From IMG/VR virus record IMGVR_UViG_3300044858_003284: a stretch of 64,000 bases of DNA, one strand, 5' to 3'. This document shows, in pieces, positions 1 to 64,000 of the stretch (positions are counted from its first letter, which is position 1; the number at the start of each line of letters is the position of its first letter). The stretch comes from a virus. The translations under genes and the position numbers were made by a program. The notes under the pieces were generated by a model that worked only from the letters and a program-made list of their open reading frames with translations, had not been told where the DNA came from and made no database searches.

Positions 1-1448
1 ATTCTACAACTTTACAAGTTCAAGTTCCAACAAAATCAGCGGCTTCTTACAATCTCTATGTGGTCAATCCTGATGGTGGTGTTGGTATCAAAGTTTCTGG
101 TGTTACATATAGTTCTGAACCAGCTTGGGTCACAACAAGCCCATTAGCAAATCAAAATGCAAACACAGCCTTTGGTGTTAATCTAAGTGCTACCAGTGCA
201 TCATCTTATTCTGTGGCAGCAGGTTCTACATTACCTGCAGGCACAACACTAGCTGCTAACGGATATTTTTCTGGCACGGTAACGATTGGTGCTCAAACTA
301 CTTATACGTTTAGTGTTGTAGCTACTGACGCTGAATTGCAAGATTCAACAAAAACATTTCAAGTAACGGTAACGGTAACGCCATCAGGAAAAATATATGC
401 TTGGGGTTTTAACGCAACTTATGCTTTAGGACTTAATGATACAAATAGTCGATCTAGTCCAACGCAGGTTGGATCAGCAACAAACTGGACTGTAATCAGT
501 GCGGCTCGACATTTTTCTTTTGGAATTCAATCAGATGGTACGTTGTGGTCATGGGGGCAAGATAATAATTTTGGCCAATTAGCTCAAAATGATGGTGGAA
601 GTTATAAAAATGTCCCGACTAAAGTAGGCAATTCTACGAATTGGAATTTAGTAACGGGTGGATGGTATCACGCAGCAGCTATCAAAACTGATGGTACTTT
701 ATGGACTTGGGGAAGAAATCATCAAGAACAATTAGGACTTAATGATACAGTTCCTAGATCCAGTCCAACACAAGTGGGAACAGCAAACAATTGGAGTCAA
801 GTAGCTACAGGAAAAACACATACATTAGCTATCAAAACTGACGGAACTTTATGGGCATGGGGCCAAAATAATATAGGCCAATTGGGTGTTGGAAATTTAA
901 ATTCATATAATAGTCCAAAACAAGTAGGAACAGGAACGGACTGGAATTTAGTAAGTGCCAACCATAACTCAAGCACAGCCATTAAATCCAATGGCACTTT
1001 ATGGTCATGGGGTCAAAATTCTAATGGTGAATTGGGAATCAATAGCACATCTAATAACCCAAATAGCCCAACACAAGTAGGAACAGGAACCAATTGGAGT
1101 AAAATATACAGAGGACTATACCATATGATGGCTGTTAAAACTGATGGATCTTTATGGTTATGTGGTTATAATGGTTATGGAGAACTTGGACAAACTAACG
1201 TAATTGATCGATCTAGTCCAGTTCAAGTGGCAGGAACCACTTGGAATTTAGTAAGTGGTGGTAAATATACTAGTATAGCCACCAAAACAGACGGTACATT
1301 ATGGTCATGGGGTGCAAATGGTAACTTTGGAAAATTAGGACTTAATGATACACCTGTTCGATCCAGTCCAACACAAATAGGAACAGCAACCAATTGGAAC
1401 AAAATAAGTATGTATATTGATCATGTTTTAGTTAGCACCATTGAGTAA
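1..1448 (+). CDS. RCC1-repeat beta-propeller virion/fibre protein with N-terminal IPT/Ig-like domains (5' truncated by window edge)
   Basis: Frame is open from position 3 (STTLQVQVPTKSAASYNLYVVNPDGG). Ig-like TLPAGTTL..G.FSGT segment, then 7 repeats of AIKTDGTLWxWGxNxxGQLGxN..RSSPTQVG. Confidence 0.8.
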   Translation, partial: STTLQVQVPTKSAASYNLYVVNPDGGVGIKVSGVTYSSEPAWVTTSPLANQNANTAFGVNLSATSASSYSVAAGSTLPAGTTLAANGYFSGTVTIGAQTTYTFSVVATDAELQDSTKTFQVTVTVTPSGKIYAWGFNATYALGLNDTNSRSSPTQVGSATNWTVISAARHFSFGIQSDGTLWSWGQDNNFGQLAQNDGGSYKNVPTKVGNSTNWNLVTGGWYHAAAIKTDGTLWTWGRNHQEQLGLNDTVPRSSPTQVGTANNWSQVATGKTHTLAIKTDGTLWAWGQNNIGQLGVGNLNSYNSPKQVGTGTDWNLVSANHNSSTAIKSNGTLWSWGQNSNGELGINSTSNNPNSPTQVGTGTNWSKIYRGLYHMMAVKTDGSLWLCGYNGYGELGQTNVIDRSSPVQVAGTTWNLVSGGKYTSIATKTDGTLWSWGANGNFGKLGLNDTPVRSSPTQIGTATNWNKISMYIDHVLVSTIE

Positions 1449-1464
1449 TTAGACTCATTTTGTC

Positions 1465-2076
1465 ATGACATACTCTCAGCTTCCTTTTAATGGACAAACC
1501 AAGATTATCAATGGCGTTAGCTATGTGTATACGTCTGCGAATAATTCTTGGACTGTAGGCACAAGCGTACCAAGTTCAACAGAGATTGTCTATGCTGATA
1601 CTGTATATGTTACTAGCACAAACGGTATTAATTTTTTTGATGGTACAAAACAAACTACAGCCGTAGCATTAGATTCTTGGGTTCGTAGCCATGCCAATGC
1701 GGCTTACAATACAGCCAATGCTTCATTCGCAAAAGCAAATACTGGTGTAACACTCGCACAAGCTGCCTATGATTTTGCCAACAATTTAAGTGGTGGTACC
1801 GCACAAGACGGATTTGCCAGAAACATTGCAAACACAGCTGCAGCAAACACCATATATACTCAAGGTGTTGATATCACTCAAAATACCAACATCACAAATT
1901 TAAATTCTCAAATAACTATACTCAATGGTATCAATTTAACACAGAATAATGATATTAATACTGCAACCACATTAGCACAATCTGCATACAATATAGGTGT
2001 TGCAGCAAATACAGCAGCAGGCTCAGCCGCTTCAACAGGCAAAGCAATTGCTCTTTCAATAATTTTTGGAGGTTAA
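1465..2076 (+). CDS. Putative virion fibre/structural protein with Ala/Asn-rich coiled repeats
   Basis: AQAAYDFAN and GVDITQNTNIT motifs are shared with ORF 8813-9991; C-terminal TGKAIALSIIFG; located in fibre region. Confidence 0.55.
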   Translation: MTYSQLPFNGQTKIINGVSYVYTSANNSWTVGTSVPSSTEIVYADTVYVTSTNGINFFDGTKQTTAVALDSWVRSHANAAYNTANASFAKANTGVTLAQAAYDFANNLSGGTAQDGFARNIANTAAANTIYTQGVDITQNTNITNLNSQITILNGINLTQNNDINTATTLAQSAYNIGVAANTAAGSAASTGKAIALSIIFGG

Positions 2077-2081
2077 TTTAA

Positions 2082-2456
2082 ATGGCAGCACCAAATATAT
2101 TATCAGTTACTTCAATTACAGGAAAATCGGTGAGTTCACGGCCTGCAAATACTGCCACATACAGTATATTATCAAATGCTGCCGGCAGTAATCGTGTTTA
2201 TAAAATTAATTCAATCATTTGTTCAAATCAAAACGGCGCATCTACAATTACTGCAAACGTATTTTATAACACGGCAGCCAATGGTGCTGGTGCAAATAAT
2301 GCGTTGATTCTTTTAGCAAGTGTTCCTGCTCTTTCAACTTTAGTGGTATCAGACAAAACAACCTCGTTTTATTTGGAAGAAAATGCTTCAATTACTGTTT
2401 CTTCGGGAACAAGTAATGGTATCTCATTCTTAGTGAGTTATGAAGATATAGCATAA
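2082..2456 (+). CDS. Small beta-rich putative virion structural protein
   Basis: GGAGG RBS; 124 aa all-beta pattern (MAAPNI...VSYEDIA) typical of T4-like fibre-region genes. Confidence 0.55.
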   Translation: MAAPNILSVTSITGKSVSSRPANTATYSILSNAAGSNRVYKINSIICSNQNGASTITANVFYNTAANGAGANNALILLASVPALSTLVVSDKTTSFYLEENASITVSSGTSNGISFLVSYEDIA

Positions 2457-2458
2457 TT

Positions 2459-3448
2459 ATGGCTAATTTAGGTAAATTTAGAGGCCTAAGTGCTACTGCC
2501 AATACAACTTTTGCTTCTGGTGTATTCACACTTGCTCGACACTATCAACAAGTAAAACAAAATCTTTGGCCATTTCCTGTATTTGGTCCAATTGATTATT
2601 TAATTGTTGGTGGTGGAGGTCCAGGTGGCCCAACCAATAATGCTGGTGGTGATATTCTGGTACATTCTGGCGGCGGTGGTGGTGGTCAAGTTCGAGAGTT
2701 TCTTGCTCAATATTTACTTTCAAAAGGAGCTTTTCCTGTTGTCGTTGGCACAGGAGGAACCGCACCCGCACAAACAAATACTTCAGGTATAACACCAGGT
2801 GGTGATTCTAGTTTTAATGGAATAACTTCTACTGGCGGTGGGCAAGGAGCAAATCCACCAAGCACCGCAGCTGGAGGTTCAGGAGATTTTAACGTTGCTG
2901 CTGGTCTAAGAGGTGGTGGAGCTTTTTATTTTAGGTCTCAAAGTGGATTTCCTAAAGTGCTTGTTTTTAGAGGAGCCGGATCAGGAGGATCTTCAGCATA
3001 TGGATCAACAACAACGGGAGCAACAATTGGTGCTGGTGGAGGTGGAGGCTCTGCTTCTGCAACAGGTACTCATATTGGAGGAGATGGTGTTACCTCAGTT
3101 ATAACAGGATTAGGATACGGTGGTGGAGGAAACACAGCTCAACGAGTTAATTTGCCAGCAACAGGTTATTTCGGTACTGCACAGTTTGGAACAAAACTGA
3201 CATTTGGTGGAGGTGGTTGGACTAGTTCATCTGACGGTTCTTCATCGTTTGATCCTAGACCAAATTCTGGAGGAGGAGGACAAGGAAGAACCGCTGGTAC
3301 AAACTTTGCTGGGGTACCTGGAGCTGCAGGTATTGTTGTCATTCGTTATCCAACAGGAGCAATTAGTGCCACAGGTGGTACAATAACAACAAGTGGAGGC
3401 AATACGATTCACACATTTACAACTAATGGAACGTTTACTGTATTATGA
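2459..3448 (+). CDS. Glycine-rich domain virion protein
   Basis: IDYLIVGGGG ... GGGGG runs ... GIVVIRY and C-terminal IHTFTTNGTF, a phage Gly-rich domain signature. Confidence 0.7.
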   Translation: MANLGKFRGLSATANTTFASGVFTLARHYQQVKQNLWPFPVFGPIDYLIVGGGGPGGPTNNAGGDILVHSGGGGGGQVREFLAQYLLSKGAFPVVVGTGGTAPAQTNTSGITPGGDSSFNGITSTGGGQGANPPSTAAGGSGDFNVAAGLRGGGAFYFRSQSGFPKVLVFRGAGSGGSSAYGSTTTGATIGAGGGGGSASATGTHIGGDGVTSVITGLGYGGGGNTAQRVNLPATGYFGTAQFGTKLTFGGGGWTSSSDGSSSFDPRPNSGGGGQGRTAGTNFAGVPGAAGIVVIRYPTGAISATGGTITTSGGNTIHTFTTNGTFTVL

Positions 3449-5544
3449 TAGAAAATAATTTAGGTAAACTTATAGGCGTTACTCCCACAGTAAATTCAAC
3501 TACTGCTTCTGGTATTTTTACTTTAGATCAACAATATGACCAAGTTTCAAAAGACCTTTGGCCAGCTGCATTTAGAATTGATTATTTAATTGTTGGTGGA
3601 GGAGGATCAGGTGGTGGCCTCAGCGGAGGTGGTAATCCAGCTAACTTTAGCATTACCGATTCTTGGTTTCATTCTGCTGGCGGAGGTGGTGGTGGTGCAG
3701 TATTAGAATTTACCAATAAAGGTATTGCACCAGGAACTTATTCTGTGGAAGTTGGTCGAGGAGGTCAAACTTCAGTCGGTGGTACTTTTCGGGAAAGAGG
3801 ATTTCCCTCTAGATTTATGAATATAACTGCTGGCGGTGGAGGAGCAGGTGCAATAGTTCCTTTTGATTCTAGTAGTGATTCTGCTCGTTTTGGTCAAAAT
3901 GGCCAAGACAATTCTTCTTCAGGTGGCGGATCAGTATATCACACTTATGCTTCCGGATTTGGTCAAAATGGATATGCAATACAAAATGGTATAAGAGATG
4001 GAGTAGGATCTAACGGAGCCATGTCTGCAGTAACTTTTTCTGCTTCAACATATGGAGGTGGAGGTGGTGGAGCAGGTGGCGCAGGATCCACTTTTACCGG
4101 CGGCACTGGAAAAATTTCCACTATAACTGGTTTATATTACGGTGGAGGAGGTAATGCAGTCTTTACTGCAAATACTCCTACTGTGCGAGTATTAAACACT
4201 TACGGTACAAATAGTACCGGTGGCCAAGGATATTATAGTGGCGTTAACAACGGTACTTATGTTCCAGCAAGGAGCAATTCTGGTGGTGGCGGTGGTGCAC
4301 AATTTAAATGGAGAAATGAACAGTTTATATCTGACGATGGAGTTCCAAGACATGGTGCTAATGGTGTTGTAGTTATTCGATATGTCACAGGAGAATTAAG
4401 TGCTATTGGTGGAAATATGAGTACCAATGGAATTTATACACTACACACTTTTACCAGTAATGGTACAATAACAATCAGTAGTGTTACTTCAAATTTATAT
4501 TCATGGGGATTAAATTTATATGGTCAATTAGGACAAAATAACACGAGTTATCGATCAAGTCCAACACAAGTAGGAACAGAAACAGATTGGAATTTAATAA
4601 GTATTGGTTTTTCTAGTGTTGTAGCCACTAAAACAAACGGTACTTTATGGTCATGGGGACTTAACCAGTATGGACGATTAGGACTTGGTGATAGAGCTTA
4701 TCGATCCAGTCCAACACAAATAGGCACAGGAACCAATTGGAATAATATAAATCATGGAGATATTTCAGTTGTAGCAACAAAAACTGATGGTACTTTGTGG
4801 ACATGGGGATCAAATCAAGACGGTGTATTAGGACAAAATAACATGGTTTATCGATCCAGTCCGGTTCAAGTAGGAACAAACACCAATTGGAGTAAAATAT
4901 CCTCAGGTATAAATGCCATCTTAGCCACCAAAACTGATGGTACTTTATGGGCATGGGGAACTAATAGTCAAGGCGAATTAGGACTTAATGATAGAATTAA
5001 TCGATCCAGTCCAGTTCAAGTGTCATTTGATACAAATTGGAGTAAAATTTTTAACAAAAAAGGAATTTCACTAGCCATTAAAACTGACGGCACTTTATGG
5101 TCTTGGGGTTCAAATTTTTATGGCCAATTAGGACTTAATGATAGAATTAATCGATCCAGTCCAACACAAGTTGGAATAGCAACAAATTGGAGAGATATAT
5201 CTTTTGGTGCAGCTATAAAAACCGATGGCACCCTATGGTCATGGGGAAGAAATCAACTTGGCCAATTAGGACAAAACAATTTAATTTATAGATCCAGTCC
5301 AGTTCAAGTGGGAACAGCAAATAATTGGCTAACTGTTTCATCTGGAACAACATCAGATCGATCAGAAAATATGTCTGCCATTAAAACAGATGGTACTTTA
5401 TGGTCATGGGGACAAAATCTAGATGGTGTTTTAGGAACTAATAACACAACTTATAGATCCAGTCCTGTTCAAGTAGGAACTGATATCACTTGGTCAAATG
5501 TTTCAGTTGGTTATGGTACTATGTTGGCCACCAAAAAATCTTAA
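3445..5544 (+). CDS. Glycine-rich domain fused to RCC1-repeat propeller (virion/fibre protein)
   Basis: N-half is paralogous to 2459-3448; C-half has 7 RCC1-like repeats. Confidence 0.8.
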   Translation: MIENNLGKLIGVTPTVNSTTASGIFTLDQQYDQVSKDLWPAAFRIDYLIVGGGGSGGGLSGGGNPANFSITDSWFHSAGGGGGGAVLEFTNKGIAPGTYSVEVGRGGQTSVGGTFRERGFPSRFMNITAGGGGAGAIVPFDSSSDSARFGQNGQDNSSSGGGSVYHTYASGFGQNGYAIQNGIRDGVGSNGAMSAVTFSASTYGGGGGGAGGAGSTFTGGTGKISTITGLYYGGGGNAVFTANTPTVRVLNTYGTNSTGGQGYYSGVNNGTYVPARSNSGGGGGAQFKWRNEQFISDDGVPRHGANGVVVIRYVTGELSAIGGNMSTNGIYTLHTFTSNGTITISSVTSNLYSWGLNLYGQLGQNNTSYRSSPTQVGTETDWNLISIGFSSVVATKTNGTLWSWGLNQYGRLGLGDRAYRSSPTQIGTGTNWNNINHGDISVVATKTDGTLWTWGSNQDGVLGQNNMVYRSSPVQVGTNTNWSKISSGINAILATKTDGTLWAWGTNSQGELGLNDRINRSSPVQVSFDTNWSKIFNKKGISLAIKTDGTLWSWGSNFYGQLGLNDRINRSSPTQVGIATNWRDISFGAAIKTDGTLWSWGRNQLGQLGQNNLIYRSSPVQVGTANNWLTVSSGTTSDRSENMSAIKTDGTLWSWGQNLDGVLGTNNTTYRSSPVQVGTDITWSNVSVGYGTMLATKKS

Positions 5545-5566
5545 AAAAACTAACTAAATGTCACGG

Positions 5567-5574
5567 TATAAATA
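5567..5574 (+). promoter_or_regulatory. T4-type late promoter (gp55-dependent)
   Basis: TATAAATA in intergenic gap about 20 nt before gp13; AGGAG RBS follows. Confidence 0.75.
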
Positions 5575-5594
5575 CCTTGATATAGGAGATTAAT

Positions 5595-6368
5595 ATGCCG
5601 GCCGTAACAAATAGACAAACACTAAAAGAATATTGTTTGAGAAGATTAGGTTTTCCTGTTATTGAAATTAACGTGGATGATGACCAGATAGAGGACCGTA
5701 TTGATGATGCTCTACAATACTGGCAAGATTATCATTTTGATGGCTTACAAAAAGTATATTATATTAAAGCCATAACACAAACCGATATCAATAACAAATA
5801 TCTAGATTTAACAAACGTAAGAGATGATGCTAATAATGCTCTAGACATTGTTGGTATAACTCGTATATTTCCAATTACTGATTCTCAAGCCACAATCAAT
5901 ATGTTTGATTTGCGGTATCAATTACGTTTAAATGAGTTGTATGATTTCACTTCTGCATCATATATCAATTATACACTAACACATCAACATCTACGTTCTT
6001 TAGAAATTATGTTTTCTGGAGAAGTACCAATTCGTTTTCAAAGACACATGCGAAAACTTTTTATTGATTGGGCATGGGGTCGTTCAGCCGCTCCAGTAGG
6101 ATCAATTGTTGTTGCCGAGTGTTGGGCTAATATTAATCCTGATGTTTATAATCGTGTATGGAATGACCGTTGGGTTAAAGAATATGCCACAGCACTTATC
6201 AAAAGAACATGGGGAAATAATCTAAAGAAATTTTCTGGTGTTCAATTACCTGGTGGTGTAACACTAAATGGTAAAGAAATATTTGATGAAGCAGTTTTAG
6301 AAATAAAAGATTTAGAAACTGAAATGCAAAACAATTATTCTCTACCTATAGATTGGTACATGAACTAA
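5595..6368 (+). CDS. gp13: Neck protein gp13
   Basis: LKEYCLRRLGFPVIEINV...QIEDRIDDALQ and KFSGVQLPGGVTLNG motifs; synteny gp13-14-15. Confidence 0.93.
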   Translation: MPAVTNRQTLKEYCLRRLGFPVIEINVDDDQIEDRIDDALQYWQDYHFDGLQKVYYIKAITQTDINNKYLDLTNVRDDANNALDIVGITRIFPITDSQATINMFDLRYQLRLNELYDFTSASYINYTLTHQHLRSLEIMFSGEVPIRFQRHMRKLFIDWAWGRSAAPVGSIVVAECWANINPDVYNRVWNDRWVKEYATALIKRTWGNNLKKFSGVQLPGGVTLNGKEIFDEAVLEIKDLETEMQNNYSLPIDWYMN

Positions 6369-7252
6369 TGCCAACATCTGTATATTTTAACAATTACAAT
6401 TCTAAACAAGAACAAAATGTAATTGAAGATTTAATTGTAGAGTCCATAAAAATTATGGGCTTTGATGCTTATTATCTACCAAATGATAATGATGCGGCTC
6501 GTGATTTACTTTATGGTGAAGATCCAGTTAAAAAATTCAGTTCTGCTTTTCCATTAGAGATGTATCTTTCTTCTGACCCAACTGATTACATTGGTCAAAA
6601 AGATATATTCTCAAAATTTGGTTTAGAAATTAAAGACGATGTAAATGTATTAGTATCTCGTAGATCATTCTCACAACGAGTTCCACAAAATACATTCACA
6701 CGACCACGAGAAGGTGATTTAGTTTACGTGCCGTTTTTAAATGGTACTGGTGAATTGTTTGAAATTAAATTTGCAGAACAAGCAAAAGACTTTCATACAC
6801 TAGGAAGAAAACAACCATATTTTTATGAATTGTATCTAGAGAAATTTAAATACTCACAAGAAATTATTGATACAGGTGTTGCTGACATTGATTTGGTGGT
6901 TACAAACAATGCTTATACACAGTCATTAAATACTGGTGCTGGTACAGGAAAATATACAATAAAAGAAACAGTATATCAGTCTACTAGTGGTACACAAAAT
7001 ACAGCGACTGCAGTGGCAGTTGTTCAGAGTTGGATACCATCATCTAATACATTAACAGTAACTAATATTGCAGGTGAATTTACACCTGGCCGTCAAATTA
7101 TTGGTGCTTCAAGTAATGCTCGGTACACACTTGCAACATTTAATCCTTTAGAAGATCATTCTTATAGTGAAGAATATGATAATAATTTAATTGCAACAAA
7201 TGCAAATTCTATTATTGATTTTTCAGAAACAAATCCTTTTGGTAACATATAA
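6368..7252 (+). CDS. gp14: Neck protein gp14 (start re-called at ATG overlapping the gp13 stop)
   Basis: EQNVIEDLIVESIKIMG, SKFGLEIKD, RPREGDLVY, IIDFSETNPFG; TAATG overlap. Confidence 0.92.
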   Translation: MPTSVYFNNYNSKQEQNVIEDLIVESIKIMGFDAYYLPNDNDAARDLLYGEDPVKKFSSAFPLEMYLSSDPTDYIGQKDIFSKFGLEIKDDVNVLVSRRSFSQRVPQNTFTRPREGDLVYVPFLNGTGELFEIKFAEQAKDFHTLGRKQPYFYELYLEKFKYSQEIIDTGVADIDLVVTNNAYTQSLNTGAGTGKYTIKETVYQSTSGTQNTATAVAVVQSWIPSSNTLTVTNIAGEFTPGRQIIGASSNARYTLATFNPLEDHSYSEEYDNNLIATNANSIIDFSETNPFGNI

Positions 7253-8334
7253 TGGCCGCTATTTCATATAATAGAGTAATTCGTAAATTGGTTGTAGGTT
7301 TTGGTAATCTCTTTAAAGATATTACTTTAGTTCGTTACAATCCAAATTTGACCGAAGCACAACGTTTTCTTGTGCCAATTACCTATGCAACAAAAGAATT
7401 TTATGTGCGAAGATTGGAAGGTGATCCTAATTTAGATAAAAAGGTTCAGATTACATTACCAAGAATGTCTTTTGAAATGTCTGGTTTAAATTATGATGTT
7501 ACCAGAAAATTAAATACGAATGTTAAATCATTTGCAAGAACAACCACAGGAACAATATCACAATATAATCCTGTGCCTTATGATTTTGATTTTAATCTTT
7601 ACATCTATGTTCGTAATATAGAAGATGGTACACAAATTATAGAACATATATTACCGTTCTTTGCACCAGATTATACAATTAAATTAAATTTAATACCTGA
7701 AATGGGTATTATTAAAGAAGTACCAGTTATATTGAATTCAACAACTAATGAAATTCAGTATGAAGGTAATAAAGAAAATGAAACACGTTTAATTATTTGG
7801 ACTTTAAATTTTACTGTTAAAGGTTTTGTTTTTGGTAAAACATCTACAACCAATTTAATTACACATTCAATTACAAATATATTGAATAATGTAACATCAA
7901 ATGATTTAGTTTTGTTTGAGATGAATAATAATGGACTTGGAACATATCAAGTGGGTGAGATTGTTTATCAAGGTTATTCGGCACAGATGGCCACAGCAAC
8001 AGCTAAAGTTACTTATTGGAGTGATAATACATTACACTTGACAGAAATTAATGGAAACTTTATTTCAAACGAACCTATCATTGGCCAAACATCTGGTTCA
8101 AACTATCTCTTTACTGCATATCAAATACAACCAAAAACATTAGCAAGAATAAATGTTACACCAATGCCAACCGATGCCAATGTTACAACACCACGTATAG
8201 CAATTTCACAAATCTCTGAAACACCAGATATTGATTTTGGTTTGTTACCAACTGACTTTGCTGGTGATCTTATGGAACAAGTTGGTCGTGATGACCTACA
8301 TATAATACAAGAAAAACGAACAGATTTACAATAA
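7252..8334 (+). CDS. gp15: Tail sheath stabilizer/terminator gp15 with C-terminal extension
   Basis: IRKLVVGFGNLF, LPRMSFE, PVPY, QIIEHILPFF motifs. Confidence 0.92.
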   Translation: MAAISYNRVIRKLVVGFGNLFKDITLVRYNPNLTEAQRFLVPITYATKEFYVRRLEGDPNLDKKVQITLPRMSFEMSGLNYDVTRKLNTNVKSFARTTTGTISQYNPVPYDFDFNLYIYVRNIEDGTQIIEHILPFFAPDYTIKLNLIPEMGIIKEVPVILNSTTNEIQYEGNKENETRLIIWTLNFTVKGFVFGKTSTTNLITHSITNILNNVTSNDLVLFEMNNNGLGTYQVGEIVYQGYSAQMATATAKVTYWSDNTLHLTEINGNFISNEPIIGQTSGSNYLFTAYQIQPKTLARINVTPMPTDANVTTPRIAISQISETPDIDFGLLPTDFAGDLMEQVGRDDLHIIQEKRTDLQ

Positions 8335-8345
8335 AGGTAATTAAA

Positions 8346-8810
8346 ATGTCTAGAACACTACAATTCAAACGTTATAGTGCATCAGCTTTGGCAGGAGTAA
8401 CCGGTGCCAATGGTGAAATAATTATTGACACCACCAATCAAACATTAACAATTCATGACGGTGTAACTCCAGGTGGTCGTTCGCTTGCAACAGCAAACAC
8501 AAGATTATCAACTACTGGTGGAACAGTAACAGGCAATTTAGTTGTAACAAATACAATCACAGCATCAAATTTAATTTCAAGTAATACGATCACTTCAAAT
8601 AATTTAACAATTACTGGTAATCTTGTTGTTGATGGTGTTATATTACAATGGCACACACCAATACCTTTAACATCTAAAGGTGATCCTGGTGATAAAGCAG
8701 GTTATATTGCCATTGATAATGACAAACTTTATCGTTGTGTAGAAGATTATACAAATGGTGCAAACAACATTTGGCGATATATAAACTTTACTGGCGGCAC
8801 TTGGGGTTAA
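8346..8810 (+). CDS. Fibre-associated protein with Mtd/hyaluronidase-like N-terminal domain
   Basis: LQFKR...GEIIIDT...IHDGVTPGG N-terminus; C-terminal SKGDPGD..G.IA.D...LY.C....W module. Confidence 0.6.
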   Translation: MSRTLQFKRYSASALAGVTGANGEIIIDTTNQTLTIHDGVTPGGRSLATANTRLSTTGGTVTGNLVVTNTITASNLISSNTITSNNLTITGNLVVDGVILQWHTPIPLTSKGDPGDKAGYIAIDNDKLYRCVEDYTNGANNIWRYINFTGGTWG

Positions 8811-8812
8811 TA

Positions 8813-9991
8813 ATGGCAAAACAAACAATTAATGTAGGTACTGTAGCGAATGATGGTACCGGTGATACAATAAGAGCATCATTTGTTAAAACAAATGAAA
8901 ATTTTACAGAGTTATACACTTCTGTTTCTTCACTTCAAGCTAGTGATGCAGACCTATCAGCCATAGCAGCACTAAGTGGCACTAGTGGTTTTTTGAAAAA
9001 AACATCAGCCAATAACTGGTCATTAGATACCAACACATATCTCACATCAATCACTTCTGGCCAAGTAACATCTGCATTAGGATACACTCCGTATGATGCA
9101 TCAAATCCAAACAATTATACAAACAATACTGGTACAGTTACCAATGTAGAAGGTTCTGGTTCAGTTAGTGGATTAACATTAACAGGAACAATTACAACAT
9201 CTGGTAGTTTGGTGTTGGGTGGTTCATTAACTTTAACAAGTGCAAATGTTGTAACCGCTCTTGGTTTTACTCCATATGATTCTTCTAATCCAAATGGATA
9301 TATTACTTCAGCTAATTTATCTGGCAACACCGTGTATATTGCAGGTGTTGATCTTACACAAAACACTAACATTACAGCAGCTGATACCAAAGCACAAGGT
9401 GCATTTGATAAAGCAAATTCTGCCAATGTTCTAGCACAAGCTGCCTTTGATAAAGCAAATACAGGTATTGGAATTAGTATAGATGAATATGCTAGAACAA
9501 CTGCAAATGCAGCAACAAGTAATACAGTAATTATTCAAGGAGTAGATGTTAGCCAAAATACTCGTTTGACAATTATTGAAGGTGTAAATGTTGGTCAAAA
9601 TACACAACTAACGTATTTACAATCTGCATTAAATACCGCAAATGCAAATATTGATGCAGCAGCTCAAACTGTTCCACAAAATGCCAGAACATCAGACTAT
9701 GTGTTACAATTAACTGATGCAGGTAAACACATTTATTATACACAGGCAACAAATTCAACATTATATATTCCAAATGCAGGTCAAAGAGTGTTTCCAAATG
9801 GTGCAACCATTATGGTTATTTCTCAAACAACATCAAGCGCAAACGTAACCGTATCTCCAAATACTGGGGTATCATTGTATCTTGCTGGTAATACAACAAG
9901 TGCTTCACGAATTATCACCACATATGGCATGGCAACACTAATTCAAGTTGCAGCAAATACTTGGTTTATTAATGGTACAGGAGTAGTATAA
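8813..9991 (+). CDS. Tail fibre-like protein with gp9/gp10-like N-terminal domain
   Basis: MAKQTINVGTVANDGTGDTIRASFVKTNENFTELY resembles the T4 gp9/gp10 N-terminus; ALGYTPYD..NP repeats; start re-called at 8813. Confidence 0.7.
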   Translation: MAKQTINVGTVANDGTGDTIRASFVKTNENFTELYTSVSSLQASDADLSAIAALSGTSGFLKKTSANNWSLDTNTYLTSITSGQVTSALGYTPYDASNPNNYTNNTGTVTNVEGSGSVSGLTLTGTITTSGSLVLGGSLTLTSANVVTALGFTPYDSSNPNGYITSANLSGNTVYIAGVDLTQNTNITAADTKAQGAFDKANSANVLAQAAFDKANTGIGISIDEYARTTANAATSNTVIIQGVDVSQNTRLTIIEGVNVGQNTQLTYLQSALNTANANIDAAAQTVPQNARTSDYVLQLTDAGKHIYYTQATNSTLYIPNAGQRVFPNGATIMVISQTTSSANVTVSPNTGVSLYLAGNTTSASRIITTYGMATLIQVAANTWFINGTGVV

Positions 9992-12249
9992 TGAGTGCCA
10001 TTATGGTTATGGTGACAAACATTGCATCAGCAATTCGGTCAGCTGCAGCCGTAATAACTCCCACAGGAACAACAAAATTATGGACATGGGGAAGAAATCA
10101 ATATGGCCAATTAGGACTCAGTGACACCATTACTCGTTCTAGTCCAACACAAGTTGGATCAGGAAATACATGGAGCATGATAGCCGGCACACAATTTAGC
10201 ACAGCAGCAATCAAAACTGATGGTACACTATGGACATGGGGTTTGGACTATTACGGTTCATTAGGAGATAATACTTCTACATTTAAAATTAGATCAAGTC
10301 CAGTTCAAATAGGAACAAATACAAATTGGAGTCAAATAGTTGCAGATTCAGCGTGTATGTTTGCAATTAAAACTGATGGTACTTTATGGACGTGGGGCAT
10401 TGGTGGATACGGTGGTACAGCACAAAATGATAGAGTTTATCGATCCAGTCCAACACAAGTGGGAAATCAAACATGGAGTAATATTAGTGGTAATTTGCAA
10501 ACTATATTAGCTATTAAAACTGATGGTACACTATGGGGTTGGGGTAATAATCAACAATTTCAATTAGGATTAAATAGTGGTGGATCATATGATCGCAGAT
10601 CCAGTCCAGTTCAAATAGGAACAAATACAAATTGGAGTAAAGTTTCTGCTCACGATGATCACACTTTTGCTATTAAAACAGATGGTACTTTATGGTCTTG
10701 GGGAGCAAATTATCCTGGCCAATTAGGACAAAATGATAGAGTTTATCGATCCAGTCCAACTCAAGTGGGATCAGCAACCAATTGGAATACGGTTTCAGAA
10801 AGAGAAGCGCATGTTTTAGCCACAAAAACTGATGGTACGTTATGGACATGGGGATATAATAATAATGGCCAATTAGGACTTAATGATAGGGTTAATCGAT
10901 CCAGTCCTACTCAAGTAGGAACAGGAACAAATTGGAATAAAGTGTTTGTTTCAGAAATGACAGATTCGGCCAGTTTGGCTACCAAGATTGATGGCACTTT
11001 ATGGTCATGGGGTTATGGTGATTACGGTGAATTAGGATCAAATTCATGGCCAATTTATAGATCCAGTCCGGTACAAATAGGAACAGGCACTACATGGAGC
11101 CAATTGTATGGCGGCAGAGAATTTATTGCTGCCATCACAGATGATAATTATAGTCCTCCATCACCGCCGCCACCTCCGCCGCCACCGCCTGGATCATTAT
11201 ATACTTGGGGACGAAATAATACAGGTTCACTTGCACTCAATGACCAAATTCATCGATCAAGTCCAACACAAGTAGGATCAACTGCAGGATGGAGTAAAAT
11301 AAACAAAGGTTATTTTGGTGCATTGGCAATTAAAACCGATGGCACGTTATGGTCATGGGGAAATAATCAATTTGGTGCATTAGGATTAAGCACCGTATGG
11401 AATGATTACAAATCTAGTCCAGTTCAAATTGGTGCATTAACAAATTGGAGTAAAGTTGGAACTTCAAATTATGGAAATTTTGCAATTAAACAAGATGGCA
11501 CGTTATGGTCATGGGGGTATAATGGAGCTGGCGTATTAGGACTTAATGATATAAATCATCGTTCCAGTCCAACACAAGTGGGAACGTCAACAAATTGGTC
11601 ACATATTAATCTTAATAGAACTTCTGTAGTATCTGCAATTAAAACAGATGGAACATTATGGATGTGGGGATATAATTATGGTGACTACTACCTTGGTGGA
11701 ATACTTGGGTATCGAAGCAGTCCAACACAAGTGGGAACGTCAACAAATTGGCTAATAAGTTCTTCGGATTATGCTAGTTCTGCTATTAAAACGGATGGTA
11801 CGTTATGGACTTGGGGTTCCAATATATATGGAACAACAGGATTAAATATGGATACTGGAAATGTTAATTCTCCAACACAAATAGGAACAGGAACTAACTG
11901 GTCACAGATATCTACAGGAATAAGATTAGCGGGTGCCACCAAAACTGATGGTACACTATGGACATGGGGAAGAAATAATTTTGGACAATTAGGAATTGGT
12001 ACTAATACAGACAAATCCAGTCCAACACAAGTAGCAGGAACAACTTGGAATTTAATTAGTATGGGAAGTTATTATCATGCTGCAGCCATCAAAACTGATG
12101 GCACTTTATGGACATGGGGACGTAATAATTGGGGCCAATTAGGAATTAATCTTATTGGAGAACAATTGAGTCCGGTTCAAGTAGGAACAGGAACAACTTG
12201 GAATCAAATTCAGGCTGCCTCACAAACTTCTTTTGCAATTAAAGATTAA
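9991..12249 (+). CDS. Double RCC1-repeat propeller protein with polyproline linker
   Basis: Two sets of about 7 RCC1-like repeats separated by SPPSPPPPPPPPPG. Confidence 0.82.
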   Translation: MSAIMVMVTNIASAIRSAAAVITPTGTTKLWTWGRNQYGQLGLSDTITRSSPTQVGSGNTWSMIAGTQFSTAAIKTDGTLWTWGLDYYGSLGDNTSTFKIRSSPVQIGTNTNWSQIVADSACMFAIKTDGTLWTWGIGGYGGTAQNDRVYRSSPTQVGNQTWSNISGNLQTILAIKTDGTLWGWGNNQQFQLGLNSGGSYDRRSSPVQIGTNTNWSKVSAHDDHTFAIKTDGTLWSWGANYPGQLGQNDRVYRSSPTQVGSATNWNTVSEREAHVLATKTDGTLWTWGYNNNGQLGLNDRVNRSSPTQVGTGTNWNKVFVSEMTDSASLATKIDGTLWSWGYGDYGELGSNSWPIYRSSPVQIGTGTTWSQLYGGREFIAAITDDNYSPPSPPPPPPPPPGSLYTWGRNNTGSLALNDQIHRSSPTQVGSTAGWSKINKGYFGALAIKTDGTLWSWGNNQFGALGLSTVWNDYKSSPVQIGALTNWSKVGTSNYGNFAIKQDGTLWSWGYNGAGVLGLNDINHRSSPTQVGTSTNWSHINLNRTSVVSAIKTDGTLWMWGYNYGDYYLGGILGYRSSPTQVGTSTNWLISSSDYASSAIKTDGTLWTWGSNIYGTTGLNMDTGNVNSPTQIGTGTNWSQISTGIRLAGATKTDGTLWTWGRNNFGQLGIGTNTDKSSPTQVAGTTWNLISMGSYYHAAAIKTDGTLWTWGRNNWGQLGINLIGEQLSPVQVGTGTTWNQIQAASQTSFAIKD
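11155..11190 (+). repeat. Polyproline-coding low-complexity linker
   Basis: cctccatcaccgccgccacctccgccgccaccgcct, a GC-rich island in an AT-rich gene. Confidence 0.9.
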
Positions 12250-12253
12250 TTAT

Positions 12254-12679
12254 ATGAATGATTTAAATAAAAACTTAGCAGATGTGTTTGATGTAACACC
12301 AATACCAGAAGATAAAAAAGAAAAGCTTCCTATGTTGTCGGTGAAATACAACGAACCTGATATGAAACAGGATTTAACTGACGCATATCAACAATCAAAA
12401 GAAAATCTACAAGGCATTATTGACCAAGGCAAAGACGCCATGGAAGAAATATTAAATATTGCCAAAGCAGGTCAACATCCACGTGCATTTGAAGTTTATT
12501 CTGGTTTATTAAAAAATATGACAGAAGCAAATGACAGACTTCTCAAAATACAAAAAGAGATGCGTGAGATGGACGAAGAAAAGAAAAAGAACACTGGTAC
12601 CAATATTGATAAAGCCATTTTTGTCGGTTCAACATCTGAACTGAGCAAACTGTTAAAGAATAATGCCGGCAAAGAATAA
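12254..12679 (+). CDS. gp16: Terminase small subunit gp16
   Basis: AYQQSKENL, HPRAFEVYSGL, AIFVGSTSEL; directly upstream of gp17; start re-called at MNDLNK. Confidence 0.9.
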   Translation: MNDLNKNLADVFDVTPIPEDKKEKLPMLSVKYNEPDMKQDLTDAYQQSKENLQGIIDQGKDAMEEILNIAKAGQHPRAFEVYSGLLKNMTEANDRLLKIQKEMREMDEEKKKNTGTNIDKAIFVGSTSELSKLLKNNAGKE

Positions 12680-14342
12680 AGAATCTTACCGTGATAACCC
12701 TCTACTCAAACGAGTAGGAGTTCAAGTCAATTTTACCGAAGAACAAGTTGATGAATATATCAAATGTTCTAGAGATCCTATCTATTTTGCCAAATACATT
12801 AAAATTATTACACTAGATGAAGGTGTAACTGATTTTAAGATGTATGACTTTCAAAAAGATATGATACAGACATTTCACAAAAATCGTTTTACGATTATGA
12901 AATGTCCACGTCAGGTTGGTAAAACTACCACAACTGTGGCATATCTTCTCTGGACAATATTATTTCAAGATGCACAATCGATTGCCGTTCTGGCCAACCG
13001 TGGTGAAACTGCTCGTGGCATTCTTGGTAAATTACAATTGGCCTACGAGAATCTACCTATGTGGTTACAGCAAGGCGTGGTTGAGTGGAATAAAGGTCGA
13101 GTAGAACTAGAGAATGGTTCTGTTATTATCGCCTCCTCCACGTCATCCTCAGCGGCCCGTTCTGGTTCTTTTAACATTGTGTTCTTAGACGAGTTTGCAT
13201 TCGTACCTTCTAATATTGCCACAGAGTTCTTTACTTCCGTTTATCCAGTTATTACTGCTGGTACACGAACAAAGATTATTATTGTTTCCACACCAAATGG
13301 CATGAATCTGTTCTATAAAATATGGACAGATGCCATCAATAAGAAAAATAATTATGTTCCGTTTGAAGTTCATTGGTCGATGGTGCCAGGTCGTGATGAA
13401 AACTGGAAAGAAGAAACGATACGAAACACATCTGAACACCAGTTCCGCCAAGAGTTTGAAACGGAGTTTTTAGGTTCGACCAACACACTTATCTCTGGTA
13501 CCAAGTTACAGGCGATGACATATAAAGAACCTATGGCCGAACATGATAAGATGAAAATCTATGAATATCCAATTAAAGGAGATGATGAAACTACCAAAGA
13601 CCATTTATACTGCATTTGTGTGGATGTTTCAGAAGGTAGAAACTTAGACGCTTCTGCATTTTCGATAATTGATATATCAACCACACCATACAAACAAGTG
13701 GCAACATACAAGAGTTCATCAATATCACCAATACTATTCCCAACGGTGATCGTTAATGCTGCCAGAATGTATAACGAAGCCTACATTTTAGTAGAGATAA
13801 ATAATAATCCACAGGTAGCGGATATCATACACCAAGATTTTGAGTATGAGAATCTCTGGAAAATATTTACAGGAAACAAAAAACCACAACAATTATCTTC
13901 AGGTTTTGGTCGTGGAGTCCAGATGGGACTCAAAATGTCGGTTGCTGTCAAACGAGTTGGTTGTTCAAATCTAAAAACACTAGTCGAAAGCAACAAATTA
14001 CTGATACCTGATTTCGATACTTTATCCGAATTAACCACCTTTACAGCAAATAAAACGTCTTTTGCTGCCGAAGATGGAGAAAACGATGATTTGGTGATGA
14101 CTTTAGTTGTTTTTGCTTGGGCTGCCACACAAAAATACTTTAAAGAAATTGTAAGTCATGATATAAGAAAACAAATTCAGTTGGAGAACATGAACCAGCT
14201 GGATGAAGAAGTATTACCGGCACCCATTATTGACGATGGTAGACAACATAATTTTGAAGTAATGGACGGTGACCTTTGGGAAGTTGCAAATGGCGATGAG
14301 ATTTATTCAGGTTTCATTAGAGATACCTTAAAAAATCTATAA
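12663..14342 (+). CDS. gp17: Terminase large subunit gp17
   Basis: YRDNPLLK, Walker A PRQVGKTT, Walker B VFLDEFAF, RNase H-like VDVSEG and NDDLVM. Confidence 0.97.
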   Translation: MPAKNKESYRDNPLLKRVGVQVNFTEEQVDEYIKCSRDPIYFAKYIKIITLDEGVTDFKMYDFQKDMIQTFHKNRFTIMKCPRQVGKTTTTVAYLLWTILFQDAQSIAVLANRGETARGILGKLQLAYENLPMWLQQGVVEWNKGRVELENGSVIIASSTSSSAARSGSFNIVFLDEFAFVPSNIATEFFTSVYPVITAGTRTKIIIVSTPNGMNLFYKIWTDAINKKNNYVPFEVHWSMVPGRDENWKEETIRNTSEHQFRQEFETEFLGSTNTLISGTKLQAMTYKEPMAEHDKMKIYEYPIKGDDETTKDHLYCICVDVSEGRNLDASAFSIIDISTTPYKQVATYKSSSISPILFPTVIVNAARMYNEAYILVEINNNPQVADIIHQDFEYENLWKIFTGNKKPQQLSSGFGRGVQMGLKMSVAVKRVGCSNLKTLVESNKLLIPDFDTLSELTTFTANKTSFAAEDGENDDLVMTLVVFAWAATQKYFKEIVSHDIRKQIQLENMNQLDEEVLPAPIIDDGRQHNFEVMDGDLWEVANGDEIYSGFIRDTLKNL

Positions 14343-14353
14343 AAGTGACTAAT

Positions 14354-14361
14354 CATAAATA
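14354..14361 (+). promoter_or_regulatory. Late promoter variant before gp18
   Basis: CATAAATA in the intergenic gap. Confidence 0.6.
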
Positions 14362-14412
14362 TTAACATGGTATCTTAGTAACCAAAACAAAACAATATCA
14401 AGGAGATAACAA

Positions 14413-16125
14413 ATGGCATTTCAAATCTCTCCAGGCGTAAGCGTATCTGAAGTCGATTTAACGACAGTTGTACCTTCAGTTCTGACTACGGCCGGTGCAT
14501 TTGCTGGAAAATTCGTATGGGGTCCAGGAAATAAAATAATTTCTGTTGAGAATGAAGTTAATTTGGTAAAAACATTTGGTAAGCCAGATGCGAACACCTA
14601 TGCTTCGTTTTTCACTGCTGCAAGCTTCTTAGCTTACGGTAACAATCTTAAAGTTGCTCGTGCAATTGGACCTAGCGCCAAGAATGCTAGCGCAAACTCT
14701 AGTGCTACACAGATAGCTGTTGACAATGAAGATACTTTTGAAGCTTCATATTTAAACAACAGCAACGGTAATGCTTACGGTGCATATATGGCACGTTATC
14801 CAGGTGCTCTTGGAAATTCTCTTACAGTATCTACAATTGATGCTGGCGGAAATTTCAGCACATGGAACGTAAACTCTGTTGGTGTATCTTCTTACTTTAA
14901 TAGTGCTCCTGGAACATCTGCTCAGGCAGCTGCCGCTGGTGCCGCTAATGACGAGATTCACGTTGTAGTTGTTGACTCTGGTGGTTTATTCACTGGTATC
15001 AAAAATACAATTTTGGAAGTTTATCCATATCTCTCTAAAGGCGTAGATGCTACCGATTCTTTAGGTAACTCAAACTATTACAAGAATGTAATTTTTAATA
15101 AGTCGAAGTATGTCTATGCTATCGATCCAGTAAGTTATTCTACAACCAATGAAACTTGGGGTGATGCTTTGGCAAATACAACTTATGCCACAGTAGCTCA
15201 AGTAACCACTCTTGCTTTAGGTGGTGGTGTTGAATCTACTCCAACTGATTCTGAATTACAGACAGCTTACGCTTTGTTTGTGAATCCAGATGCAGTAGAC
15301 ATCTCATTGGTGTTGGCTGGTGATGCTGGTAGTGCAACTCAGCAATACATCATCGACAATATTTCGAATGCTCGTAAAGATTGTATGGCATTTATATCGC
15401 CTCCTTCTTCTACCGTTGTTAATAACTCTGGTTCTGAAGTTGACGATATCGTAACATGGCATACTGCTTTGGCACGTTCAACATCTTACGCTGTTGCTGA
15501 TTCTGGTTGGAAATACATGTTTGACAAGTATAACAACACATATCGTTATGTTCCATTAAATGGCGACATAGCCGGTACCTGTGTATACACAGATTCAGTT
15601 CGTGATCCATGGTACTCACCAGCAGGATTTAACCGTGGTAATCTAAAGAATGTTACTAAATTGTCTTGGAATCCAACTAAGACACAAAGAGATTCTTTAT
15701 ACGCCATCGGTATCAATCCAGTTGGAACATTCCCTGGTCAAGGTACTGTATTGTTTGGTGACAAAACCTTACAAACCAAACCATCTGCATTCGACCGTAT
15801 CAACGTCCGCAGATTGTTTATTGTATTAGAGAAAGCAATCTCTACAGCTGCCAAGTTCTCATTGTTTGAATTCAATGACGAATTTACACGCAACCAATTT
15901 GTTGCATTAGTTACACCTTTCCTCCGTGATATTCAAGGTCGCCGTGGTATCTATGACTACCGTGTTGTTTGTGATACAACAAATAATACACCACAAGTCA
16001 TTGATTCCAATCAATTCGTTGGTGACATCTATATCAAACCTGCTCGTGCCATCAACTTCATTCAGTTGAGTTTCGTAGCAGTTAGAACTGGTGTAGATTT
16101 TACTGAAATCGTTGGTAGAACTTAA
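14413..16125 (+). CDS. gp18: Tail sheath protein gp18
   Basis: SPGVSVSEVDLT, PWYSPAGFNRG, FDRINVRRLF, IYIKPARAINFI. Confidence 0.97.
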   Translation: MAFQISPGVSVSEVDLTTVVPSVLTTAGAFAGKFVWGPGNKIISVENEVNLVKTFGKPDANTYASFFTAASFLAYGNNLKVARAIGPSAKNASANSSATQIAVDNEDTFEASYLNNSNGNAYGAYMARYPGALGNSLTVSTIDAGGNFSTWNVNSVGVSSYFNSAPGTSAQAAAAGAANDEIHVVVVDSGGLFTGIKNTILEVYPYLSKGVDATDSLGNSNYYKNVIFNKSKYVYAIDPVSYSTTNETWGDALANTTYATVAQVTTLALGGGVESTPTDSELQTAYALFVNPDAVDISLVLAGDAGSATQQYIIDNISNARKDCMAFISPPSSTVVNNSGSEVDDIVTWHTALARSTSYAVADSGWKYMFDKYNNTYRYVPLNGDIAGTCVYTDSVRDPWYSPAGFNRGNLKNVTKLSWNPTKTQRDSLYAIGINPVGTFPGQGTVLFGDKTLQTKPSAFDRINVRRLFIVLEKAISTAAKFSLFEFNDEFTRNQFVALVTPFLRDIQGRRGIYDYRVVCDTTNNTPQVIDSNQFVGDIYIKPARAINFIQLSFVAVRTGVDFTEIVGRT

Positions 16126-16131
16126 TAAATA
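16124..16131 (+). promoter_or_regulatory. Late promoter variant before gp19
   Basis: AATAAATA overlapping the gp18 stop, ahead of an AGGAG RBS. Confidence 0.5.
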
Positions 16132-16153
16132 ATTCAACGAATAGGAGAAAAAA

Positions 16154-16696
16154 ATGGCATTTAATGTAGCAGAATTTAGATCAAATATGATTGGTGACGG
16201 AGCCCGTCCCAATCTATTCCAGGTCTCTCTCGTATTTCCAACTATTGCAGCAGGCGGTACAGCAGCAGGTCAAAAAGCCACGTTTCAAGCTAAATCGGCT
16301 CAATTACCTGGTGCAACAATTGGTACCGTTCCTCTGTATTATTTTGGTCGTGAATTAAAGTTTGCTGGTAATCGTACCTTTACTGACTGGACATTACAGA
16401 TCATTAACGATGAAGATTTCACAATTCGCAATGCGATGGAATCTTGGATGAATTCTATTAACAGTCACGCTGGTAACCTACGTAATAACCAAGCTGCAGC
16501 ACCGTCTGGTTATTCTGTTGACGCTAGTGTTACTCAGTATGGTAAAACTGGCGATACCTTGAAATCGTATAAGTTTGTTGGAATGTTTCCTGTTGATATT
16601 GCTCCAATCGATTTGGACTGGGGCTCGAATGATGTTATCGAAGAATATGCGGTAACATTTGCCTATCAATGGTGGGAAGCTGAACAGACTAGTTAA
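16154..16696 (+). CDS. gp19: Tail tube protein gp19
   Basis: GARPNLF, GRELKFAGNRTFTDW, INDEDF, EEYAVTFAYQWW. Confidence 0.96.
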   Translation: MAFNVAEFRSNMIGDGARPNLFQVSLVFPTIAAGGTAAGQKATFQAKSAQLPGATIGTVPLYYFGRELKFAGNRTFTDWTLQIINDEDFTIRNAMESWMNSINSHAGNLRNNQAAAPSGYSVDASVTQYGKTGDTLKSYKFVGMFPVDIAPIDLDWGSNDVIEEYAVTFAYQWWEAEQTS

Positions 16697-16711
16697 TATA
16701 CATCATTATAC

Positions 16712-16747
16712 GGAGAGAATTTCGGTTCTCTCCATTATGCTTTTTTG
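16712..16747 (+). terminator. Hairpin with UUCG tetraloop after gp19 (terminator or processing site)
   Basis: GGAGAGAAT-TTCG-GTTCTCTCC, with a T-run a few nt downstream. Confidence 0.6.
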
Positions 16748-16764
16748 AATTGGAATAAATTACT

Positions 16765-18411
16765 ATGGCAAATAAATTCTCACTTTTTGGCTTTACAATA
16801 GCACGAAATAAGGAAGAAGAATCCCAAGAAGTGCAACAATCTTTCACGCCTCCAGCAAATGAGGATGGCGCTCTTACTATTACTTCTGCCGCTTATTATG
16901 GTACATATGTTGATCTAGATGGTACAGCAAAAAATGATGTAGAACTTATTTCACGTTATCGTGAAATGTCGATGCAGCCAGAAATTGAGTCTGCAATTGA
17001 TGATATTGTAGGTGAAGCCATTTGCCAAGACGATGACGGTCAAATTATCAAGTTAATACTAGATGATTTGAAACAACCAGACAAAATTAAAAAAGCCATT
17101 AAAGATGAATTTGAAGTGGTAATGCGTCTATTGAATTATAAAAATATGGCACAAGATATTTTCCGTAGATACTATGTTGATGGTCGTTTAAATTACCACA
17201 TTATTGTGGATAAATCACAACCAATGCAAGGTATCAAAGAACTACGTTATATTGATCCACGAAAATTAAGAAAAATTCGTGAGATGAAAAAAGAAAAAGA
17301 CCCAAGAACTGGTGTGGAAGTAATGAAAGTTATTAATGAATACTATGTGTTCAATGATAAAGTTACCACCGGTGCTTCTTCTAATTTTGGTCCAGTTGGT
17401 ATAAGAATTACAACAGACTCTATTATTTCAGTTGTGTCTGGTCTGATGGATTCTCGCCGTGCTGTTGTGTTATCTTATCTACACAAAGCAATTAAGCCAC
17501 TCAATCAGTTGCGTATGATTGAAGATGCGACAGTTATCTATCGTATCTCACGAGCACCAGAACGCCGTATATTTTATATTGACGTAGGTAATTTGCCAAA
17601 ATTAAAAGCAGAACAATATCTGCGTGATATTATGGTCAAGTATAAGAACAAGTTGGTCTATGATGCCAACACAGGTGAGATTCGTGATGACCGTAAATTC
17701 TTATCAATGATGGAGGATTTTTGGTTACCACGCCGTGAAGGTGGTAAAGGCACAGAGATCACCACATTACCTGGTGGTCAAAATTTAGGTGAGCTGGAAG
17801 ATGTTAAGTATTTTGAAAAGAAACTATACAAGTCACTTAATGTTCCTATCTCTCGTTTAGAACCAAACCAAGGTTTTTCTCTTGGTCGTGTGGCAGAAGT
17901 TACCCGTGATGAGTTAAAGTTTTCTAAATTTGTTGACCGTTTACGTAACAAATTTTCAGATTTGTTTGACCAAGCAATGCGTGTTCAATGTGTATTAAAA
18001 GGCATTTGTACCGCTGAAGAATGGGATAACTTTAAAGAATACATTCACTATGACTTCATTAAAGATAATAACTTTACAGAACTCAAAGATGCCGAGTTAA
18101 TGAAAGAACGGTTAACTCTTTTGAGTGCTGTTGATCCATATACTGGTCGTTATTTCTCACAATCTTGGATTCAACGAAATGTCTTACGTTTAACTGATGA
18201 TGAGATTAAAGAGATGCAGATTGAGATGGACGAAGAAAAAGAAGCTGGTCTTGGATTACCAGTTGGTGTAACGAATGATGTGGCACAGGCACAAATGATG
18301 TCGGATGTACCACAACAACCTACACATCCGGACGATTTAGAAGCACAGGCGCAAGCCAAAAAACAACAAGAAGATATCAACACAATAACAAAATTGAAGC
18401 GAATATTATAA
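16765..18411 (+). CDS. gp20: Portal protein gp20
   Basis: YLHKAIKPLNQLRMIEDA, RAPERRIFYIDVGNLPK, EDFWLPRREGGKGTEITTLPGG. Confidence 0.98.
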   Translation: MANKFSLFGFTIARNKEEESQEVQQSFTPPANEDGALTITSAAYYGTYVDLDGTAKNDVELISRYREMSMQPEIESAIDDIVGEAICQDDDGQIIKLILDDLKQPDKIKKAIKDEFEVVMRLLNYKNMAQDIFRRYYVDGRLNYHIIVDKSQPMQGIKELRYIDPRKLRKIREMKKEKDPRTGVEVMKVINEYYVFNDKVTTGASSNFGPVGIRITTDSIISVVSGLMDSRRAVVLSYLHKAIKPLNQLRMIEDATVIYRISRAPERRIFYIDVGNLPKLKAEQYLRDIMVKYKNKLVYDANTGEIRDDRKFLSMMEDFWLPRREGGKGTEITTLPGGQNLGELEDVKYFEKKLYKSLNVPISRLEPNQGFSLGRVAEVTRDELKFSKFVDRLRNKFSDLFDQAMRVQCVLKGICTAEEWDNFKEYIHYDFIKDNNFTELKDAELMKERLTLLSAVDPYTGRYFSQSWIQRNVLRLTDDEIKEMQIEMDEEKEAGLGLPVGVTNDVAQAQMMSDVPQQPTHPDDLEAQAQAKKQQEDINTITKLKRIL

Positions 18412-18414
18412 ATA
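18407..18414 (+). promoter_or_regulatory. T4-type late promoter
   Basis: TATAAATA overlapping the gp20 stop. Confidence 0.7.
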
Positions 18415-18432
18415 TTTTTGGAGAAAAAACAA

Positions 18433-18651
18433 ATGGATACAAAACAAATTATTGATTATGCATACCAAGGAAACGGTGTTGATTTTAAAGACGCTCTATA
18501 TTCGGCAATTCACGACAAAGTGACTGCTCATATTGAAGCCAAGAAACAAGAGATTGCACAAAATTTGATTGGTCAAAACGATGAACCAACCGAAGCAACT
18601 GCACAAGATACAGCAATTGTAACACAGGAAACAGAGAGTGAAAACACTTAA
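18433..18651 (+). CDS. gp67: Prohead core protein, gp67-like
   Basis: Small acidic protein immediately after the portal; GGAG RBS. Confidence 0.6.
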   Translation: MDTKQIIDYAYQGNGVDFKDALYSAIHDKVTAHIEAKKQEIAQNLIGQNDEPTEATAQDTAIVTQETESENT

Positions 18652-18859
18652 AGAGTTTCAACAATATCGATTGGAAGAAGCTAAACTGCCAGCGGATCCG
18701 CCAGCAGTAATGATTATGAAAAGACAATCCATTCGACAGTTTGGTGACGGCCAAAGAGTGGCTCTTTATTATGTGGATAAAATTAATAAATACATTACCA
18801 TACCATATAACGCTTCACAATGGTCATTAACAATACCAGAAGAATTTAAACAGGAATAA
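18638..18859 (+). CDS. Hypothetical head-region protein
   Basis: 73 aa ORF; MKTLKEF N-terminus resembles capsid-targeting sequences of T4 internal proteins. Confidence 0.55.
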   Translation: MKTLKEFQQYRLEEAKLPADPPAVMIMKRQSIRQFGDGQRVALYYVDKINKYITIPYNASQWSLTIPEEFKQE

Positions 18860-18862
18860 AAA

Positions 18863-19393
18863 ATGCCAAATTCATTTACATATCAAGTAATAAAGGATAC
18901 TACAGAAAGTGCAGTGATTAAAATTACTGGAAATTTTGATGGTTCTGGCCAAGAAGATAACACTGCTCGTATTCAAGCAAACACATTATATGGAGCATTA
19001 GATGCAAATAATGTTCCTTTACGCTCAATTTTAAGCCAAAGTAATACAGCAAAACCTTTTTATGGTTTGTCGGTAAATCGTATGTGGTATACCGTTACTA
19101 CAGGAGGCCAAGTTCAGTTACAATGGACGGCATCATCATCTTTACCTATTTGTAATATTATTGGTAGTGGTGAGTATGACGGTTCATCAAACTGGCCTAC
19201 TATTCCAAACAACGCAGAAGGTACTGCAGGATGTAATGGAAACATCGGTGTATCTACAAAAGGTATGACAGCAAATGGTGCGTACACAATTATAATGGAT
19301 ATACGTAAACATAACGAATACTATCAGCGTGGTCAATTTAATGATCCGGCTGCATTTAATTTTGGTAGTTATTCTTTAAGACCTGCTCCATAA
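18863..19393 (+). CDS. Hypothetical head-region structural protein
   Basis: 176 aa ORF with AGGA RBS, packed into the head operon. Confidence 0.6.
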   Translation: MPNSFTYQVIKDTTESAVIKITGNFDGSGQEDNTARIQANTLYGALDANNVPLRSILSQSNTAKPFYGLSVNRMWYTVTTGGQVQLQWTASSSLPICNIIGSGEYDGSSNWPTIPNNAEGTAGCNGNIGVSTKGMTANGAYTIIMDIRKHNEYYQRGQFNDPAAFNFGSYSLRPAP

Positions 19394-19830
19394 TGAGTGG
19401 GTTTGTTTCAAAACTTCTTTCTAATAATGTTTTAGAAGCTAGAAACATATTAGACGAAAGATTAAAAGAGTTAATCGAAAACAAGATTAACCAAATAAAA
19501 CTCCGCATGGCGGCAGAGATGTTTGAAGATTGTGGTGCCGATGTAGCTTTTGAAATAGAAGATATAACAGAAGGCAACATAATGAAAATGGGTAGAACCA
19601 AGGTGGTTCGAATCCGTATTCGTGCTGGTAAGGTACAAAGACGTAAAAAGTTGTCTGCAGTTCCAGGTTTTACCATCCGTGGTGGTAAAATGATTCGAAT
19701 GAGTCCAATGGAACGTAGACACCGTAAAATGGCTGCCAGAAGAGCTAGATTTAAAAGACGAGCCAAGATGAAACAGGCTCTGAGAAAAAGAAGAATATCA
19801 CTCAGAAAAAGAGGAACATACGGATTATGA
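19393..19830 (+). CDS. gp68: Prohead core protein, gp68-like (basic C-terminus)
   Basis: Arg/Lys-rich C-terminal half; directly upstream of gp21. Confidence 0.7.
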   Translation: MSGFVSKLLSNNVLEARNILDERLKELIENKINQIKLRMAAEMFEDCGADVAFEIEDITEGNIMKMGRTKVVRIRIRAGKVQRRKKLSAVPGFTIRGGKMIRMSPMERRHRKMAARRARFKRRAKMKQALRKRRISLRKRGTYGL

Positions 19831-20471
19831 AATTAATCAAAGAAATAACCGAAACCGTTAGTTATCTTGTAGAAGATGCTGACGGTAAAAAATCCTTACA
19901 TATAGAAGGACCTTTTCTTGTGGCCGAGAAAAAGAACCGCAATGGTCGTCTATATGAATACAATACCATGAAAAAAGAAGTTGCTCGTTATACGGAAGAA
20001 TACATTAACAAGCATCGTGCTTTTGGAGAATTAGGTCATCCAGAGTCACCATCTATTAACTTAGATCGTGTATCCCACATGATTACTTCACTAAAAGAAG
20101 ATGGTACACAATGGATCGGTAAAGCAAAGATTTTAGATACTCCTATGGGCAACATCGCCAGAAGTCTTATTGAAGGCGGTGCTCAACTAGGTGTATCTTC
20201 CCGAGGCATGGGCTCACTAAAGAATGTCAATGGAGTTAATGTCGTTCAGCCCGATTTTTATCTAGCCACAGCGGCAGATATAGTAGCAGACCCTTCTGCG
20301 CCTGGAGCATTTGTTCAAGGTATCATGGAAGGTAAAGAATGGATGTTGGTCAATGGTGTTTGGACTGAAGTAGAATACTCTCAAGCCGTCAATGAAATTA
20401 AGAAGGCATCAAGCAGAGAAATCGAAGAAGTAAGTCTACGCATTTTTGAGAACTTCATGAAAAAACTTTAA
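19827..20471 (+). CDS. gp21: Prohead protease gp21
   Basis: NRNGRLY, AFGELGHP, GVSSRGMGS, ADIVADPSAPGAFV. Confidence 0.97.
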   Translation: MKLIKEITETVSYLVEDADGKKSLHIEGPFLVAEKKNRNGRLYEYNTMKKEVARYTEEYINKHRAFGELGHPESPSINLDRVSHMITSLKEDGTQWIGKAKILDTPMGNIARSLIEGGAQLGVSSRGMGSLKNVNGVNVVQPDFYLATAADIVADPSAPGAFVQGIMEGKEWMLVNGVWTEVEYSQAVNEIKKASSREIEEVSLRIFENFMKKL

Positions 20472-20472
20472 A

Positions 20473-20480
20473 TATAAATA
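20473..20480 (+). promoter_or_regulatory. T4-type late promoter
   Basis: TATAAATA upstream of gp22. Confidence 0.75.
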
Positions 20481-20508
20481 TCCAATATAAATCAAGGAGA
20501 TTTTCAAA

Positions 20509-21696
20509 ATGGCAAAATTTAATCTGTCTGAAGCCGCTAAAGAAATTCTTGCTGCATCTGTAGCAAGCAAAAAGTCTGGCCAAGATAAACCACAAAAATT
20601 AACTGGTGATGTTGCTTACGGTACAAAAGAAGTTGGCGACATTGGTACAGAAGTCACCAAGACAACAGATGCTGCTCCAGATGCTTCCAAAGGCGCTCCA
20701 ACAGCAACTCCTCCTGGTGCAACACCTCCTGTAGGTTCTGAGCCAATGAAGAAACTGGCCAAGCAACCCCAAGAGCAAGGTTCTACCGAGCAACCAGAAG
20801 GCAAGGCTGCTTCACAGAAGTTTGCTAAGAATCCTGGTGCCACATTCCAATCTTACGGTGAAGAAACTGAAGCTGAAGAAGAAGTTATTGCTGAAGCTGA
20901 AAAAGAAGGTCACGAAGATGAGAAAGAAGATAAGGCCATGATCAAGAAGATGATGAACAAAGAAAAAATGAAAGAAGATATGAATGCTCTTCTTTCTGGT
21001 GAGAATCTTTCTGAAGAATTCGTTGCTAAAGCTACCACAATTTTTGAAGCTGCCGTTATTGCTCGTGCAGAAGAAGTTATTGCTGAAGCTGAAGCCGAGT
21101 TGTTAGAGCAATTCGAAAGTGCTATCGAAGAAGTTAAAGAAGATTTGGCAACCAAGGTTGACGATTATCTTAACTACGTTGTTGAAGAATGGATGAAAGA
21201 AAATGAAATCGCTATCGAAAAAGGTCTCCGTGCCGAAATCGTAGAAGATTTTATTGACGGTCTACGTAATCTATTTGTTGAACATTACATTGACATTCCA
21301 CAAGAGAAGGTTGATGTTGTAGGCGAACTCACAACACGTGTTGAAGAACTCGAAGCTTCTTTAAATGAGCAAATCAATAAAGGTATTGAGCTCAAGAAAG
21401 AATTAAACGAACAGAAAAAAATTGAGGCTATCTACACAGCGTGTGAAGGCCTGACGCAAACCCAAGTAGAAAAATTAAAATCACTCGCAGAGGGTGTGGA
21501 ATTTACTACTGAGGAAGAATTTGCTGGAAAACTATCAACATTGAAAGAATCATATTTCAAAGCTGAAGTTAAAGTGGCAGACAATTCCGCTCTAGATGAT
21601 GAAGTTCAAATTGAAGAAGATAAGAAAGAAACAAAATCTTTCGATCCTTTAATGGAACAATATGCAAAAACAATTTCACAAACTTTGGTTAAATAA
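20509..21696 (+). CDS. gp22: Prohead scaffold protein gp22
   Basis: Acidic coiled coil; KATTIFEAAV, KVDDYLNYVVEEW; between gp21 and gp23. Confidence 0.95.
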   Translation: MAKFNLSEAAKEILAASVASKKSGQDKPQKLTGDVAYGTKEVGDIGTEVTKTTDAAPDASKGAPTATPPGATPPVGSEPMKKLAKQPQEQGSTEQPEGKAASQKFAKNPGATFQSYGEETEAEEEVIAEAEKEGHEDEKEDKAMIKKMMNKEKMKEDMNALLSGENLSEEFVAKATTIFEAAVIARAEEVIAEAEAELLEQFESAIEEVKEDLATKVDDYLNYVVEEWMKENEIAIEKGLRAEIVEDFIDGLRNLFVEHYIDIPQEKVDVVGELTTRVEELEASLNEQINKGIELKKELNEQKKIEAIYTACEGLTQTQVEKLKSLAEGVEFTTEEEFAGKLSTLKESYFKAEVKVADNSALDDEVQIEEDKKETKSFDPLMEQYAKTISQTLVK

Positions 21697-21726
21697 CCAA
21701 TAATATACAACAAAGGAAAACAAAAA

Positions 21727-23052
21727 ATGTATATGACTGAAGAACTACAAAAGAAATGGACACCAGTTTTGGAGCATCCAGAACTCGAAGCCATTAAAGA
21801 CCCATACAAGAAGGCTGTTACAGCTCTTGTTTTGGAAAATCAACATCAAGCTATGGCACAAGACCGTATGGCCTTGAACGAAGTTTCTGTAACTGGTCCA
21901 GAGAATGCTACTGGTAACGCCATTCAGAACTTTGATCCAATCTTGATCAGCTTGGTTCGCCGTGCTCTTCCAAACCTAATCGCTTATGACGTTGCTGGTG
22001 TTCAGCCAATGACAGGCCCAACAGGCTTGATCTTTGCAATGCGTGCTCGTTATAGCACACAAGACGGAACTGAGGCTTTCTTCAATGAGCCAAATACACA
22101 GTTCTCTGGTTCTGTATCGGCACAAAACCCATACGGTTTCCAAGGTACAACAGCACAAGATACAGCTAACACATTCCAAAATCCAACAGCATTGACAACT
22201 ACCTCTGGTATCGCAATGCCAACAGCTAACGCTGAAATTTTGGGTTCTGATAGTGGTAATGCTTTCCAACAGATGGCATTCTCTATCGAGAAGGTAACTG
22301 TAACTGCTCAAAGCCGTGCTTTGAAAGCTGAGTATTCTTTAGAACTCGCACAAGACTTGAAGGCAATTCATGGTCTTGATGCTGAAACAGAATTGTCAAA
22401 CATTCTGTCTACAGAAATCCTCGCCGAAATCAACCGTGAAGTTATCCGTACCATCTATACGACTGCCGTTGCCGGTGCTCAGTATGGTACAACAACTGCT
22501 GGTTATTTTGACCTCGATACAGATTCCAACGGTCGTTGGTCTGTTGAGCGTTTCAAAGGTCTGATTTTCCAAATCGAGCGTGATGCTAACGTAATCGCTA
22601 AGCAAACACGTCGTGGAAAAGGTAACGTATTGATCGTTTCTTCTGACGTTGCTTCTGCTATGGCAATGGCTGGTGTATTGCAATATACTCCTGCTTTGTC
22701 TGCTGATTTGCAAGTAGATGACACAGGCAATACATTTGCTGGTTTACTCCATGGTCGTATCAAGGTCTACATCGACCCATACTTCGGTGGATACACAAGC
22801 AACCAAGAACTCGTAACCATCGGTTACAAAGGTTCTAGCCCATACGATGCTGGATTGTTCTATTGCCCATACGTTCCATTACAGATGGTTCGTGCTGTAG
22901 ACCAGTTCACATTCCAACCAAAGATTGGTTTCAAAACCCGTTACGGCATGGTAGCCAACCCATTCGCCAAAGGTTCTTTGGTAGGCAATGGTGCATTGAC
23001 AGAGCGTTCAAACGTTTACTATCGTTTGTTCGGTGTCAAGAACTTGATGTAA
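21727..23052 (+). CDS. gp23: Major capsid protein gp23
   Basis: GVQPMTGPTGLIFAMR, SRALKAEYSLELAQDLKAIHGLDAE, GLFYCPYVPL, FQPKIGFKTRYG. Confidence 0.99.
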   Translation: MYMTEELQKKWTPVLEHPELEAIKDPYKKAVTALVLENQHQAMAQDRMALNEVSVTGPENATGNAIQNFDPILISLVRRALPNLIAYDVAGVQPMTGPTGLIFAMRARYSTQDGTEAFFNEPNTQFSGSVSAQNPYGFQGTTAQDTANTFQNPTALTTTSGIAMPTANAEILGSDSGNAFQQMAFSIEKVTVTAQSRALKAEYSLELAQDLKAIHGLDAETELSNILSTEILAEINREVIRTIYTTAVAGAQYGTTTAGYFDLDTDSNGRWSVERFKGLIFQIERDANVIAKQTRRGKGNVLIVSSDVASAMAMAGVLQYTPALSADLQVDDTGNTFAGLLHGRIKVYIDPYFGGYTSNQELVTIGYKGSSPYDAGLFYCPYVPLQMVRAVDQFTFQPKIGFKTRYGMVANPFAKGSLVGNGALTERSNVYYRLFGVKNLM

Positions 23053-23101
23053 TAGTAGCCGCAAGGCACTTTAAAAAGTCACCTACAAGAGTGACATTTA
23101 T

Positions 23102-23132
23102 AGAGACCTCCTACACGGAGGTCTCTTTTTTT
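23102..23132 (+). terminator. Rho-independent terminator after gp23
   Basis: AGAGACCTCC-TACAC-GGAGGTCTCT followed by a T-run. Confidence 0.9.
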
Positions 23133-23136
23133 ATGA

Positions 23137-23144
23137 CCTAAATA
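23137..23144 (+). promoter_or_regulatory. Late promoter variant before gp3
   Basis: CCTAAATA immediately after the terminator. Confidence 0.5.
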
Positions 23145-23173
23145 TTGATGTGTCTAAAAGGATATTTTAATAG

Positions 23174-23707
23174 ATGAGTGCTATCACAAGAACACCAGAA
23201 AATACTGGTTATCTACAACCGTCAAAGTTTCTTTTAACTTTTGATCGAATACCAAACTGCCAGTATTTTTGCCAATCAGTAAACATACCAGGAATGAGTA
23301 TAGGACAGGCACAAATGACCTTTCCTATTGTGGATGTCTTTGCACCTGGAAACAAAATGATGTATAACCAATTAAACATCAACTTTCCTGTTGACGGAGC
23401 GATGTTGTCATGGAAAGAAATCCATGGTTGGTTCCGCTCCATCGCATCTCCAGAGAGTTTTTCTGAGAGGAATAGGTTATCACAACAGCAAACCAAGTTT
23501 GGCAGCAAAAAACCAAGTTATTATTCTGATGCCATACTAACGGTATTGTCTGCTTTGAACAATCCTGTAGTAAAAGTCCAGTTTATTAATGTGTTTCCCA
23601 TCTCATTATCTGACATACAGTTTGATACCAGACAAACGGCAGAGGATGTAATCTCATGTGATGCCACTTTTGTCTTTGATTATTTTAATTTTTTACCATT
23701 GGAATAG
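23174..23707 (+). CDS. gp3: Tail completion/tube terminator gp3
   Basis: YFCQSVNIPG, SDAILTVLS..NNP, FPISLSDIQFD. Confidence 0.9.
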   Translation: MSAITRTPENTGYLQPSKFLLTFDRIPNCQYFCQSVNIPGMSIGQAQMTFPIVDVFAPGNKMMYNQLNINFPVDGAMLSWKEIHGWFRSIASPESFSERNRLSQQQTKFGSKKPSYYSDAILTVLSALNNPVVKVQFINVFPISLSDIQFDTRQTAEDVISCDATFVFDYFNFLPLE

Positions 23708-23708
23708 C

Positions 23709-23738
23709 TTGACAAGTTAACATTAGTTGTGTTAGTAT
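23709..23738 (+). promoter_or_regulatory. Sigma70-type early promoter for uvsY operon
   Basis: TTGACA-18 nt-TAGTAT with extended TG. Confidence 0.7.
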
Positions 23739-23769
23739 GTGAAATTGGTGTTAAACTATTGAAAACATT

Positions 23770-24204
23770 ATGGAAAACTTAGAACAAATATTGAAACATT
23801 GGGAAAAAGACGTTGAGATGGACCAAACCGAACCAGGTAAAGAACTTCTCCGTATACCAATTCTACACAACAAGTATCTCTCAATACTAACCAAACACAA
23901 GATTGCCTCAAAGAAGGCTCACTTTGACTATCTCCGTATGAGAAAGGTCAAATGGGAATATTATACAGGCAAGATGTCACAAGAGGAACTTCAGGAATAC
24001 GGTTGGGAACCATTCCAGTTCACTCTCAAATCAGATATCAGTACCTATCTCGAAGCAGACACCGATTTAATAAAACTACTAGAAAAGAAAGTATACCATG
24101 AAGAATGTGTATCGGTTCTAGAATCGGTCATGAATGAATTAAAACAACGAACCTGGCAATTGCGTGATTTTATCAGCTGGGAAAAATTTATAGGCGGACA
24201 ATAA
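23770..24204 (+). CDS. uvsY: Recombination mediator UvsY
   Basis: IPILHNKY, WEYYTGK, YLEADTDL, RTWQLRDFISWEKF. Confidence 0.93.
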   Translation: MENLEQILKHWEKDVEMDQTEPGKELLRIPILHNKYLSILTKHKIASKKAHFDYLRMRKVKWEYYTGKMSQEELQEYGWEPFQFTLKSDISTYLEADTDLIKLLEKKVYHEECVSVLESVMNELKQRTWQLRDFISWEKFIGGQ

Positions 24205-24842
24205 TGGCATTTTTAGTTGCAAACATACCACCAGTCAAATGTTTTGTTCGTAAAGAGTTTCTATACAACAACGAAAAAGGTCATGGTGAATTAGAACCTT
24301 GTGTATGGATGACTGCCAAAGCCATCAAAGGTCAGGCATTTCGTATTGAGTGTATGTTAACCGACTATGGTGCATTGTTCGATAAGTTACCAATCTCGGC
24401 CTATGTTTGGAAGCCAGTAGAAGAATATCTGCCTCTTGACAATTTACAAATATGGGATTGTTTATCATATGACATGGCAGTGATTGAGAAATCGAATCTG
24501 CGTGGTCTCAAAGTAAAATATTTTGGTAAAGACAAACAGTTTCACTTTGGCAAATACCTTTTTACAATCGATTTTGCGGCACCGGATTTCAATCGTATTG
24601 ACACCAGTTTTTCAGAAGGTGTGCAAGAACACAAATCATATAACTTTATACAACTAGACAATGGCCAATTTGCCTGTCAACCAAATAATCGGTGCCTGTG
24701 GTATGATGTATCACTGGTGCCACCAGTAGTAAAGACTCCAGATTTTAAAATACCAACAGAGGTTTATTCAGTAGAGAATGTATCGAAGTGGAGTGTTGGC
24801 ACTCCAGATTCATGGTTCTACCAGTTTGATGAAAAAGAATGA
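24204..24842 (+). CDS. Conserved hypothetical protein
   Basis: 212 aa ORF translationally coupled between uvsY and uvsW; QIWDCLSY and QPNNRC motifs. Confidence 0.7.
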   Translation: MAFLVANIPPVKCFVRKEFLYNNEKGHGELEPCVWMTAKAIKGQAFRIECMLTDYGALFDKLPISAYVWKPVEEYLPLDNLQIWDCLSYDMAVIEKSNLRGLKVKYFGKDKQFHFGKYLFTIDFAAPDFNRIDTSFSEGVQEHKSYNFIQLDNGQFACQPNNRCLWYDVSLVPPVVKTPDFKIPTEVYSVENVSKWSVGTPDSWFYQFDEKE

Positions 24843-26326
24843 GTGAATTAGTTATTGCCAAAAAAGATGAAGTATATGCCAAGATAACTTGTGAGAAACA
24901 TATCGCAAAAGAGTTATCGGAGTTCTTTACATTTTTTGTGCCAGGTTACCAGTTTGTTCCTGCCTATCGTAATCGTGTGTGGGACGGGAAAATCCGCATG
25001 TATAACCTACAAACAAATCAAATCTATCTTGGTTTGTTACCATACATTGAAGAATTTTGTAGAGAGCGTGAATACAATTTTGAATATGGTGATCCAAGAC
25101 CAGACATTGAAGATGAATATTCAGTCTATCATGCCAAAAAGTTTATTGAATCACTAGACATACATTCTCGTGGTGAACCAATTGAAGTAAGAGAACACCA
25201 ACTCAATGCGTATATCCATGCCATGCAAAAACGCCGAGCGTTGTTACTTTCACCAACGGCATCCGGTAAATCTCTCATCATCTATCTACTCTTTCGTCAA
25301 CTTCACCAATATCAAAATCTAAAAGGCCTTGTTATTGTTCCGACCACTTCTCTAGTTGAACAGTTATATTCTGATTTTGGTGATTATAATGACGGTGAAA
25401 TGACGAATGTTCACCGTATCTATCAAGGTAAAGAAAAAGAAACGAATAAAGCTCTTACAATTTCTACATGGCAATCTTTATACAAAATGCCAAAAGAATA
25501 CTTTCATCAGTTTGATTATATTATTGGTGATGAAGCACATCTATTCAAAGCACAATCTTTAACAACCATTTTAACCTCTTGTGTCAATGCCAAATATCGA
25601 ATTGGTCTAACAGGTACATTAGACGGTACCAAAACACACAAACTGGTGTTAGAAGGTTTGTTTGGTGCCGTTAAGAAAGTTATCAGTACCAAAGAGTTGA
25701 TTGATAAACAGCAACTCTCAAATTTTGAAATTAAGTGTTTAGTATTAAAACATACCGATGAAGAATGTTTAATGGTAAAAGACTACACTTATCCTGAAGA
25801 AATTCAATATTTAATATCACACGAAACTAGAAACAAATTCATTAAAAATCTTGCAGTTAGCTTAGGTAAAAATACTCTTGTATTGTTTCAAATGGTTGAC
25901 AAGCATGGTAAAATATTATATGATATGATAAGACAAACAGAGAAGATTGGCAATAGAAAAGTTTTCTTTGTTTATGGCGGTACTGATACAACAGACCGTG
26001 AAGAAATAAGAAAAATTATGGAGATAGAACAAGATGCAATCGTAGTAGCATCTTTTGGTACATTTAGCACTGGTATTAATATTAGAAATCTACACAATAT
26101 TATATTTGCTATGCCAACCAAATCTTCAATTAGAACATTACAAAGTATTGGTAGAGGTCTTAGGCAAAATGAAGGCAAAGAAGTAGCCACATTATATGAC
26201 GTAGCCGATGATTTAAGATATAAGAAACATATGAATTATACACTAAAACATTTCGTGGAAAGAACAAAGATATATAATGAGGAGAAGTTCCCATTCAAAA
26301 TCTATAAGATAGGACTAAAAAAATGA
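24839..26326 (+). CDS. uvsW: DNA helicase UvsW
   Basis: SPTASGKS, IGDEAH, GLTGT, QSIGRGLR. Confidence 0.96.
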   Translation: MSELVIAKKDEVYAKITCEKHIAKELSEFFTFFVPGYQFVPAYRNRVWDGKIRMYNLQTNQIYLGLLPYIEEFCREREYNFEYGDPRPDIEDEYSVYHAKKFIESLDIHSRGEPIEVREHQLNAYIHAMQKRRALLLSPTASGKSLIIYLLFRQLHQYQNLKGLVIVPTTSLVEQLYSDFGDYNDGEMTNVHRIYQGKEKETNKALTISTWQSLYKMPKEYFHQFDYIIGDEAHLFKAQSLTTILTSCVNAKYRIGLTGTLDGTKTHKLVLEGLFGAVKKVISTKELIDKQQLSNFEIKCLVLKHTDEECLMVKDYTYPEEIQYLISHETRNKFIKNLAVSLGKNTLVLFQMVDKHGKILYDMIRQTEKIGNRKVFFVYGGTDTTDREEIRKIMEIEQDAIVVASFGTFSTGINIRNLHNIIFAMPTKSSIRTLQSIGRGLRQNEGKEVATLYDVADDLRYKKHMNYTLKHFVERTKIYNEEKFPFKIYKIGLKK

Positions 26327-26703
26327 ACACAATAAAAATAGTTCGACTAAAGAATGGTGAAGATATTATCGGTGATGTAACTGCTAATGGCATTCAATAT
26401 TATGACATTGAAGAACCAATGGCATTTGAAGTTGATTACCGTGGTGATCATTCTGGATTGGTAATGCGTCATTGGCTGCCAGTTCAACTACTCAAAAAGA
26501 ATCATATTCAATTAAACGTGCACGATGTCCTCTGTGTTTTAGAACCAGACGAAGAATTCTCTGAGTATTATGTCAATACTGTGGAAAAAATTAAACGTTT
26601 GTTAGAAGCAAAGAATTCAATAAAAGATATGTCTGACGAAGAAATTAATCAGATAGTTGATGAATATAATATGATAAACCAAGGTAATGATACATTACAT
26701 TAA
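26323..26703 (+). CDS. Hypothetical protein (Sm-like fold probable)
   Basis: IKIVRLKNGEDIIG N-terminal pattern. Confidence 0.6.
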   Translation: MNTIKIVRLKNGEDIIGDVTANGIQYYDIEEPMAFEVDYRGDHSGLVMRHWLPVQLLKKNHIQLNVHDVLCVLEPDEEFSEYYVNTVEKIKRLLEAKNSIKDMSDEEINQIVDEYNMINQGNDTLH

Positions 26704-26731
26704 ACCTTTTCTTCAAACCAGGACATACTCG

Positions 26732-26760
26732 ACTTTACACACTTGTCAAGCGAATGTCAA
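26732..26760 (-). promoter_or_regulatory. Putative antisense sigma70 promoter upstream of gp55
   Basis: Minus strand TTGACA-17 nt-TAAAGT; a second TTGACA lies 11 nt downstream. Confidence 0.45.
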
Positions 26761-26778
26761 TAACATTATGTGGTAAAC

Positions 26779-27315
26779 ATGGCGACTAAACAAAAACATT
26801 ATATAAACAATGCTGATTTCCTACAGGCACTAATTGATTACAAGAAGGCACAGAAAGATGCCAAGAAGAATAAACTGCCTCCTCCGCCAATTCCAAATTA
26901 CATAGGTGAGTGTTTTATGAAGATAGCAGAAGGTCTATCACACAAACCTAACTTCATTAACTATACCTATCGTGATGAAATGATGGCAGATGGTATTGAG
27001 AACTGCCTCATGTATTTCGATAACTTTGATCCTAGTAAATCTAAAAATCCTTTTGCTTACTTTACACAGATTATCTACTATGCTTTTCTACGAAGAATTG
27101 GTAAAGAAAAGAAACAATTATATGTAAAGTATAAAGCCACAGAACAAATGGGTATCTTGGATGAATTTGAAATGATGGAGTTTGAAGATGGCACTTCACG
27201 GCAATTTGAATTGTATGATAATATTGCCGAGTTTATTGAAAACTATGAAGAAGCCAAAGAAAATAAAAAAGCGGTAAAGAAGCCAAAGGGTATTGAAAAG
27301 TTTTTAGGAGAGTGA
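26779..27315 (+). CDS. gp55: Late-transcription sigma factor gp55
   Basis: HYINNADF, YIGECFMKIAEGLS, NFINYTYRDEM, NPFAYFTQI. Confidence 0.96.
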   Translation: MATKQKHYINNADFLQALIDYKKAQKDAKKNKLPPPPIPNYIGECFMKIAEGLSHKPNFINYTYRDEMMADGIENCLMYFDNFDPSKSKNPFAYFTQIIYYAFLRRIGKEKKQLYVKYKATEQMGILDEFEMMEFEDGTSRQFELYDNIAEFIENYEEAKENKKAVKKPKGIEKFLGE

Positions 27316-27319
27316 TATA

Positions 27320-27478
27320 ATGTATAAAGTAACTTATATGTTGGAAGATTATGTTCTTTCAAAAGAGTTTGAAAAATTTGATTCTGCGGCTTTATTTTCT
27401 ATCAAACAGCCCGTAGATTCTATATTGGAAATTAAATATTATGATAACAATCAACAAAGAAAACCAGACCGTACCTAA
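27320..27478 (+). CDS. Small hypothetical protein (52 aa, not in ORF track)
   Basis: AGGAG RBS then MYKVTYMLEDYVLSKEF...KPDRT*; fills the gap after gp55. Confidence 0.55.
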   Translation: MYKVTYMLEDYVLSKEFEKFDSAALFSIKQPVDSILEIKYYDNNQQRKPDRT

Positions 27479-28220
27479 AGTTGTTGTTGTTTCTGGTGGG
27501 TTTGATCCATTACATTCAGGACACATCTCTTATCTAAATCAAGCCAAATCACTAGGTGATATACTTGTTGTTGGTATCAATAGTGACGAGTGGTTGATTC
27601 GTAAAAAAGGTCGAGCGTTTATGAATTGGCACGACCGATCAAGAATAGTCAAAGAACTCAAATCAGTTGATTTTGTTGTAAGCTTTGATGATTCAGATGA
27701 TAGTGCGATTAGATTAATTGATACAGTGAAAAAAACTTGGCCAAATAGTAATATTATATTTGCAAATGGTGGTGATCGAACGGCAGAAAACATACCAGAA
27801 ATGTCCGTTGAAGGTATTGAGTTTGCTTTTGGTGTTGGTGGAGAAACAAAATTAAATTCTTCTTCTACTTTACTTGAAGAATGGAAATCACCTAAGACAC
27901 AAAGATCGTGGGGTTTCTATCGTGTGTTATATGAAACACCAAATGTCAAAGTTAAAGAATTGGTAGTTGAACCAGGTCAATCGTTGACAATGCAACGACA
28001 TCAATATAGAAATGAACATTGGCACATTGTAGAAGGTGTGGCAACTGTAATTGAAGAAAGACCATCCTCGAATTCAAAAAACACATACTACAAACACAAT
28101 GCAGTAAACATACCAACTGGTGTGTGGCATCAATTACAAAATAATGAAACTCAGCCATTAAAGATTGTGGAAATTCAATATGGCACAAAATGTGAAGAAG
28201 ATGACATTGAAAGAAAATAA
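27441..28220 (+). CDS. Bifunctional cytidylyl/adenylyltransferase-like (HxGH) + cupin (mannose-6-P isomerase C-terminal type)
   Basis: SGGFDPLHSGH, ANGGDR; C-terminal RSWG..., QRHQYRNEHW, WHQLQN, EIQYG..EDDIER. Confidence 0.85.
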   Translation: MITINKENQTVPKVVVVSGGFDPLHSGHISYLNQAKSLGDILVVGINSDEWLIRKKGRAFMNWHDRSRIVKELKSVDFVVSFDDSDDSAIRLIDTVKKTWPNSNIIFANGGDRTAENIPEMSVEGIEFAFGVGGETKLNSSSTLLEEWKSPKTQRSWGFYRVLYETPNVKVKELVVEPGQSLTMQRHQYRNEHWHIVEGVATVIEERPSSNSKNTYYKHNAVNIPTGVWHQLQNNETQPLKIVEIQYGTKCEEDDIERK

Positions 28221-28599
28221 GTATAAAATTATCAATATTAATTTAACATCAGTTGATAGTAGTGATCCTATATCCGATGTTCCTTGTGGAAGTTGTACCA
28301 AGTGTTGTGAAGTATTAACTCCATTTTTAACACCAGAAGAAGTATCATCTGGACGTTACCCTCTCAGCCTTATACAGCCAGATAAAAAAATGTTTTTGGA
28401 AAATCCAAATGTTGGACCATTGGTCGCAATGTTTAAGAAAACACCAACAGGAGGATGTGCGATGTTTATTGATGGTAAATGTTCAATCTATGAATATCGA
28501 CCAAAGTCTTGCAGGCAATTTGATTGTCGCAGACATCATCATCCAGTAACCAATGAAGTGGCTAAAGAAAAATTTGGTATAGAAAGTGTTAAACAATGA
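28201..28599 (+). CDS. YkgJ-family CxxCxxCC cysteine-cluster protein
   Basis: CGSCTKCC ... CAMF.DGKCSIYEYRPKSCRQFDC. Confidence 0.8.
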   Translation: MTLKENKYKIININLTSVDSSDPISDVPCGSCTKCCEVLTPFLTPEEVSSGRYPLSLIQPDKKMFLENPNVGPLVAMFKKTPTGGCAMFIDGKCSIYEYRPKSCRQFDCRRHHHPVTNEVAKEKFGIESVKQ

Positions 28600-29666
28600 A
28601 AGTAGCAGTTATAACTGATCAGCATTTTGGTGCTCGTAATGATTCAATACATTTTTTAGATTATTATGAACGATTCTATCGTGATACTTTTTTTCCAACT
28701 CTTGAAGAACACGGCATTAATACTGTCCTTATATTGGGTGATACTTTTGATCGTAGAAAATATGTAAACTTTTTTTCACTCAAACGTACCAGAGAAATGT
28801 TTTTTGACAAACTATATGCTAGAAACATTCAGGTACATATGTTGGCTGGCAATCATGATACATACTTTAAGAATACCAATGATGTAAATTCGGTAGACCT
28901 GTTATTACAAGAATACACAAACATTAAAGTTATTTCTAAACCAACCACAATCACAGTTGGTGAAACAGATATTTGCATGATGCCATGGATCTGTTCAGAA
29001 AATTACCAACAATCATTGGAAGAAATAAAAAATACGCCTGCCGAAATTTGCATGGGCCACTTTGAAATTCAAGGCTTTGCAATGCATCGTGGCATGCCAA
29101 GTCAAGAAGGATTAAGTCGTGAATTATTCAGAAAGTTTAGTCTTACTTTTAGCGGTCACTATCATCATCGGAGTTCAGCTGACAATATACATTATCTTGG
29201 AAACCCGTATGAACTTACTTGGCAAGATTATAATGACCCTAGAGGTTTTCATCTTTTTGATCTTATCAGCCGTGACCTTACTTTCATAAAAAATCCAAAT
29301 GTAATGTTTCACAAAATCATTTATGATGATAAAGAAGAAACAATTACCGACATCATCAATAAAGATTTAACAAAATATACCAACACATATGTAAAGGTTG
29401 TGGTAATCAACAAAACAAATCCACATCTGTTTGATAAGTTTTTGGCCAGATTATATGATGTAAACCCAATCGATATTACCATTGCTGAGGACTTTACTGA
29501 CTTGACAGAAGGCCTTGAAGATGATATGATTGATCAAGCAGAAGATACTCTAACTATTCTGAACAAGTATGTTGATACCATTCAAGAAGAAAGTATCGAC
29601 AATGACCGATTGAAAAACATTCTGCGTGAACTTTATGTGGAAGCCTTGAATACTGAACAAGCATGA
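28596..29666 (+). CDS. gp47: Recombination endonuclease subunit gp47 (Mre11-like)
   Basis: ITDQHFG, LGDTFD, AGNHD, SGHYH metallophosphoesterase motifs. Confidence 0.96.
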   Translation: MKVAVITDQHFGARNDSIHFLDYYERFYRDTFFPTLEEHGINTVLILGDTFDRRKYVNFFSLKRTREMFFDKLYARNIQVHMLAGNHDTYFKNTNDVNSVDLLLQEYTNIKVISKPTTITVGETDICMMPWICSENYQQSLEEIKNTPAEICMGHFEIQGFAMHRGMPSQEGLSRELFRKFSLTFSGHYHHRSSADNIHYLGNPYELTWQDYNDPRGFHLFDLISRDLTFIKNPNVMFHKIIYDDKEETITDIINKDLTKYTNTYVKVVVINKTNPHLFDKFLARLYDVNPIDITIAEDFTDLTEGLEDDMIDQAEDTLTILNKYVDTIQEESIDNDRLKNILRELYVEALNTEQA

Positions 29667-31378
29667 TTTTATTTGAAAAAATAAGATATAAAAATATCTT
29701 ATCAACTGGTAATTCTTTTACAGAAATACAACTAAACAAATCACCCAACACACTTATCATTGGCCAAAATGGTGCTGGTAAATCGACCATTCTGGACGCC
29801 TTATGTTTTGGTTTATTTGGTAAACCATTTCGTAAAATCAATAAACCAAACCTGTTGAACTCAATCAATCAACAACAATGTGTGGTTGAGATTGAATTCA
29901 CGATTGGTAAAAAGATGTATAAGATTGTCCGTGGTATTAAACCTAATGTCTTTGAAATCTACTGTAATGGCCAGTTACTCAATCAAGATGCCGCTTCACG
30001 GGACTACCAAGAAATACTTGAGAAGCAAATTCTTAAATTAAATTTCAAATCATTTACACAGATTGTTATCCTTGGCTCTGCTTCTTTTGTGCCATTCATG
30101 CAACTTTCGGCATCTGATCGTAGGTTAATTATTGAAGATTTATTGGACATTCAAATCTTTTCTTCAATGAATTCGATTGTCAAAGAACGATTGGCAGTCA
30201 TTAAAGATAGTAGCCAAAAATTAAAGTATCAAATGGATTTGACTGCTGAGAAGATTAAGATGCAGAGAGAATCGATTGAAGAACATAAAAAACACAATGA
30301 TGACGAGATTCAAAAGAAACAAAAAGAAATAGAAGATTCTGAATCACAATGCCAAAAACTTGGTGGTGAAATTGTTCTTATTCAAAAACATATTGATGTG
30401 TTGAATAGTAAAGTTTCTGATCAAATGGCAATACAAAAGCGAAGCACCAAATTGGTACATTACGAATCTAAACTAGAATCTCGTTTAAAGAAAATTGAAA
30501 AAGATGTTTGTTTTTACCACGATCATAGTGACTGTCCAACTTGTAAACAAGATATTGATGAAGAATTTAGGCAAAAACAAATTTCTAATTTACAACAAAC
30601 TAAAGGTGAGGTTGATGCCGCCTTGGTTGATATAGAGAAACAGATTGAAGATACTAGTAATCGGATGTCTGAAATACAAAAAATACTTACACACATACAG
30701 GCACACAACAATGAAATTATCAAACACAATACTACCGTATCAACAATACATTCTTACATTGATAAACTCAGGAAAGAAATTGGTGATTTGGCAACCAAGA
30801 AAGATTCGTTAGAAGATGAAAATGCCAAACTCAAAGAACTAAAAACTGAGTTGGCTGAGTTTCTCAAACAACAAGAAGGGTATTCGGTCGAGAAACATTA
30901 TTTTGATTATTCTTCCGTATTACTAAAAGATACCGGTATTAAAACAAAGATTATCAAACAATACTTACCTATCATGAACAAGTTGATTAATAAGTATTTG
31001 ACTGCCATGGATTTCTTTGTGAACTTCAACATCAATGAAAACTTTGAAGAAACAATCAAATCAAGACATCGTGACGAATTCTCATATGCCAATTTCTCCG
31101 AAGGTGAGAAGATGCGTATTGACCTGGCATTATTATTTACATGGCGCCAGATTGCCAAATTGAAGAATAGTACCAACACCAATCTATTGATACTTGATGA
31201 GGTGTTCGATTCAAGTCTTGATACGGTTGGCACCGAAGAATTTCTAAAACTGATTCATGAAATGGGAACAGACACCAATGTATTCGTTATCTCACACAAA
31301 GGCGATCAGTTGTTTGATAAGTTTAGAAGTATAATTAGATTCGAAAAGAAAAACAATTTTAGTCAGGTGGTAATATGA
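29663..31378 (+). CDS. gp46: Recombination ATPase gp46 (Rad50-like)
   Basis: GQNGAGKS, CPTC zinc hook, FSEGE, LILDEVFDSSLD. Confidence 0.97.
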   Translation: MILFEKIRYKNILSTGNSFTEIQLNKSPNTLIIGQNGAGKSTILDALCFGLFGKPFRKINKPNLLNSINQQQCVVEIEFTIGKKMYKIVRGIKPNVFEIYCNGQLLNQDAASRDYQEILEKQILKLNFKSFTQIVILGSASFVPFMQLSASDRRLIIEDLLDIQIFSSMNSIVKERLAVIKDSSQKLKYQMDLTAEKIKMQRESIEEHKKHNDDEIQKKQKEIEDSESQCQKLGGEIVLIQKHIDVLNSKVSDQMAIQKRSTKLVHYESKLESRLKKIEKDVCFYHDHSDCPTCKQDIDEEFRQKQISNLQQTKGEVDAALVDIEKQIEDTSNRMSEIQKILTHIQAHNNEIIKHNTTVSTIHSYIDKLRKEIGDLATKKDSLEDENAKLKELKTELAEFLKQQEGYSVEKHYFDYSSVLLKDTGIKTKIIKQYLPIMNKLINKYLTAMDFFVNFNINENFEETIKSRHRDEFSYANFSEGEKMRIDLALLFTWRQIAKLKNSTNTNLLILDEVFDSSLDTVGTEEFLKLIHEMGTDTNVFVISHKGDQLFDKFRSIIRFEKKNNFSQVVI

Positions 31379-31920
31379 GTATATTAAGAGAACACACGAA
31401 TGCCAAACATCGTGAAGCTGAAGCAAAACCATTTGTTCAATATTTACTACATGGTAATATCACAAAAGAACATTATGCTTTGTATTTAAAACAGATGTCG
31501 GTTGTTTACGGTGCAATAGAATATTTTGCTGAAATGTCTTTTCTATTATTGGATCTAAAAGATATAAAAAGGACAAGTTACATTTATGATGATTTGTATG
31601 AATTGGGACATACAGTAATTGAACCAATATTACCTGCCACGGAAAAGTATCGACAACACATTGTCGATTTATATTACTCAGATAGGAAAAAAGATATATT
31701 TGCTCATGTCTATGTTAGGCATATGGGAGATTTATATGGAGGCAAAGCAATTTCTAAAAGAGTTCCAGGTTCAGGCAAAGCATATCAATTTGAAGATAGA
31801 CCAGGTTTGATTAAAGCGATTGATGCCAAATTAAGTTTTGATTTAGTTGATGAAGCATTAAAAGGATTCGATTTATCTATGGGAATATTTGATGAATTAC
31901 AGGAGAAAATAAATGAGTGA
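31375..31920 (+). CDS. Heme oxygenase
   Basis: LREHT...HREAE proximal His; AHVYVRHMGDLYGG distal helix. Confidence 0.9.
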   Translation: MSILREHTNAKHREAEAKPFVQYLLHGNITKEHYALYLKQMSVVYGAIEYFAEMSFLLLDLKDIKRTSYIYDDLYELGHTVIEPILPATEKYRQHIVDLYYSDRKKDIFAHVYVRHMGDLYGGKAISKRVPGSGKAYQFEDRPGLIKAIDAKLSFDLVDEALKGFDLSMGIFDELQEKINE

Positions 31921-32485
31921 AATATTTAAATATGACACAGAAACAGCCGCCAAGGTTGAGGTAAAGAAACAACAATCAAAATATTTTAAATTGGTTCATG
32001 AAACTGATCCAATTTTAAGGCAAGTATTACCAGAATTCGATTTCAAGAATCCACCTGTAAATCCGGAAGAATTTGCTGAATCATTGGCTGAAACTTGTAG
32101 GCTGCATCGTGGTATTGGTCTATCTGCCAATCAATGTGGATTTCCTTATCGTGTATTTGTAATGGGTGCTGATGATCAATATGTGGCATATTTTAATCCA
32201 AAAATAACAGGACAATCCGAAGAGCAGGTACACATGGTAGAAGGGTGTTTATCTTTTCCATTTTTAGGATTGAGAATTACCAGGCCACAAGAAATTATGG
32301 TTGAATACCAAAACTATCACGGTGAAATAAAACACGCAAAATTTAATGGCATATCTGCTCGTTGTTTTCAACATGAGCTTGACCACATGAACGGTATTGT
32401 GTATACTAGTCTGACAAAGCCAATGGCTTTACAGTCTGGCATGAATAAAAGAAATAAAATTATGAGAAAGTTGAAACTCAAATAA
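31913..32485 (+). CDS. def: Peptide deformylase
   Basis: GIGLSANQCG, EGCLS, QHELDH. Confidence 0.95.
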   Translation: MSEIFKYDTETAAKVEVKKQQSKYFKLVHETDPILRQVLPEFDFKNPPVNPEEFAESLAETCRLHRGIGLSANQCGFPYRVFVMGADDQYVAYFNPKITGQSEEQVHMVEGCLSFPFLGLRITRPQEIMVEYQNYHGEIKHAKFNGISARCFQHELDHMNGIVYTSLTKPMALQSGMNKRNKIMRKLKLK

Positions 32486-33750
32486 TGGCAAGAGTAGAAC
32501 CTGTAGAAACACAATGGAAACGGTGGACAGAAGATAATCCACCAGATCGATGTCCACATATTGACGAAGAACAACTAATAAAAACTGTTACACAAGATTT
32601 AGAATATGCTTCACAAATGGATGTTCGTGAATATACTTTATATCAAAAATGGTGTGAAGTAAAAGAACGGTATCCTGGTACCGCAAGAATGAATATGTTT
32701 GGTGAACCAGACGTTGCTTGGAAAGATGATAAGCAAGCGGCAATCATCAATAAAGTCAAAAACAATATTTGGATTCCTAAAGATCCAGATGATTTTCAAA
32801 ATTTAGAACCACAAATGTATTTGGCAAATACGAATCGTGTTGATGAATGGAATGCCATAAGAACATTTTCTTCTACAATGAAAAACAATTCTAATATTGG
32901 CAGAAATCTATATTACATTGTTAAAGATAGAAAAACCGACAAGTATCTTGGTGTCATCTGTATCTCCTCAGACTTTCTGGATCTCACTCCTAGAGATAAA
33001 GCAATTGGTTGGGATCGAGATGTAAAAACTTCTCAGAACATGATTAATCATACGGCAATTGGTTCAACAATCGTGCCATTACAACCACTTGGTTTTAATT
33101 ATATGGGTGGTAAACTACTCGCATTACTGTGTCTATCAGATAAGGTTCAAAATGATTGGAAGGCAAAATATGGCGATGTGTTGGTAGGAGTCACAACTAC
33201 TTCATTGTATGGAAAAACAAAATCAGGAGGCCTTTCTCAATACGACGGACTTGAACATTGGAATGCCATGGGTTTCTCCTCAGGTTCTGTTGCCTTTGAA
33301 CCAACAAAACAAACCAAACAATTAATTTTTGATTGGATAAAAGAAAAACATCCTCGTAAATATTTTGAATGGTGGGAAGCAAAGAATCCACAAGGATTAC
33401 CACTCAAACGAGACCATAAAAATCGTTCATTACATTTTGCCTATCCAAAACTTGGTATCTCAAAAGACAAAACGAGAACAGAACACCAACGTGGTATCTA
33501 TTTTAGTTATCTCTACAATAACACTAGTGAATTCTTACGAAAAGAAATTACAGAAGATAAACTGGTAAAGGCTTTTGATACCAGTGAAGAAGCATTGACA
33601 AACATCTGGAAAACAAAGTATGCCAAAGGTCGTATTCGGCAACTACAAAAGAAAAATAATGTTTCATATGAAACACTTTTCTATGATGATTTGATTTATT
33701 TAACTTGGGAAGAAACCAAGGCAAAGTATTTGCCACAAGTTGGCAGATAA
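32485..33750 (+). CDS. DUF4338/DruA-like protein (copy 1), probable GNAT/Mom-like fold
   Basis: GRNLYYIVKD...YLGVICISS, IVPLQPLGFNYMGGKLLALL, TTTSLYG...SQY; paralogous to 55136-56245. Confidence 0.65.
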   Translation: MARVEPVETQWKRWTEDNPPDRCPHIDEEQLIKTVTQDLEYASQMDVREYTLYQKWCEVKERYPGTARMNMFGEPDVAWKDDKQAAIINKVKNNIWIPKDPDDFQNLEPQMYLANTNRVDEWNAIRTFSSTMKNNSNIGRNLYYIVKDRKTDKYLGVICISSDFLDLTPRDKAIGWDRDVKTSQNMINHTAIGSTIVPLQPLGFNYMGGKLLALLCLSDKVQNDWKAKYGDVLVGVTTTSLYGKTKSGGLSQYDGLEHWNAMGFSSGSVAFEPTKQTKQLIFDWIKEKHPRKYFEWWEAKNPQGLPLKRDHKNRSLHFAYPKLGISKDKTRTEHQRGIYFSYLYNNTSEFLRKEITEDKLVKAFDTSEEALTNIWKTKYAKGRIRQLQKKNNVSYETLFYDDLIYLTWEETKAKYLPQVGR

Positions 33751-33771
33751 CCAAGTATGCCACAAGTATAC

Positions 33772-33801
33772 TTGACATACACACATATATAATGTTATGA
33801 T
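33772..33801 (+). promoter_or_regulatory. Sigma70-type early promoter
   Basis: TTGACA-18 nt-TATGAT with extended TG; a direct repeat lies just upstream. Confidence 0.75.
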
Positions 33802-33856
33802 GTGAGAACTTGCAATACGCAAGGATTTATTTTTAACTATGATTGGAGTTTATATA

Positions 33857-34126
33857 ATGGCTAAGTTATCAGCTAAAGAGCGTATGCTCAATGTATTGAA
33901 GAAGCAAGACGGTTACAACACCTTTACAACTGCTCAAGCACAACGCCGTTTCGGCATCAGCAATGTTTCTGCTCGTATTGACGAGCTACGTCAAGAAGGA
34001 CATTGTATCTATACCAACACTCGCACCGGTACCGATGGACGTAAAGTTCGTTACTATCGTTTAGGCACACCATCTAAAGCATTGGTGCAAGCTGCCTTAC
34101 GTGCTGGATATTCTTTCACAGCCTAA
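33857..34126 (+). CDS. Small winged helix-turn-helix DNA-binding protein
   Basis: GGAG RBS; TFTTAQAQRRFGISNVSARIDELRQEG.CI helix-turn-helix plus YYRLG wing; own promoter and terminator. Confidence 0.75.
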   Translation: MAKLSAKERMLNVLKKQDGYNTFTTAQAQRRFGISNVSARIDELRQEGHCIYTNTRTGTDGRKVRYYRLGTPSKALVQAALRAGYSFTA

Positions 34127-34138
34127 TTTAAGGTTATA

Positions 34139-34169
34139 GGGGAAGTCGTTACCGGCATCCCCTTTTTTT
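34139..34169 (+). terminator. Rho-independent terminator
   Basis: GGGGAAGTCG-TTAC-CGGCATCCCC followed by T7. Confidence 0.8.
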
Positions 34170-34184
34170 ATTCTCGGAGAACAA

Positions 34185-35003
34185 ATGGAAATTTCAATAA
34201 AAAAAGAGGACTTACAAAAGAAAAGTCTATTCGTGGCCACTCCAATGTATGGTGGCATGAATCATGGCTTATACATGAAAGCGTGTTTAGATTTACAAGG
34301 CATGTGTGTTCAGTATGGCATCAATATTAAATTTTCATTTCTTTTCAACGAATCATTAATCACACGTGCACGAAATTATTTGGTGGATGAATTCATTCAC
34401 CGTTCTGATTGCACACATATGTTGTTTATTGATTCCGACATTCATTTCAATCCACAAGATGTGATCGCCTTGTTGGCCATGGATAAAGATGTTTCTGGTG
34501 GTCCATATCCTAAGAAAGCAATTAAATGGAAATCCGTAAAGACTGCAATCACAAAAAATCCTGAAATCGATCCCTCTATTTTAGAAAAAGTTACTGGTGA
34601 TTACGTGTTTAATCCAGTGAAAGGCACAGCACAGTTTAATGTTACTGAACCACTAGAAGTTTTAGAAATTGGTACAGGCTTCATGATGATTAAACGTGAT
34701 GTGTTTAAGAGAATGGAAGAAGCATATCCAATGATTCGTTATAAACCTGACCATGTAGGACAGGCACACTTTGACGGTACTCGTTACATTCATGCTTTCT
34801 TTGATACAGTTATTGATACGAAAGATAGTATTGTAGGTGGTGGTTCTGATCGTTATCTATCAGAAGATTATATGTTCTGCCAGATGTGGCGTAAGATTGG
34901 TGGCAAGATTCACCTGTGTCCTTGGATGAGAACATCACATATTGGCACGTATCACTTCCAAGGAGATATGCCTGCCGTGGCTAATTTTGTTGGAGAAATG
35001 TAA
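34185..35003 (+). CDS. GT-A fold glycosyltransferase-like protein
   Basis: LFVATPMYGG, ESLITRARN, HMLFIDSDI (DxD), GTGFMMIKR, LSEDYMFC, SHIG. Confidence 0.75.
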   Translation: MEISIKKEDLQKKSLFVATPMYGGMNHGLYMKACLDLQGMCVQYGINIKFSFLFNESLITRARNYLVDEFIHRSDCTHMLFIDSDIHFNPQDVIALLAMDKDVSGGPYPKKAIKWKSVKTAITKNPEIDPSILEKVTGDYVFNPVKGTAQFNVTEPLEVLEIGTGFMMIKRDVFKRMEEAYPMIRYKPDHVGQAHFDGTRYIHAFFDTVIDTKDSIVGGGSDRYLSEDYMFCQMWRKIGGKIHLCPWMRTSHIGTYHFQGDMPAVANFVGEM

Positions 35004-35299
35004 TGTCAGAAGTAGGTCGTAAATTTGATGGTGGTAAATTAGAATATGGTTTATTACCACCATACGCATTAAAAGAAACAGTTAAAGTATTAACTTTTGG
35101 TGCTCAAAAATATGAACGAGATAACTGGCAAAAAGTGCCAGACTCTAAACGTAGATATTTTGATGCACTACAACGGCATCTATGGGCATGGAAAGAAGGA
35201 GAAGAAGTTGATCCTGAATCTGGTATACATCACTTGGCACACGCAATGTGCTGCTTGATGTTTCTGTATGAACATGATACAATATATTCGAAGCAGTAA
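35003..35299 (+). CDS. dATP/dGTP diphosphohydrolase domain protein (DUF5664-like)
   Basis: KFDGGK...LLP, FGAQKY..DNW, ALQRHL, DPESGIHHLAHAMCC. Confidence 0.85.
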   Translation: MSEVGRKFDGGKLEYGLLPPYALKETVKVLTFGAQKYERDNWQKVPDSKRRYFDALQRHLWAWKEGEEVDPESGIHHLAHAMCCLMFLYEHDTIYSKQ

Positions 35300-35319
35300 T
35301 TTTTATAATGGAGAAAACA

Positions 35320-35991
35320 ATGAAGTTATCAAATGAAACACTGGCAGTATTGAAGAATTTTTCTACAATCAATCAAGGCATTCAATTCAAGAAAGGCACA
35401 AAACTTACCACAGTATCGGCTGGTAAAACTGTATTGGCCCAAGCCACACTTAAAGATGAGTTTCCACAAGATTTTTGTGTGTATGACCTGAATCAATTCT
35501 TATCGGTACATTCACTACACAAAGATTCTGAATTACAATTTGATGATTCAAATGTTATTTTCAAATCTGGTCGTTCTAGTACCAAGTATCGTAAGACAGC
35601 AAAAGAAATGATTGTTGTACCACCAGAAAAAGAATTAACTTTGCCTTCTAAAGATGTTGCCTTTACTCTAACAGAAGAAGATTATGCCAACATTATGAAA
35701 ACGGCTAGCGTTCTGAGTTCACCTCATATTGCTGTTGAATCTGATGGTGAATCTGTTCAACTAAGTGCATTTGATGCGTTTGATGATTCTGCTCATACAA
35801 ACTATATTCAAGTTGCTGAAGGTGATGGTAAGAAATACAAGGTCGTATTCAAAACAGAAAACATCAAATTGATTCCTGGAAGTTATGCTGTTGAGATTTC
35901 ATTCAAAGGTATTAGTCATTTCAAAAACACGAAAGACGAAATTGAATATTGGATCGCCATCGAACCAAAAGAATCAAAGATTGGAGAATAA
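35320..35991 (+). CDS. gp45: DNA sliding clamp gp45
   Basis: MKLSNETLAVLKNFSTINQGI, FCVYDLNQFL, YWIAIE; start after a GGAG RBS. Confidence 0.95.
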   Translation: MKLSNETLAVLKNFSTINQGIQFKKGTKLTTVSAGKTVLAQATLKDEFPQDFCVYDLNQFLSVHSLHKDSELQFDDSNVIFKSGRSSTKYRKTAKEMIVVPPEKELTLPSKDVAFTLTEEDYANIMKTASVLSSPHIAVESDGESVQLSAFDAFDDSAHTNYIQVAEGDGKKYKVVFKTENIKLIPGSYAVEISFKGISHFKNTKDEIEYWIAIEPKESKIGE

Positions 35992-35992
35992 T

Positions 35993-36181
35993 ATGTTAGT
36001 CAATTTTAATGATAGTGTTACTAATGAATCTGTTGCCGTTAACCTGTCCAATCTTGTTTGTGTGTTTACAGTCAAAGAAGAAGGCGTTGAGAAAACCATT
36101 CTCAATATGATTAACGGTAATATTGCTGTAAAAGAAAATTACCTAGAAGTTGTTGGCAGAATCAATGCCGAAATGAAATGA
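35993..36181 (+). CDS. Small hypothetical protein (62 aa)
   Basis: GGAG RBS; MLVNFND...VKENYLEVVGRI. Confidence 0.55.
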   Translation: MLVNFNDSVTNESVAVNLSNLVCVFTVKEEGVEKTILNMINGNIAVKENYLEVVGRINAEMK

Positions 36182-36235
36182 TTTTATTGAAAGTAGTAGA
36201 AGTGTTGAGAGTTAATTATATTATGGGAGTGTTAA

Positions 36236-37171
36236 ATGGAACATTTATTGTGGGTCGAAAAGTATCGTCCAAAGACGATTGAAGATTGTATTCTTCCAGA
36301 TGCGATCAAGGAAACTTTTCAGGAGTTCGTTAAGAGAAAGGAGATACCAAATCTTCTTTTATCTGGTACGGCAGGTGTCGGAAAAACAACTGTTGCTAAA
36401 GCATTGTGCAACGAGGTTGGTTGCGATTTTATTATCATCAATGGCTCTGATGAGTCTGGCATTGATGTCCTCCGTAACAAAATTAAGAACTATGCTTCTT
36501 CAATGTCGCTCATGGGTGGCAGAAAAGTTGTCATCATTGATGAGGCTGATTATCTCAATCCTAATTCAACTCAACCTGCTCTACGAGGAGCCATTGAAGA
36601 ATTTGCCTCAAACTGCTCGTTCATTTTCACTTGTAATTTCAAAAATCGGATCATCGATCCGATCCATTCCCGTTGTTCTGTTATCGACTTTAAGATCAAC
36701 GGTTCTAAACCAAAGCTGGCGGCACAGTTTTTTAAACGGGTTGAAAACATCCTTTCACAAGAGGGAATCAAATACTCCAAAGACGTTGTTGCCGCCGTCA
36801 TCACCAAACACTTTCCTGATAATCGAAGAATTCTTAATGAGCTTCAGCGATACTCGGTTTCTGGCTCCATTGATTCTGGTATTCTTTCTAATGTTGCTGA
36901 TATTCAACTTGAAGCCCTAATCAAAGCACTTAAAGAAAAAGATTTTGCTTCTGCTCGTAAGTGGGTCACCAATAATCTCGACAATGATCCTGTAAAAATC
37001 TATCGTAAACTATACGATGGTTTATATGATGTTCTTGATGCTAGTGCTGTACCACAACTAGTTCTTATCCTCGCCAAATATCAATATCAATCAGCTTTTG
37101 TGGCTGACCACGAAATTAATATGACGGCTTGTTTAACTGAAATTATGGTAGATTGTGAGTTCAAAAAATGA
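36236..37171 (+). CDS. gp44: Clamp loader large subunit gp44
   Basis: WVEKYRP, GTAGVGKT, IIDEAD, SRC motif. Confidence 0.97.
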   Translation: MEHLLWVEKYRPKTIEDCILPDAIKETFQEFVKRKEIPNLLLSGTAGVGKTTVAKALCNEVGCDFIIINGSDESGIDVLRNKIKNYASSMSLMGGRKVVIIDEADYLNPNSTQPALRGAIEEFASNCSFIFTCNFKNRIIDPIHSRCSVIDFKINGSKPKLAAQFFKRVENILSQEGIKYSKDVVAAVITKHFPDNRRILNELQRYSVSGSIDSGILSNVADIQLEALIKALKEKDFASARKWVTNNLDNDPVKIYRKLYDGLYDVLDASAVPQLVLILAKYQYQSAFVADHEINMTACLTEIMVDCEFKK

Positions 37172-37647
37172 TATTTGATAAAGATAAAATGAAAAGTTTA
37201 GGTGACATCGGTGAAAAAATTGCAATTGCTCACTACAGCGCACTAGGACATAAAGTTGTGCCTTCATATAACCCTTATGATAGTCAAAAAGATTTATTGG
37301 TTGATGGAAAAAGATATGAAGTAAAAACACAACAACCTCATGTTAAATTGAAATCATTAACATTTCGTCCTAATCAATTACCAAAATGTGGAAATAAAGA
37401 AACACAATTAGTTTTTGTCACAGCAGAATCTTCATTTAGTCCTACCTATAGATGGAATAATTGTTTTTTTGAGGTTGATTCTAATTTTAATTATTTTTCT
37501 TATAAAACAAAAGAAGGTGTGGATATGTTAGCTATTCCGATAGATCAACCAGCTGTTCGTTTTATTAAAAAACTTGATAAAGATGCAGTTCATGAGTTAA
37601 AAAAACAAGCACAATCAAACTATAAAGATGGCAAAAGAAAGTATTAA
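37168..37647 (+). CDS. Putative PD-(D/E)XK nuclease-fold protein
   Basis: GDIGEKI...PYDSQKDLLVDGKRYEVK pattern (E..D..EVK). Confidence 0.5.
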   Translation: MIFDKDKMKSLGDIGEKIAIAHYSALGHKVVPSYNPYDSQKDLLVDGKRYEVKTQQPHVKLKSLTFRPNQLPKCGNKETQLVFVTAESSFSPTYRWNNCFFEVDSNFNYFSYKTKEGVDMLAIPIDQPAVRFIKKLDKDAVHELKKQAQSNYKDGKRKY

Positions 37648-37649
37648 TA

Positions 37650-38039
37650 ATGCCTGATTTATTCAAAGAGATTCTTCCGTCCATACTAGAGAAGAAAAAA
37701 AGTGTATTTCAAGATGAATATGATTATAAAGAATATAATCCATATATCATCAACCGAGCTTTGTCGTACCACATGGATTGTATTCTGTATGTCAATGAAT
37801 TAAATAAGAATCCTAGTCTTGATAAGGACTTACAATATTCATATCTTCTAAATACCATAAGACCGATGAAACGGAAATTTCAACCGTGGCAGAAATCAGA
37901 GGTCAACAAAGATATAGAATGTGTCAAACAATATTTTGGTTACTCCAATGAGAAGGCCAAAGAAGCTTTGCGTATTCTTAATGATGAACAGATCGCTGAA
38001 ATAAAAGCAAAAACAAATAAAGGCGGAGTGACAAAGTAA
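37650..38039 (+). CDS. gp62: Clamp loader small subunit gp62
   Basis: YNPYIINRALS, QYSYLLNTIRP.KR, VKQYFGYSNEKA. Confidence 0.94.
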   Translation: MPDLFKEILPSILEKKKSVFQDEYDYKEYNPYIINRALSYHMDCILYVNELNKNPSLDKDLQYSYLLNTIRPMKRKFQPWQKSEVNKDIECVKQYFGYSNEKAKEALRILNDEQIAEIKAKTNKGGVTK

Positions 38040-38446
38040 TGATTTCAATTATAGATTTAGTTGAAGTTACATTAGGTGAAAAAGATGATTTCCTGAAGGT
38101 CCGTGAAACTCTAACACGTATCGGTGTAGCTTCCAAAAAAGAAAAGATTCTCTACCAGTCCTGTCATATATTACATAAACAGAGCAGGTATTACATAGTG
38201 CATTTCAAAGAACTATTTGCTTTAGATGGTAAACCAACAGATATTACTGAGAATGATTTATCTCGTAGGAATGCCATAGCAAAACTATTGGAAGACTGGG
38301 GACTGGTAAAAATACTAGATAAAAGTAAGGTAGAAAACCCACCTCCAATCTTCTTATCACAAATTAAGATCATCTCTCATAAAGAAAAAGATGATTGGAA
38401 TTTGGTACCCAAGTATAATATTGGTAAAAAACCAGGAGCCTATTGA
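38039..38446 (+). CDS. regA: Translational repressor RegA
   Basis: DDFLKVRETLTRIGVAS, LYQSCHILHKQ, YIVHFKELF, LVPKYNIG. Confidence 0.97.
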   Translation: MISIIDLVEVTLGEKDDFLKVRETLTRIGVASKKEKILYQSCHILHKQSRYYIVHFKELFALDGKPTDITENDLSRRNAIAKLLEDWGLVKILDKSKVENPPPIFLSQIKIISHKEKDDWNLVPKYNIGKKPGAY

Positions 38447-38473
38447 CAAAATAGGCTTTTTGTGTTATAAATA
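38437..38473 (+). promoter_or_regulatory. Composite terminator hairpin + sigma70 promoter + late promoter for hsp20
   Basis: AGCCTATT-GACAA-AATAGGCT plus T-run; TTGACA-17-TATAAA; TATAAATA at 38466-38473. Confidence 0.7.
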
Positions 38474-38479
38474 TGGATG

Positions 38480-38539
38480 TAGGTGCCTCAGGGGCCTATA
38501 ATTTTGATAAACTCGCTTAACTAAGGAGCATTAAACATG
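38480..38539 (+). promoter_or_regulatory. ROSE-like RNA thermometer in hsp20 5' UTR
   Basis: CUCGCUU-aacu-AAGGAG hairpin with UCGCU and a bulged G opposite the SD; upstream hairpin UAGGUGCC...GGGCCUA. Confidence 0.65.
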
Positions 38540-39001
38540 ACTACAAGTCTATTACCAAGTCTATTTGACTTTCACAAAACGTTGGATCCATTCACAGTTG
38601 GTTACGATAAATTCTTCAAAGATATCGAAGAAGTTACCAAAAATGTAGCCAAGAATGTACCATCGTATCCTCCATACAATATCAAACAAGTAAGCAAAAA
38701 CAAGTATGTCATTGAAATGGCAGTTGCTGGTTTTGCCAAGTCTGATATTGAAATCACACTTGAAGGTAATAAATTGGTCATCAAAGGTGCTGCAAAAGAA
38801 AATGATCTTAAATCGGATGAAAACTTCCTTTTTAAGGGAATTGCTAACCGTGACTTCACACGTTCTTTTACCATCGCTGACAAGATTGAAATCGGTCAAG
38901 CTGAAATGGTAAATGGTATGTTACGTGTCTGGTTGGAAAATCTTGTGCAAACTCAAGATACCATTAAAAAGATTGCCATTAAGGAAAAGAAAGATGACTA
39001 A
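38537..39001 (+). CDS. hsp20: Small heat-shock protein Hsp20 (IbpA-like)
   Basis: SYPPYNI, IEMAVAGF, GIANRDFTRSF, NGML. Confidence 0.95.
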   Translation: MTTSLLPSLFDFHKTLDPFTVGYDKFFKDIEEVTKNVAKNVPSYPPYNIKQVSKNKYVIEMAVAGFAKSDIEITLEGNKLVIKGAAKENDLKSDENFLFKGIANRDFTRSFTIADKIEIGQAEMVNGMLRVWLENLVQTQDTIKKIAIKEKKDD

Positions 39002-39059
39002 CTGGTGGCCTGTCTCCGATGAGGAATGGGAACAGTTGAATTATCCAAAAAGTCGGTAA
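38994..39059 (+). CDS. Possible 21-aa mini-protein
   Basis: MTNWWPVSDEEWEQLNYPKSR*, overlapping the hsp20 stop, with AAGGA upstream. Confidence 0.3.
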   Translation: MTNWWPVSDEEWEQLNYPKSR

Positions 39060-39063
39060 ACAT

Positions 39064-39102
39064 ATAGGGGGTCTTGACAACCCCCTATTCTTGTGATACA
39101 AT
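39064..39102 (+). promoter_or_regulatory. Hairpin-embedded sigma70 promoter (terminator/promoter overlap)
   Basis: ATAGGGGGT-CTTGACA-ACCCCCTAT; TTGACA-17-TACAAT with extended TG. Confidence 0.8.
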
Positions 39103-39112
39103 ATATTATATT

Positions 39113-39295
39113 ATGAAAAAAGTGAAACCAATTATTCGTAAGGTTCGTTCTAAGACGAACTTTGATATCTACTACACTTCTTCTTTATGGGAAAATAAAG
39201 AAATCGAAGGTGTAACTTTTATTCCAGTAACCAAAGATGTTAATACAAAGCAGATTCACTATCTGCGTAAAGATAATGTGGAGTTTGTAAAATGA
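39113..39295 (+). CDS. Small hypothetical protein
   Basis: MKKVKPIIRK...; ATG close to the predicted transcription start. Confidence 0.6.
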   Translation: MKKVKPIIRKVRSKTNFDIYYTSSLWENKEIEGVTFIPVTKDVNTKQIHYLRKDNVEFVK

Positions 39296-39522
39296 GTTTT
39301 TTAAATCAACATCAATTGATTACTAATCAAAAACGAATTTTTGATCCAAAGAATAAGAAAGATGTGGAGTTGTTTAAAACATTTCTTTCAGAGAATAAAT
39401 GGGGTGGGCCTTGTCCATTCTTTTTAGAAGAACCTTATCTAAACATTCCTGATATGCTAAAAGATCGATATATCAGAAGTCAGTTGAATATTCCACAACC
39501 AGTTGTTGAGATGTTAAAATGA
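39292..39522 (+). CDS. Small hypothetical protein
   Basis: 76 aa, ATGA-coupled; RIFDPKN...WGGPCPFFLEEPY. Confidence 0.65.
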   Translation: MSFLNQHQLITNQKRIFDPKNKKDVELFKTFLSENKWGGPCPFFLEEPYLNIPDMLKDRYIRSQLNIPQPVVEMLK

Positions 39523-39692
39523 AATGGTTAAGATATTCTGGTTGTAATATTACATTGAAACTAAATCCGTTTCATTGGAGATTACATTTTAGTAAAGGTA
39601 GTGATAATGATGCATGGGAAATATCGACATCTTATATTGTTGAATTACTACCCATCACAATTCGAATATGGATCGATGACGGATCGTGGTAA
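39519..39692 (+). CDS. Small hypothetical protein (57 aa, not in ORF track)
   Basis: ATGA overlap; MKWLRYSGCNITLKLNPFHW...WIDDGSW*. Confidence 0.6.
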   Translation: MKWLRYSGCNITLKLNPFHWRLHFSKGSDNDAWEISTSYIVELLPITIRIWIDDGSW

Positions 39693-39699
39693 CCAATTA

Positions 39700-39776
39700 G
39701 GGCCGTTAGCTCAGTTGGTTAGAGCAGAGGACTCATAATCCTTTGGTCGTAGGTTCGAGTCCTACACGGCCCACCA
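39700..39776 (+). tRNA. tRNA with CAT anticodon, Ile2 (lysidine) type
   Basis: Full cloverleaf GGGCCGT/ACGGCCC-ACCA; GAGGA-CTCATAA-TCCTT; body resembles bacterial tRNA-Ile2. Confidence 0.85.
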
Positions 39777-39781
39777 AAACT

Positions 39782-40228
39782 ATGAAACAAAAATTTATTG
39801 ACGCTTATATGGATGTGGCAGAAAGATTTGCCAAACTATCATCCGCCAAACGATTACAAGTTGGTGCTATCATTGTCAAAAATGATAGAATCATATCTAT
39901 TGGTTACAATGGTATGCCTGCCGGATGGACCAATGAGTGTGAAGAAGTGGTAGAAATACATGAAGATGGCGGAGTTATCACCAAAACCAAGGACGAAGTG
40001 ATTCACGCAGAGGCCAATGCCATCGCCAAACTGGCTAAAGGCAGTGAATCTGGAGATGGTTCCACCATGTTCCTGACCCATGCTCCTTGTATTCATTGTG
40101 CCAAACAAGTCTATACCGCTGGTATTAAAAAAGTATATTACCGAAAATCTTATCGGGATACCATCGGCCTAGACTTCTTAAACAAATGTGGTGTTGAAGT
40201 AGAACAAATTTCACCTGGTGAAATCTAG
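39782..40228 (+). CDS. cd: dCMP deaminase
   Basis: GYNG, HAEANAI, PCIHC. Confidence 0.93.
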   Translation: MKQKFIDAYMDVAERFAKLSSAKRLQVGAIIVKNDRIISIGYNGMPAGWTNECEEVVEIHEDGGVITKTKDEVIHAEANAIAKLAKGSESGDGSTMFLTHAPCIHCAKQVYTAGIKKVYYRKSYRDTIGLDFLNKCGVEVEQISPGEI

Positions 40229-40278
40229 AGAGCACCTAAATATTTGAGAAGTGTCGGTTTTCACAGGAGAAACCTCAG

Positions 40279-40815
40279 ATGCAACTCAGTATCATCGGAT
40301 GTCCCGATAAGAAACGCTTTCGTCCTTACGTCAGGCGAGCGGCTATGTTTTATGCTGAACAATTAATGACACCAAAGATGTTGGAAAATATCTTTGTTCG
40401 GATTAAGTTTGACTCTAAAATAGACGCTTTAGGTTATGCAGACGTTATTAATTATAATGAAAGCAATAAACCTAGAGAATTTCAGATTGAATTAAATCCT
40501 ATAGCTGGTTCACATGACATATTGGAAACATTAGCTCATGAAATGGTTCATGTTAAACAGTATGCGTATGGTGAAACAAATGAATATGGCACTCGTTGGA
40601 GAGGCCAAAGAATTACCGAAAATATAGATTATTATGATGAACCATGGGAAATAGAGGCATATGGTGTGTCAATCGGTTTGTTTAGTAAATTTGCCATTAA
40701 AGAAAAGTTATGGGAAGTGTTTGCAGATATACGGAATCCGGATGCACCATTATTACCAGAGCCAATAGCATGGCGAAATATACCACAAATATCTATTGAC
40801 AATCAACCTATATAA
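40279..40815 (+). CDS. Zn metallopeptidase-like (HExxH) protein
   Basis: LAHEMVHVKQ ... PWEIEAY; CCTAAATA late-like motif at 40235-40242. Confidence 0.75.
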   Translation: MQLSIIGCPDKKRFRPYVRRAAMFYAEQLMTPKMLENIFVRIKFDSKIDALGYADVINYNESNKPREFQIELNPIAGSHDILETLAHEMVHVKQYAYGETNEYGTRWRGQRITENIDYYDEPWEIEAYGVSIGLFSKFAIKEKLWEVFADIRNPDAPLLPEPIAWRNIPQISIDNQPI

Positions 40816-40824
40816 TGTTACAAT
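40796..40824 (+). promoter_or_regulatory. Sigma70 promoter driving the atypical tRNA-Gly
   Basis: TTGACA-17-TACAAT with extended TG; predicted start about 40831. Confidence 0.8.
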
Positions 40825-40832
40825 CTTTATAT

Positions 40833-40902
40833 GCGGTCGGGGTATAGAACCAGAGTAGGTGTCCAATCTACTCACTTAGTGCGAATCTAAGCCACCGCTC
40901 CA
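40833..40902 (+). tRNA. Atypical tRNA-Gly(TCC)-like RNA, probably non-proteinogenic
   Basis: GCGGTCG/CCACCGC-T-CCA acceptor; GAGTAGG-TGTCCAA-TCTACTC anticodon arm; CTTAG-TGCGAAT-CTAAG T arm; shrunken D arm GGT-ATAGA-ACC. Confidence 0.75.
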
Positions 40903-40920
40903 CTTTCTAAGGACTATATC

Positions 40921-41094
40921 ATGGCAGTTTCAAAAACTAAAAAGAAAAATCCAATGCTGACCAAAAATGGAAAGCCAAGATTAGGACCTTTAAACCTTAA
41001 GCAACTCAATGATATGCTAGAAAAATCTAGCAAGCCAAAAGATAAAGCAAAAATACAAAGACGGATTACAGCATTGACTTCGAAGCCGGTTTAG
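40921..41094 (+). CDS. Small basic protein (57 aa, not in ORF track)
   Basis: AAGGA RBS; MAVSKTKKKNPMLTKNGKPRLGPLN...; stop lies inside the tRNA-Thr 5' end. Confidence 0.6.
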   Translation: MAVSKTKKKNPMLTKNGKPRLGPLNLKQLNDMLEKSSKPKDKAKIQRRITALTSKPV

Positions 41095-41160
41095 CTCATT
41101 TGGTAGAGCAACTGATTTGTAATCAGTAGGTGGTCAGTTCGAATCCGACAACCGGCACCA
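41085..41160 (+). tRNA. tRNA-Thr(TGT)
   Basis: GCCGGTT/AACCGGC-ACCA; ACTGA-TTTGTAA-TCAGT; TTCGAAT T loop. Confidence 0.93.
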
Positions 41161-41766
41161 TTAACTATTTTGAGAAGAAGGATTCATAAAGTTTTCAATT
41201 AATGTTGCAACGTCACCATATTGGTAATCTTCAAGCATTTCAATTACCATATCAACTATTTGAATTTGACGTATAAAGTTTTGCAATTCATTTTCATGAT
41301 TCTTTAATTGATTCTCAGCAAACATCTTTAGTAAATTTTCACCTTGATCATTTTTCTTTTTGATTTTTTTAATTATCTTTTTTAGTCGAAATATATAACC
41401 GTTACACGTATTGATATTATTGTTTATGTTTAGTTTTTCTCGCCTACTTTCATTTTTCATGATGAGTATTAGATCATCAAGATCAGGATTAATATTTGGA
41501 AGTAGATTGAAGAATAAACGGCTGAGTTGTTCTAGAGCTTGATCACGGAGACTTGTACCAGATTCATAATGACCCGTTGTATCATATTTTTTTCTATTGA
41601 CAGGATCACTTAAAACTTCATAGGCGTTTTTTATCTCCTTGAATAATTCAGGATCGCCGCCTTTATCTGGATGATGTTGTTGAGCAAGAGATTTGTATTT
41701 GGCTTTGATTTCTTCAAATGTTGCATTTTTAGAAACGCCTAAGATATCATATAAGTTTTTATTCAT
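41161..41766 (-). CDS. DnaJ (J-domain) protein with C-terminal coiled coil
   Basis: NLYDILGV...HHPDKGG...AYEVLSDP..RKKYD; start re-called at MNKNLY. Confidence 0.88.
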   Translation of the reverse strand: MNKNLYDILGVSKNATFEEIKAKYKSLAQQHHPDKGGDPELFKEIKNAYEVLSDPVNRKKYDTTGHYESGTSLRDQALEQLSRLFFNLLPNINPDLDDLILIMKNESRREKLNINNNINTCNGYIFRLKKIIKKIKKKNDQGENLLKMFAENQLKNHENELQNFIRQIQIVDMVIEMLEDYQYGDVATLIENFMNPSSQNS

Positions 41767-41771
41767 AAATG

Positions 41772-41779
41772 TATTTATA
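41772..41779 (-). promoter_or_regulatory. Late promoter for J-domain gene (probably leaderless mRNA)
   Basis: TATAAATA on the minus strand, 5 nt before the ATG. Confidence 0.6.
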
Positions 41780-42493
41780 ATGAGCTCCATACCAAAGATT
41801 GCACACGTTGCCTGGAAGACCAAAGATGTGGTGAATAGTCAATCACCACTCATTCTTAATGGATTACGTAAACTCATTGATCTGAATCCAGATTGGACGG
41901 TCACCGTATATGATGACAATGAAATTGATGAGTATCTTAGAAACACTTTAAACAAAAGAGATTACAATCTAATTAAAGATATACATATAGTTGAAAAGAG
42001 TGACCTGTGGAGATTATTTAAGTTATACAATGAAGGTGGTCTTTACATGGACATTGATCGTTTTTATAATGTGCCGTTATCAGAAATTGTAACTGATGGT
42101 ATAAAGTGTGTATTACCAACCTGTTTAGATTGGGATTTTTCACAAGACTTTATGTTAACTGAACCAAAAAATCCTATTCAAGCACAAACGATTGAACTGA
42201 TTTTAAAGAGGCGGTATGAAGGCCATAAGAATGTTTTCTTTTTAGGACCACAAACATACATGCACGCATTGACTATGGTAATATTTGGTGAAATGATTAA
42301 TACGAATCCTGGTGTTGAGAAATTTAATGAAATGCGAAAGTACCTAGAGCAAATATCTTTTATTAAAACTTACAGAGAAAGTCCACCAAACGATACGATA
42401 GTTTATAGAGGTGAAAAAATTATTGATTGGGAAAATATAAAAAGACAATTTTACGCTGAATCGAATATTAAACATTGGTCAGGAGAATGGTAA
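41780..42493 (+). CDS. Glycosyltransferase, GT32/DXD family
   Basis: IPKIAHVAW, LNPDW, KSDLWRL..LYNEGGLYMDID, GP motif. Confidence 0.85.
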   Translation: MSSIPKIAHVAWKTKDVVNSQSPLILNGLRKLIDLNPDWTVTVYDDNEIDEYLRNTLNKRDYNLIKDIHIVEKSDLWRLFKLYNEGGLYMDIDRFYNVPLSEIVTDGIKCVLPTCLDWDFSQDFMLTEPKNPIQAQTIELILKRRYEGHKNVFFLGPQTYMHALTMVIFGEMINTNPGVEKFNEMRKYLEQISFIKTYRESPPNDTIVYRGEKIIDWENIKRQFYAESNIKHWSGEW

Positions 42494-43206
42494 TGAGAAC
42501 AATAAAGTTGCCTAGATTATTACAACCATATTATTGTTCTGATTTGATTCGAGTTGGTAAAGACAATGATGGTGGTTACCTTGTTAATAAAAGTGACATA
42601 TTGAAAAGTGAATGTTTGTTATCGTTTGGTATTAATGATGATTGGTCATTTGAAGAACAGTTTCTCAATATTAATAATTGTCCTTTGTATGGTTATGATA
42701 ATTCTGTTAATGATGAAATGCTAAAGGATAAAGGAATATACGAATCACATAAACAGTTTTTTACAGGTACAAAGCAACATATAGCAAAGAATATTGGTAA
42801 AAGAAATTCTGACGAAGAAACAACTTTCGATCAGGTTATGAAAGATAAAGGTGATAATATTTTTCTAAAGTGTGATATTGAAGGTTCTGAATATGACATA
42901 CTAGATAATATAATTATACACACAAAGAAATTTTCTGGCATCGTAATAGAGTTTCATGATATACAAGAAAATTACAAGTTAAATGAAATGGCCAACTTTG
43001 TTAGTAAACTAGACCAAAAGTTGGTTCACGTTCATATAAACAACTACACATATACACAAGTAGGTCAAAATGAATTCATACCGTCTGTTGTTGAATTGAC
43101 TTTTACATCATCAGAAAATATAAAGTTAAAGAAACACATTACTTTTCCTAATTCTTTAGACATGCCAAACTGTCCAGAAAGAGAAGATTTTACCATAATA
43201 TTTTGA
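42493..43206 (+). CDS. FkbM-like methyltransferase
   Basis: RVGKDNDGGY, SFGINDDWSFE, LKCDIEGSEY, IEFH, HVHINN. Confidence 0.8.
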   Translation: MRTIKLPRLLQPYYCSDLIRVGKDNDGGYLVNKSDILKSECLLSFGINDDWSFEEQFLNINNCPLYGYDNSVNDEMLKDKGIYESHKQFFTGTKQHIAKNIGKRNSDEETTFDQVMKDKGDNIFLKCDIEGSEYDILDNIIIHTKKFSGIVIEFHDIQENYKLNEMANFVSKLDQKLVHVHINNYTYTQVGQNEFIPSVVELTFTSSENIKLKKHITFPNSLDMPNCPEREDFTIIF

Positions 43207-43296
43207 CGAAAGGTTGGAGATGTCGGAGCCTCCGAAAATTTTCCGGCGATTTCAAGGTTTCAAATTTTGTTTTTTGATTTTAAGATATATAGTTAT

Positions 43297-43371
43297 AGCG
43301 GGGTAGCTCAGAGGTAGAGCATTGGACTCATAATCCAGGGGCCGTAGGTTCGATTCCTTCCCCCGCAACCA
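43297..43371 (+). tRNA. tRNA-Met(CAT) with initiator-like acceptor stem
   Basis: AGCGGGG/CCCCGCA-ACCA (1:72 mismatch); TTGGA-CTCATAA-TCCAG; TTCGATT T loop. Confidence 0.85.
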
Positions 43372-43384
43372 ACAAGGAGATATT

Positions 43385-43507
43385 ATGACTGAACCAAAAA
43401 AGCCAGCAGTGATTTTACCTAAGCCAAAAACACCATCAGCACCAAAACCAAAACAAACTTTTATTCCTAAGATGACAGTAATGCGAAAGGCAGGCAGAGG
43501 CAGATGA
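43385..43507 (+). CDS. Small Pro/Lys-rich protein (40 aa)
   Basis: AAGGAG RBS; MTEPKKPAVILPKPKTPSAPKPK...GRGR*. Confidence 0.55.
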   Translation: MTEPKKPAVILPKPKTPSAPKPKQTFIPKMTVMRKAGRGR

Positions 43508-43662
43508 CATCCGATTTAGAGAAATATCGTAAACAAGCTATGGAGTTGTGGTTCAGTAATGGTGGTAGTTGCACTGGTGCCACACCGCCAGAGCCAAAAG
43601 ATATTGATGATGCTATTGCTGAAGATGAAGAATTTAAGCGAATAGAGCAACAACAAAAATAA
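43504..43662 (+). CDS. Small hypothetical protein (52 aa)
   Basis: ATGA overlap; MTSDLEKYRKQAMELWF...EQQQK*. Confidence 0.55.
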   Translation: MTSDLEKYRKQAMELWFSNGGSCTGATPPEPKDIDDAIAEDEEFKRIEQQQK

Positions 43663-44364
43663 TTATTTGAGTTTTGCTAGTTTAAGTTTTTCTAATACTT
43701 TGATATAGAACCAACCTATATCTAACTCGAACCATTTCCTACTAAGCTTGGCAGAACCAGCATCAGAATGGTGATTATTATGAAGCTCTTCGCCACCAAT
43801 AATAATACCAATAGGGAAAATATTTCTAGATGATTCTCTCGTTTCAACATTTCTATACCCCCAATAGTGACCGATTCCGTTGACAACACCTGCAGCCCAA
43901 AACGGAATCCATAACATCTGTATTAACCAAACTAATATACCCCAATAACCAAACAAAGCAAAACAAACTAAAAAGTATATTGAAACACCCAAGTAATTTA
44001 AAGGTGTATACAAATTCTTTTCAATAAAATCTTCTGGTGTTCCTCTACCAAATGAATTAATCATCAATTTATCTTTTGCAGCTGTATTGTATAGGAGTGC
44101 ACCACCAAATAAAACTTTCCATATACCAAATAATTGAGGTGAATGTGGATCACCTTTTTGGTCTGTCATGCTATGGTGTTTACGGTGAATTGCTACCCAT
44201 TCTTTTGTGACCATACCTGTCGTTAACCATAACCAGAATCGAAAGAAGTGATTTACTACTGGATGAAATGATACAGATAGATGTGTTTGACTACGATGAA
44301 GATACAGAGTTACGGCGATAATTGTTAGATGAGTTGTTACTAGGACATAGAATAGTTCGTTCAT
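43663..44364 (-). CDS. Delta-9-type fatty acid desaturase
   Basis: His boxes HRSQTH, HRKHH, HNNHH; DPHSP; transmembrane segments. Confidence 0.92.
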   Translation of the reverse strand: MNELFYVLVTTHLTIIAVTLYLHRSQTHLSVSFHPVVNHFFRFWLWLTTGMVTKEWVAIHRKHHSMTDQKGDPHSPQLFGIWKVLFGGALLYNTAAKDKLMINSFGRGTPEDFIEKNLYTPLNYLGVSIYFLVCFALFGYWGILVWLIQMLWIPFWAAGVVNGIGHYWGYRNVETRESSRNIFPIGIIIGGEELHNNHHSDAGSAKLSRKWFELDIGWFYIKVLEKLKLAKLK

Positions 44365-44448
44365 TTGTATAATTTATGAGTGTGTGTGGAAGAAACCAAT
44401 ATCTGAGTATAAGATATACCCAAAAGTCTATTGGATTTGTTATTAACA

Positions 44449-44622
44449 TTACTTATTTAGGTCTTTATAACTGTGTCTACCACAAGTTCTTAAATACTCA
44501 TTTTTACCTTTACTGTTCATATTTTTAGCGGAATAAATTTGAGCAAAATGATTACATCCTCTGACTTGACAAGGTGGAGGTATATCTAAAACAGAAGTGT
44601 TTGCTGTGTTATTTGTTGGCAT
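44449..44622 (-). CDS. Small Cys/His putative Zn-binding protein (57 aa)
   Basis: MPTNN...PPCQVRGCNHFAQ...RTCGRH...K*. Confidence 0.5.
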   Translation of the reverse strand: MPTNNTANTSVLDIPPPCQVRGCNHFAQIYSAKNMNSKGKNEYLRTCGRHSYKDLNK

Positions 44623-44689
44623 ATTCAGCCCACATTAAAAACATTAACAAAACAATTGTTATGATAAAAATTAATGGTTGATCTCTCAT
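44609..44689 (-). CDS. Possible 26-aa single-TM peptide
   Basis: MRDQPLIFIITIVLLMFLMWAEYANK*, ATGA-coupled to the upstream gene. Confidence 0.4.
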   Translation of the reverse strand: MRDQPLIFIITIVLLMFLMWAEYANK

Positions 44690-45126
44690 TTGTATAGTTT
44701 AAAAAAATAAGTTACTAATGCAGCCACAGTTAGACACCACCAAAAAACTCTAGTCATTTTATATCTATCACTATCCATGAATTCCATTTCTTCATCATGT
44801 TCTTTTTTCAATCTCGCTTTGACGGATTCGATTTCAGACCAAGCATTTTTACCATATTTTTGAGTTGCTTCTATTTTTAGTTTATCAATTTCTTTTTGAT
44901 GTCTTTTTTCTGCTTCATATTTTTCAAATGCTTTAAAATCCTGTGATGCTCGCATTAATTCTTGTTGAGCTTTAGTTTGCATCCTTTTACGGTGCTGTTC
45001 CTGAACGGCTCTTTCCATATCGGCTTGTTGGTCAGTAACAACACCACCCAACTGTTTGCCAATATTTTGTGCTTCTTTAAGAGTATTGACTGCAGCTTTA
45101 CCTGCGGCTAAATCAACATTTGACAT
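44686..45126 (-). CDS. Coiled-coil protein with C-terminal TM anchor
   Basis: Helical charged body; VFWWCLTVAALVTYFF. Confidence 0.7.
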   Translation of the reverse strand: MSNVDLAAGKAAVNTLKEAQNIGKQLGGVVTDQQADMERAVQEQHRKRMQTKAQQELMRASQDFKAFEKYEAEKRHQKEIDKLKIEATQKYGKNAWSEIESVKARLKKEHDEEMEFMDSDRYKMTRVFWWCLTVAALVTYFFKLYK

Positions 45127-45590
45127 TATTTGGCCAATGGATTGTCCATTGCTTTCTGAATCTTACTATCAATTTCTTTACGCAAAACACGAATGTCTTG
45201 GTCAATTTCACGGGATAATTGTTTATTGTCCCGTTCTACTTGCTCAACAATCTTTTCCAATTTACGAATATCGTTTTTGATATCGTTCTTAATATCACGG
45301 GTATAATCATTCGTCTTGGCAGATGTTTCTTCTACCACAATTAACCGTTTATCAAACTCAGATAAATCTGGTGCAACATATTTTTCAATCTTCATCTTCA
45401 TATCTTGGTATGATTTGTATACTTCAAATGCACCATAAAGAGCACCAAGTGTAGAAGATACGATTGTAAATGCCACCATAAGTTTGGCAGGAGTAAATTC
45501 GTAGCCACCAATACTGATAACAGTATCTTTACTGGCATATTTCTTAACCGCTGCTTCTGCTTCGTCTATTTTTTTATTAACGTCTGTCAT
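45126..45590 (-). CDS. Single-TM coiled-coil protein
   Basis: LMVAFTIVSSTLGALYGAF TM followed by heptads, ending NPLAK. Confidence 0.72.
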   Translation of the reverse strand: MTDVNKKIDEAEAAVKKYASKDTVISIGGYEFTPAKLMVAFTIVSSTLGALYGAFEVYKSYQDMKMKIEKYVAPDLSEFDKRLIVVEETSAKTNDYTRDIKNDIKNDIRKLEKIVEQVERDNKQLSREIDQDIRVLRKEIDSKIQKAMDNPLAK

Positions 45591-45591
45591 T

Positions 45592-47670
45592 TTATTTTCC
45601 TAATTCGAATTGTGATTGAACCATTTGATTATGTAATTGATCGGTCGCACCAAATAATCTACGACCAGCTCTTGCATTATCTACATTCTTTTGGCCACCG
45701 TAAATGGTAAACGGTTTATAAAAAGAAACATCTTTAATAATAACACTATTATAAGCATCAAATGCAGGACTAAATCCCATTGCTGCAATAACTAAACCTT
45801 GTGTTGCAACTTGAGCATTCATTGATTTTGCTTCACCACTTTCTTTAACGGCTTCAGAACCTTTTGCAACCGCTTCTCTCTTTGCAGCTTCAACTCTGGC
45901 TTGTTGTAAAGTTTGTCGAGGTGACTGTGTTGTGGTAGAAGAACTAGAACTAGATGAACTTGTTGAAGAAGAACTGCTAGTTGAAGAAGAACTAGAACTA
46001 GATGAACTCTGTACCGATTCAACCACCAAAGCTGTCGTTGTTTGTTGTGAAGATGATGGTGATGTTAATTGCACTGGTGCCGCTGGCGCTGTCGGTGCAG
46101 TAGATGTTGATGTTGTTGTTACCACTCTATTAACATTCGGATCAGCCACAATCGCTGGAGTATTACTCACAGAACCAGAAGAAGATACAACTATCGCTTC
46201 TGTGGTTGTATTATTATTTGTTGTATTATTTGAATTTGCAACTGGTGCCACATAACCAGAGCAAGTGGGACTGGATTGTGGATTGGCTGTGCAAGCTTGA
46301 TTACGTAGATATGCTTGATAAGCAGTTTCGTAACCAGGACATTGTGGACTATACAAAGTATTCAAAGAACATTGTTGATTAAAATATGCTTGTTGATAAC
46401 CAGGACACTCACTATTATATAAAGGATTGGCCGTGCATTGTTGATTAAAATATGCTTGTTGATATCCTGGACATCCAGAATTATATAAAGGATTTGCGGT
46501 ACATTGTTGTGTAAAATAAGCCTGTTGATATCCTGGACAAGATGAGTTATATAATGGATCTTGTGTGCAACGAAAACTAAAATATGCTTGTTGATAACCA
46601 GGACATTGTGGACTATACAATGCACTTAATGAACATTGTTGATTAAAATATGCTTGTTGGTAACCAGGACAAGATGAGTTATATAATGGATCAGCGGTAC
46701 ATTGTTGATTAAAATATGCTTGTTGGTAACCAGGACAAGATGAGTTATATAATGGATCAGCGGTACATTGTTGATTAAAATATGCTTGTTGGTAACCAGG
46801 ACAAGATGAGTTATATAAAGAATTCGAATTACATTGTTGTGTAAAATAAGCTTCTTGATAACCAGGACATGATGAATCATATAAAGCATTAATACTGCAT
46901 TGTTGTGCAGTATAAGCAGCTGCGTAACCAGGACATGAAGGTGAATAAAGTGGATTGATTGTGCATTGATCAACTCCAGGTCCTGTTCCACCAAGTGCTT
47001 GCCAACTAAAAATACTAGAACTTCCTGGTGTAATATTTAATCCTTGGCCATGGTAATATTGATAATATTCACCTTTACTTAAATCGCCAGCTACACCAGA
47101 TGTTACGGCATTCCAAGATATCATAGCACCAGCAATACGAGTGTCTATAAGACCTGATGAATTAATTTTTATTTCAAAACTATTACCGCCTTGTGAACCA
47201 CAACATTGACTAACATTATACCAACCATATGTCATACTATTACCTTCACGAAGATAATATTGATTTTGATCATTCCATGAATATAAATCAGTATGTAATC
47301 CATAAATTGTATAATTATACGATGGATTTGTGGTGTTTCTTAAATCTACACCAGAACAACATCCACCACCTAAACCAGATGTTTGTGGATTTTGAAATGT
47401 TACAAATCCATTTGTTGCAGCCCAAGATGTTGTGAAGTTTTGGCCAAACATTGGAAATGTAAAACCTAAAGGAACTTCATTATACCAATCATCACCAGTT
47501 GTAATGTTTACTGCGTTTGGATTATTTTTAATATCTTGTAGTGGTAAAGCATTGACGCCTGTTCCAACTGTCATATTAAGACCTGGAGTTCCAGGTATTG
47601 GAATAGTAACTATTTGAGCGAAAGAGCAAGCAGACACCACAAAAAGTAGTGCTGCTAAAATCTTTTTCAT
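45592..47670 (-). CDS. Secreted protein: signal peptide, NIDO-like domain, 22-aa Cys repeats, Ser/Thr linker
   Basis: MKKILAALLFVVSACSFA; VPLGFTFPMFGQNF...ATNGFVTF; C..xPLY...CPGYQQAYFxQQ repeated about 11 times. Confidence 0.8.
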   Translation of the reverse strand: MKKILAALLFVVSACSFAQIVTIPIPGTPGLNMTVGTGVNALPLQDIKNNPNAVNITTGDDWYNEVPLGFTFPMFGQNFTTSWAATNGFVTFQNPQTSGLGGGCCSGVDLRNTTNPSYNYTIYGLHTDLYSWNDQNQYYLREGNSMTYGWYNVSQCCGSQGGNSFEIKINSSGLIDTRIAGAMISWNAVTSGVAGDLSKGEYYQYYHGQGLNITPGSSSIFSWQALGGTGPGVDQCTINPLYSPSCPGYAAAYTAQQCSINALYDSSCPGYQEAYFTQQCNSNSLYNSSCPGYQQAYFNQQCTADPLYNSSCPGYQQAYFNQQCTADPLYNSSCPGYQQAYFNQQCSLSALYSPQCPGYQQAYFSFRCTQDPLYNSSCPGYQQAYFTQQCTANPLYNSGCPGYQQAYFNQQCTANPLYNSECPGYQQAYFNQQCSLNTLYSPQCPGYETAYQAYLRNQACTANPQSSPTCSGYVAPVANSNNTTNNNTTTEAIVVSSSGSVSNTPAIVADPNVNRVVTTTSTSTAPTAPAAPVQLTSPSSSQQTTTALVVESVQSSSSSSSSSTSSSSSTSSSSSSSSTTTQSPRQTLQQARVEAAKREAVAKGSEAVKESGEAKSMNAQVATQGLVIAAMGFSPAFDAYNSVIIKDVSFYKPFTIYGGQKNVDNARAGRRLFGATDQLHNQMVQSQFELGK
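46252..46965 (-). repeat. 66-nt tandem repeat array (10 full + 1 partial units)
   Basis: Units at 46633 and 46699 are nucleotide-identical and the match extends into the unit at 46765. Confidence 0.92.
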
Positions 47671-48146
47671 TAGTCTTTACTCTTTATTTTCTGTGGTTGG
47701 CGGTCTGGATTTGCTTCCCAAACCACTTTAGCTTCGTTACCAATTTTACCATCAACTGGACATGGAGTACCTGCATTCATCATAGCGGTAAATACACGCT
47801 CGTCTTGGCAAAGAGTAGAAACAGCAGCTACTTTCATACCCATATCATAAAGAGTTTTGGATAACTTTAAACGTTCACAATTCTTATCGATAAAAGTACC
47901 ACCAATGGCGATACCAAGAATTTGAGTTTGAGCTGCACCTGAAACACCCACAGCACACAAGTCATTATTCAATGATGTGATATTTGGTGCCACAGCGGTT
48001 GGAGGTGGAGATTTAATAGTTGTGGTACTATTGGAGGTGGAATCCGAGGTACTTCTGGTTGTGGAATCCGTCACAATAGGTTGAGCAAATACGTTGCCAA
48101 CAAATAACATTACTGTTATAATTGGAAATATCTTACTTTTTAACAT
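47670..48146 (-). CDS. Secreted Cys-containing protein
   Basis: Signal peptide ending ..GNVFA; 4 Cys (DLC, NCERLKLS, LCQDERVF, TPCP). Confidence 0.75.
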   Translation of the reverse strand: MLKSKIFPIITVMLFVGNVFAQPIVTDSTTRSTSDSTSNSTTTIKSPPPTAVAPNITSLNNDLCAVGVSGAAQTQILGIAIGGTFIDKNCERLKLSKTLYDMGMKVAAVSTLCQDERVFTAMMNAGTPCPVDGKIGNEAKVVWEANPDRQPQKIKSKD

Positions 48147-48226
48147 TTATTTTTGATAAAGGTTGTCCTCTACCATCCTCTGTTAGTTTTGTTATATGGG
48201 GATAATAAAGAATACCGAATGTCAGG

Positions 48227-48255
48227 TTGACACGGAAGAATAAAACAGATATAAT
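48227..48255 (+). promoter_or_regulatory. Consensus sigma70 promoter for the gp43 operon
   Basis: Perfect TTGACA-17-TATAAT. Confidence 0.88.
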
Positions 48256-48274
48256 TTCATTTCAACTACATACT

Positions 48275-48282
48275 TATTTATA
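48275..48282 (-). promoter_or_regulatory. Late promoter for the minus-strand secreted-protein operon
   Basis: TATAAATA on the minus strand. Confidence 0.65.
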
Positions 48283-48296
48283 CCATGGAGAAATAA

Positions 48297-48611
48297 ATGA
48301 AGATTTTGACGTTAAAATTAGTAACCGGTGAAGAAGTTTTGGGTGAAATTGAATCTGAATCGGAGACAGAATTCGTATTGGTCAATCCTGTTGGTATTGC
48401 CATTGTTCGTGATCCAAAGACTGGTCAACCCAATGTTGGTTTTGCACCATTTCCCATTCATGCCGAACAAAAGACAGGTGCTACGGTTGCCTTAAACAAG
48501 AAGAATGTAGTATACTCTTATGTTCCAGCTGAAGATTTTGTCAGTAATTACAATCAACTTTTTGGATCTGGAATCGTTCTTCCTCCAACCAAATCACTAA
48601 TTACAGGTTAA
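48297..48611 (+). CDS. Conserved hypothetical protein (Sm-like fold probable)
   Basis: LKLVTGEEVLGEI; YNQLFGSGIVLP; directly upstream of gp43. Confidence 0.7.
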   Translation: MKILTLKLVTGEEVLGEIESESETEFVLVNPVGIAIVRDPKTGQPNVGFAPFPIHAEQKTGATVALNKKNVVYSYVPAEDFVSNYNQLFGSGIVLPPTKSLITG

Positions 48612-51145
48612 TGAGTTCTTTTTATACTAATGTTCAGAGTATCGGTGGTAACATACTCTATCGTGGCATTCAAAACGGTAAGAAAATAAAAACAAAGGTC
48701 GAATACACACCTTCTCTTTTCTTACCATCTAAAAAAATCACCAACTTTACAAATCTAGAAGGTGATTATCTAGACGAGAAAAAGTTTCAAAATATCAAGG
48801 CGGCCAGAGATTACATCAAACAGTTTGAAGGTGTGTCTGGTGCCTCTAAGATTTATGGCCAAACTCGATTCGAATATGCCTTTATTGCTGACCAACACCA
48901 CGGTATGGTTGACTATGACTTTGATAAAATCTCAATCGCTGTAATCGATATCGAAGTTGGTTCAGAGAATGGCTTTCCTGATCCATATGAAGCGAATGAA
49001 CCTATCACGGCAATTTGTATAAAGTTTCTCAATGGTCAACCAATTGTCTTTGGTTGTGGTGCCTATGAAGTTAAAGAAGGTGAAATCTATATTCGTTGTA
49101 AAGACGAATACAATCTCTGCAAGAAATTTTTAGAATTCTGGAAAGACAAATATCCAGATGTTGTTACTGGCTGGAATACAAAGTTCTTTGATATACCATA
49201 TCTCATCAATCGATTTACAAAGATTCTTGGTGAAGATGAGGCCAAGAAATTATCACCATGGAATTTCATCACAGAACGCAAAGCGTATGTGAACAATCGG
49301 CAACTAACAGATTATACTCTTGTCGGTCTATCATCACTTGATTATATCGAACTATACAAATGGTACGCACCTGGTGGTAAATCACAAGAATCGTATCGCC
49401 TTGATAACATCGCTCAAGTAGAACTTGGTGAAGGTAAATTAGATTATGATGAATATGACAATCTTCATTCTCTCTATCGTTTGAATTTTCAAAAGTTTAT
49501 TGAGTATAACATTCGTGACGTTGATTTGATTCTAAAACTGGAAGATAAATTAAAACTGCTCGAGCTAGCAGTTACTCTTGCATACGATACCAAATCAAAC
49601 TTTGAAGATGTGTTTGCACAGACTAGAATGTGGGACGCATTGACATATTCTTATCTGCGTGAGAAATCAATTATTGTTCCACCACGAGTTGTCAAAGATA
49701 AAGATTCGGCATTTGAAGGCGCCTATGTTAAAACACCACAAGTTGGCCTACACGATTGGGTTGCTTCGTTTGACTTGAACAGTTTGTATCCACATTTGAT
49801 GATGCAATATAATATCTCACCAGAAACTTTAATTGAACCAGAGAATTACACCGATGCCATGCGTGATATACTTTCACAAGGTGTTTCTGTTGATAGAATG
49901 TTGAAGAAAGAAATTGATACTTCAAAACTAGAAGATGCAACTATCACACCAAACGGCCAATTCTTTCGTACCGACTTTCAAGGTTTTCTGCCTAAGATGA
50001 TGGAAGAAATGTATGAAGATAGAAAGAAGTTTAAGAAGTTGATGCTTCAAGCAAAACAGGAATATGAAAATGAAACGGATGAATCTAAAAAATACGAAAT
50101 CGAAAAACGGATTGCCAAATATAATAACATACAGTTGGCTAAGAAAGTATCACTTAATAGTGCTTACGGTGCTCTCGGTTCTCAATACTTTCGCTTTTAT
50201 GACCTGCGCATGGCTCTTGGCGTCACTACTGCGGGGCAATTAAGCATTCGTTGGATTGAAAATAAAATCAACGATTGGATGAATAAACTATTAAAAACGG
50301 AGAAAGATTATGTTATTGCATCGGATACGGACTCGATTTATCTCAATCTTGGTCCGCTTGTGGGTAACATCATTCAACCAGACTTCTCGGTACCAAGAGT
50401 TATCTCCATTATGGATAAGATTTGTGATGATAAAATTCAACCGTTTATTGACAAGAGTTATCAGGAACTTGCTGTTTACGTTCATGCGTATCAGCAAAAG
50501 ATGGAAATGAAACGAGAAGGTTTGTCTAATAAAGGTATCTGGACAGCCAAGAAACGATACATTCTCAATGTGTATAATAATGAAGGTGTGCAATACAAAG
50601 AACCACAGATGAAAGTCATGGGTCTTGAAATGATTAAATCATCCACACCATCAGCCATTCGTGAGAAGATGAAAGATGCAATTCAACTAATGGTGAATGG
50701 CACACAAGATGATATTCATAAATTCATTGATAACTTTAGAAAAGAATTCAAAACATTACCTGTCGAAGAAATTTCTTTTCCTCGTGGTCTGAATGGCCTA
50801 AATACCTATTCTGATTCATTAACATTGTATAAAAAAGGCACACCAATTCACGTTAAAGGTGCTATTCTTTATAATCATAATCTAAAACAAAAAAATCTAA
50901 CTAAAAAGTATCCACTCATTCAAGAAGGTGAGAAAGTTAAATTCACCTATCTAAAGATGCCTAATCCATTTAAAGATACTGTCATTTCGTATCCATCTCG
51001 TTTACCAAAAGAGTTTGAACTACAACAGTATATCGATTATGATATGCAATTCGAAAAGGCATTCTTAGAACCAATTAAAGTAATTCTCGATTGCATGGGC
51101 TGGAAAACAGAGAAAACTAATTCAATAGAGGACTTCTTCTCATGA
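48611..51145 (+). CDS. gp43: B-family DNA polymerase gp43
   Basis: DIEV exonuclease, SFDLNSLYP, KVSLNSAYG, SDTDS, KKRY. Confidence 0.98.
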   Translation: MSSFYTNVQSIGGNILYRGIQNGKKIKTKVEYTPSLFLPSKKITNFTNLEGDYLDEKKFQNIKAARDYIKQFEGVSGASKIYGQTRFEYAFIADQHHGMVDYDFDKISIAVIDIEVGSENGFPDPYEANEPITAICIKFLNGQPIVFGCGAYEVKEGEIYIRCKDEYNLCKKFLEFWKDKYPDVVTGWNTKFFDIPYLINRFTKILGEDEAKKLSPWNFITERKAYVNNRQLTDYTLVGLSSLDYIELYKWYAPGGKSQESYRLDNIAQVELGEGKLDYDEYDNLHSLYRLNFQKFIEYNIRDVDLILKLEDKLKLLELAVTLAYDTKSNFEDVFAQTRMWDALTYSYLREKSIIVPPRVVKDKDSAFEGAYVKTPQVGLHDWVASFDLNSLYPHLMMQYNISPETLIEPENYTDAMRDILSQGVSVDRMLKKEIDTSKLEDATITPNGQFFRTDFQGFLPKMMEEMYEDRKKFKKLMLQAKQEYENETDESKKYEIEKRIAKYNNIQLAKKVSLNSAYGALGSQYFRFYDLRMALGVTTAGQLSIRWIENKINDWMNKLLKTEKDYVIASDTDSIYLNLGPLVGNIIQPDFSVPRVISIMDKICDDKIQPFIDKSYQELAVYVHAYQQKMEMKREGLSNKGIWTAKKRYILNVYNNEGVQYKEPQMKVMGLEMIKSSTPSAIREKMKDAIQLMVNGTQDDIHKFIDNFRKEFKTLPVEEISFPRGLNGLNTYSDSLTLYKKGTPIHVKGAILYNHNLKQKNLTKKYPLIQEGEKVKFTYLKMPNPFKDTVISYPSRLPKEFELQQYIDYDMQFEKAFLEPIKVILDCMGWKTEKTNSIEDFFS

Positions 51146-52143
51146 TATTAATTATACTAACATTATTATCAGCATTGTTTTTATCTGGCATTGCAGCCTA
51201 TTATTCTATCATTGGTCTTGCAGCAATATTTACCGGTGCATTCTGGCCAATCGTTTTTATGGGTTCTGTTCTTGAAGCCAGTAAATTGGTCACCGCATCA
51301 TGGTTATACCGAAACTGGAAAACTTGTCCAAAGTTATTGAAATATTACTTGACATCTTCCGTTGTGATACTCATGATAATCACAAGTATGGGTATTTTTG
51401 GATTCTTATCTAAAGCACATATCGATTCTACATTAGAAGCTGGTGCAAATTCAGTTGAAATACGAACACTCAATCAACAAGAAAAGATTGCCAAAGAACG
51501 ATTAGATTATTTACTGAAACGTGCTGGTAATCCTGAAACGGCATCGGCAAATGTTGACCGACAAGTTCAACAAACACAAAAAGAATTGGCAGATATTAAT
51601 AAGAGAAAATTGCCACTTCTTAAAGAAGAAAACAAATTAATTGCCGAAGTTGGACCAATCAAATATATTGGTGATATGATATATGGCACCGATGATGCCA
51701 ATGCCATTGACAAGGCAGTTCGTTTGGTAATATTGTTAATAATGGTTGTATTTGACCCGCTAGCTGTGTTATTATTAATAGCAGCAAATATGTCTTTACA
51801 ACAAAGAAACAGTATTGTCGTAAAGAAGGATGAAATTGTTGGTATAGTACCAGATATTCCTGTCTTTACTGAAAAGAAAGAAGTTGAAGAAGAAAAGGTT
51901 GAAATACCAAAAGATAATATTGTTGAGATTGAAGAAAAGCAGGAAGAAAAAATTGTAATCGATGAGGCTTCGGGTGAAACTATTCCTCCGTTGGTTGTTC
52001 ATCAATCACCAGGCATCTACACAGAACATCATCAGGTTGATGAACCATCTAAAAAGTTAGAGCCTAAGTATGATTATGAAGAAGAATTTGCTTTTAAAGA
52101 GAAAAAACAAAAACAAGTTAAATTAGATGGTGGTGATTTTTAA
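51142..52143 (+). CDS. Multi-pass membrane protein with coiled coil and acidic tail
   Basis: Three N-terminal TMs, coiled coil, VGPIKY, TM VVFDPLAVLLLIA. Confidence 0.75.
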   Translation: MILIILTLLSALFLSGIAAYYSIIGLAAIFTGAFWPIVFMGSVLEASKLVTASWLYRNWKTCPKLLKYYLTSSVVILMIITSMGIFGFLSKAHIDSTLEAGANSVEIRTLNQQEKIAKERLDYLLKRAGNPETASANVDRQVQQTQKELADINKRKLPLLKEENKLIAEVGPIKYIGDMIYGTDDANAIDKAVRLVILLIMVVFDPLAVLLLIAANMSLQQRNSIVVKKDEIVGIVPDIPVFTEKKEVEEEKVEIPKDNIVEIEEKQEEKIVIDEASGETIPPLVVHQSPGIYTEHHQVDEPSKKLEPKYDYEEEFAFKEKKQKQVKLDGGDF

Positions 52144-52154
52144 AAAGGAAAATT

Positions 52155-53231
52155 ATGAGTATTCTTGATAAGATTAAAAAGAACAGTAGCATTAAAGAAT
52201 CAGCAATTCTTTCAAAGTCAAAGTTCTTTACTGATAAAGATATGATACCAACGGCAATTCCCATTATCAATGTGGCATTGTCTGGCAAACTAGATGGTGG
52301 ACTAACACCAGGTCTTACAATGTGGGCTGGTCCATCTAAACATTTTAAAACAGCCTTCAGTTTACTGATGGCAAAATCTTATTTGGACAAATATGAAGAT
52401 GCGGCTCTTTTATTCTACGATAGTGAGTTTGGTACTCCTCAAAGCTATTTTGACAGTTTCGGCATCGATACTGAGCGTGTATTGCACACTCCCCTTACAG
52501 ATATCGAACAGCTCAAATTCGACATTATGCAGCAGCTTACGAACCTTGATAGGGGTGACCGATTAATTATCGTCATTGATTCGATTGGTAATTTGGCATC
52601 AAAGAAAGAAGTTGAAGATGCACTCGAAGGCAAATCAGTTGCTGATATGTCCCGTGCCAAACAAGTTAAATCATTGTTTCGTATGGTGACACCACATCTC
52701 ACGATGAAAGATGTGCCAATGATTGTTGTGAACCATACTTACAAAGAAATTGGTATGTTCCCTAAAGATATCGTTGGTGGTGGTACAGGTTCATATTACT
52801 CTGCCGATAATATTTTTATTATTGGCCGCCAACAAGAAAAAGAAGGCACAGAAGTTGTTGGTTACAATTTTATAATTAATGTAGAAAAAAGTCGTTATGT
52901 CAAAGAAAAATCTAAAATTCCCGTTACTGTATCTTTTGATGGTGGCATTAGTAAGTGGAGCGGTCTACTTGATATTGCAATCGAATCTGGTCATGTGGTT
53001 AAGCCATCCAATGGTTGGTATAGTCAGGTAGATGAGAACGGTGAAATCCAAGAAAAGAAATATCGTATCAAAGATACTGATACTAAAGAATTCTGGTTGC
53101 CAATTATAAAGCAGAAATCATTCCAAGAGTTCATTAAGAACAAATATCAAATTGCATCCGGTAGTATTATGCGAGAAGATGTTGAGGAAGCTTTTGAAGT
53201 TGAAACTATGAATGGAACTGAAGATGAGTAA
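52155..53231 (+). CDS. uvsX: RecA-like recombinase UvsX
   Basis: AGPSKHFKT, YDSEFG, VIDSIGNLAS, GGTGSYYSAD. Confidence 0.97.
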   Translation: MSILDKIKKNSSIKESAILSKSKFFTDKDMIPTAIPIINVALSGKLDGGLTPGLTMWAGPSKHFKTAFSLLMAKSYLDKYEDAALLFYDSEFGTPQSYFDSFGIDTERVLHTPLTDIEQLKFDIMQQLTNLDRGDRLIIVIDSIGNLASKKEVEDALEGKSVADMSRAKQVKSLFRMVTPHLTMKDVPMIVVNHTYKEIGMFPKDIVGGGTGSYYSADNIFIIGRQQEKEGTEVVGYNFIINVEKSRYVKEKSKIPVTVSFDGGISKWSGLLDIAIESGHVVKPSNGWYSQVDENGEIQEKKYRIKDTDTKEFWLPIIKQKSFQEFIKNKYQIASGSIMREDVEEAFEVETMNGTEDE

Positions 53232-53475
53232 TGAAGAAGCTAAAGTAAAACATAGCAAACGAATTTACCAAAAAAAGAATACAGTAGAAAAAAAAGTTAA
53301 ATTAGCCAAAGCCTACAAATGGACTGATGCACTAAAACAACCACATCGGTATTTGAAATGCTCATTGTTCAGTTGTGGTAATAAACATTGTATATTCTGT
53401 GGTAATCCAAGAAAAATTTGGAAAGAAGATACGATACAAGAGAAACGTCAAAAACAGAAGGTGAATGATGATTGA
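53224..53475 (+). CDS. Small basic Cys-containing protein
   Basis: CGNKHCIFCGNPRK motif; start re-called at MSNEE. Confidence 0.6.
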   Translation: MSNEEAKVKHSKRIYQKKNTVEKKVKLAKAYKWTDALKQPHRYLKCSLFSCGNKHCIFCGNPRKIWKEDTIQEKRQKQKVNDD

Positions 53476-53791
53476 GGGAATAGATTATTGTTTCATTTAT
53501 CCAAAGAATGATGAAACTGCGGTACACATTAAATTCTTAGAAGGACCATACAAGAATACCGTATTCAAATATGGTAAGGTAAAATTTAAAGAAGAAGATC
53601 AGCAAGTGTATTTACTTTTTGCCTATGATGTGATAGAATCTCCAGTAGATAAGCCAAAGAAATTGGAAAAAGATATTGACTTTAAAAATTACATTGGCAA
53701 TTTATTAGTGGAAATTATGGGTAGTAACATTGAACAGGAAATAGTAGATGAAGCTGGAACAAACGATATTAAAGAATCTGATTTACAATGA
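53465..53791 (+). CDS. Hypothetical protein in the gp40 position
   Basis: Lies between uvsX and gp41, as T4 gp40 does. Confidence 0.55.
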   Translation: MMIEGIDYCFIYPKNDETAVHIKFLEGPYKNTVFKYGKVKFKEEDQQVYLLFAYDVIESPVDKPKKLEKDIDFKNYIGNLLVEIMGSNIEQEIVDEAGTNDIKESDLQ

Positions 53792-55139
53792 AGATTATTT
53801 ACGAAAAGTATTACCATTTCTAAAGACTGAATATTTTTCTGATAGTGTTGAAAGAACCTTATTCAATGAAATCACATCATTCACAGAAACTTACAATAGT
53901 TCACCATCTATTGAAGCGCTCAGTATTGCCGTCAAAGAAAAAAGAAATCTCACAGCTGACGAGGTGCAGAGAGCAGAAGATTATCTGGAAGAAATTACAA
54001 AGCATAAAGAAGAAACTTCCGAGATACAATGGCTTGTTGATAAATCGGAAAAGTTCTGCCAAGAAAAAGCCATTTATAACGCTGTATTGGGGAGTATCTC
54101 CATTCTGGACGGGAAAGATAGAAATCACGACAAAGGACAAATTCCCAAGATTTTGTCCGATGCTCTTGCAGTAAGTTTTGATAACTCAGTAGGTCACGAT
54201 TATTTACAGGACTCAGATGCTCGATATGAATTCTATCACAGAAAAGAGGAAAGAATACCTTTTGACTTGGACTACTTTAACAAAATCACAAAAGGTGGTT
54301 TACCTGCTAAGACACTCAATGTCGCTCTTGCTGGCACTGGTGTTGGCAAATCTCTTTTTATGTGTCATGTGGCTGCTGGCTGTATGGTTCAAGGCAAGAA
54401 TGTTCTTTACATCACTTTGGAAATGAGTGAAGAAAAGATTGCAGAACGAATCGATGCTAATCTATTGAATGTAACAATTGATGATTTGATGGACTTGCCA
54501 AAGGATATGTATGATAAGAAAGTGGCGAGAGTTCGTGAAAAGACTACAGGCAAATTAATCATCAAAGAATATCCAACGGCATCCGCATCAACTATTCATT
54601 TTCGGACACTATTGAATGAACTTAATCTCAAAAGGTCTTTTGTACCTGACATTATATTTGTTGACTATCTTAATATTTGTTGTAGTGCTCGTATTAAAGC
54701 TGGTGCGAATATTAATTCCTACACCTACGTTAAAGCAATTGCAGAAGAATTACGTGGCCTTGCTGTTGAGTTTAATGTTCCTATTGTATCTGCTACACAG
54801 ACTACCCGTTCAGGATTTACATCAAGTGATCCAGGACTTGAAGATACGTCTGAATCATTCGGACTTCCCGCCACCGCAGACTTGATGTTTGCTTTGATTT
54901 CTTCAGAAGAACTAGAAGAACTTGGTCAAATCATGGTCAAACAATTGAAGAATCGATATAATGATCCAACATACCACAAACGATTCACTCTTGGTGTTGA
55001 CCGTGCCAAAATGAAACTGTATGATGTTGAACAGGCCGCACAAATGGGTATTGCAGATGCTGGCCATGATAAACCTTTAAACACATTTGGTACAAGAGAA
55101 GAACGACCAAAGAAATCATTTAGTGGATTCAAAGTATGA
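53748..55139 (+). CDS. gp41: Replicative helicase gp41 (DnaB-like)
   Basis: AGTGVGKS, YITLEMSE, IKEYPT, VDYLNI, KQLKNRY. Confidence 0.97.
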   Translation: MKLEQTILKNLIYNEDYLRKVLPFLKTEYFSDSVERTLFNEITSFTETYNSSPSIEALSIAVKEKRNLTADEVQRAEDYLEEITKHKEETSEIQWLVDKSEKFCQEKAIYNAVLGSISILDGKDRNHDKGQIPKILSDALAVSFDNSVGHDYLQDSDARYEFYHRKEERIPFDLDYFNKITKGGLPAKTLNVALAGTGVGKSLFMCHVAAGCMVQGKNVLYITLEMSEEKIAERIDANLLNVTIDDLMDLPKDMYDKKVARVREKTTGKLIIKEYPTASASTIHFRTLLNELNLKRSFVPDIIFVDYLNICCSARIKAGANINSYTYVKAIAEELRGLAVEFNVPIVSATQTTRSGFTSSDPGLEDTSESFGLPATADLMFALISSEELEELGQIMVKQLKNRYNDPTYHKRFTLGVDRAKMKLYDVEQAAQMGIADAGHDKPLNTFGTREERPKKSFSGFKV

Positions 55140-56245
55140 TATTGACTAGAGACCAAGCACTTCATTGTGCTGGTGTATTTAAAGACTACTTCAGTAATCT
55201 AGGAAGTACCGAAGAATACATGCGTGATGAGAAACTAAAAGATATTGATAATCGACCATTTTCATTGTTTCCAATTGAAGATGATTTGTTCTCCGATTTC
55301 TCAATGCACCCAAACGATATGGATATTGAAGTATGTGAAATACCAAATGAAACATGGGAATCATTACTTGCCATTACCTCATCTCACATCAACAAAGCAC
55401 CAGTTGGTAAGAATATACAATTGGCAGTCAGAGAACGGAACTCAGGAAAGATTCTAGGTTTCATTCGTTTAGGTTCACCAGTGATCTATATGAAACCAAG
55501 AAATGAACTCTTGGGGCAAGTTTGGATTCAAAACGAGAACACCGCCAAGCGGTTTAATACTGCTTGTGTGATGGGTTTCGTAATTGTACCATCTCAACCA
55601 TTTGGTTTTAACTATTTGGGTGGTAAGTTATTATCTGCCATTTGTACCAGTCATACCGTAAGAGAAATGTGTAATAAAAAATATGACATGAATGTGTGCC
55701 TATTTGAAACTACCAGTTTGTATGGTAGCACAAAAACGGTATCACAATATGATGGCATGAAACCATATATTCGTTTTAGGGGATTGACCGAATCGGATAT
55801 CGTACCTATGATGCACGGACAAAGATATCAAGATTTGAAAAACTATGTCGAGAATATCACTGGTGATTTACTCGGTGGTGACACATCTACAACCAGTAGA
55901 AAGTTGAGAACATTTACCAAGATTATTGCTCTCACAAAAGCTGCATTGAAAGGTAGTTCCGAAGGTAAAGAGTTTGTAGAGACCATCGATAATGCCAAGA
56001 AATTAACAGAGAAGAAAAGATACTATACATCCGATTATGGTTTTAAAAATTCAATCGATTACATGAATTGTAAGACCGATAAACTTTTACCAGGTGAAAA
56101 TTACGAGAAACATGAACTACAAAATGTGATTGAATGGTGGCGTGGAAAAGCTATAAATAGATATGAAACCCTTAAAGCTGAGGGTAGATTACGAACAGAA
56201 CTTGAAGTATGGACTTCAGGAAAAGACATTCAAATTATTAGATAA
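55136..56245 (+). CDS. DUF4338/DruA-like protein (copy 2), probable GNAT/Mom-like fold
   Basis: GKNIQLAVRE...ILGFIRLGS, IVPSQPFGFNYLGGKLL, ETTSLYG...SQYDGM; coupled to gp41. Confidence 0.65.
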   Translation: MILTRDQALHCAGVFKDYFSNLGSTEEYMRDEKLKDIDNRPFSLFPIEDDLFSDFSMHPNDMDIEVCEIPNETWESLLAITSSHINKAPVGKNIQLAVRERNSGKILGFIRLGSPVIYMKPRNELLGQVWIQNENTAKRFNTACVMGFVIVPSQPFGFNYLGGKLLSAICTSHTVREMCNKKYDMNVCLFETTSLYGSTKTVSQYDGMKPYIRFRGLTESDIVPMMHGQRYQDLKNYVENITGDLLGGDTSTTSRKLRTFTKIIALTKAALKGSSEGKEFVETIDNAKKLTEKKRYYTSDYGFKNSIDYMNCKTDKLLPGENYEKHELQNVIEWWRGKAINRYETLKAEGRLRTELEVWTSGKDIQIIR

Positions 56246-56247
56246 AG

Positions 56248-57588
56248 ATGGCAAATTCAACCGATTTAGCAGAATCATCTCAAGCACTTTTCTGTGCTTT
56301 AGCTGATTTTGTTGGAGTTAACACAATTAAAGGAAAATTTAAGAATAATCCTAAAAGCAACATTATTAATAATGTGTTTGATATAGACAACGAAGAAAAT
56401 AATACTTATCAAAAATTTGCATACAATTGGTCCAAAAAATATCCAAGAACAACTATTAAAAGCTTGTTTGATAAGTATGTGGAATCAGGAGAAGCTTCTT
56501 TTACTCAGATAGAAAAATTTTTAAAAGGTTCTGGAGATAAAGATAAAACATCAATTGGATGGTTTAAATCATCAATTTTAATTGGTAAATACTTAGTTTT
56601 AAAAATCAATACGATAAGTTCTCGATTTCAATATATTCAAAGTGGTGGAATCTCAGCCACTCAAGTATTTTATGCACATAAAGATAATAGAATTATGAAC
56701 AACATTCAAATTTTATTCTCTGAAGCAAATAAAAATCAAAAAGAATTGAGAGATAAAATATCTAGAGGTTCAGCTCAAATACCTTTTGGAAATTTAAATA
56801 AATGGAGTCCAGCTGATATTTACTTGGCATCCAAAACAGCCGAAAAACTAATTGAAAATAAAGTTGCTAATAAAAAAGGATTAACATTTTCTGGTTCAGA
56901 TGGATTAAATAATTTTATAAGTAATTTAATTAAAGAGGGTCAACTATTACCATTATCTTTGAAAAAAACTACAAGGACGGTAAAATTAGAAAAAGTTAAT
57001 TTTACTAGATCAACCGAAGAAGCAATAATTAATAAAGTTGTTTTTGGAGGCATAAAAGATTGGAGACCATACAATGCATCCGAAATAAAGCCTGCCGCAA
57101 GAGATTTAAAAGTTTTCTTATCATCCGATAAGTCAGATTATGTATTTTTTAGACATGATCCATCCGGAAATTCTGGAGGAGCATTTAGAGGCGAAATACA
57201 AATTAAAGGTGCTGAAGCTAAAGCTGGAGGTTTAGGAACAGGACAAATTGAAACAATATTAAACCTTTGTGATCCAAAAAGAGGAAGATTTGGAACTTTA
57301 TTTAAAAATAAATTAGATAGAGCAACTACCAATTTTAAAAATCAAAAAGTACCAATTAGAAAAAAATATGAAGAAGATGGTGCACCATCAAAAGGTCCTA
57401 TAAGAGAAGAATATGATAAACAAGTTGGCCAACTTAGTGCTGAATTGGTTACGAATGTAATTATGCCATATTTAATTAAGTTTCTTTCTAATGATGAACG
57501 TGCAGCCGCTTTTACTAGATGGGTATTTGCGTATGCCACATCTCGCCAAAAGAATTCTTCTAAATTTGTCATAGCAAAAGGAACTTAA
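56248..57588 (+). CDS. Putative PD-(D/E)XK endonuclease-like protein
   Basis: AESSQA, KWSPADIYL ... LPLSLKK; TATAAATA at 56152-56159 upstream. Confidence 0.55.
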   Translation: MANSTDLAESSQALFCALADFVGVNTIKGKFKNNPKSNIINNVFDIDNEENNTYQKFAYNWSKKYPRTTIKSLFDKYVESGEASFTQIEKFLKGSGDKDKTSIGWFKSSILIGKYLVLKINTISSRFQYIQSGGISATQVFYAHKDNRIMNNIQILFSEANKNQKELRDKISRGSAQIPFGNLNKWSPADIYLASKTAEKLIENKVANKKGLTFSGSDGLNNFISNLIKEGQLLPLSLKKTTRTVKLEKVNFTRSTEEAIINKVVFGGIKDWRPYNASEIKPAARDLKVFLSSDKSDYVFFRHDPSGNSGGAFRGEIQIKGAEAKAGGLGTGQIETILNLCDPKRGRFGTLFKNKLDRATTNFKNQKVPIRKKYEEDGAPSKGPIREEYDKQVGQLSAELVTNVIMPYLIKFLSNDERAAAFTRWVFAYATSRQKNSSKFVIAKGT

Positions 57589-57589
57589 A

Positions 57590-58063
57590 ATGACACTAGA
57601 CGATATAGAAAACGCAATCTATCAAGGTCACAAAGGTTTTGACCAAGTATTCGACCTGATCGAAAGATATAAAACAAACAAGAAACATTATCTCAATGAT
57701 GGCAAACTAATCGCCATTAACCAGAGAATCAATGGCATAAAAAGAAAATTGGAAACCATACCAATACAGTTTATAAACAAAATATCTGTAACACTTAAAT
57801 ATAGAAACTACATCAAGTCTGTTGTACCAGTAGGAAAAATAGATAGTGTTACAACTGCAGCAACAAAGGTGGTTGAGATAGCAACAGAAGATGCCAATAA
57901 AAAAATAATAAGTGCTAAAGAACCAGCCACTAAGAGAAATAGGCAATACGAAAAAACAGAAATAACAAAGTTTTTTTATCAGAATCATAATTCAATTGTT
58001 GCCTTGTTTGAATTATATAATATGTTACATGATGTAAAAGAAGTGATTAATAATAAGGAATAA
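57590..58063 (+). CDS. Hypothetical protein
   Basis: 157 aa ORF with AAGGA RBS. Confidence 0.6.
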   Translation: MTLDDIENAIYQGHKGFDQVFDLIERYKTNKKHYLNDGKLIAINQRINGIKRKLETIPIQFINKISVTLKYRNYIKSVVPVGKIDSVTTAATKVVEIATEDANKKIISAKEPATKRNRQYEKTEITKFFYQNHNSIVALFELYNMLHDVKEVINNKE

Positions 58064-58064
58064 T

Positions 58065-58346
58065 ATGGCTCTCGTTGATTTTGATAAGATTTTACAAGAA
58101 TACACCGAAGATGATGATGACTTTGGTTTTTCTGCTGTATCAGAAGAAGAATACAATTCTGTTATAAACAAAACTGCCGAAACAGCTGATGATTATAAAT
58201 TGAGATTGGCTGAAGTAGAAAAGATGATCATTCCTTTCCTTAAAAAATTACATTCGACCGGAGAGAAAGAATACATATATTGGCCAAATCGTAAACCAAT
58301 TATAGAGAAACAAATAGAGAGAATACTGAAACTAACAAGAGATTAA
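58065..58346 (+). CDS. Hypothetical protein
   Basis: DDFGFSAV, IIPFLKKL, YIYWPNR; AAGGA RBS. Confidence 0.7.
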   Translation: MALVDFDKILQEYTEDDDDFGFSAVSEEEYNSVINKTAETADDYKLRLAEVEKMIIPFLKKLHSTGEKEYIYWPNRKPIIEKQIERILKLTRD

Positions 58347-58348
58347 TT

Positions 58349-59062
58349 ATGTCTGCTACTGTGATTATACCAACTACTGGTTCGCCAGAAGTGAAAACTG
58401 CCGTTGAATCTGTCCTAAATCAAAGTCATCCTACAGAGTGTTATGTTGTGATTGATGGTGATGGATATATGGACAAAACCCTTGAAGTATTGGATTCAAC
58501 TGTTCATGATGAACGAGTTCACATTTGTTCTTTACCAATCAATGTCGGTGCCAATGGTTTTTATGGCCACCGTGTCTATGCAGCCTTCACGCACCTAATC
58601 AATACAGAATACGTTGGTTATCTCGACCAAGATAATTGGTTATATCGGTCTCATGTCGAACAATGTATTAAGACAATCAATACAAGAGGCCTGGATTGGT
58701 GTTACTCTCTCCGTCAAGTATATAATAAAGAAGGTAAGTTTGTTTGTTTTGACGATTGTGAATCACTTGGCATCTGGCCAACTTATCACGGAGTTCATCA
58801 CATAGATACTAATTGTTACTTCATCAAAACACAAGTAGCAAACAAGATTGCATCTGTTTGGCATGGTGGTTGGGGACAAGATCGAGTTTTTCTACAGGCT
58901 ATCACTCATCATTTTCCTAAGTTTCACTGCACAAGTGAATACACAACCTGTTATCGAGTAGATGGTGGTAAAGGTTCTGTAACAGCAGAATTCTTTGAAA
59001 ATGGTAATAAAGTAATGAATGAAAAATATAATGGAGAATACCCATGGCGGAAAAAAGCTTAG
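58349..59062 (+). CDS. Glycosyltransferase family 2
   Basis: TVIIPT...AVESVLNQ...VVIDG; YLDQDN (DxD). Confidence 0.88.
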   Translation: MSATVIIPTTGSPEVKTAVESVLNQSHPTECYVVIDGDGYMDKTLEVLDSTVHDERVHICSLPINVGANGFYGHRVYAAFTHLINTEYVGYLDQDNWLYRSHVEQCIKTINTRGLDWCYSLRQVYNKEGKFVCFDDCESLGIWPTYHGVHHIDTNCYFIKTQVANKIASVWHGGWGQDRVFLQAITHHFPKFHCTSEYTTCYRVDGGKGSVTAEFFENGNKVMNEKYNGEYPWRKKA

Positions 59063-59895
59063 TAATTGGTGCTATAACCAACTATGATTTCGATAAGGTT
59101 GCACCTTGGGTAAAATCAATTAATGAAACGGGTTTTGTTGGTGACAAGATAATGATCGTTTTTAATTCTACATTAGAAACGGTAGAAAAACTAGTTCAAC
59201 ACGATTTTAAAGTTGTTGTTGTTGGACAAGAAGATAAAGAAAACAAACGATTCGTCCACCAATCACATCTACCAATTCATGTTGAAAGGTTCTTTCACAT
59301 CTACAATATTCTAAAAGATAATTGGGAATTTTATGATTATGTTATTACTACGGATGTTAAAGACATTATCTTTCAAAGCAATCCCGTAGATTGGTTAAAA
59401 GAAAATCTAAATGGTAAAAAATTAGTCGCTGGTTCAGAAGCAATTCAATACATGCACGAACCTTGGGGCAATCAAAATTTAATGGAAACTTATGGCCAGT
59501 ATTTTCACAATGAATTTAAAGACTGTGAAATCTATAATGTTGGTACCTTAGGTGGTGAATCTGAATACATGAAAGATTTGTGTTTGAATATATTCTTATC
59601 TGCCGTTAATCGTCCTATTCCTATAGTAGATCAGGCTGTTTTCAATGTGTTGATACAAACTTTACCTTTCAGAGATGTCATTCAATTTGCAAGACAACGT
59701 GATGGTTGGGCTTGTCAAGCAGGCACAACAGTTGATCCATCTAAGATCGAATCGTTTAGACCACACTTATTGGAAGAAGAACCAGACTTTATTGATGGTT
59801 ATGTTTACACATCTACAGGAAAGAAATTCTGTATTGTTCACCAATACGATAGAGTTCCTGAATGGAGAAAAATTATAGAAGCGAGATACAAATGA
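59044..59895 (+). CDS. GT-A fold glycosyltransferase-like protein
   Basis: TTDVKDIIFQ, NVG, DQAVFN, IVHQYDR. Confidence 0.7.
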   Translation: MAEKSLVIGAITNYDFDKVAPWVKSINETGFVGDKIMIVFNSTLETVEKLVQHDFKVVVVGQEDKENKRFVHQSHLPIHVERFFHIYNILKDNWEFYDYVITTDVKDIIFQSNPVDWLKENLNGKKLVAGSEAIQYMHEPWGNQNLMETYGQYFHNEFKDCEIYNVGTLGGESEYMKDLCLNIFLSAVNRPIPIVDQAVFNVLIQTLPFRDVIQFARQRDGWACQAGTTVDPSKIESFRPHLLEEEPDFIDGYVYTSTGKKFCIVHQYDRVPEWRKIIEARYK

Positions 59896-60893
59896 AAATT
59901 TTTATAACAGGATTAGCAGGATTCTTAGGCAGTCATTTGGCTGATCGAATGATTGAACTTGGCCATGAAGTCATTGGTAACGATACCTTAATTGGTGGTT
60001 ATGTTGATAATGTACCAGAAAAAGCCAAGTTATATATTGTTGATTGTTGTAATGTTGAACATATGGCACAAATCATGAAAGGATGTGATGTTGTAATTCA
60101 TACAGCTGCAACAGCACATGAAGGCCTTTCGGTTTTCAGTCCAAGCTTCATCACACGAAATATCTTTGAAGCATCTGTTGCAACAATATCAGCTGCAGTT
60201 CAAAACAAAGTAAAACGATTTGTATATTGCACATCGATGGCACGATATGGTGAACAACAAACACCATTCACTGAAGATATGAAACCACAACCAGTTGATC
60301 CATACGGTATTGCAAAAGTTGCTGGTGAAGAAGTATTAAAAGTGTTATGTGATACTCATTACATGCAATGGAATATTGCAGTACCACATAATATTGTAGG
60401 ACCAAGACAACGATATGATGATCCTTTCCGTAACGTGATGAGTATCATGATTAATCGTAATCTACAAGGAAAACCTGCTATCATTTATGGTGATGGTTTG
60501 CAAACAAGATGTTTCTCTTATGTTGATGATTGTATTTCTTGTTTAGAAAAGATGGCACTTGATCCCAATCTGGTACATCAGATAATTAATATTGGACCAG
60601 ATGAAGGAACAATTACAGTTAAAGATATGTCGAAGATGGTTGCAGAAGAATGTGGTTTTGAAGGTGAACCAATTCATATGCCTGATCGACCAAGAGAAGT
60701 TAAGCACGCCTCTTGTTCTGCTGATAAAGCAAGGCGATTGTTGAATTATGAAACGAAAACTGACCTAAGAACAGCAATAAAAGAAACGGTACAATACATC
60801 AAAGAAAAAGGACCAAAAGAGTTTGATTATTCTTATCCTTTAGAAATCATTTCAGATAAAACTCCTGCCACATGGAAAGATAGGTTGATGTAA
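59892..60893 (+). CDS. NAD-dependent epimerase/dehydratase
   Basis: ITGLAGFLGSH, YGIAK, GDGLQTRCFSYVDD. Confidence 0.93.
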   Translation: MKIFITGLAGFLGSHLADRMIELGHEVIGNDTLIGGYVDNVPEKAKLYIVDCCNVEHMAQIMKGCDVVIHTAATAHEGLSVFSPSFITRNIFEASVATISAAVQNKVKRFVYCTSMARYGEQQTPFTEDMKPQPVDPYGIAKVAGEEVLKVLCDTHYMQWNIAVPHNIVGPRQRYDDPFRNVMSIMINRNLQGKPAIIYGDGLQTRCFSYVDDCISCLEKMALDPNLVHQIINIGPDEGTITVKDMSKMVAEECGFEGEPIHMPDRPREVKHASCSADKARRLLNYETKTDLRTAIKETVQYIKEKGPKEFDYSYPLEIISDKTPATWKDRLM

Positions 60894-61615
60894 TGGCCAC
60901 AATCGGTTTCTTTAACTGTGTTTCAACACAACCAAAAGCTACAGAACATTCTGTTCAATCGATTCGTAAGTTTCATCCGAATAGTTTCTTTATGATTGCT
61001 TGTGATGGTGGTCCAGATTATTATACATTATGTAAAGAGTATAATATCGAATACTACCATTCACAAAAGAATCTGAGTTATCCTGTTCAACCTTATGGAT
61101 ACAGAAAAGAAAAGATACTAGAATGGTTGAGTAGGTTTTATATCGCTTGCATTAAAACGGATACAACACATCTGATGATGGTTGAAGATGATGTGGTATT
61201 GGTTAAGCCAGTAACCGTTGAAGATGATTGGGAAGTTGCTGGACATCCAACAACACACGCAAATCTATTTCATCCAGAATTTACAAAGATGATACATGAA
61301 TTTTCTGGAGTTTATCCTGATGTTCAAGGTTATGGTGCTGGCGGCGGTTCAATTTTTAAAGTAAAAACATTCATAGACAATTACTTCAAAGTTGTAGAAT
61401 TCATTGATAAAAATGCTGACTACATACAAGATAACTTTTATCCTACGATGGGTTGGATGGACTGTTATATGACTTACTACTATTTGTTATGTGGCAAAAA
61501 ATATACAAACAATCCTTATTTGTTTAATATTTGGCCAACTGATAAAAATTATGATATTAACAATGTGCCTTCTGAAATGGAAATAGTTCACAACTATAAA
61601 AATTATTATGTATGA
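60893..61615 (+). CDS. Glycosyltransferase-like protein
   Basis: IACDGG, MMVEDDV, GAGGGSIF, WMD. Confidence 0.6.
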   Translation: MATIGFFNCVSTQPKATEHSVQSIRKFHPNSFFMIACDGGPDYYTLCKEYNIEYYHSQKNLSYPVQPYGYRKEKILEWLSRFYIACIKTDTTHLMMVEDDVVLVKPVTVEDDWEVAGHPTTHANLFHPEFTKMIHEFSGVYPDVQGYGAGGGSIFKVKTFIDNYFKVVEFIDKNADYIQDNFYPTMGWMDCYMTYYYLLCGKKYTNNPYLFNIWPTDKNYDINNVPSEMEIVHNYKNYYV

Positions 61616-62243
61616 AAATTATAAGGTAGTATCGCCTGGACATCTATTTCAAATTAGAACTGGTCCTGGTCCTGACTATAGTGAAACATATTCTAAAACG
61701 AGATATGATCTTTATCCAACAACGGATAAAATGTCACAATTAAGATATTCTATAATCGAATCAAATATTGGTCGTGTCAAATCGATCTGTGATTTTGGTT
61801 ATGGCAACGGAAGTTTTTTGAAATATTGTTACATAGAAGGCACTAAGGCTTATGGTTATGATATATCAAATTATCAATTACCTTCTTATATCACAAAAGT
61901 GGACAATCCTGATGAGGTTGAGGTTGATGTAATGACATTCTTTGATTCTTTGGAACATTTGGATGTTGAAGATTTGACACCAATACTCAAAGCAAAAAAA
62001 GCAAAATACTTTGTTATCTCTGTTCCTTGGTATCACGAATCATGTGGTAAGGAATGGTTCATGAATTGGAAACACCGTAGAGAAAATGAACATTTCCACC
62101 ATTTTGATTGTAACGGTTTGACAAAATTACTGATTGATGCTGGTTGTAAAATAATTCATGTTTGTAATGATGAAGATAAAATAAGAACACCATTTAGTGA
62201 TTTACCCAACATATTGACAATAGTGGCGAAAAAGAATGATTGA
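61608..62243 (+). CDS. Class I SAM-dependent methyltransferase
   Basis: ICDFGYGNG, GYDIS, FFDSLEH. Confidence 0.85.
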   Translation: MYENYKVVSPGHLFQIRTGPGPDYSETYSKTRYDLYPTTDKMSQLRYSIIESNIGRVKSICDFGYGNGSFLKYCYIEGTKAYGYDISNYQLPSYITKVDNPDEVEVDVMTFFDSLEHLDVEDLTPILKAKKAKYFVISVPWYHESCGKEWFMNWKHRRENEHFHHFDCNGLTKLLIDAGCKIIHVCNDEDKIRTPFSDLPNILTIVAKKND

Positions 62244-62859
62244 AAATTATGAGATGATTGAACCAGGCCACTGGTTTCAAAAAAATCAAACTGGTGAAAT
62301 TATGAAGTATGATACTCGCTATATGGAATATTATACTAAGATGAATCTTGCCATGTCTAAGTTAAGATTTGATTTATTAGACAAATATACTAGTTTCGAT
62401 TCTATCTGTGACTTTGGTTATGGTGACGGCAAATTCTTAGAATATTGCCACCAACAAAAAGTTTCTAAATGCTATGGCCATGACATTTCAAATTTTCCAC
62501 TACCACAAGGTGTTGAATTTGTACCTGATGTTACCAAACAAAGTTTTGATGTGGTAACATTCTTTGATTCGATTGAACATATACCACAACCAAACATACA
62601 CGAACTGTTGGCCTCTTTACAAACCAAATATATTATGATATCATTACCATGGATGCACGAAAACATGGGTGCTGAATGGTTTAGAACGTGGAAACACAGA
62701 AAAGAAAATGAACACTTTCACCACTTTGATGTTCATGGTCTAATTAAATTGGCACATAAAGCAGGATACACACCTATACATATTTGTAATCATGAAGATG
62801 AAATTCGTAAATCAGTTTCCAATCTTCCCAATATATTAACTATGATTGCTAAAAAATGA
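62236..62859 (+). CDS. Class I SAM-dependent methyltransferase (tandem paralogue)
   Basis: ICDFGYGDG, GHDIS, FFDSIEH. Confidence 0.85.
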   Translation: MIENYEMIEPGHWFQKNQTGEIMKYDTRYMEYYTKMNLAMSKLRFDLLDKYTSFDSICDFGYGDGKFLEYCHQQKVSKCYGHDISNFPLPQGVEFVPDVTKQSFDVVTFFDSIEHIPQPNIHELLASLQTKYIMISLPWMHENMGAEWFRTWKHRKENEHFHHFDVHGLIKLAHKAGYTPIHICNHEDEIRKSVSNLPNILTMIAKK

Positions 62860-63644
62860 ATGATATTACAATTGTAACCGCCTTCTTTGATATTGGTCGT
62901 GGTGATTGGACACCAGACAAAGGATTGCCACATTATCTACAAAGAACAACTCAAACTTATTTGGAAAGATTCAGTCATCTAGCTAAACTAGAAAACGATA
63001 TGGTGGTGTATACCTCTAAAGATATGGTTAAAGAGATTGAGTTTCTAAGACAAGATCGACCAACACAAATATTGACAGTCGATTTCCAAAAAAGCTTTAT
63101 TGAGTTAAGACAAAAAATTACAGATGTTCAGAAAAGTCCTGAGTATCAGAGTAAAATAAATCCCATGCAAGTAAAAAATCCAGAATACTGGAATGCTGAC
63201 TACGTTCTCGTCAATGCTTTAAAATCATCTTTTGTTAATAGGTCTTTAGACCTCATCAAAACTGATTTGATTGCTTGGTTAGACTTTGGTTATTGTAGAA
63301 GTGAAGAAACATTAAATGGTGTTAAGAAGTGGAAGTATTCTTTTGATAAGAATAAAATACACTTCTTTAATATCAAAGAATGGAAAGAAGGAACATACAT
63401 CCAAGACGTTATTGCAAATAATGATGTTCATATAACTGGACCGTGTATTGTTGCAGGCCGAGAGATGTGGCCAAAATTGGAAGCTATGGTTCATCATAGT
63501 GTTCATGAACTTCTAAAAAATAATTTAATTGATGACGACCAAACATTATTATTAATGTCTTACTTAATGAAACCAGAATTATTTGAATTGCATCCAGTTT
63601 CAAATTCAGATTGGTTTATTGCTTTTAAGGAATTTAGTGAATGA
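62856..63644 (+). CDS. HtrL/YibB (WlaTC)-family glycosyltransferase-like protein
   Basis: ITIVTAFFDIGRG.W, PEY, WLDFG, DDDQ. Confidence 0.8.
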   Translation: MNDITIVTAFFDIGRGDWTPDKGLPHYLQRTTQTYLERFSHLAKLENDMVVYTSKDMVKEIEFLRQDRPTQILTVDFQKSFIELRQKITDVQKSPEYQSKINPMQVKNPEYWNADYVLVNALKSSFVNRSLDLIKTDLIAWLDFGYCRSEETLNGVKKWKYSFDKNKIHFFNIKEWKEGTYIQDVIANNDVHITGPCIVAGREMWPKLEAMVHHSVHELLKNNLIDDDQTLLLMSYLMKPELFELHPVSNSDWFIAFKEFSE

Positions 63645-64000
63645 AAATATTCTTATCAGGAACATCTAACTTAGGTGATTTTCTAAATGGTATGCCAGTA
63701 TTGTCTGGTATACAGAAGTCTTATGGAAATATTGATTTGATTATACGACCAGAAATGGCCAAGTTTAAGGGTATCAAACAATTCTTAGCACATCAAGGTC
63801 TTTTCTCTGATGTCAATTTTGCAAATGAAGTTTTTGTTTATGGTAATATTACTCACATGAGTAGTTGGCCAATTCGTGAAGATAAGAATGATACAAACCG
63901 ACCAATAGAAACTTGTCGTTATGAAAACTTCATGAAAGATAATTATAAATTAAATTTTGAAGTTGATGATAGTTTTGAAATTCAAATTCCTGAAATGAAT
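63641..64000 (+). CDS. Glycosyltransferase-like protein, GT9/heptosyltransferase-like N-terminus (3' truncated)
   Basis: MKIFLSGTSNLGDFLNGMPVLSGIQKSYG; open to the window end. Confidence 0.55.
   Translation, partial: MKIFLSGTSNLGDFLNGMPVLSGIQKSYGNIDLIIRPEMAKFKGIKQFLAHQGLFSDVNFANEVFVYGNITHMSSWPIREDKNDTNRPIETCRYENFMKDNYKLNFEVDDSFEIQIPEMN

What the first reader, a model, noticed from the sequence alone, without database searches (positions are those of the whole stretch)
32485..56245. Candidate new system: two DUF4338/DruA-like (Mom-like GNAT) paralogues plus a non-ribosomal tRNA-Gly, possibly tRNA-dependent DNA hypermodification
Seen: ORFs 32485-33750 and 55136-56245 are clear paralogues. Matching motifs are GRNLYYIVKD..YLGVICISS / GKNIQLAVRE..ILGFIRLGS, TPRDKAIG / KPRNELLG, IVPLQPLGFNYMGGKLL / IVPSQPFGFNYLGGKLL, and TTSLYG..SQYDGL / TTSLYG..SQYDGM. 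Both sit in DNA replication operons, one ATGA-coupled to the gp41 helicase and one in the gp46-gp45 interval. Inference: the motif order (beta hairpin, GGKLL helix, beta strand, SQY..W..MG) resembles GNAT/Mom-family acyltransferases. Established: Mu Mom is a GNAT that makes a glycinamide adduct on adenine N6; from memory it was reported to use Gly-tRNA-Gly as donor (verify). DUF4338 is otherwise known as DruA of the Druantia defence system, of unknown biochemistry. Hypothesis: the phage encodes its own EF-Tu-evading Gly-tRNA and two transferases to modify DNA or another substrate. This would also suggest a biochemical role for DruA.
Basis: inference. Interest (0 to 1): 0.85.

Follow-up and report, generated by a model that had tools for sequence, protein, structure and literature searches.

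The report
Phage acyltransferase pair with private tRNA-Gly
A T4-like phage carries two DruA-family enzymes shaped like phage Mu's DNA-modifying enzyme Mom, plus a shrunken glycine tRNA that looks chargeable but unfit for the ribosome; the three travel and vanish together in relatives, which points to an untested system that brings its own activated glycine to modify phage DNA.

Summary
Observation confirmed. ORFs 32485-33750 and 55136-56245 are DruA/DUF4338 paralogues. Both AlphaFold models are GNAT folds whose top PDB match is Mu Mom (Z 9.4 and 9.9, tied with other GNATs; no significant sequence similarity, and Mom's catalytic residues are not seen). Its fold covaries across relatives. In 24 IMG/VR contigs it lies 21-139 nt behind the first paralogue's orthologue (probably one origin). 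Related UGC tRNA-Gly genes abut true Mom genes in 77 of 96 loci. One relative lost the tRNA, kept only a stump of paralogue 2 and has a TET-associated glycosyltransferase in place of paralogue 1. Against: one complete genome and cultured cyanophages have the enzymes with only ordinary tRNA-Gly; no biochemistry exists. Best reading: Gly-tRNA-dependent DNA modification (about 0.6). The scan found this pairing before in other genomes; I found no paper describing it.

The parts
32485..33750 (+). DruA/DUF4338-family GNAT-fold protein, paralogue 1 (421 aa); the type that the short tRNA-Gly follows directly in relatives
   Evidence: Pfam PF14236 E 3e-20; model pLDDT 94.7; top match Mom 8bv8 Z 9.4, rmsd 4.1, 173 aligned; adjacency in relatives
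55136..56245 (+). DruA/DUF4338-family GNAT-fold protein, paralogue 2 (369 aa), ATGA-coupled to gp41 helicase; orthologues sit among replisome genes in cultured cyano- and pelagiphages
   Evidence: PF14236 E 5e-8; model pLDDT 88; top match Mom 8bv8 Z 9.9, rmsd 4.0, 170 aligned; contexts
40833..40902 (+). Atypical 70-nt tRNA-Gly(UCC): G1-C72, C2-G71, G3-C70, U73, encoded CCA; 3-bp D stem without GG and without the 8/9 linker; extended anticodon stem; G33; UGC T loop; U51-A63
   Evidence: fold; conservation; covariation of the family; pair tallies; CM score
40796..40824 (+). Near-consensus sigma-70 promoter 8 nt upstream of the tRNA
   Evidence: TTGACA-17-TACAAT, 11 of 12 matches, extended -10 TG; conserved in relatives
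56248..57588 (+). Uncharacterised 446-aa ORF directly behind paralogue 2; possible partner nuclease (lead only)
   Evidence: phrog_1462 unknown; nearest named Atlas clusters are HpaII/HaeIII-type endonucleases at 0.85-0.86, below the reliable range; absent from its place in the relative that lost the system

Best explanation
The phage transcribes a dedicated tRNA-Gly from its own early-type promoter. Host GlyRS charges it (inferred from intact identity elements), EF-Tu and the ribosome largely ignore it (inferred from weak T-stem pairs, G33, loss of D/T-loop motifs and a free first anticodon base), so Gly-tRNA accumulates as an activated glycine donor. One or both DruA-family GNAT enzymes, made with the replication genes, transfer the glycyl group to an exocyclic amine of newly replicated phage DNA, as Mom does at adenine N6, shielding the genome from host nucleases. 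Shown here: fold, tRNA anatomy, linkage, joint loss. Inferred: charging, donor use, DNA as acceptor, purpose. The tRNA is an accessory; ordinary tRNA-Gly can probably serve, as it does for Mom.
For: GNAT fold with Mom first among 48,161 chains for both models, aligned over about 170 of 202 Mom residues, more than for the other top rows. tRNA 21-139 nt downstream, same strand, of paralogue-1 orthologues in 24 contigs, often as a tandem pair; 8 and 14 nt from paralogue-2-type genes in two further lineages. 22 of 27 gene-anchored loci with 9.5 kb downstream hold the short tRNA, and three more contigs hold it further on. UGC-loop tRNA-Gly genes abut or overlap true Mom genes in 77 of 96 loci. DruA-like and Mom genes never shared a contig among those searched for both. 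Joint loss: in contig G058 paralogue 1 is replaced by a TAGT glycosyltransferase (PF20691, E 5e-45), paralogue 2 is a 118-aa C-terminal stump and no short tRNA is found. Anticodon varies to ACC in relatives, HTVC008M and Mosig while C35-C36 stay. A-U/U-A at 51-63 in 39 of 40 variants against G-C/C-G in 35 of 47 ordinary phage tRNA-Gly, as in staphylococcal non-proteogenic tRNA-Gly (PMC7826273). ParB and UDG-like fusions in distant members point to DNA.
Against: No significant profile similarity to Mom (E 0.04, probability 1%); Mom's R111 and S124 have no evident counterpart. Mom's Z lead over ordinary acetyl-CoA GNATs is under 1, so tied. The family's invariant QP-x-G-x-N-x-x-GGK loop falls where GNAT motif A binds CoA (own knowledge). 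Complete genome G007 has both paralogues but only ordinary tRNA-Gly; cultured cyanophages with paralogue 2 have ordinary tRNA-Gly or none. Four distant members have no such tRNA nearby. Adjacency behind paralogue 1 is syntenic and may have arisen once. The joint loss is one lineage on a 38-kb fragment. No expression or modification data.
Confidence: 0.6

Rival explanations
1. Same donor, other acceptor: the enzymes use the dedicated Gly-tRNA to glycylate a protein, a nucleotide precursor or a cell-surface or virion component, in the manner of Fem, L/F or MprF transferases.
For: Gene-tRNA linkage says nothing about the acceptor; FemA is among the structural matches (Z 8.2 and 8.6); Mom's catalytic residues are not recognisable; paralogue 1 is coupled to a peptide deformylase.
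Against: Placement among replisome genes in many phages, exchange with a TAGT glycosyltransferase at the same site, ParB/UDG fusions, Mom as top fold match.
Confidence: 0.15
2. Acyl-CoA-dependent GNATs: the proteins acetylate DNA, a protein or the amino group of charged tRNA (TacT/AtaT-like), and the odd tRNA is a substrate, decoy or regulator rather than a donor.
For: Conserved glycine-rich loop with invariant K210 at the motif-A position; acetyl-CoA GNATs tie with Mom in both fold searches; enzymes occur without the special tRNA.
Against: The same class of tRNA sits beside true Mom genes, whose donor is known to be Gly-tRNA; the tRNA keeps every charging determinant while losing decoding features.
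Confidence: 0.13
3. Independent passengers: the RNA is a decoy or stress-response tRNA mimic (against tRNA-cleaving defences, or to occupy GlyRS) that hitchhikes with a gene of unrelated function.
For: Probable single origin of adjacency in the paralogue-1 clade; 7 kb separation in this window; some full-length UGC tRNA-Gly genes occur in complete genomes with neither enzyme.
Against: Separate adjacency to paralogue-2 genes and to Mom genes in unrelated phages; joint loss in G058; the short class was not found in any long contig lacking the gene.
Confidence: 0.12

Closest known systems
Phage Mu Mom (PDB 8bv8; phrog_1384), Gly-tRNA-Gly-dependent adenine N6 modifier (PMC13219725)
   Same: GNAT fold, top structural match for both paralogues, helical insertion before the last strand, phage-encoded; Mom homologues are flanked by the same kind of UGC-loop tRNA-Gly.
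   Different: No significant sequence similarity; different invariant residues; 370-420 aa against about 240; two paralogues; Mu uses host tRNA-Gly of any isoacceptor, whereas this phage encodes a dedicated one.
DruA (DUF4338, PF14236) of Druantia type I; GNAT domain fused to DndF (PMC10853773)
   Same: Same Pfam and PADLOC family above cut-off.
   Different: Stand-alone in a phage replication module; no DruE-sized helicase in the window; linked to a tRNA; biochemistry of DruA itself unknown.
Staphylococcal non-proteogenic tRNA-Gly with FmhB/FemA/FemB (PMC7826273)
   Same: Dedicated tRNA-Gly with intact GlyRS identity and weak EF-Tu T-stem pairs feeding a GNAT-fold transferase.
   Different: Those are full-size chromosomal tRNAs for peptidoglycan bridges; this is a 65-70-nt phage RNA with a 3-bp D arm, G33 and a variable anticodon.

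Membership tests
DruA/DUF4338 domain family (PF14236) | Profile score above the gathering cut-off | tested here: met
   72.9 and 33 bits against 27; 110 of 110 aligned relatives match
GNAT superfamily | GNAT core fold | tested here: met
   Confident models; the listed VIA rows are GNAT-fold chains almost throughout, Z 8-10; Foldseek rows agree but with E > 0.001
Mom family | Detectable sequence or profile similarity to Mom | tested here: not met
   No phrog_1384 or 8bv8 hit; Mom HMM finds nothing in the window; hhalign E 0.04-0.08, probability about 1%
Mom family | Catalytic R111, S124, D149, Y159 | tested here: inconclusive
   Conserved in the Mom alignment; the weak profile alignment shows no R111 or S124 counterpart, Y253 may match Y159; no residue-level superposition was available
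Mom family | Helical insertion between the last two core strands | tested here: met
   Helices 275-322 in model 1 and 228-288 in model 2 lie between the last strands; the aligned range spans Mom 20-232
Mom family | Glycyl transfer from Gly-tRNA to adenine N6 in dsDNA | not testable with these tools
   Needs biochemistry
Druantia type I system | druA in an operon with druB-D and the large DruE helicase | tested here: not met
   Neighbours are T4-like replication genes; the longest ORF in the window is the 844-aa polymerase; the rest of the genome is not held
tRNA-Gly, chargeable by GlyRS | G1-C72, C2-G71, U73, C35, C36, CCA end | tested here: met
   All present in the window and in relatives found from the gene side; determinants from PMC7826273
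Canonical elongator tRNA (RF00005) | D-loop GG, U33, T-loop UUC, Rfam score above 29 bits | tested here: not met
   No Rfam or ARAGORN call; GG absent in 40 of 40 variants, G33 in 30 of 40
Non-proteogenic tRNA-Gly (functional class) | Weak EF-Tu binding when charged | tested here: inconclusive
   Sequence proxy met (U51-A63; 39 of 40 variants weak at 51-63); binding not measured

The most novel reading that the evidence does not exclude
Phages widely encode dedicated non-ribosomal tRNA-Gly genes as private glycine donors for DNA hypermodification, for two sequence-unrelated GNAT families (Mom and DruA/DUF4338); the DruA family is a second class of tRNA-dependent DNA aminoacyltransferases, the two paralogues here may modify different bases or sites, and Druantia's DruA may be a self-marking enzyme of the same kind.
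Probability: 0.5. Interest if true: 0.92.

Novelty: new variant of a known kind. Interest (0 to 1): 0.78.

Why it matters
Only one enzyme, Mom, is known to modify DNA with a charged tRNA, and it borrows host tRNA. A second family with thousands of members in abundant aquatic T4-like phages (3,608 and 6,300 homologues), carrying its own ribosome-evading tRNA, would add a probable new DNA modification and a class of phage tRNAs that standard annotation misses. It gives DUF4338/DruA a directly testable activity, and cultured phages (HTVC008M, Mosig, S-SM2, S-SSM7, S-CAM9) make the test immediate.

Tried and rejected
ARAGORN and Rfam miss the RNA; relaxed ARAGORN was noise. PDB sequence searches with the protein and its profile found nothing meaningful. 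Profile-profile comparison to Mom was not significant. Foldseek gave no match at E <= 0.001 for either model. Two viral scans with distant members found nothing. Ordinary tRNA-Gly in cyanophages is uninformative: it occurs with and without the gene. Iyer et al. 2013 on Mom-like GNATs was not retrievable; it may already group this family with DNA-modifying GNATs. Literature searches found no paper linking Mom or DruA genes to phage tRNA-Gly. No complex prediction was run: each paralogue occurs alone in cultured phages, so a heterodimer is not claimed. The tree is a quick IQ-TREE run without bootstrap. Bias: acceptor, UCC and UGC bases were imposed in the pattern scans, so their conservation counts only where hits came from gene-anchored loci.
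Full report
Setting. The window is part of a T4-like phage genome (head, portal, gp46/47, gp45/44/62, gp43, UvsX, gp41). No whole genome is held. The nearest cultured phage with both genes is Pelagibacter phage HTVC008M; the host of this phage is unknown.

The two proteins. ORFs 32485-33750 and 55136-56245 are open and paralogous (35% over 142 aa, E 2e-26). Both belong to Pfam DruA/DUF4338, phrog_19197 and PADLOC DruA1. Paralogue 1 follows a peptide deformylase in the gp46-gp45 interval; paralogue 2 overlaps the gp41 stop. In cultured phages paralogue-2 orthologues move between replisome positions: after gp43 in HTVC008M, between gp44 and gp62 in most cyanophages. One GenBank record already labels it 'methylcarbamoylase mom', without stated evidence. 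The two types form separate, well supported groups, and each occurs alone in some cultured phages.

Fold. Models are confident (pLDDT 94.7 and 88). Against 48,161 PDB representatives Mom (8bv8) ranks first for both: Z 9.4, rmsd 4.1, 173 aligned, and Z 9.9, rmsd 4.0, 170 aligned; acetyl-CoA GNATs follow within 1 Z and are formally tied. Both models have a helical insertion before the last strand, where Mom has its essential HTH-like insertion. Sequence does not connect the families, and the invariant residues differ: R140, R170, Q200-P201, G208-G209-K210, T238-T239-S240, Y253, R336. So: GNAT shown, Mom-like in architecture, not a Mom family member. DUF4338 was called a GNAT before (PMC10853773). 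Mom's donor is confirmed as Gly-tRNA-Gly, any host isoacceptor (PMC13219725).

The tRNA. It lies at 40833-40902, missed by ARAGORN and Rfam. It folds as a cloverleaf (z -2.7) behind a near-consensus sigma-70 promoter (11 of 12). It keeps G1-C72, C2-G71, U73, C35, C36 and CCA, the GlyRS determinants, but has a 3-bp D stem with no GG, G at 33, a UGC T loop and U51-A63. In 23 diverse relatives 93% of cells pair and 16 of 22 pairs show changes on both sides, above all 500 shuffles and all slid controls. 39 of 40 variants have a weak pair at 51-63, against G-C/C-G in 35 of 47 ordinary phage tRNA-Gly; staphylococcal non-proteogenic tRNA-Gly use A51-U63 to escape EF-Tu. Relatives found from the gene side have anticodon ACC, as do the odd tRNA-Gly genes of HTVC008M and Mosig: the base GlyRS ignores is free, which fits selection for charging and not for decoding (inference). 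Some phages keep an ordinary tRNA-Gly directly beside it.

Linkage. A scan of IMG/VR for the tRNA pattern, blind to protein genes, returned this class 21-139 nt behind a paralogue-1 gene, same strand, in 24 contigs, often as tandem pairs, and full-length UGC tRNA-Gly 8 or 14 nt from paralogue-2 genes in two lineages. None of the ordinary tRNA-Gly from the looser scan lay within 1 kb of such a gene. The adjacent proteins are 58-98% identical and syntenic, and the window's clade is nested among them, so adjacency is probably ancestral, arose once, and the tRNA later moved 7 kb here. From the gene side, 22 of 27 loci with enough flank hold the short tRNA, and three more contigs hold it further away. 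A second scan, one base longer, found UGC tRNA-Gly with a bulged T stem: 77 of 96 loci encode a true Mom homologue (phrog_1384 E 8e-50; 8bv8 E 1e-14), nearly always abutting or overlapping the tRNA; about ten of the other 19 look like chance pattern matches. Thus the same kind of tRNA accompanies an enzyme family whose donor is known. Mom and DruA-like genes did not co-occur in the contigs searched for both, though lineage confounds this.

A natural deletion. Among 49 gp45-anchored relatives covering the site, only L512 and L515 (one lineage) lack paralogue 1. There a TET-associated glycosyltransferase (PF20691, E 5e-45) and a small ORF occupy the slot; this family is tied to phage DNA hypermodification (own knowledge; one search lists related papers). 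In the same contig paralogue 2 is a 118-aa C-terminal stump behind gp41, the next two ORFs are gone, and no short tRNA is found although the tRNA region is covered. This suggests that both genes and the tRNA act as one unit, exchangeable for another DNA-modification enzyme. It is a single event on a 38-kb fragment. ParB fusions (235-member Atlas cluster) and a UDG-like fusion in distant members also point to DNA.

Limits. Complete genome G007 has both paralogues and only ordinary tRNA-Gly(GCC) and (UCC). Cyanophages with paralogue 2 alone have ordinary tRNA-Gly or none. Four distant members show no such tRNA nearby. Some full-length UGC tRNA-Gly occur in complete genomes with neither enzyme. 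The special tRNA is therefore an accessory, as Mom's use of host tRNA would predict. Nothing here shows expression, charging, transfer or a modified base.

Verdict. The features are real and linked. Most likely (0.6) a Gly-tRNA-dependent DNA-modification system that works like Mom but is built from the DruA family and supplies its own non-ribosomal donor. Rivals: another acceptor (0.15), acyl-CoA chemistry with the RNA as substrate or decoy (0.13), hitchhiking (0.12). Earlier agents of this scan reached similar readings on other genomes; these are not independent evidence and were read after my reading was formed. New variant of a known kind; interest 0.78.

Noticed in passing
L218:2959-3711, L208, L234, L246, L282, L289 and about 60 more of L199-L294: The atypical tRNA-Gly is nested in frame inside the Mom open reading frame, mostly at its 5' end (often with an upstream ATG and no later start), sometimes at its 3' end; tRNA processing would cut the mom mRNA. 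Possibly a regulatory or dual-coding arrangement.
   Followed up: partly
L270:887-3744: One short atypical tRNA-Gly followed by four tandem Mom homologues; L297 has two tRNA-Mom units in tandem.
   Followed up: no
L515:5393-6638: TAGT glycosyltransferase plus a 116-aa ORF replace paralogue 1 at the syntenic site.
   Followed up: yes
L551:1335-3445: gp41 helicase of contig G058 appears to carry an intein-like insertion and is split by a frame break; a stump of paralogue 2 follows.
   Followed up: partly
KC465899.1:91140-91213 (L434:6606-6679); MT647606.1:7779-7852: Odd tRNA-Gly with anticodon ACC in cultured pelagiphages HTVC008M (not annotated in the record) and Mosig.
   Followed up: partly
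L388, L399, L312, L220, L290: tRNA-Gly with a UGC T loop in complete or near-complete viral genomes with neither Mom nor DruA-like gene detected; partner unknown.
   Followed up: partly
window 56248-57588: 446-aa phrog_1462 protein behind paralogue 2; weak Atlas lead to restriction endonucleases; lost with the system in G058.
   Followed up: partly
window 33760-33800: Promoter-like motif right after paralogue 1 resembles, by eye, the one before the tRNA; in relatives the tRNA sits at this spot.
   Followed up: no
window 35003-35299 and 34185-35003: dATP/dGTP diphosphohydrolase N-terminal domain (PF18909, E 2e-36) and a conserved glycosyltransferase-like gene (phrog_1574) between paralogue 1 and gp45.
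   Followed up: no
window 31375-32485: Heme oxygenase and peptide deformylase genes upstream of paralogue 1.
   Followed up: no
window 38477-38542: Weak ROSE_3 thermometer match (26.7 bits, below gathering score) at the start of the hsp20 gene.
   Followed up: no
window 39700-39776, 41085-41160, 43297-43371: Two tRNA(CAU) genes, the second with an unpaired first position (initiator-like), and one tRNA-Thr.
   Followed up: no
window 41161-48146 (minus strand) and 58349-63644: DnaJ-domain gene, desaturase-like gene and a four-gene minus-strand cluster of membrane or exported proteins; a glycosyltransferase/epimerase/methyltransferase cluster after the helicase region.
   Followed up: no
L316:2023-2163: A further, even more reduced tRNA-like 3' end lies between the gene and the short tRNA-Gly.
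   Followed up: no
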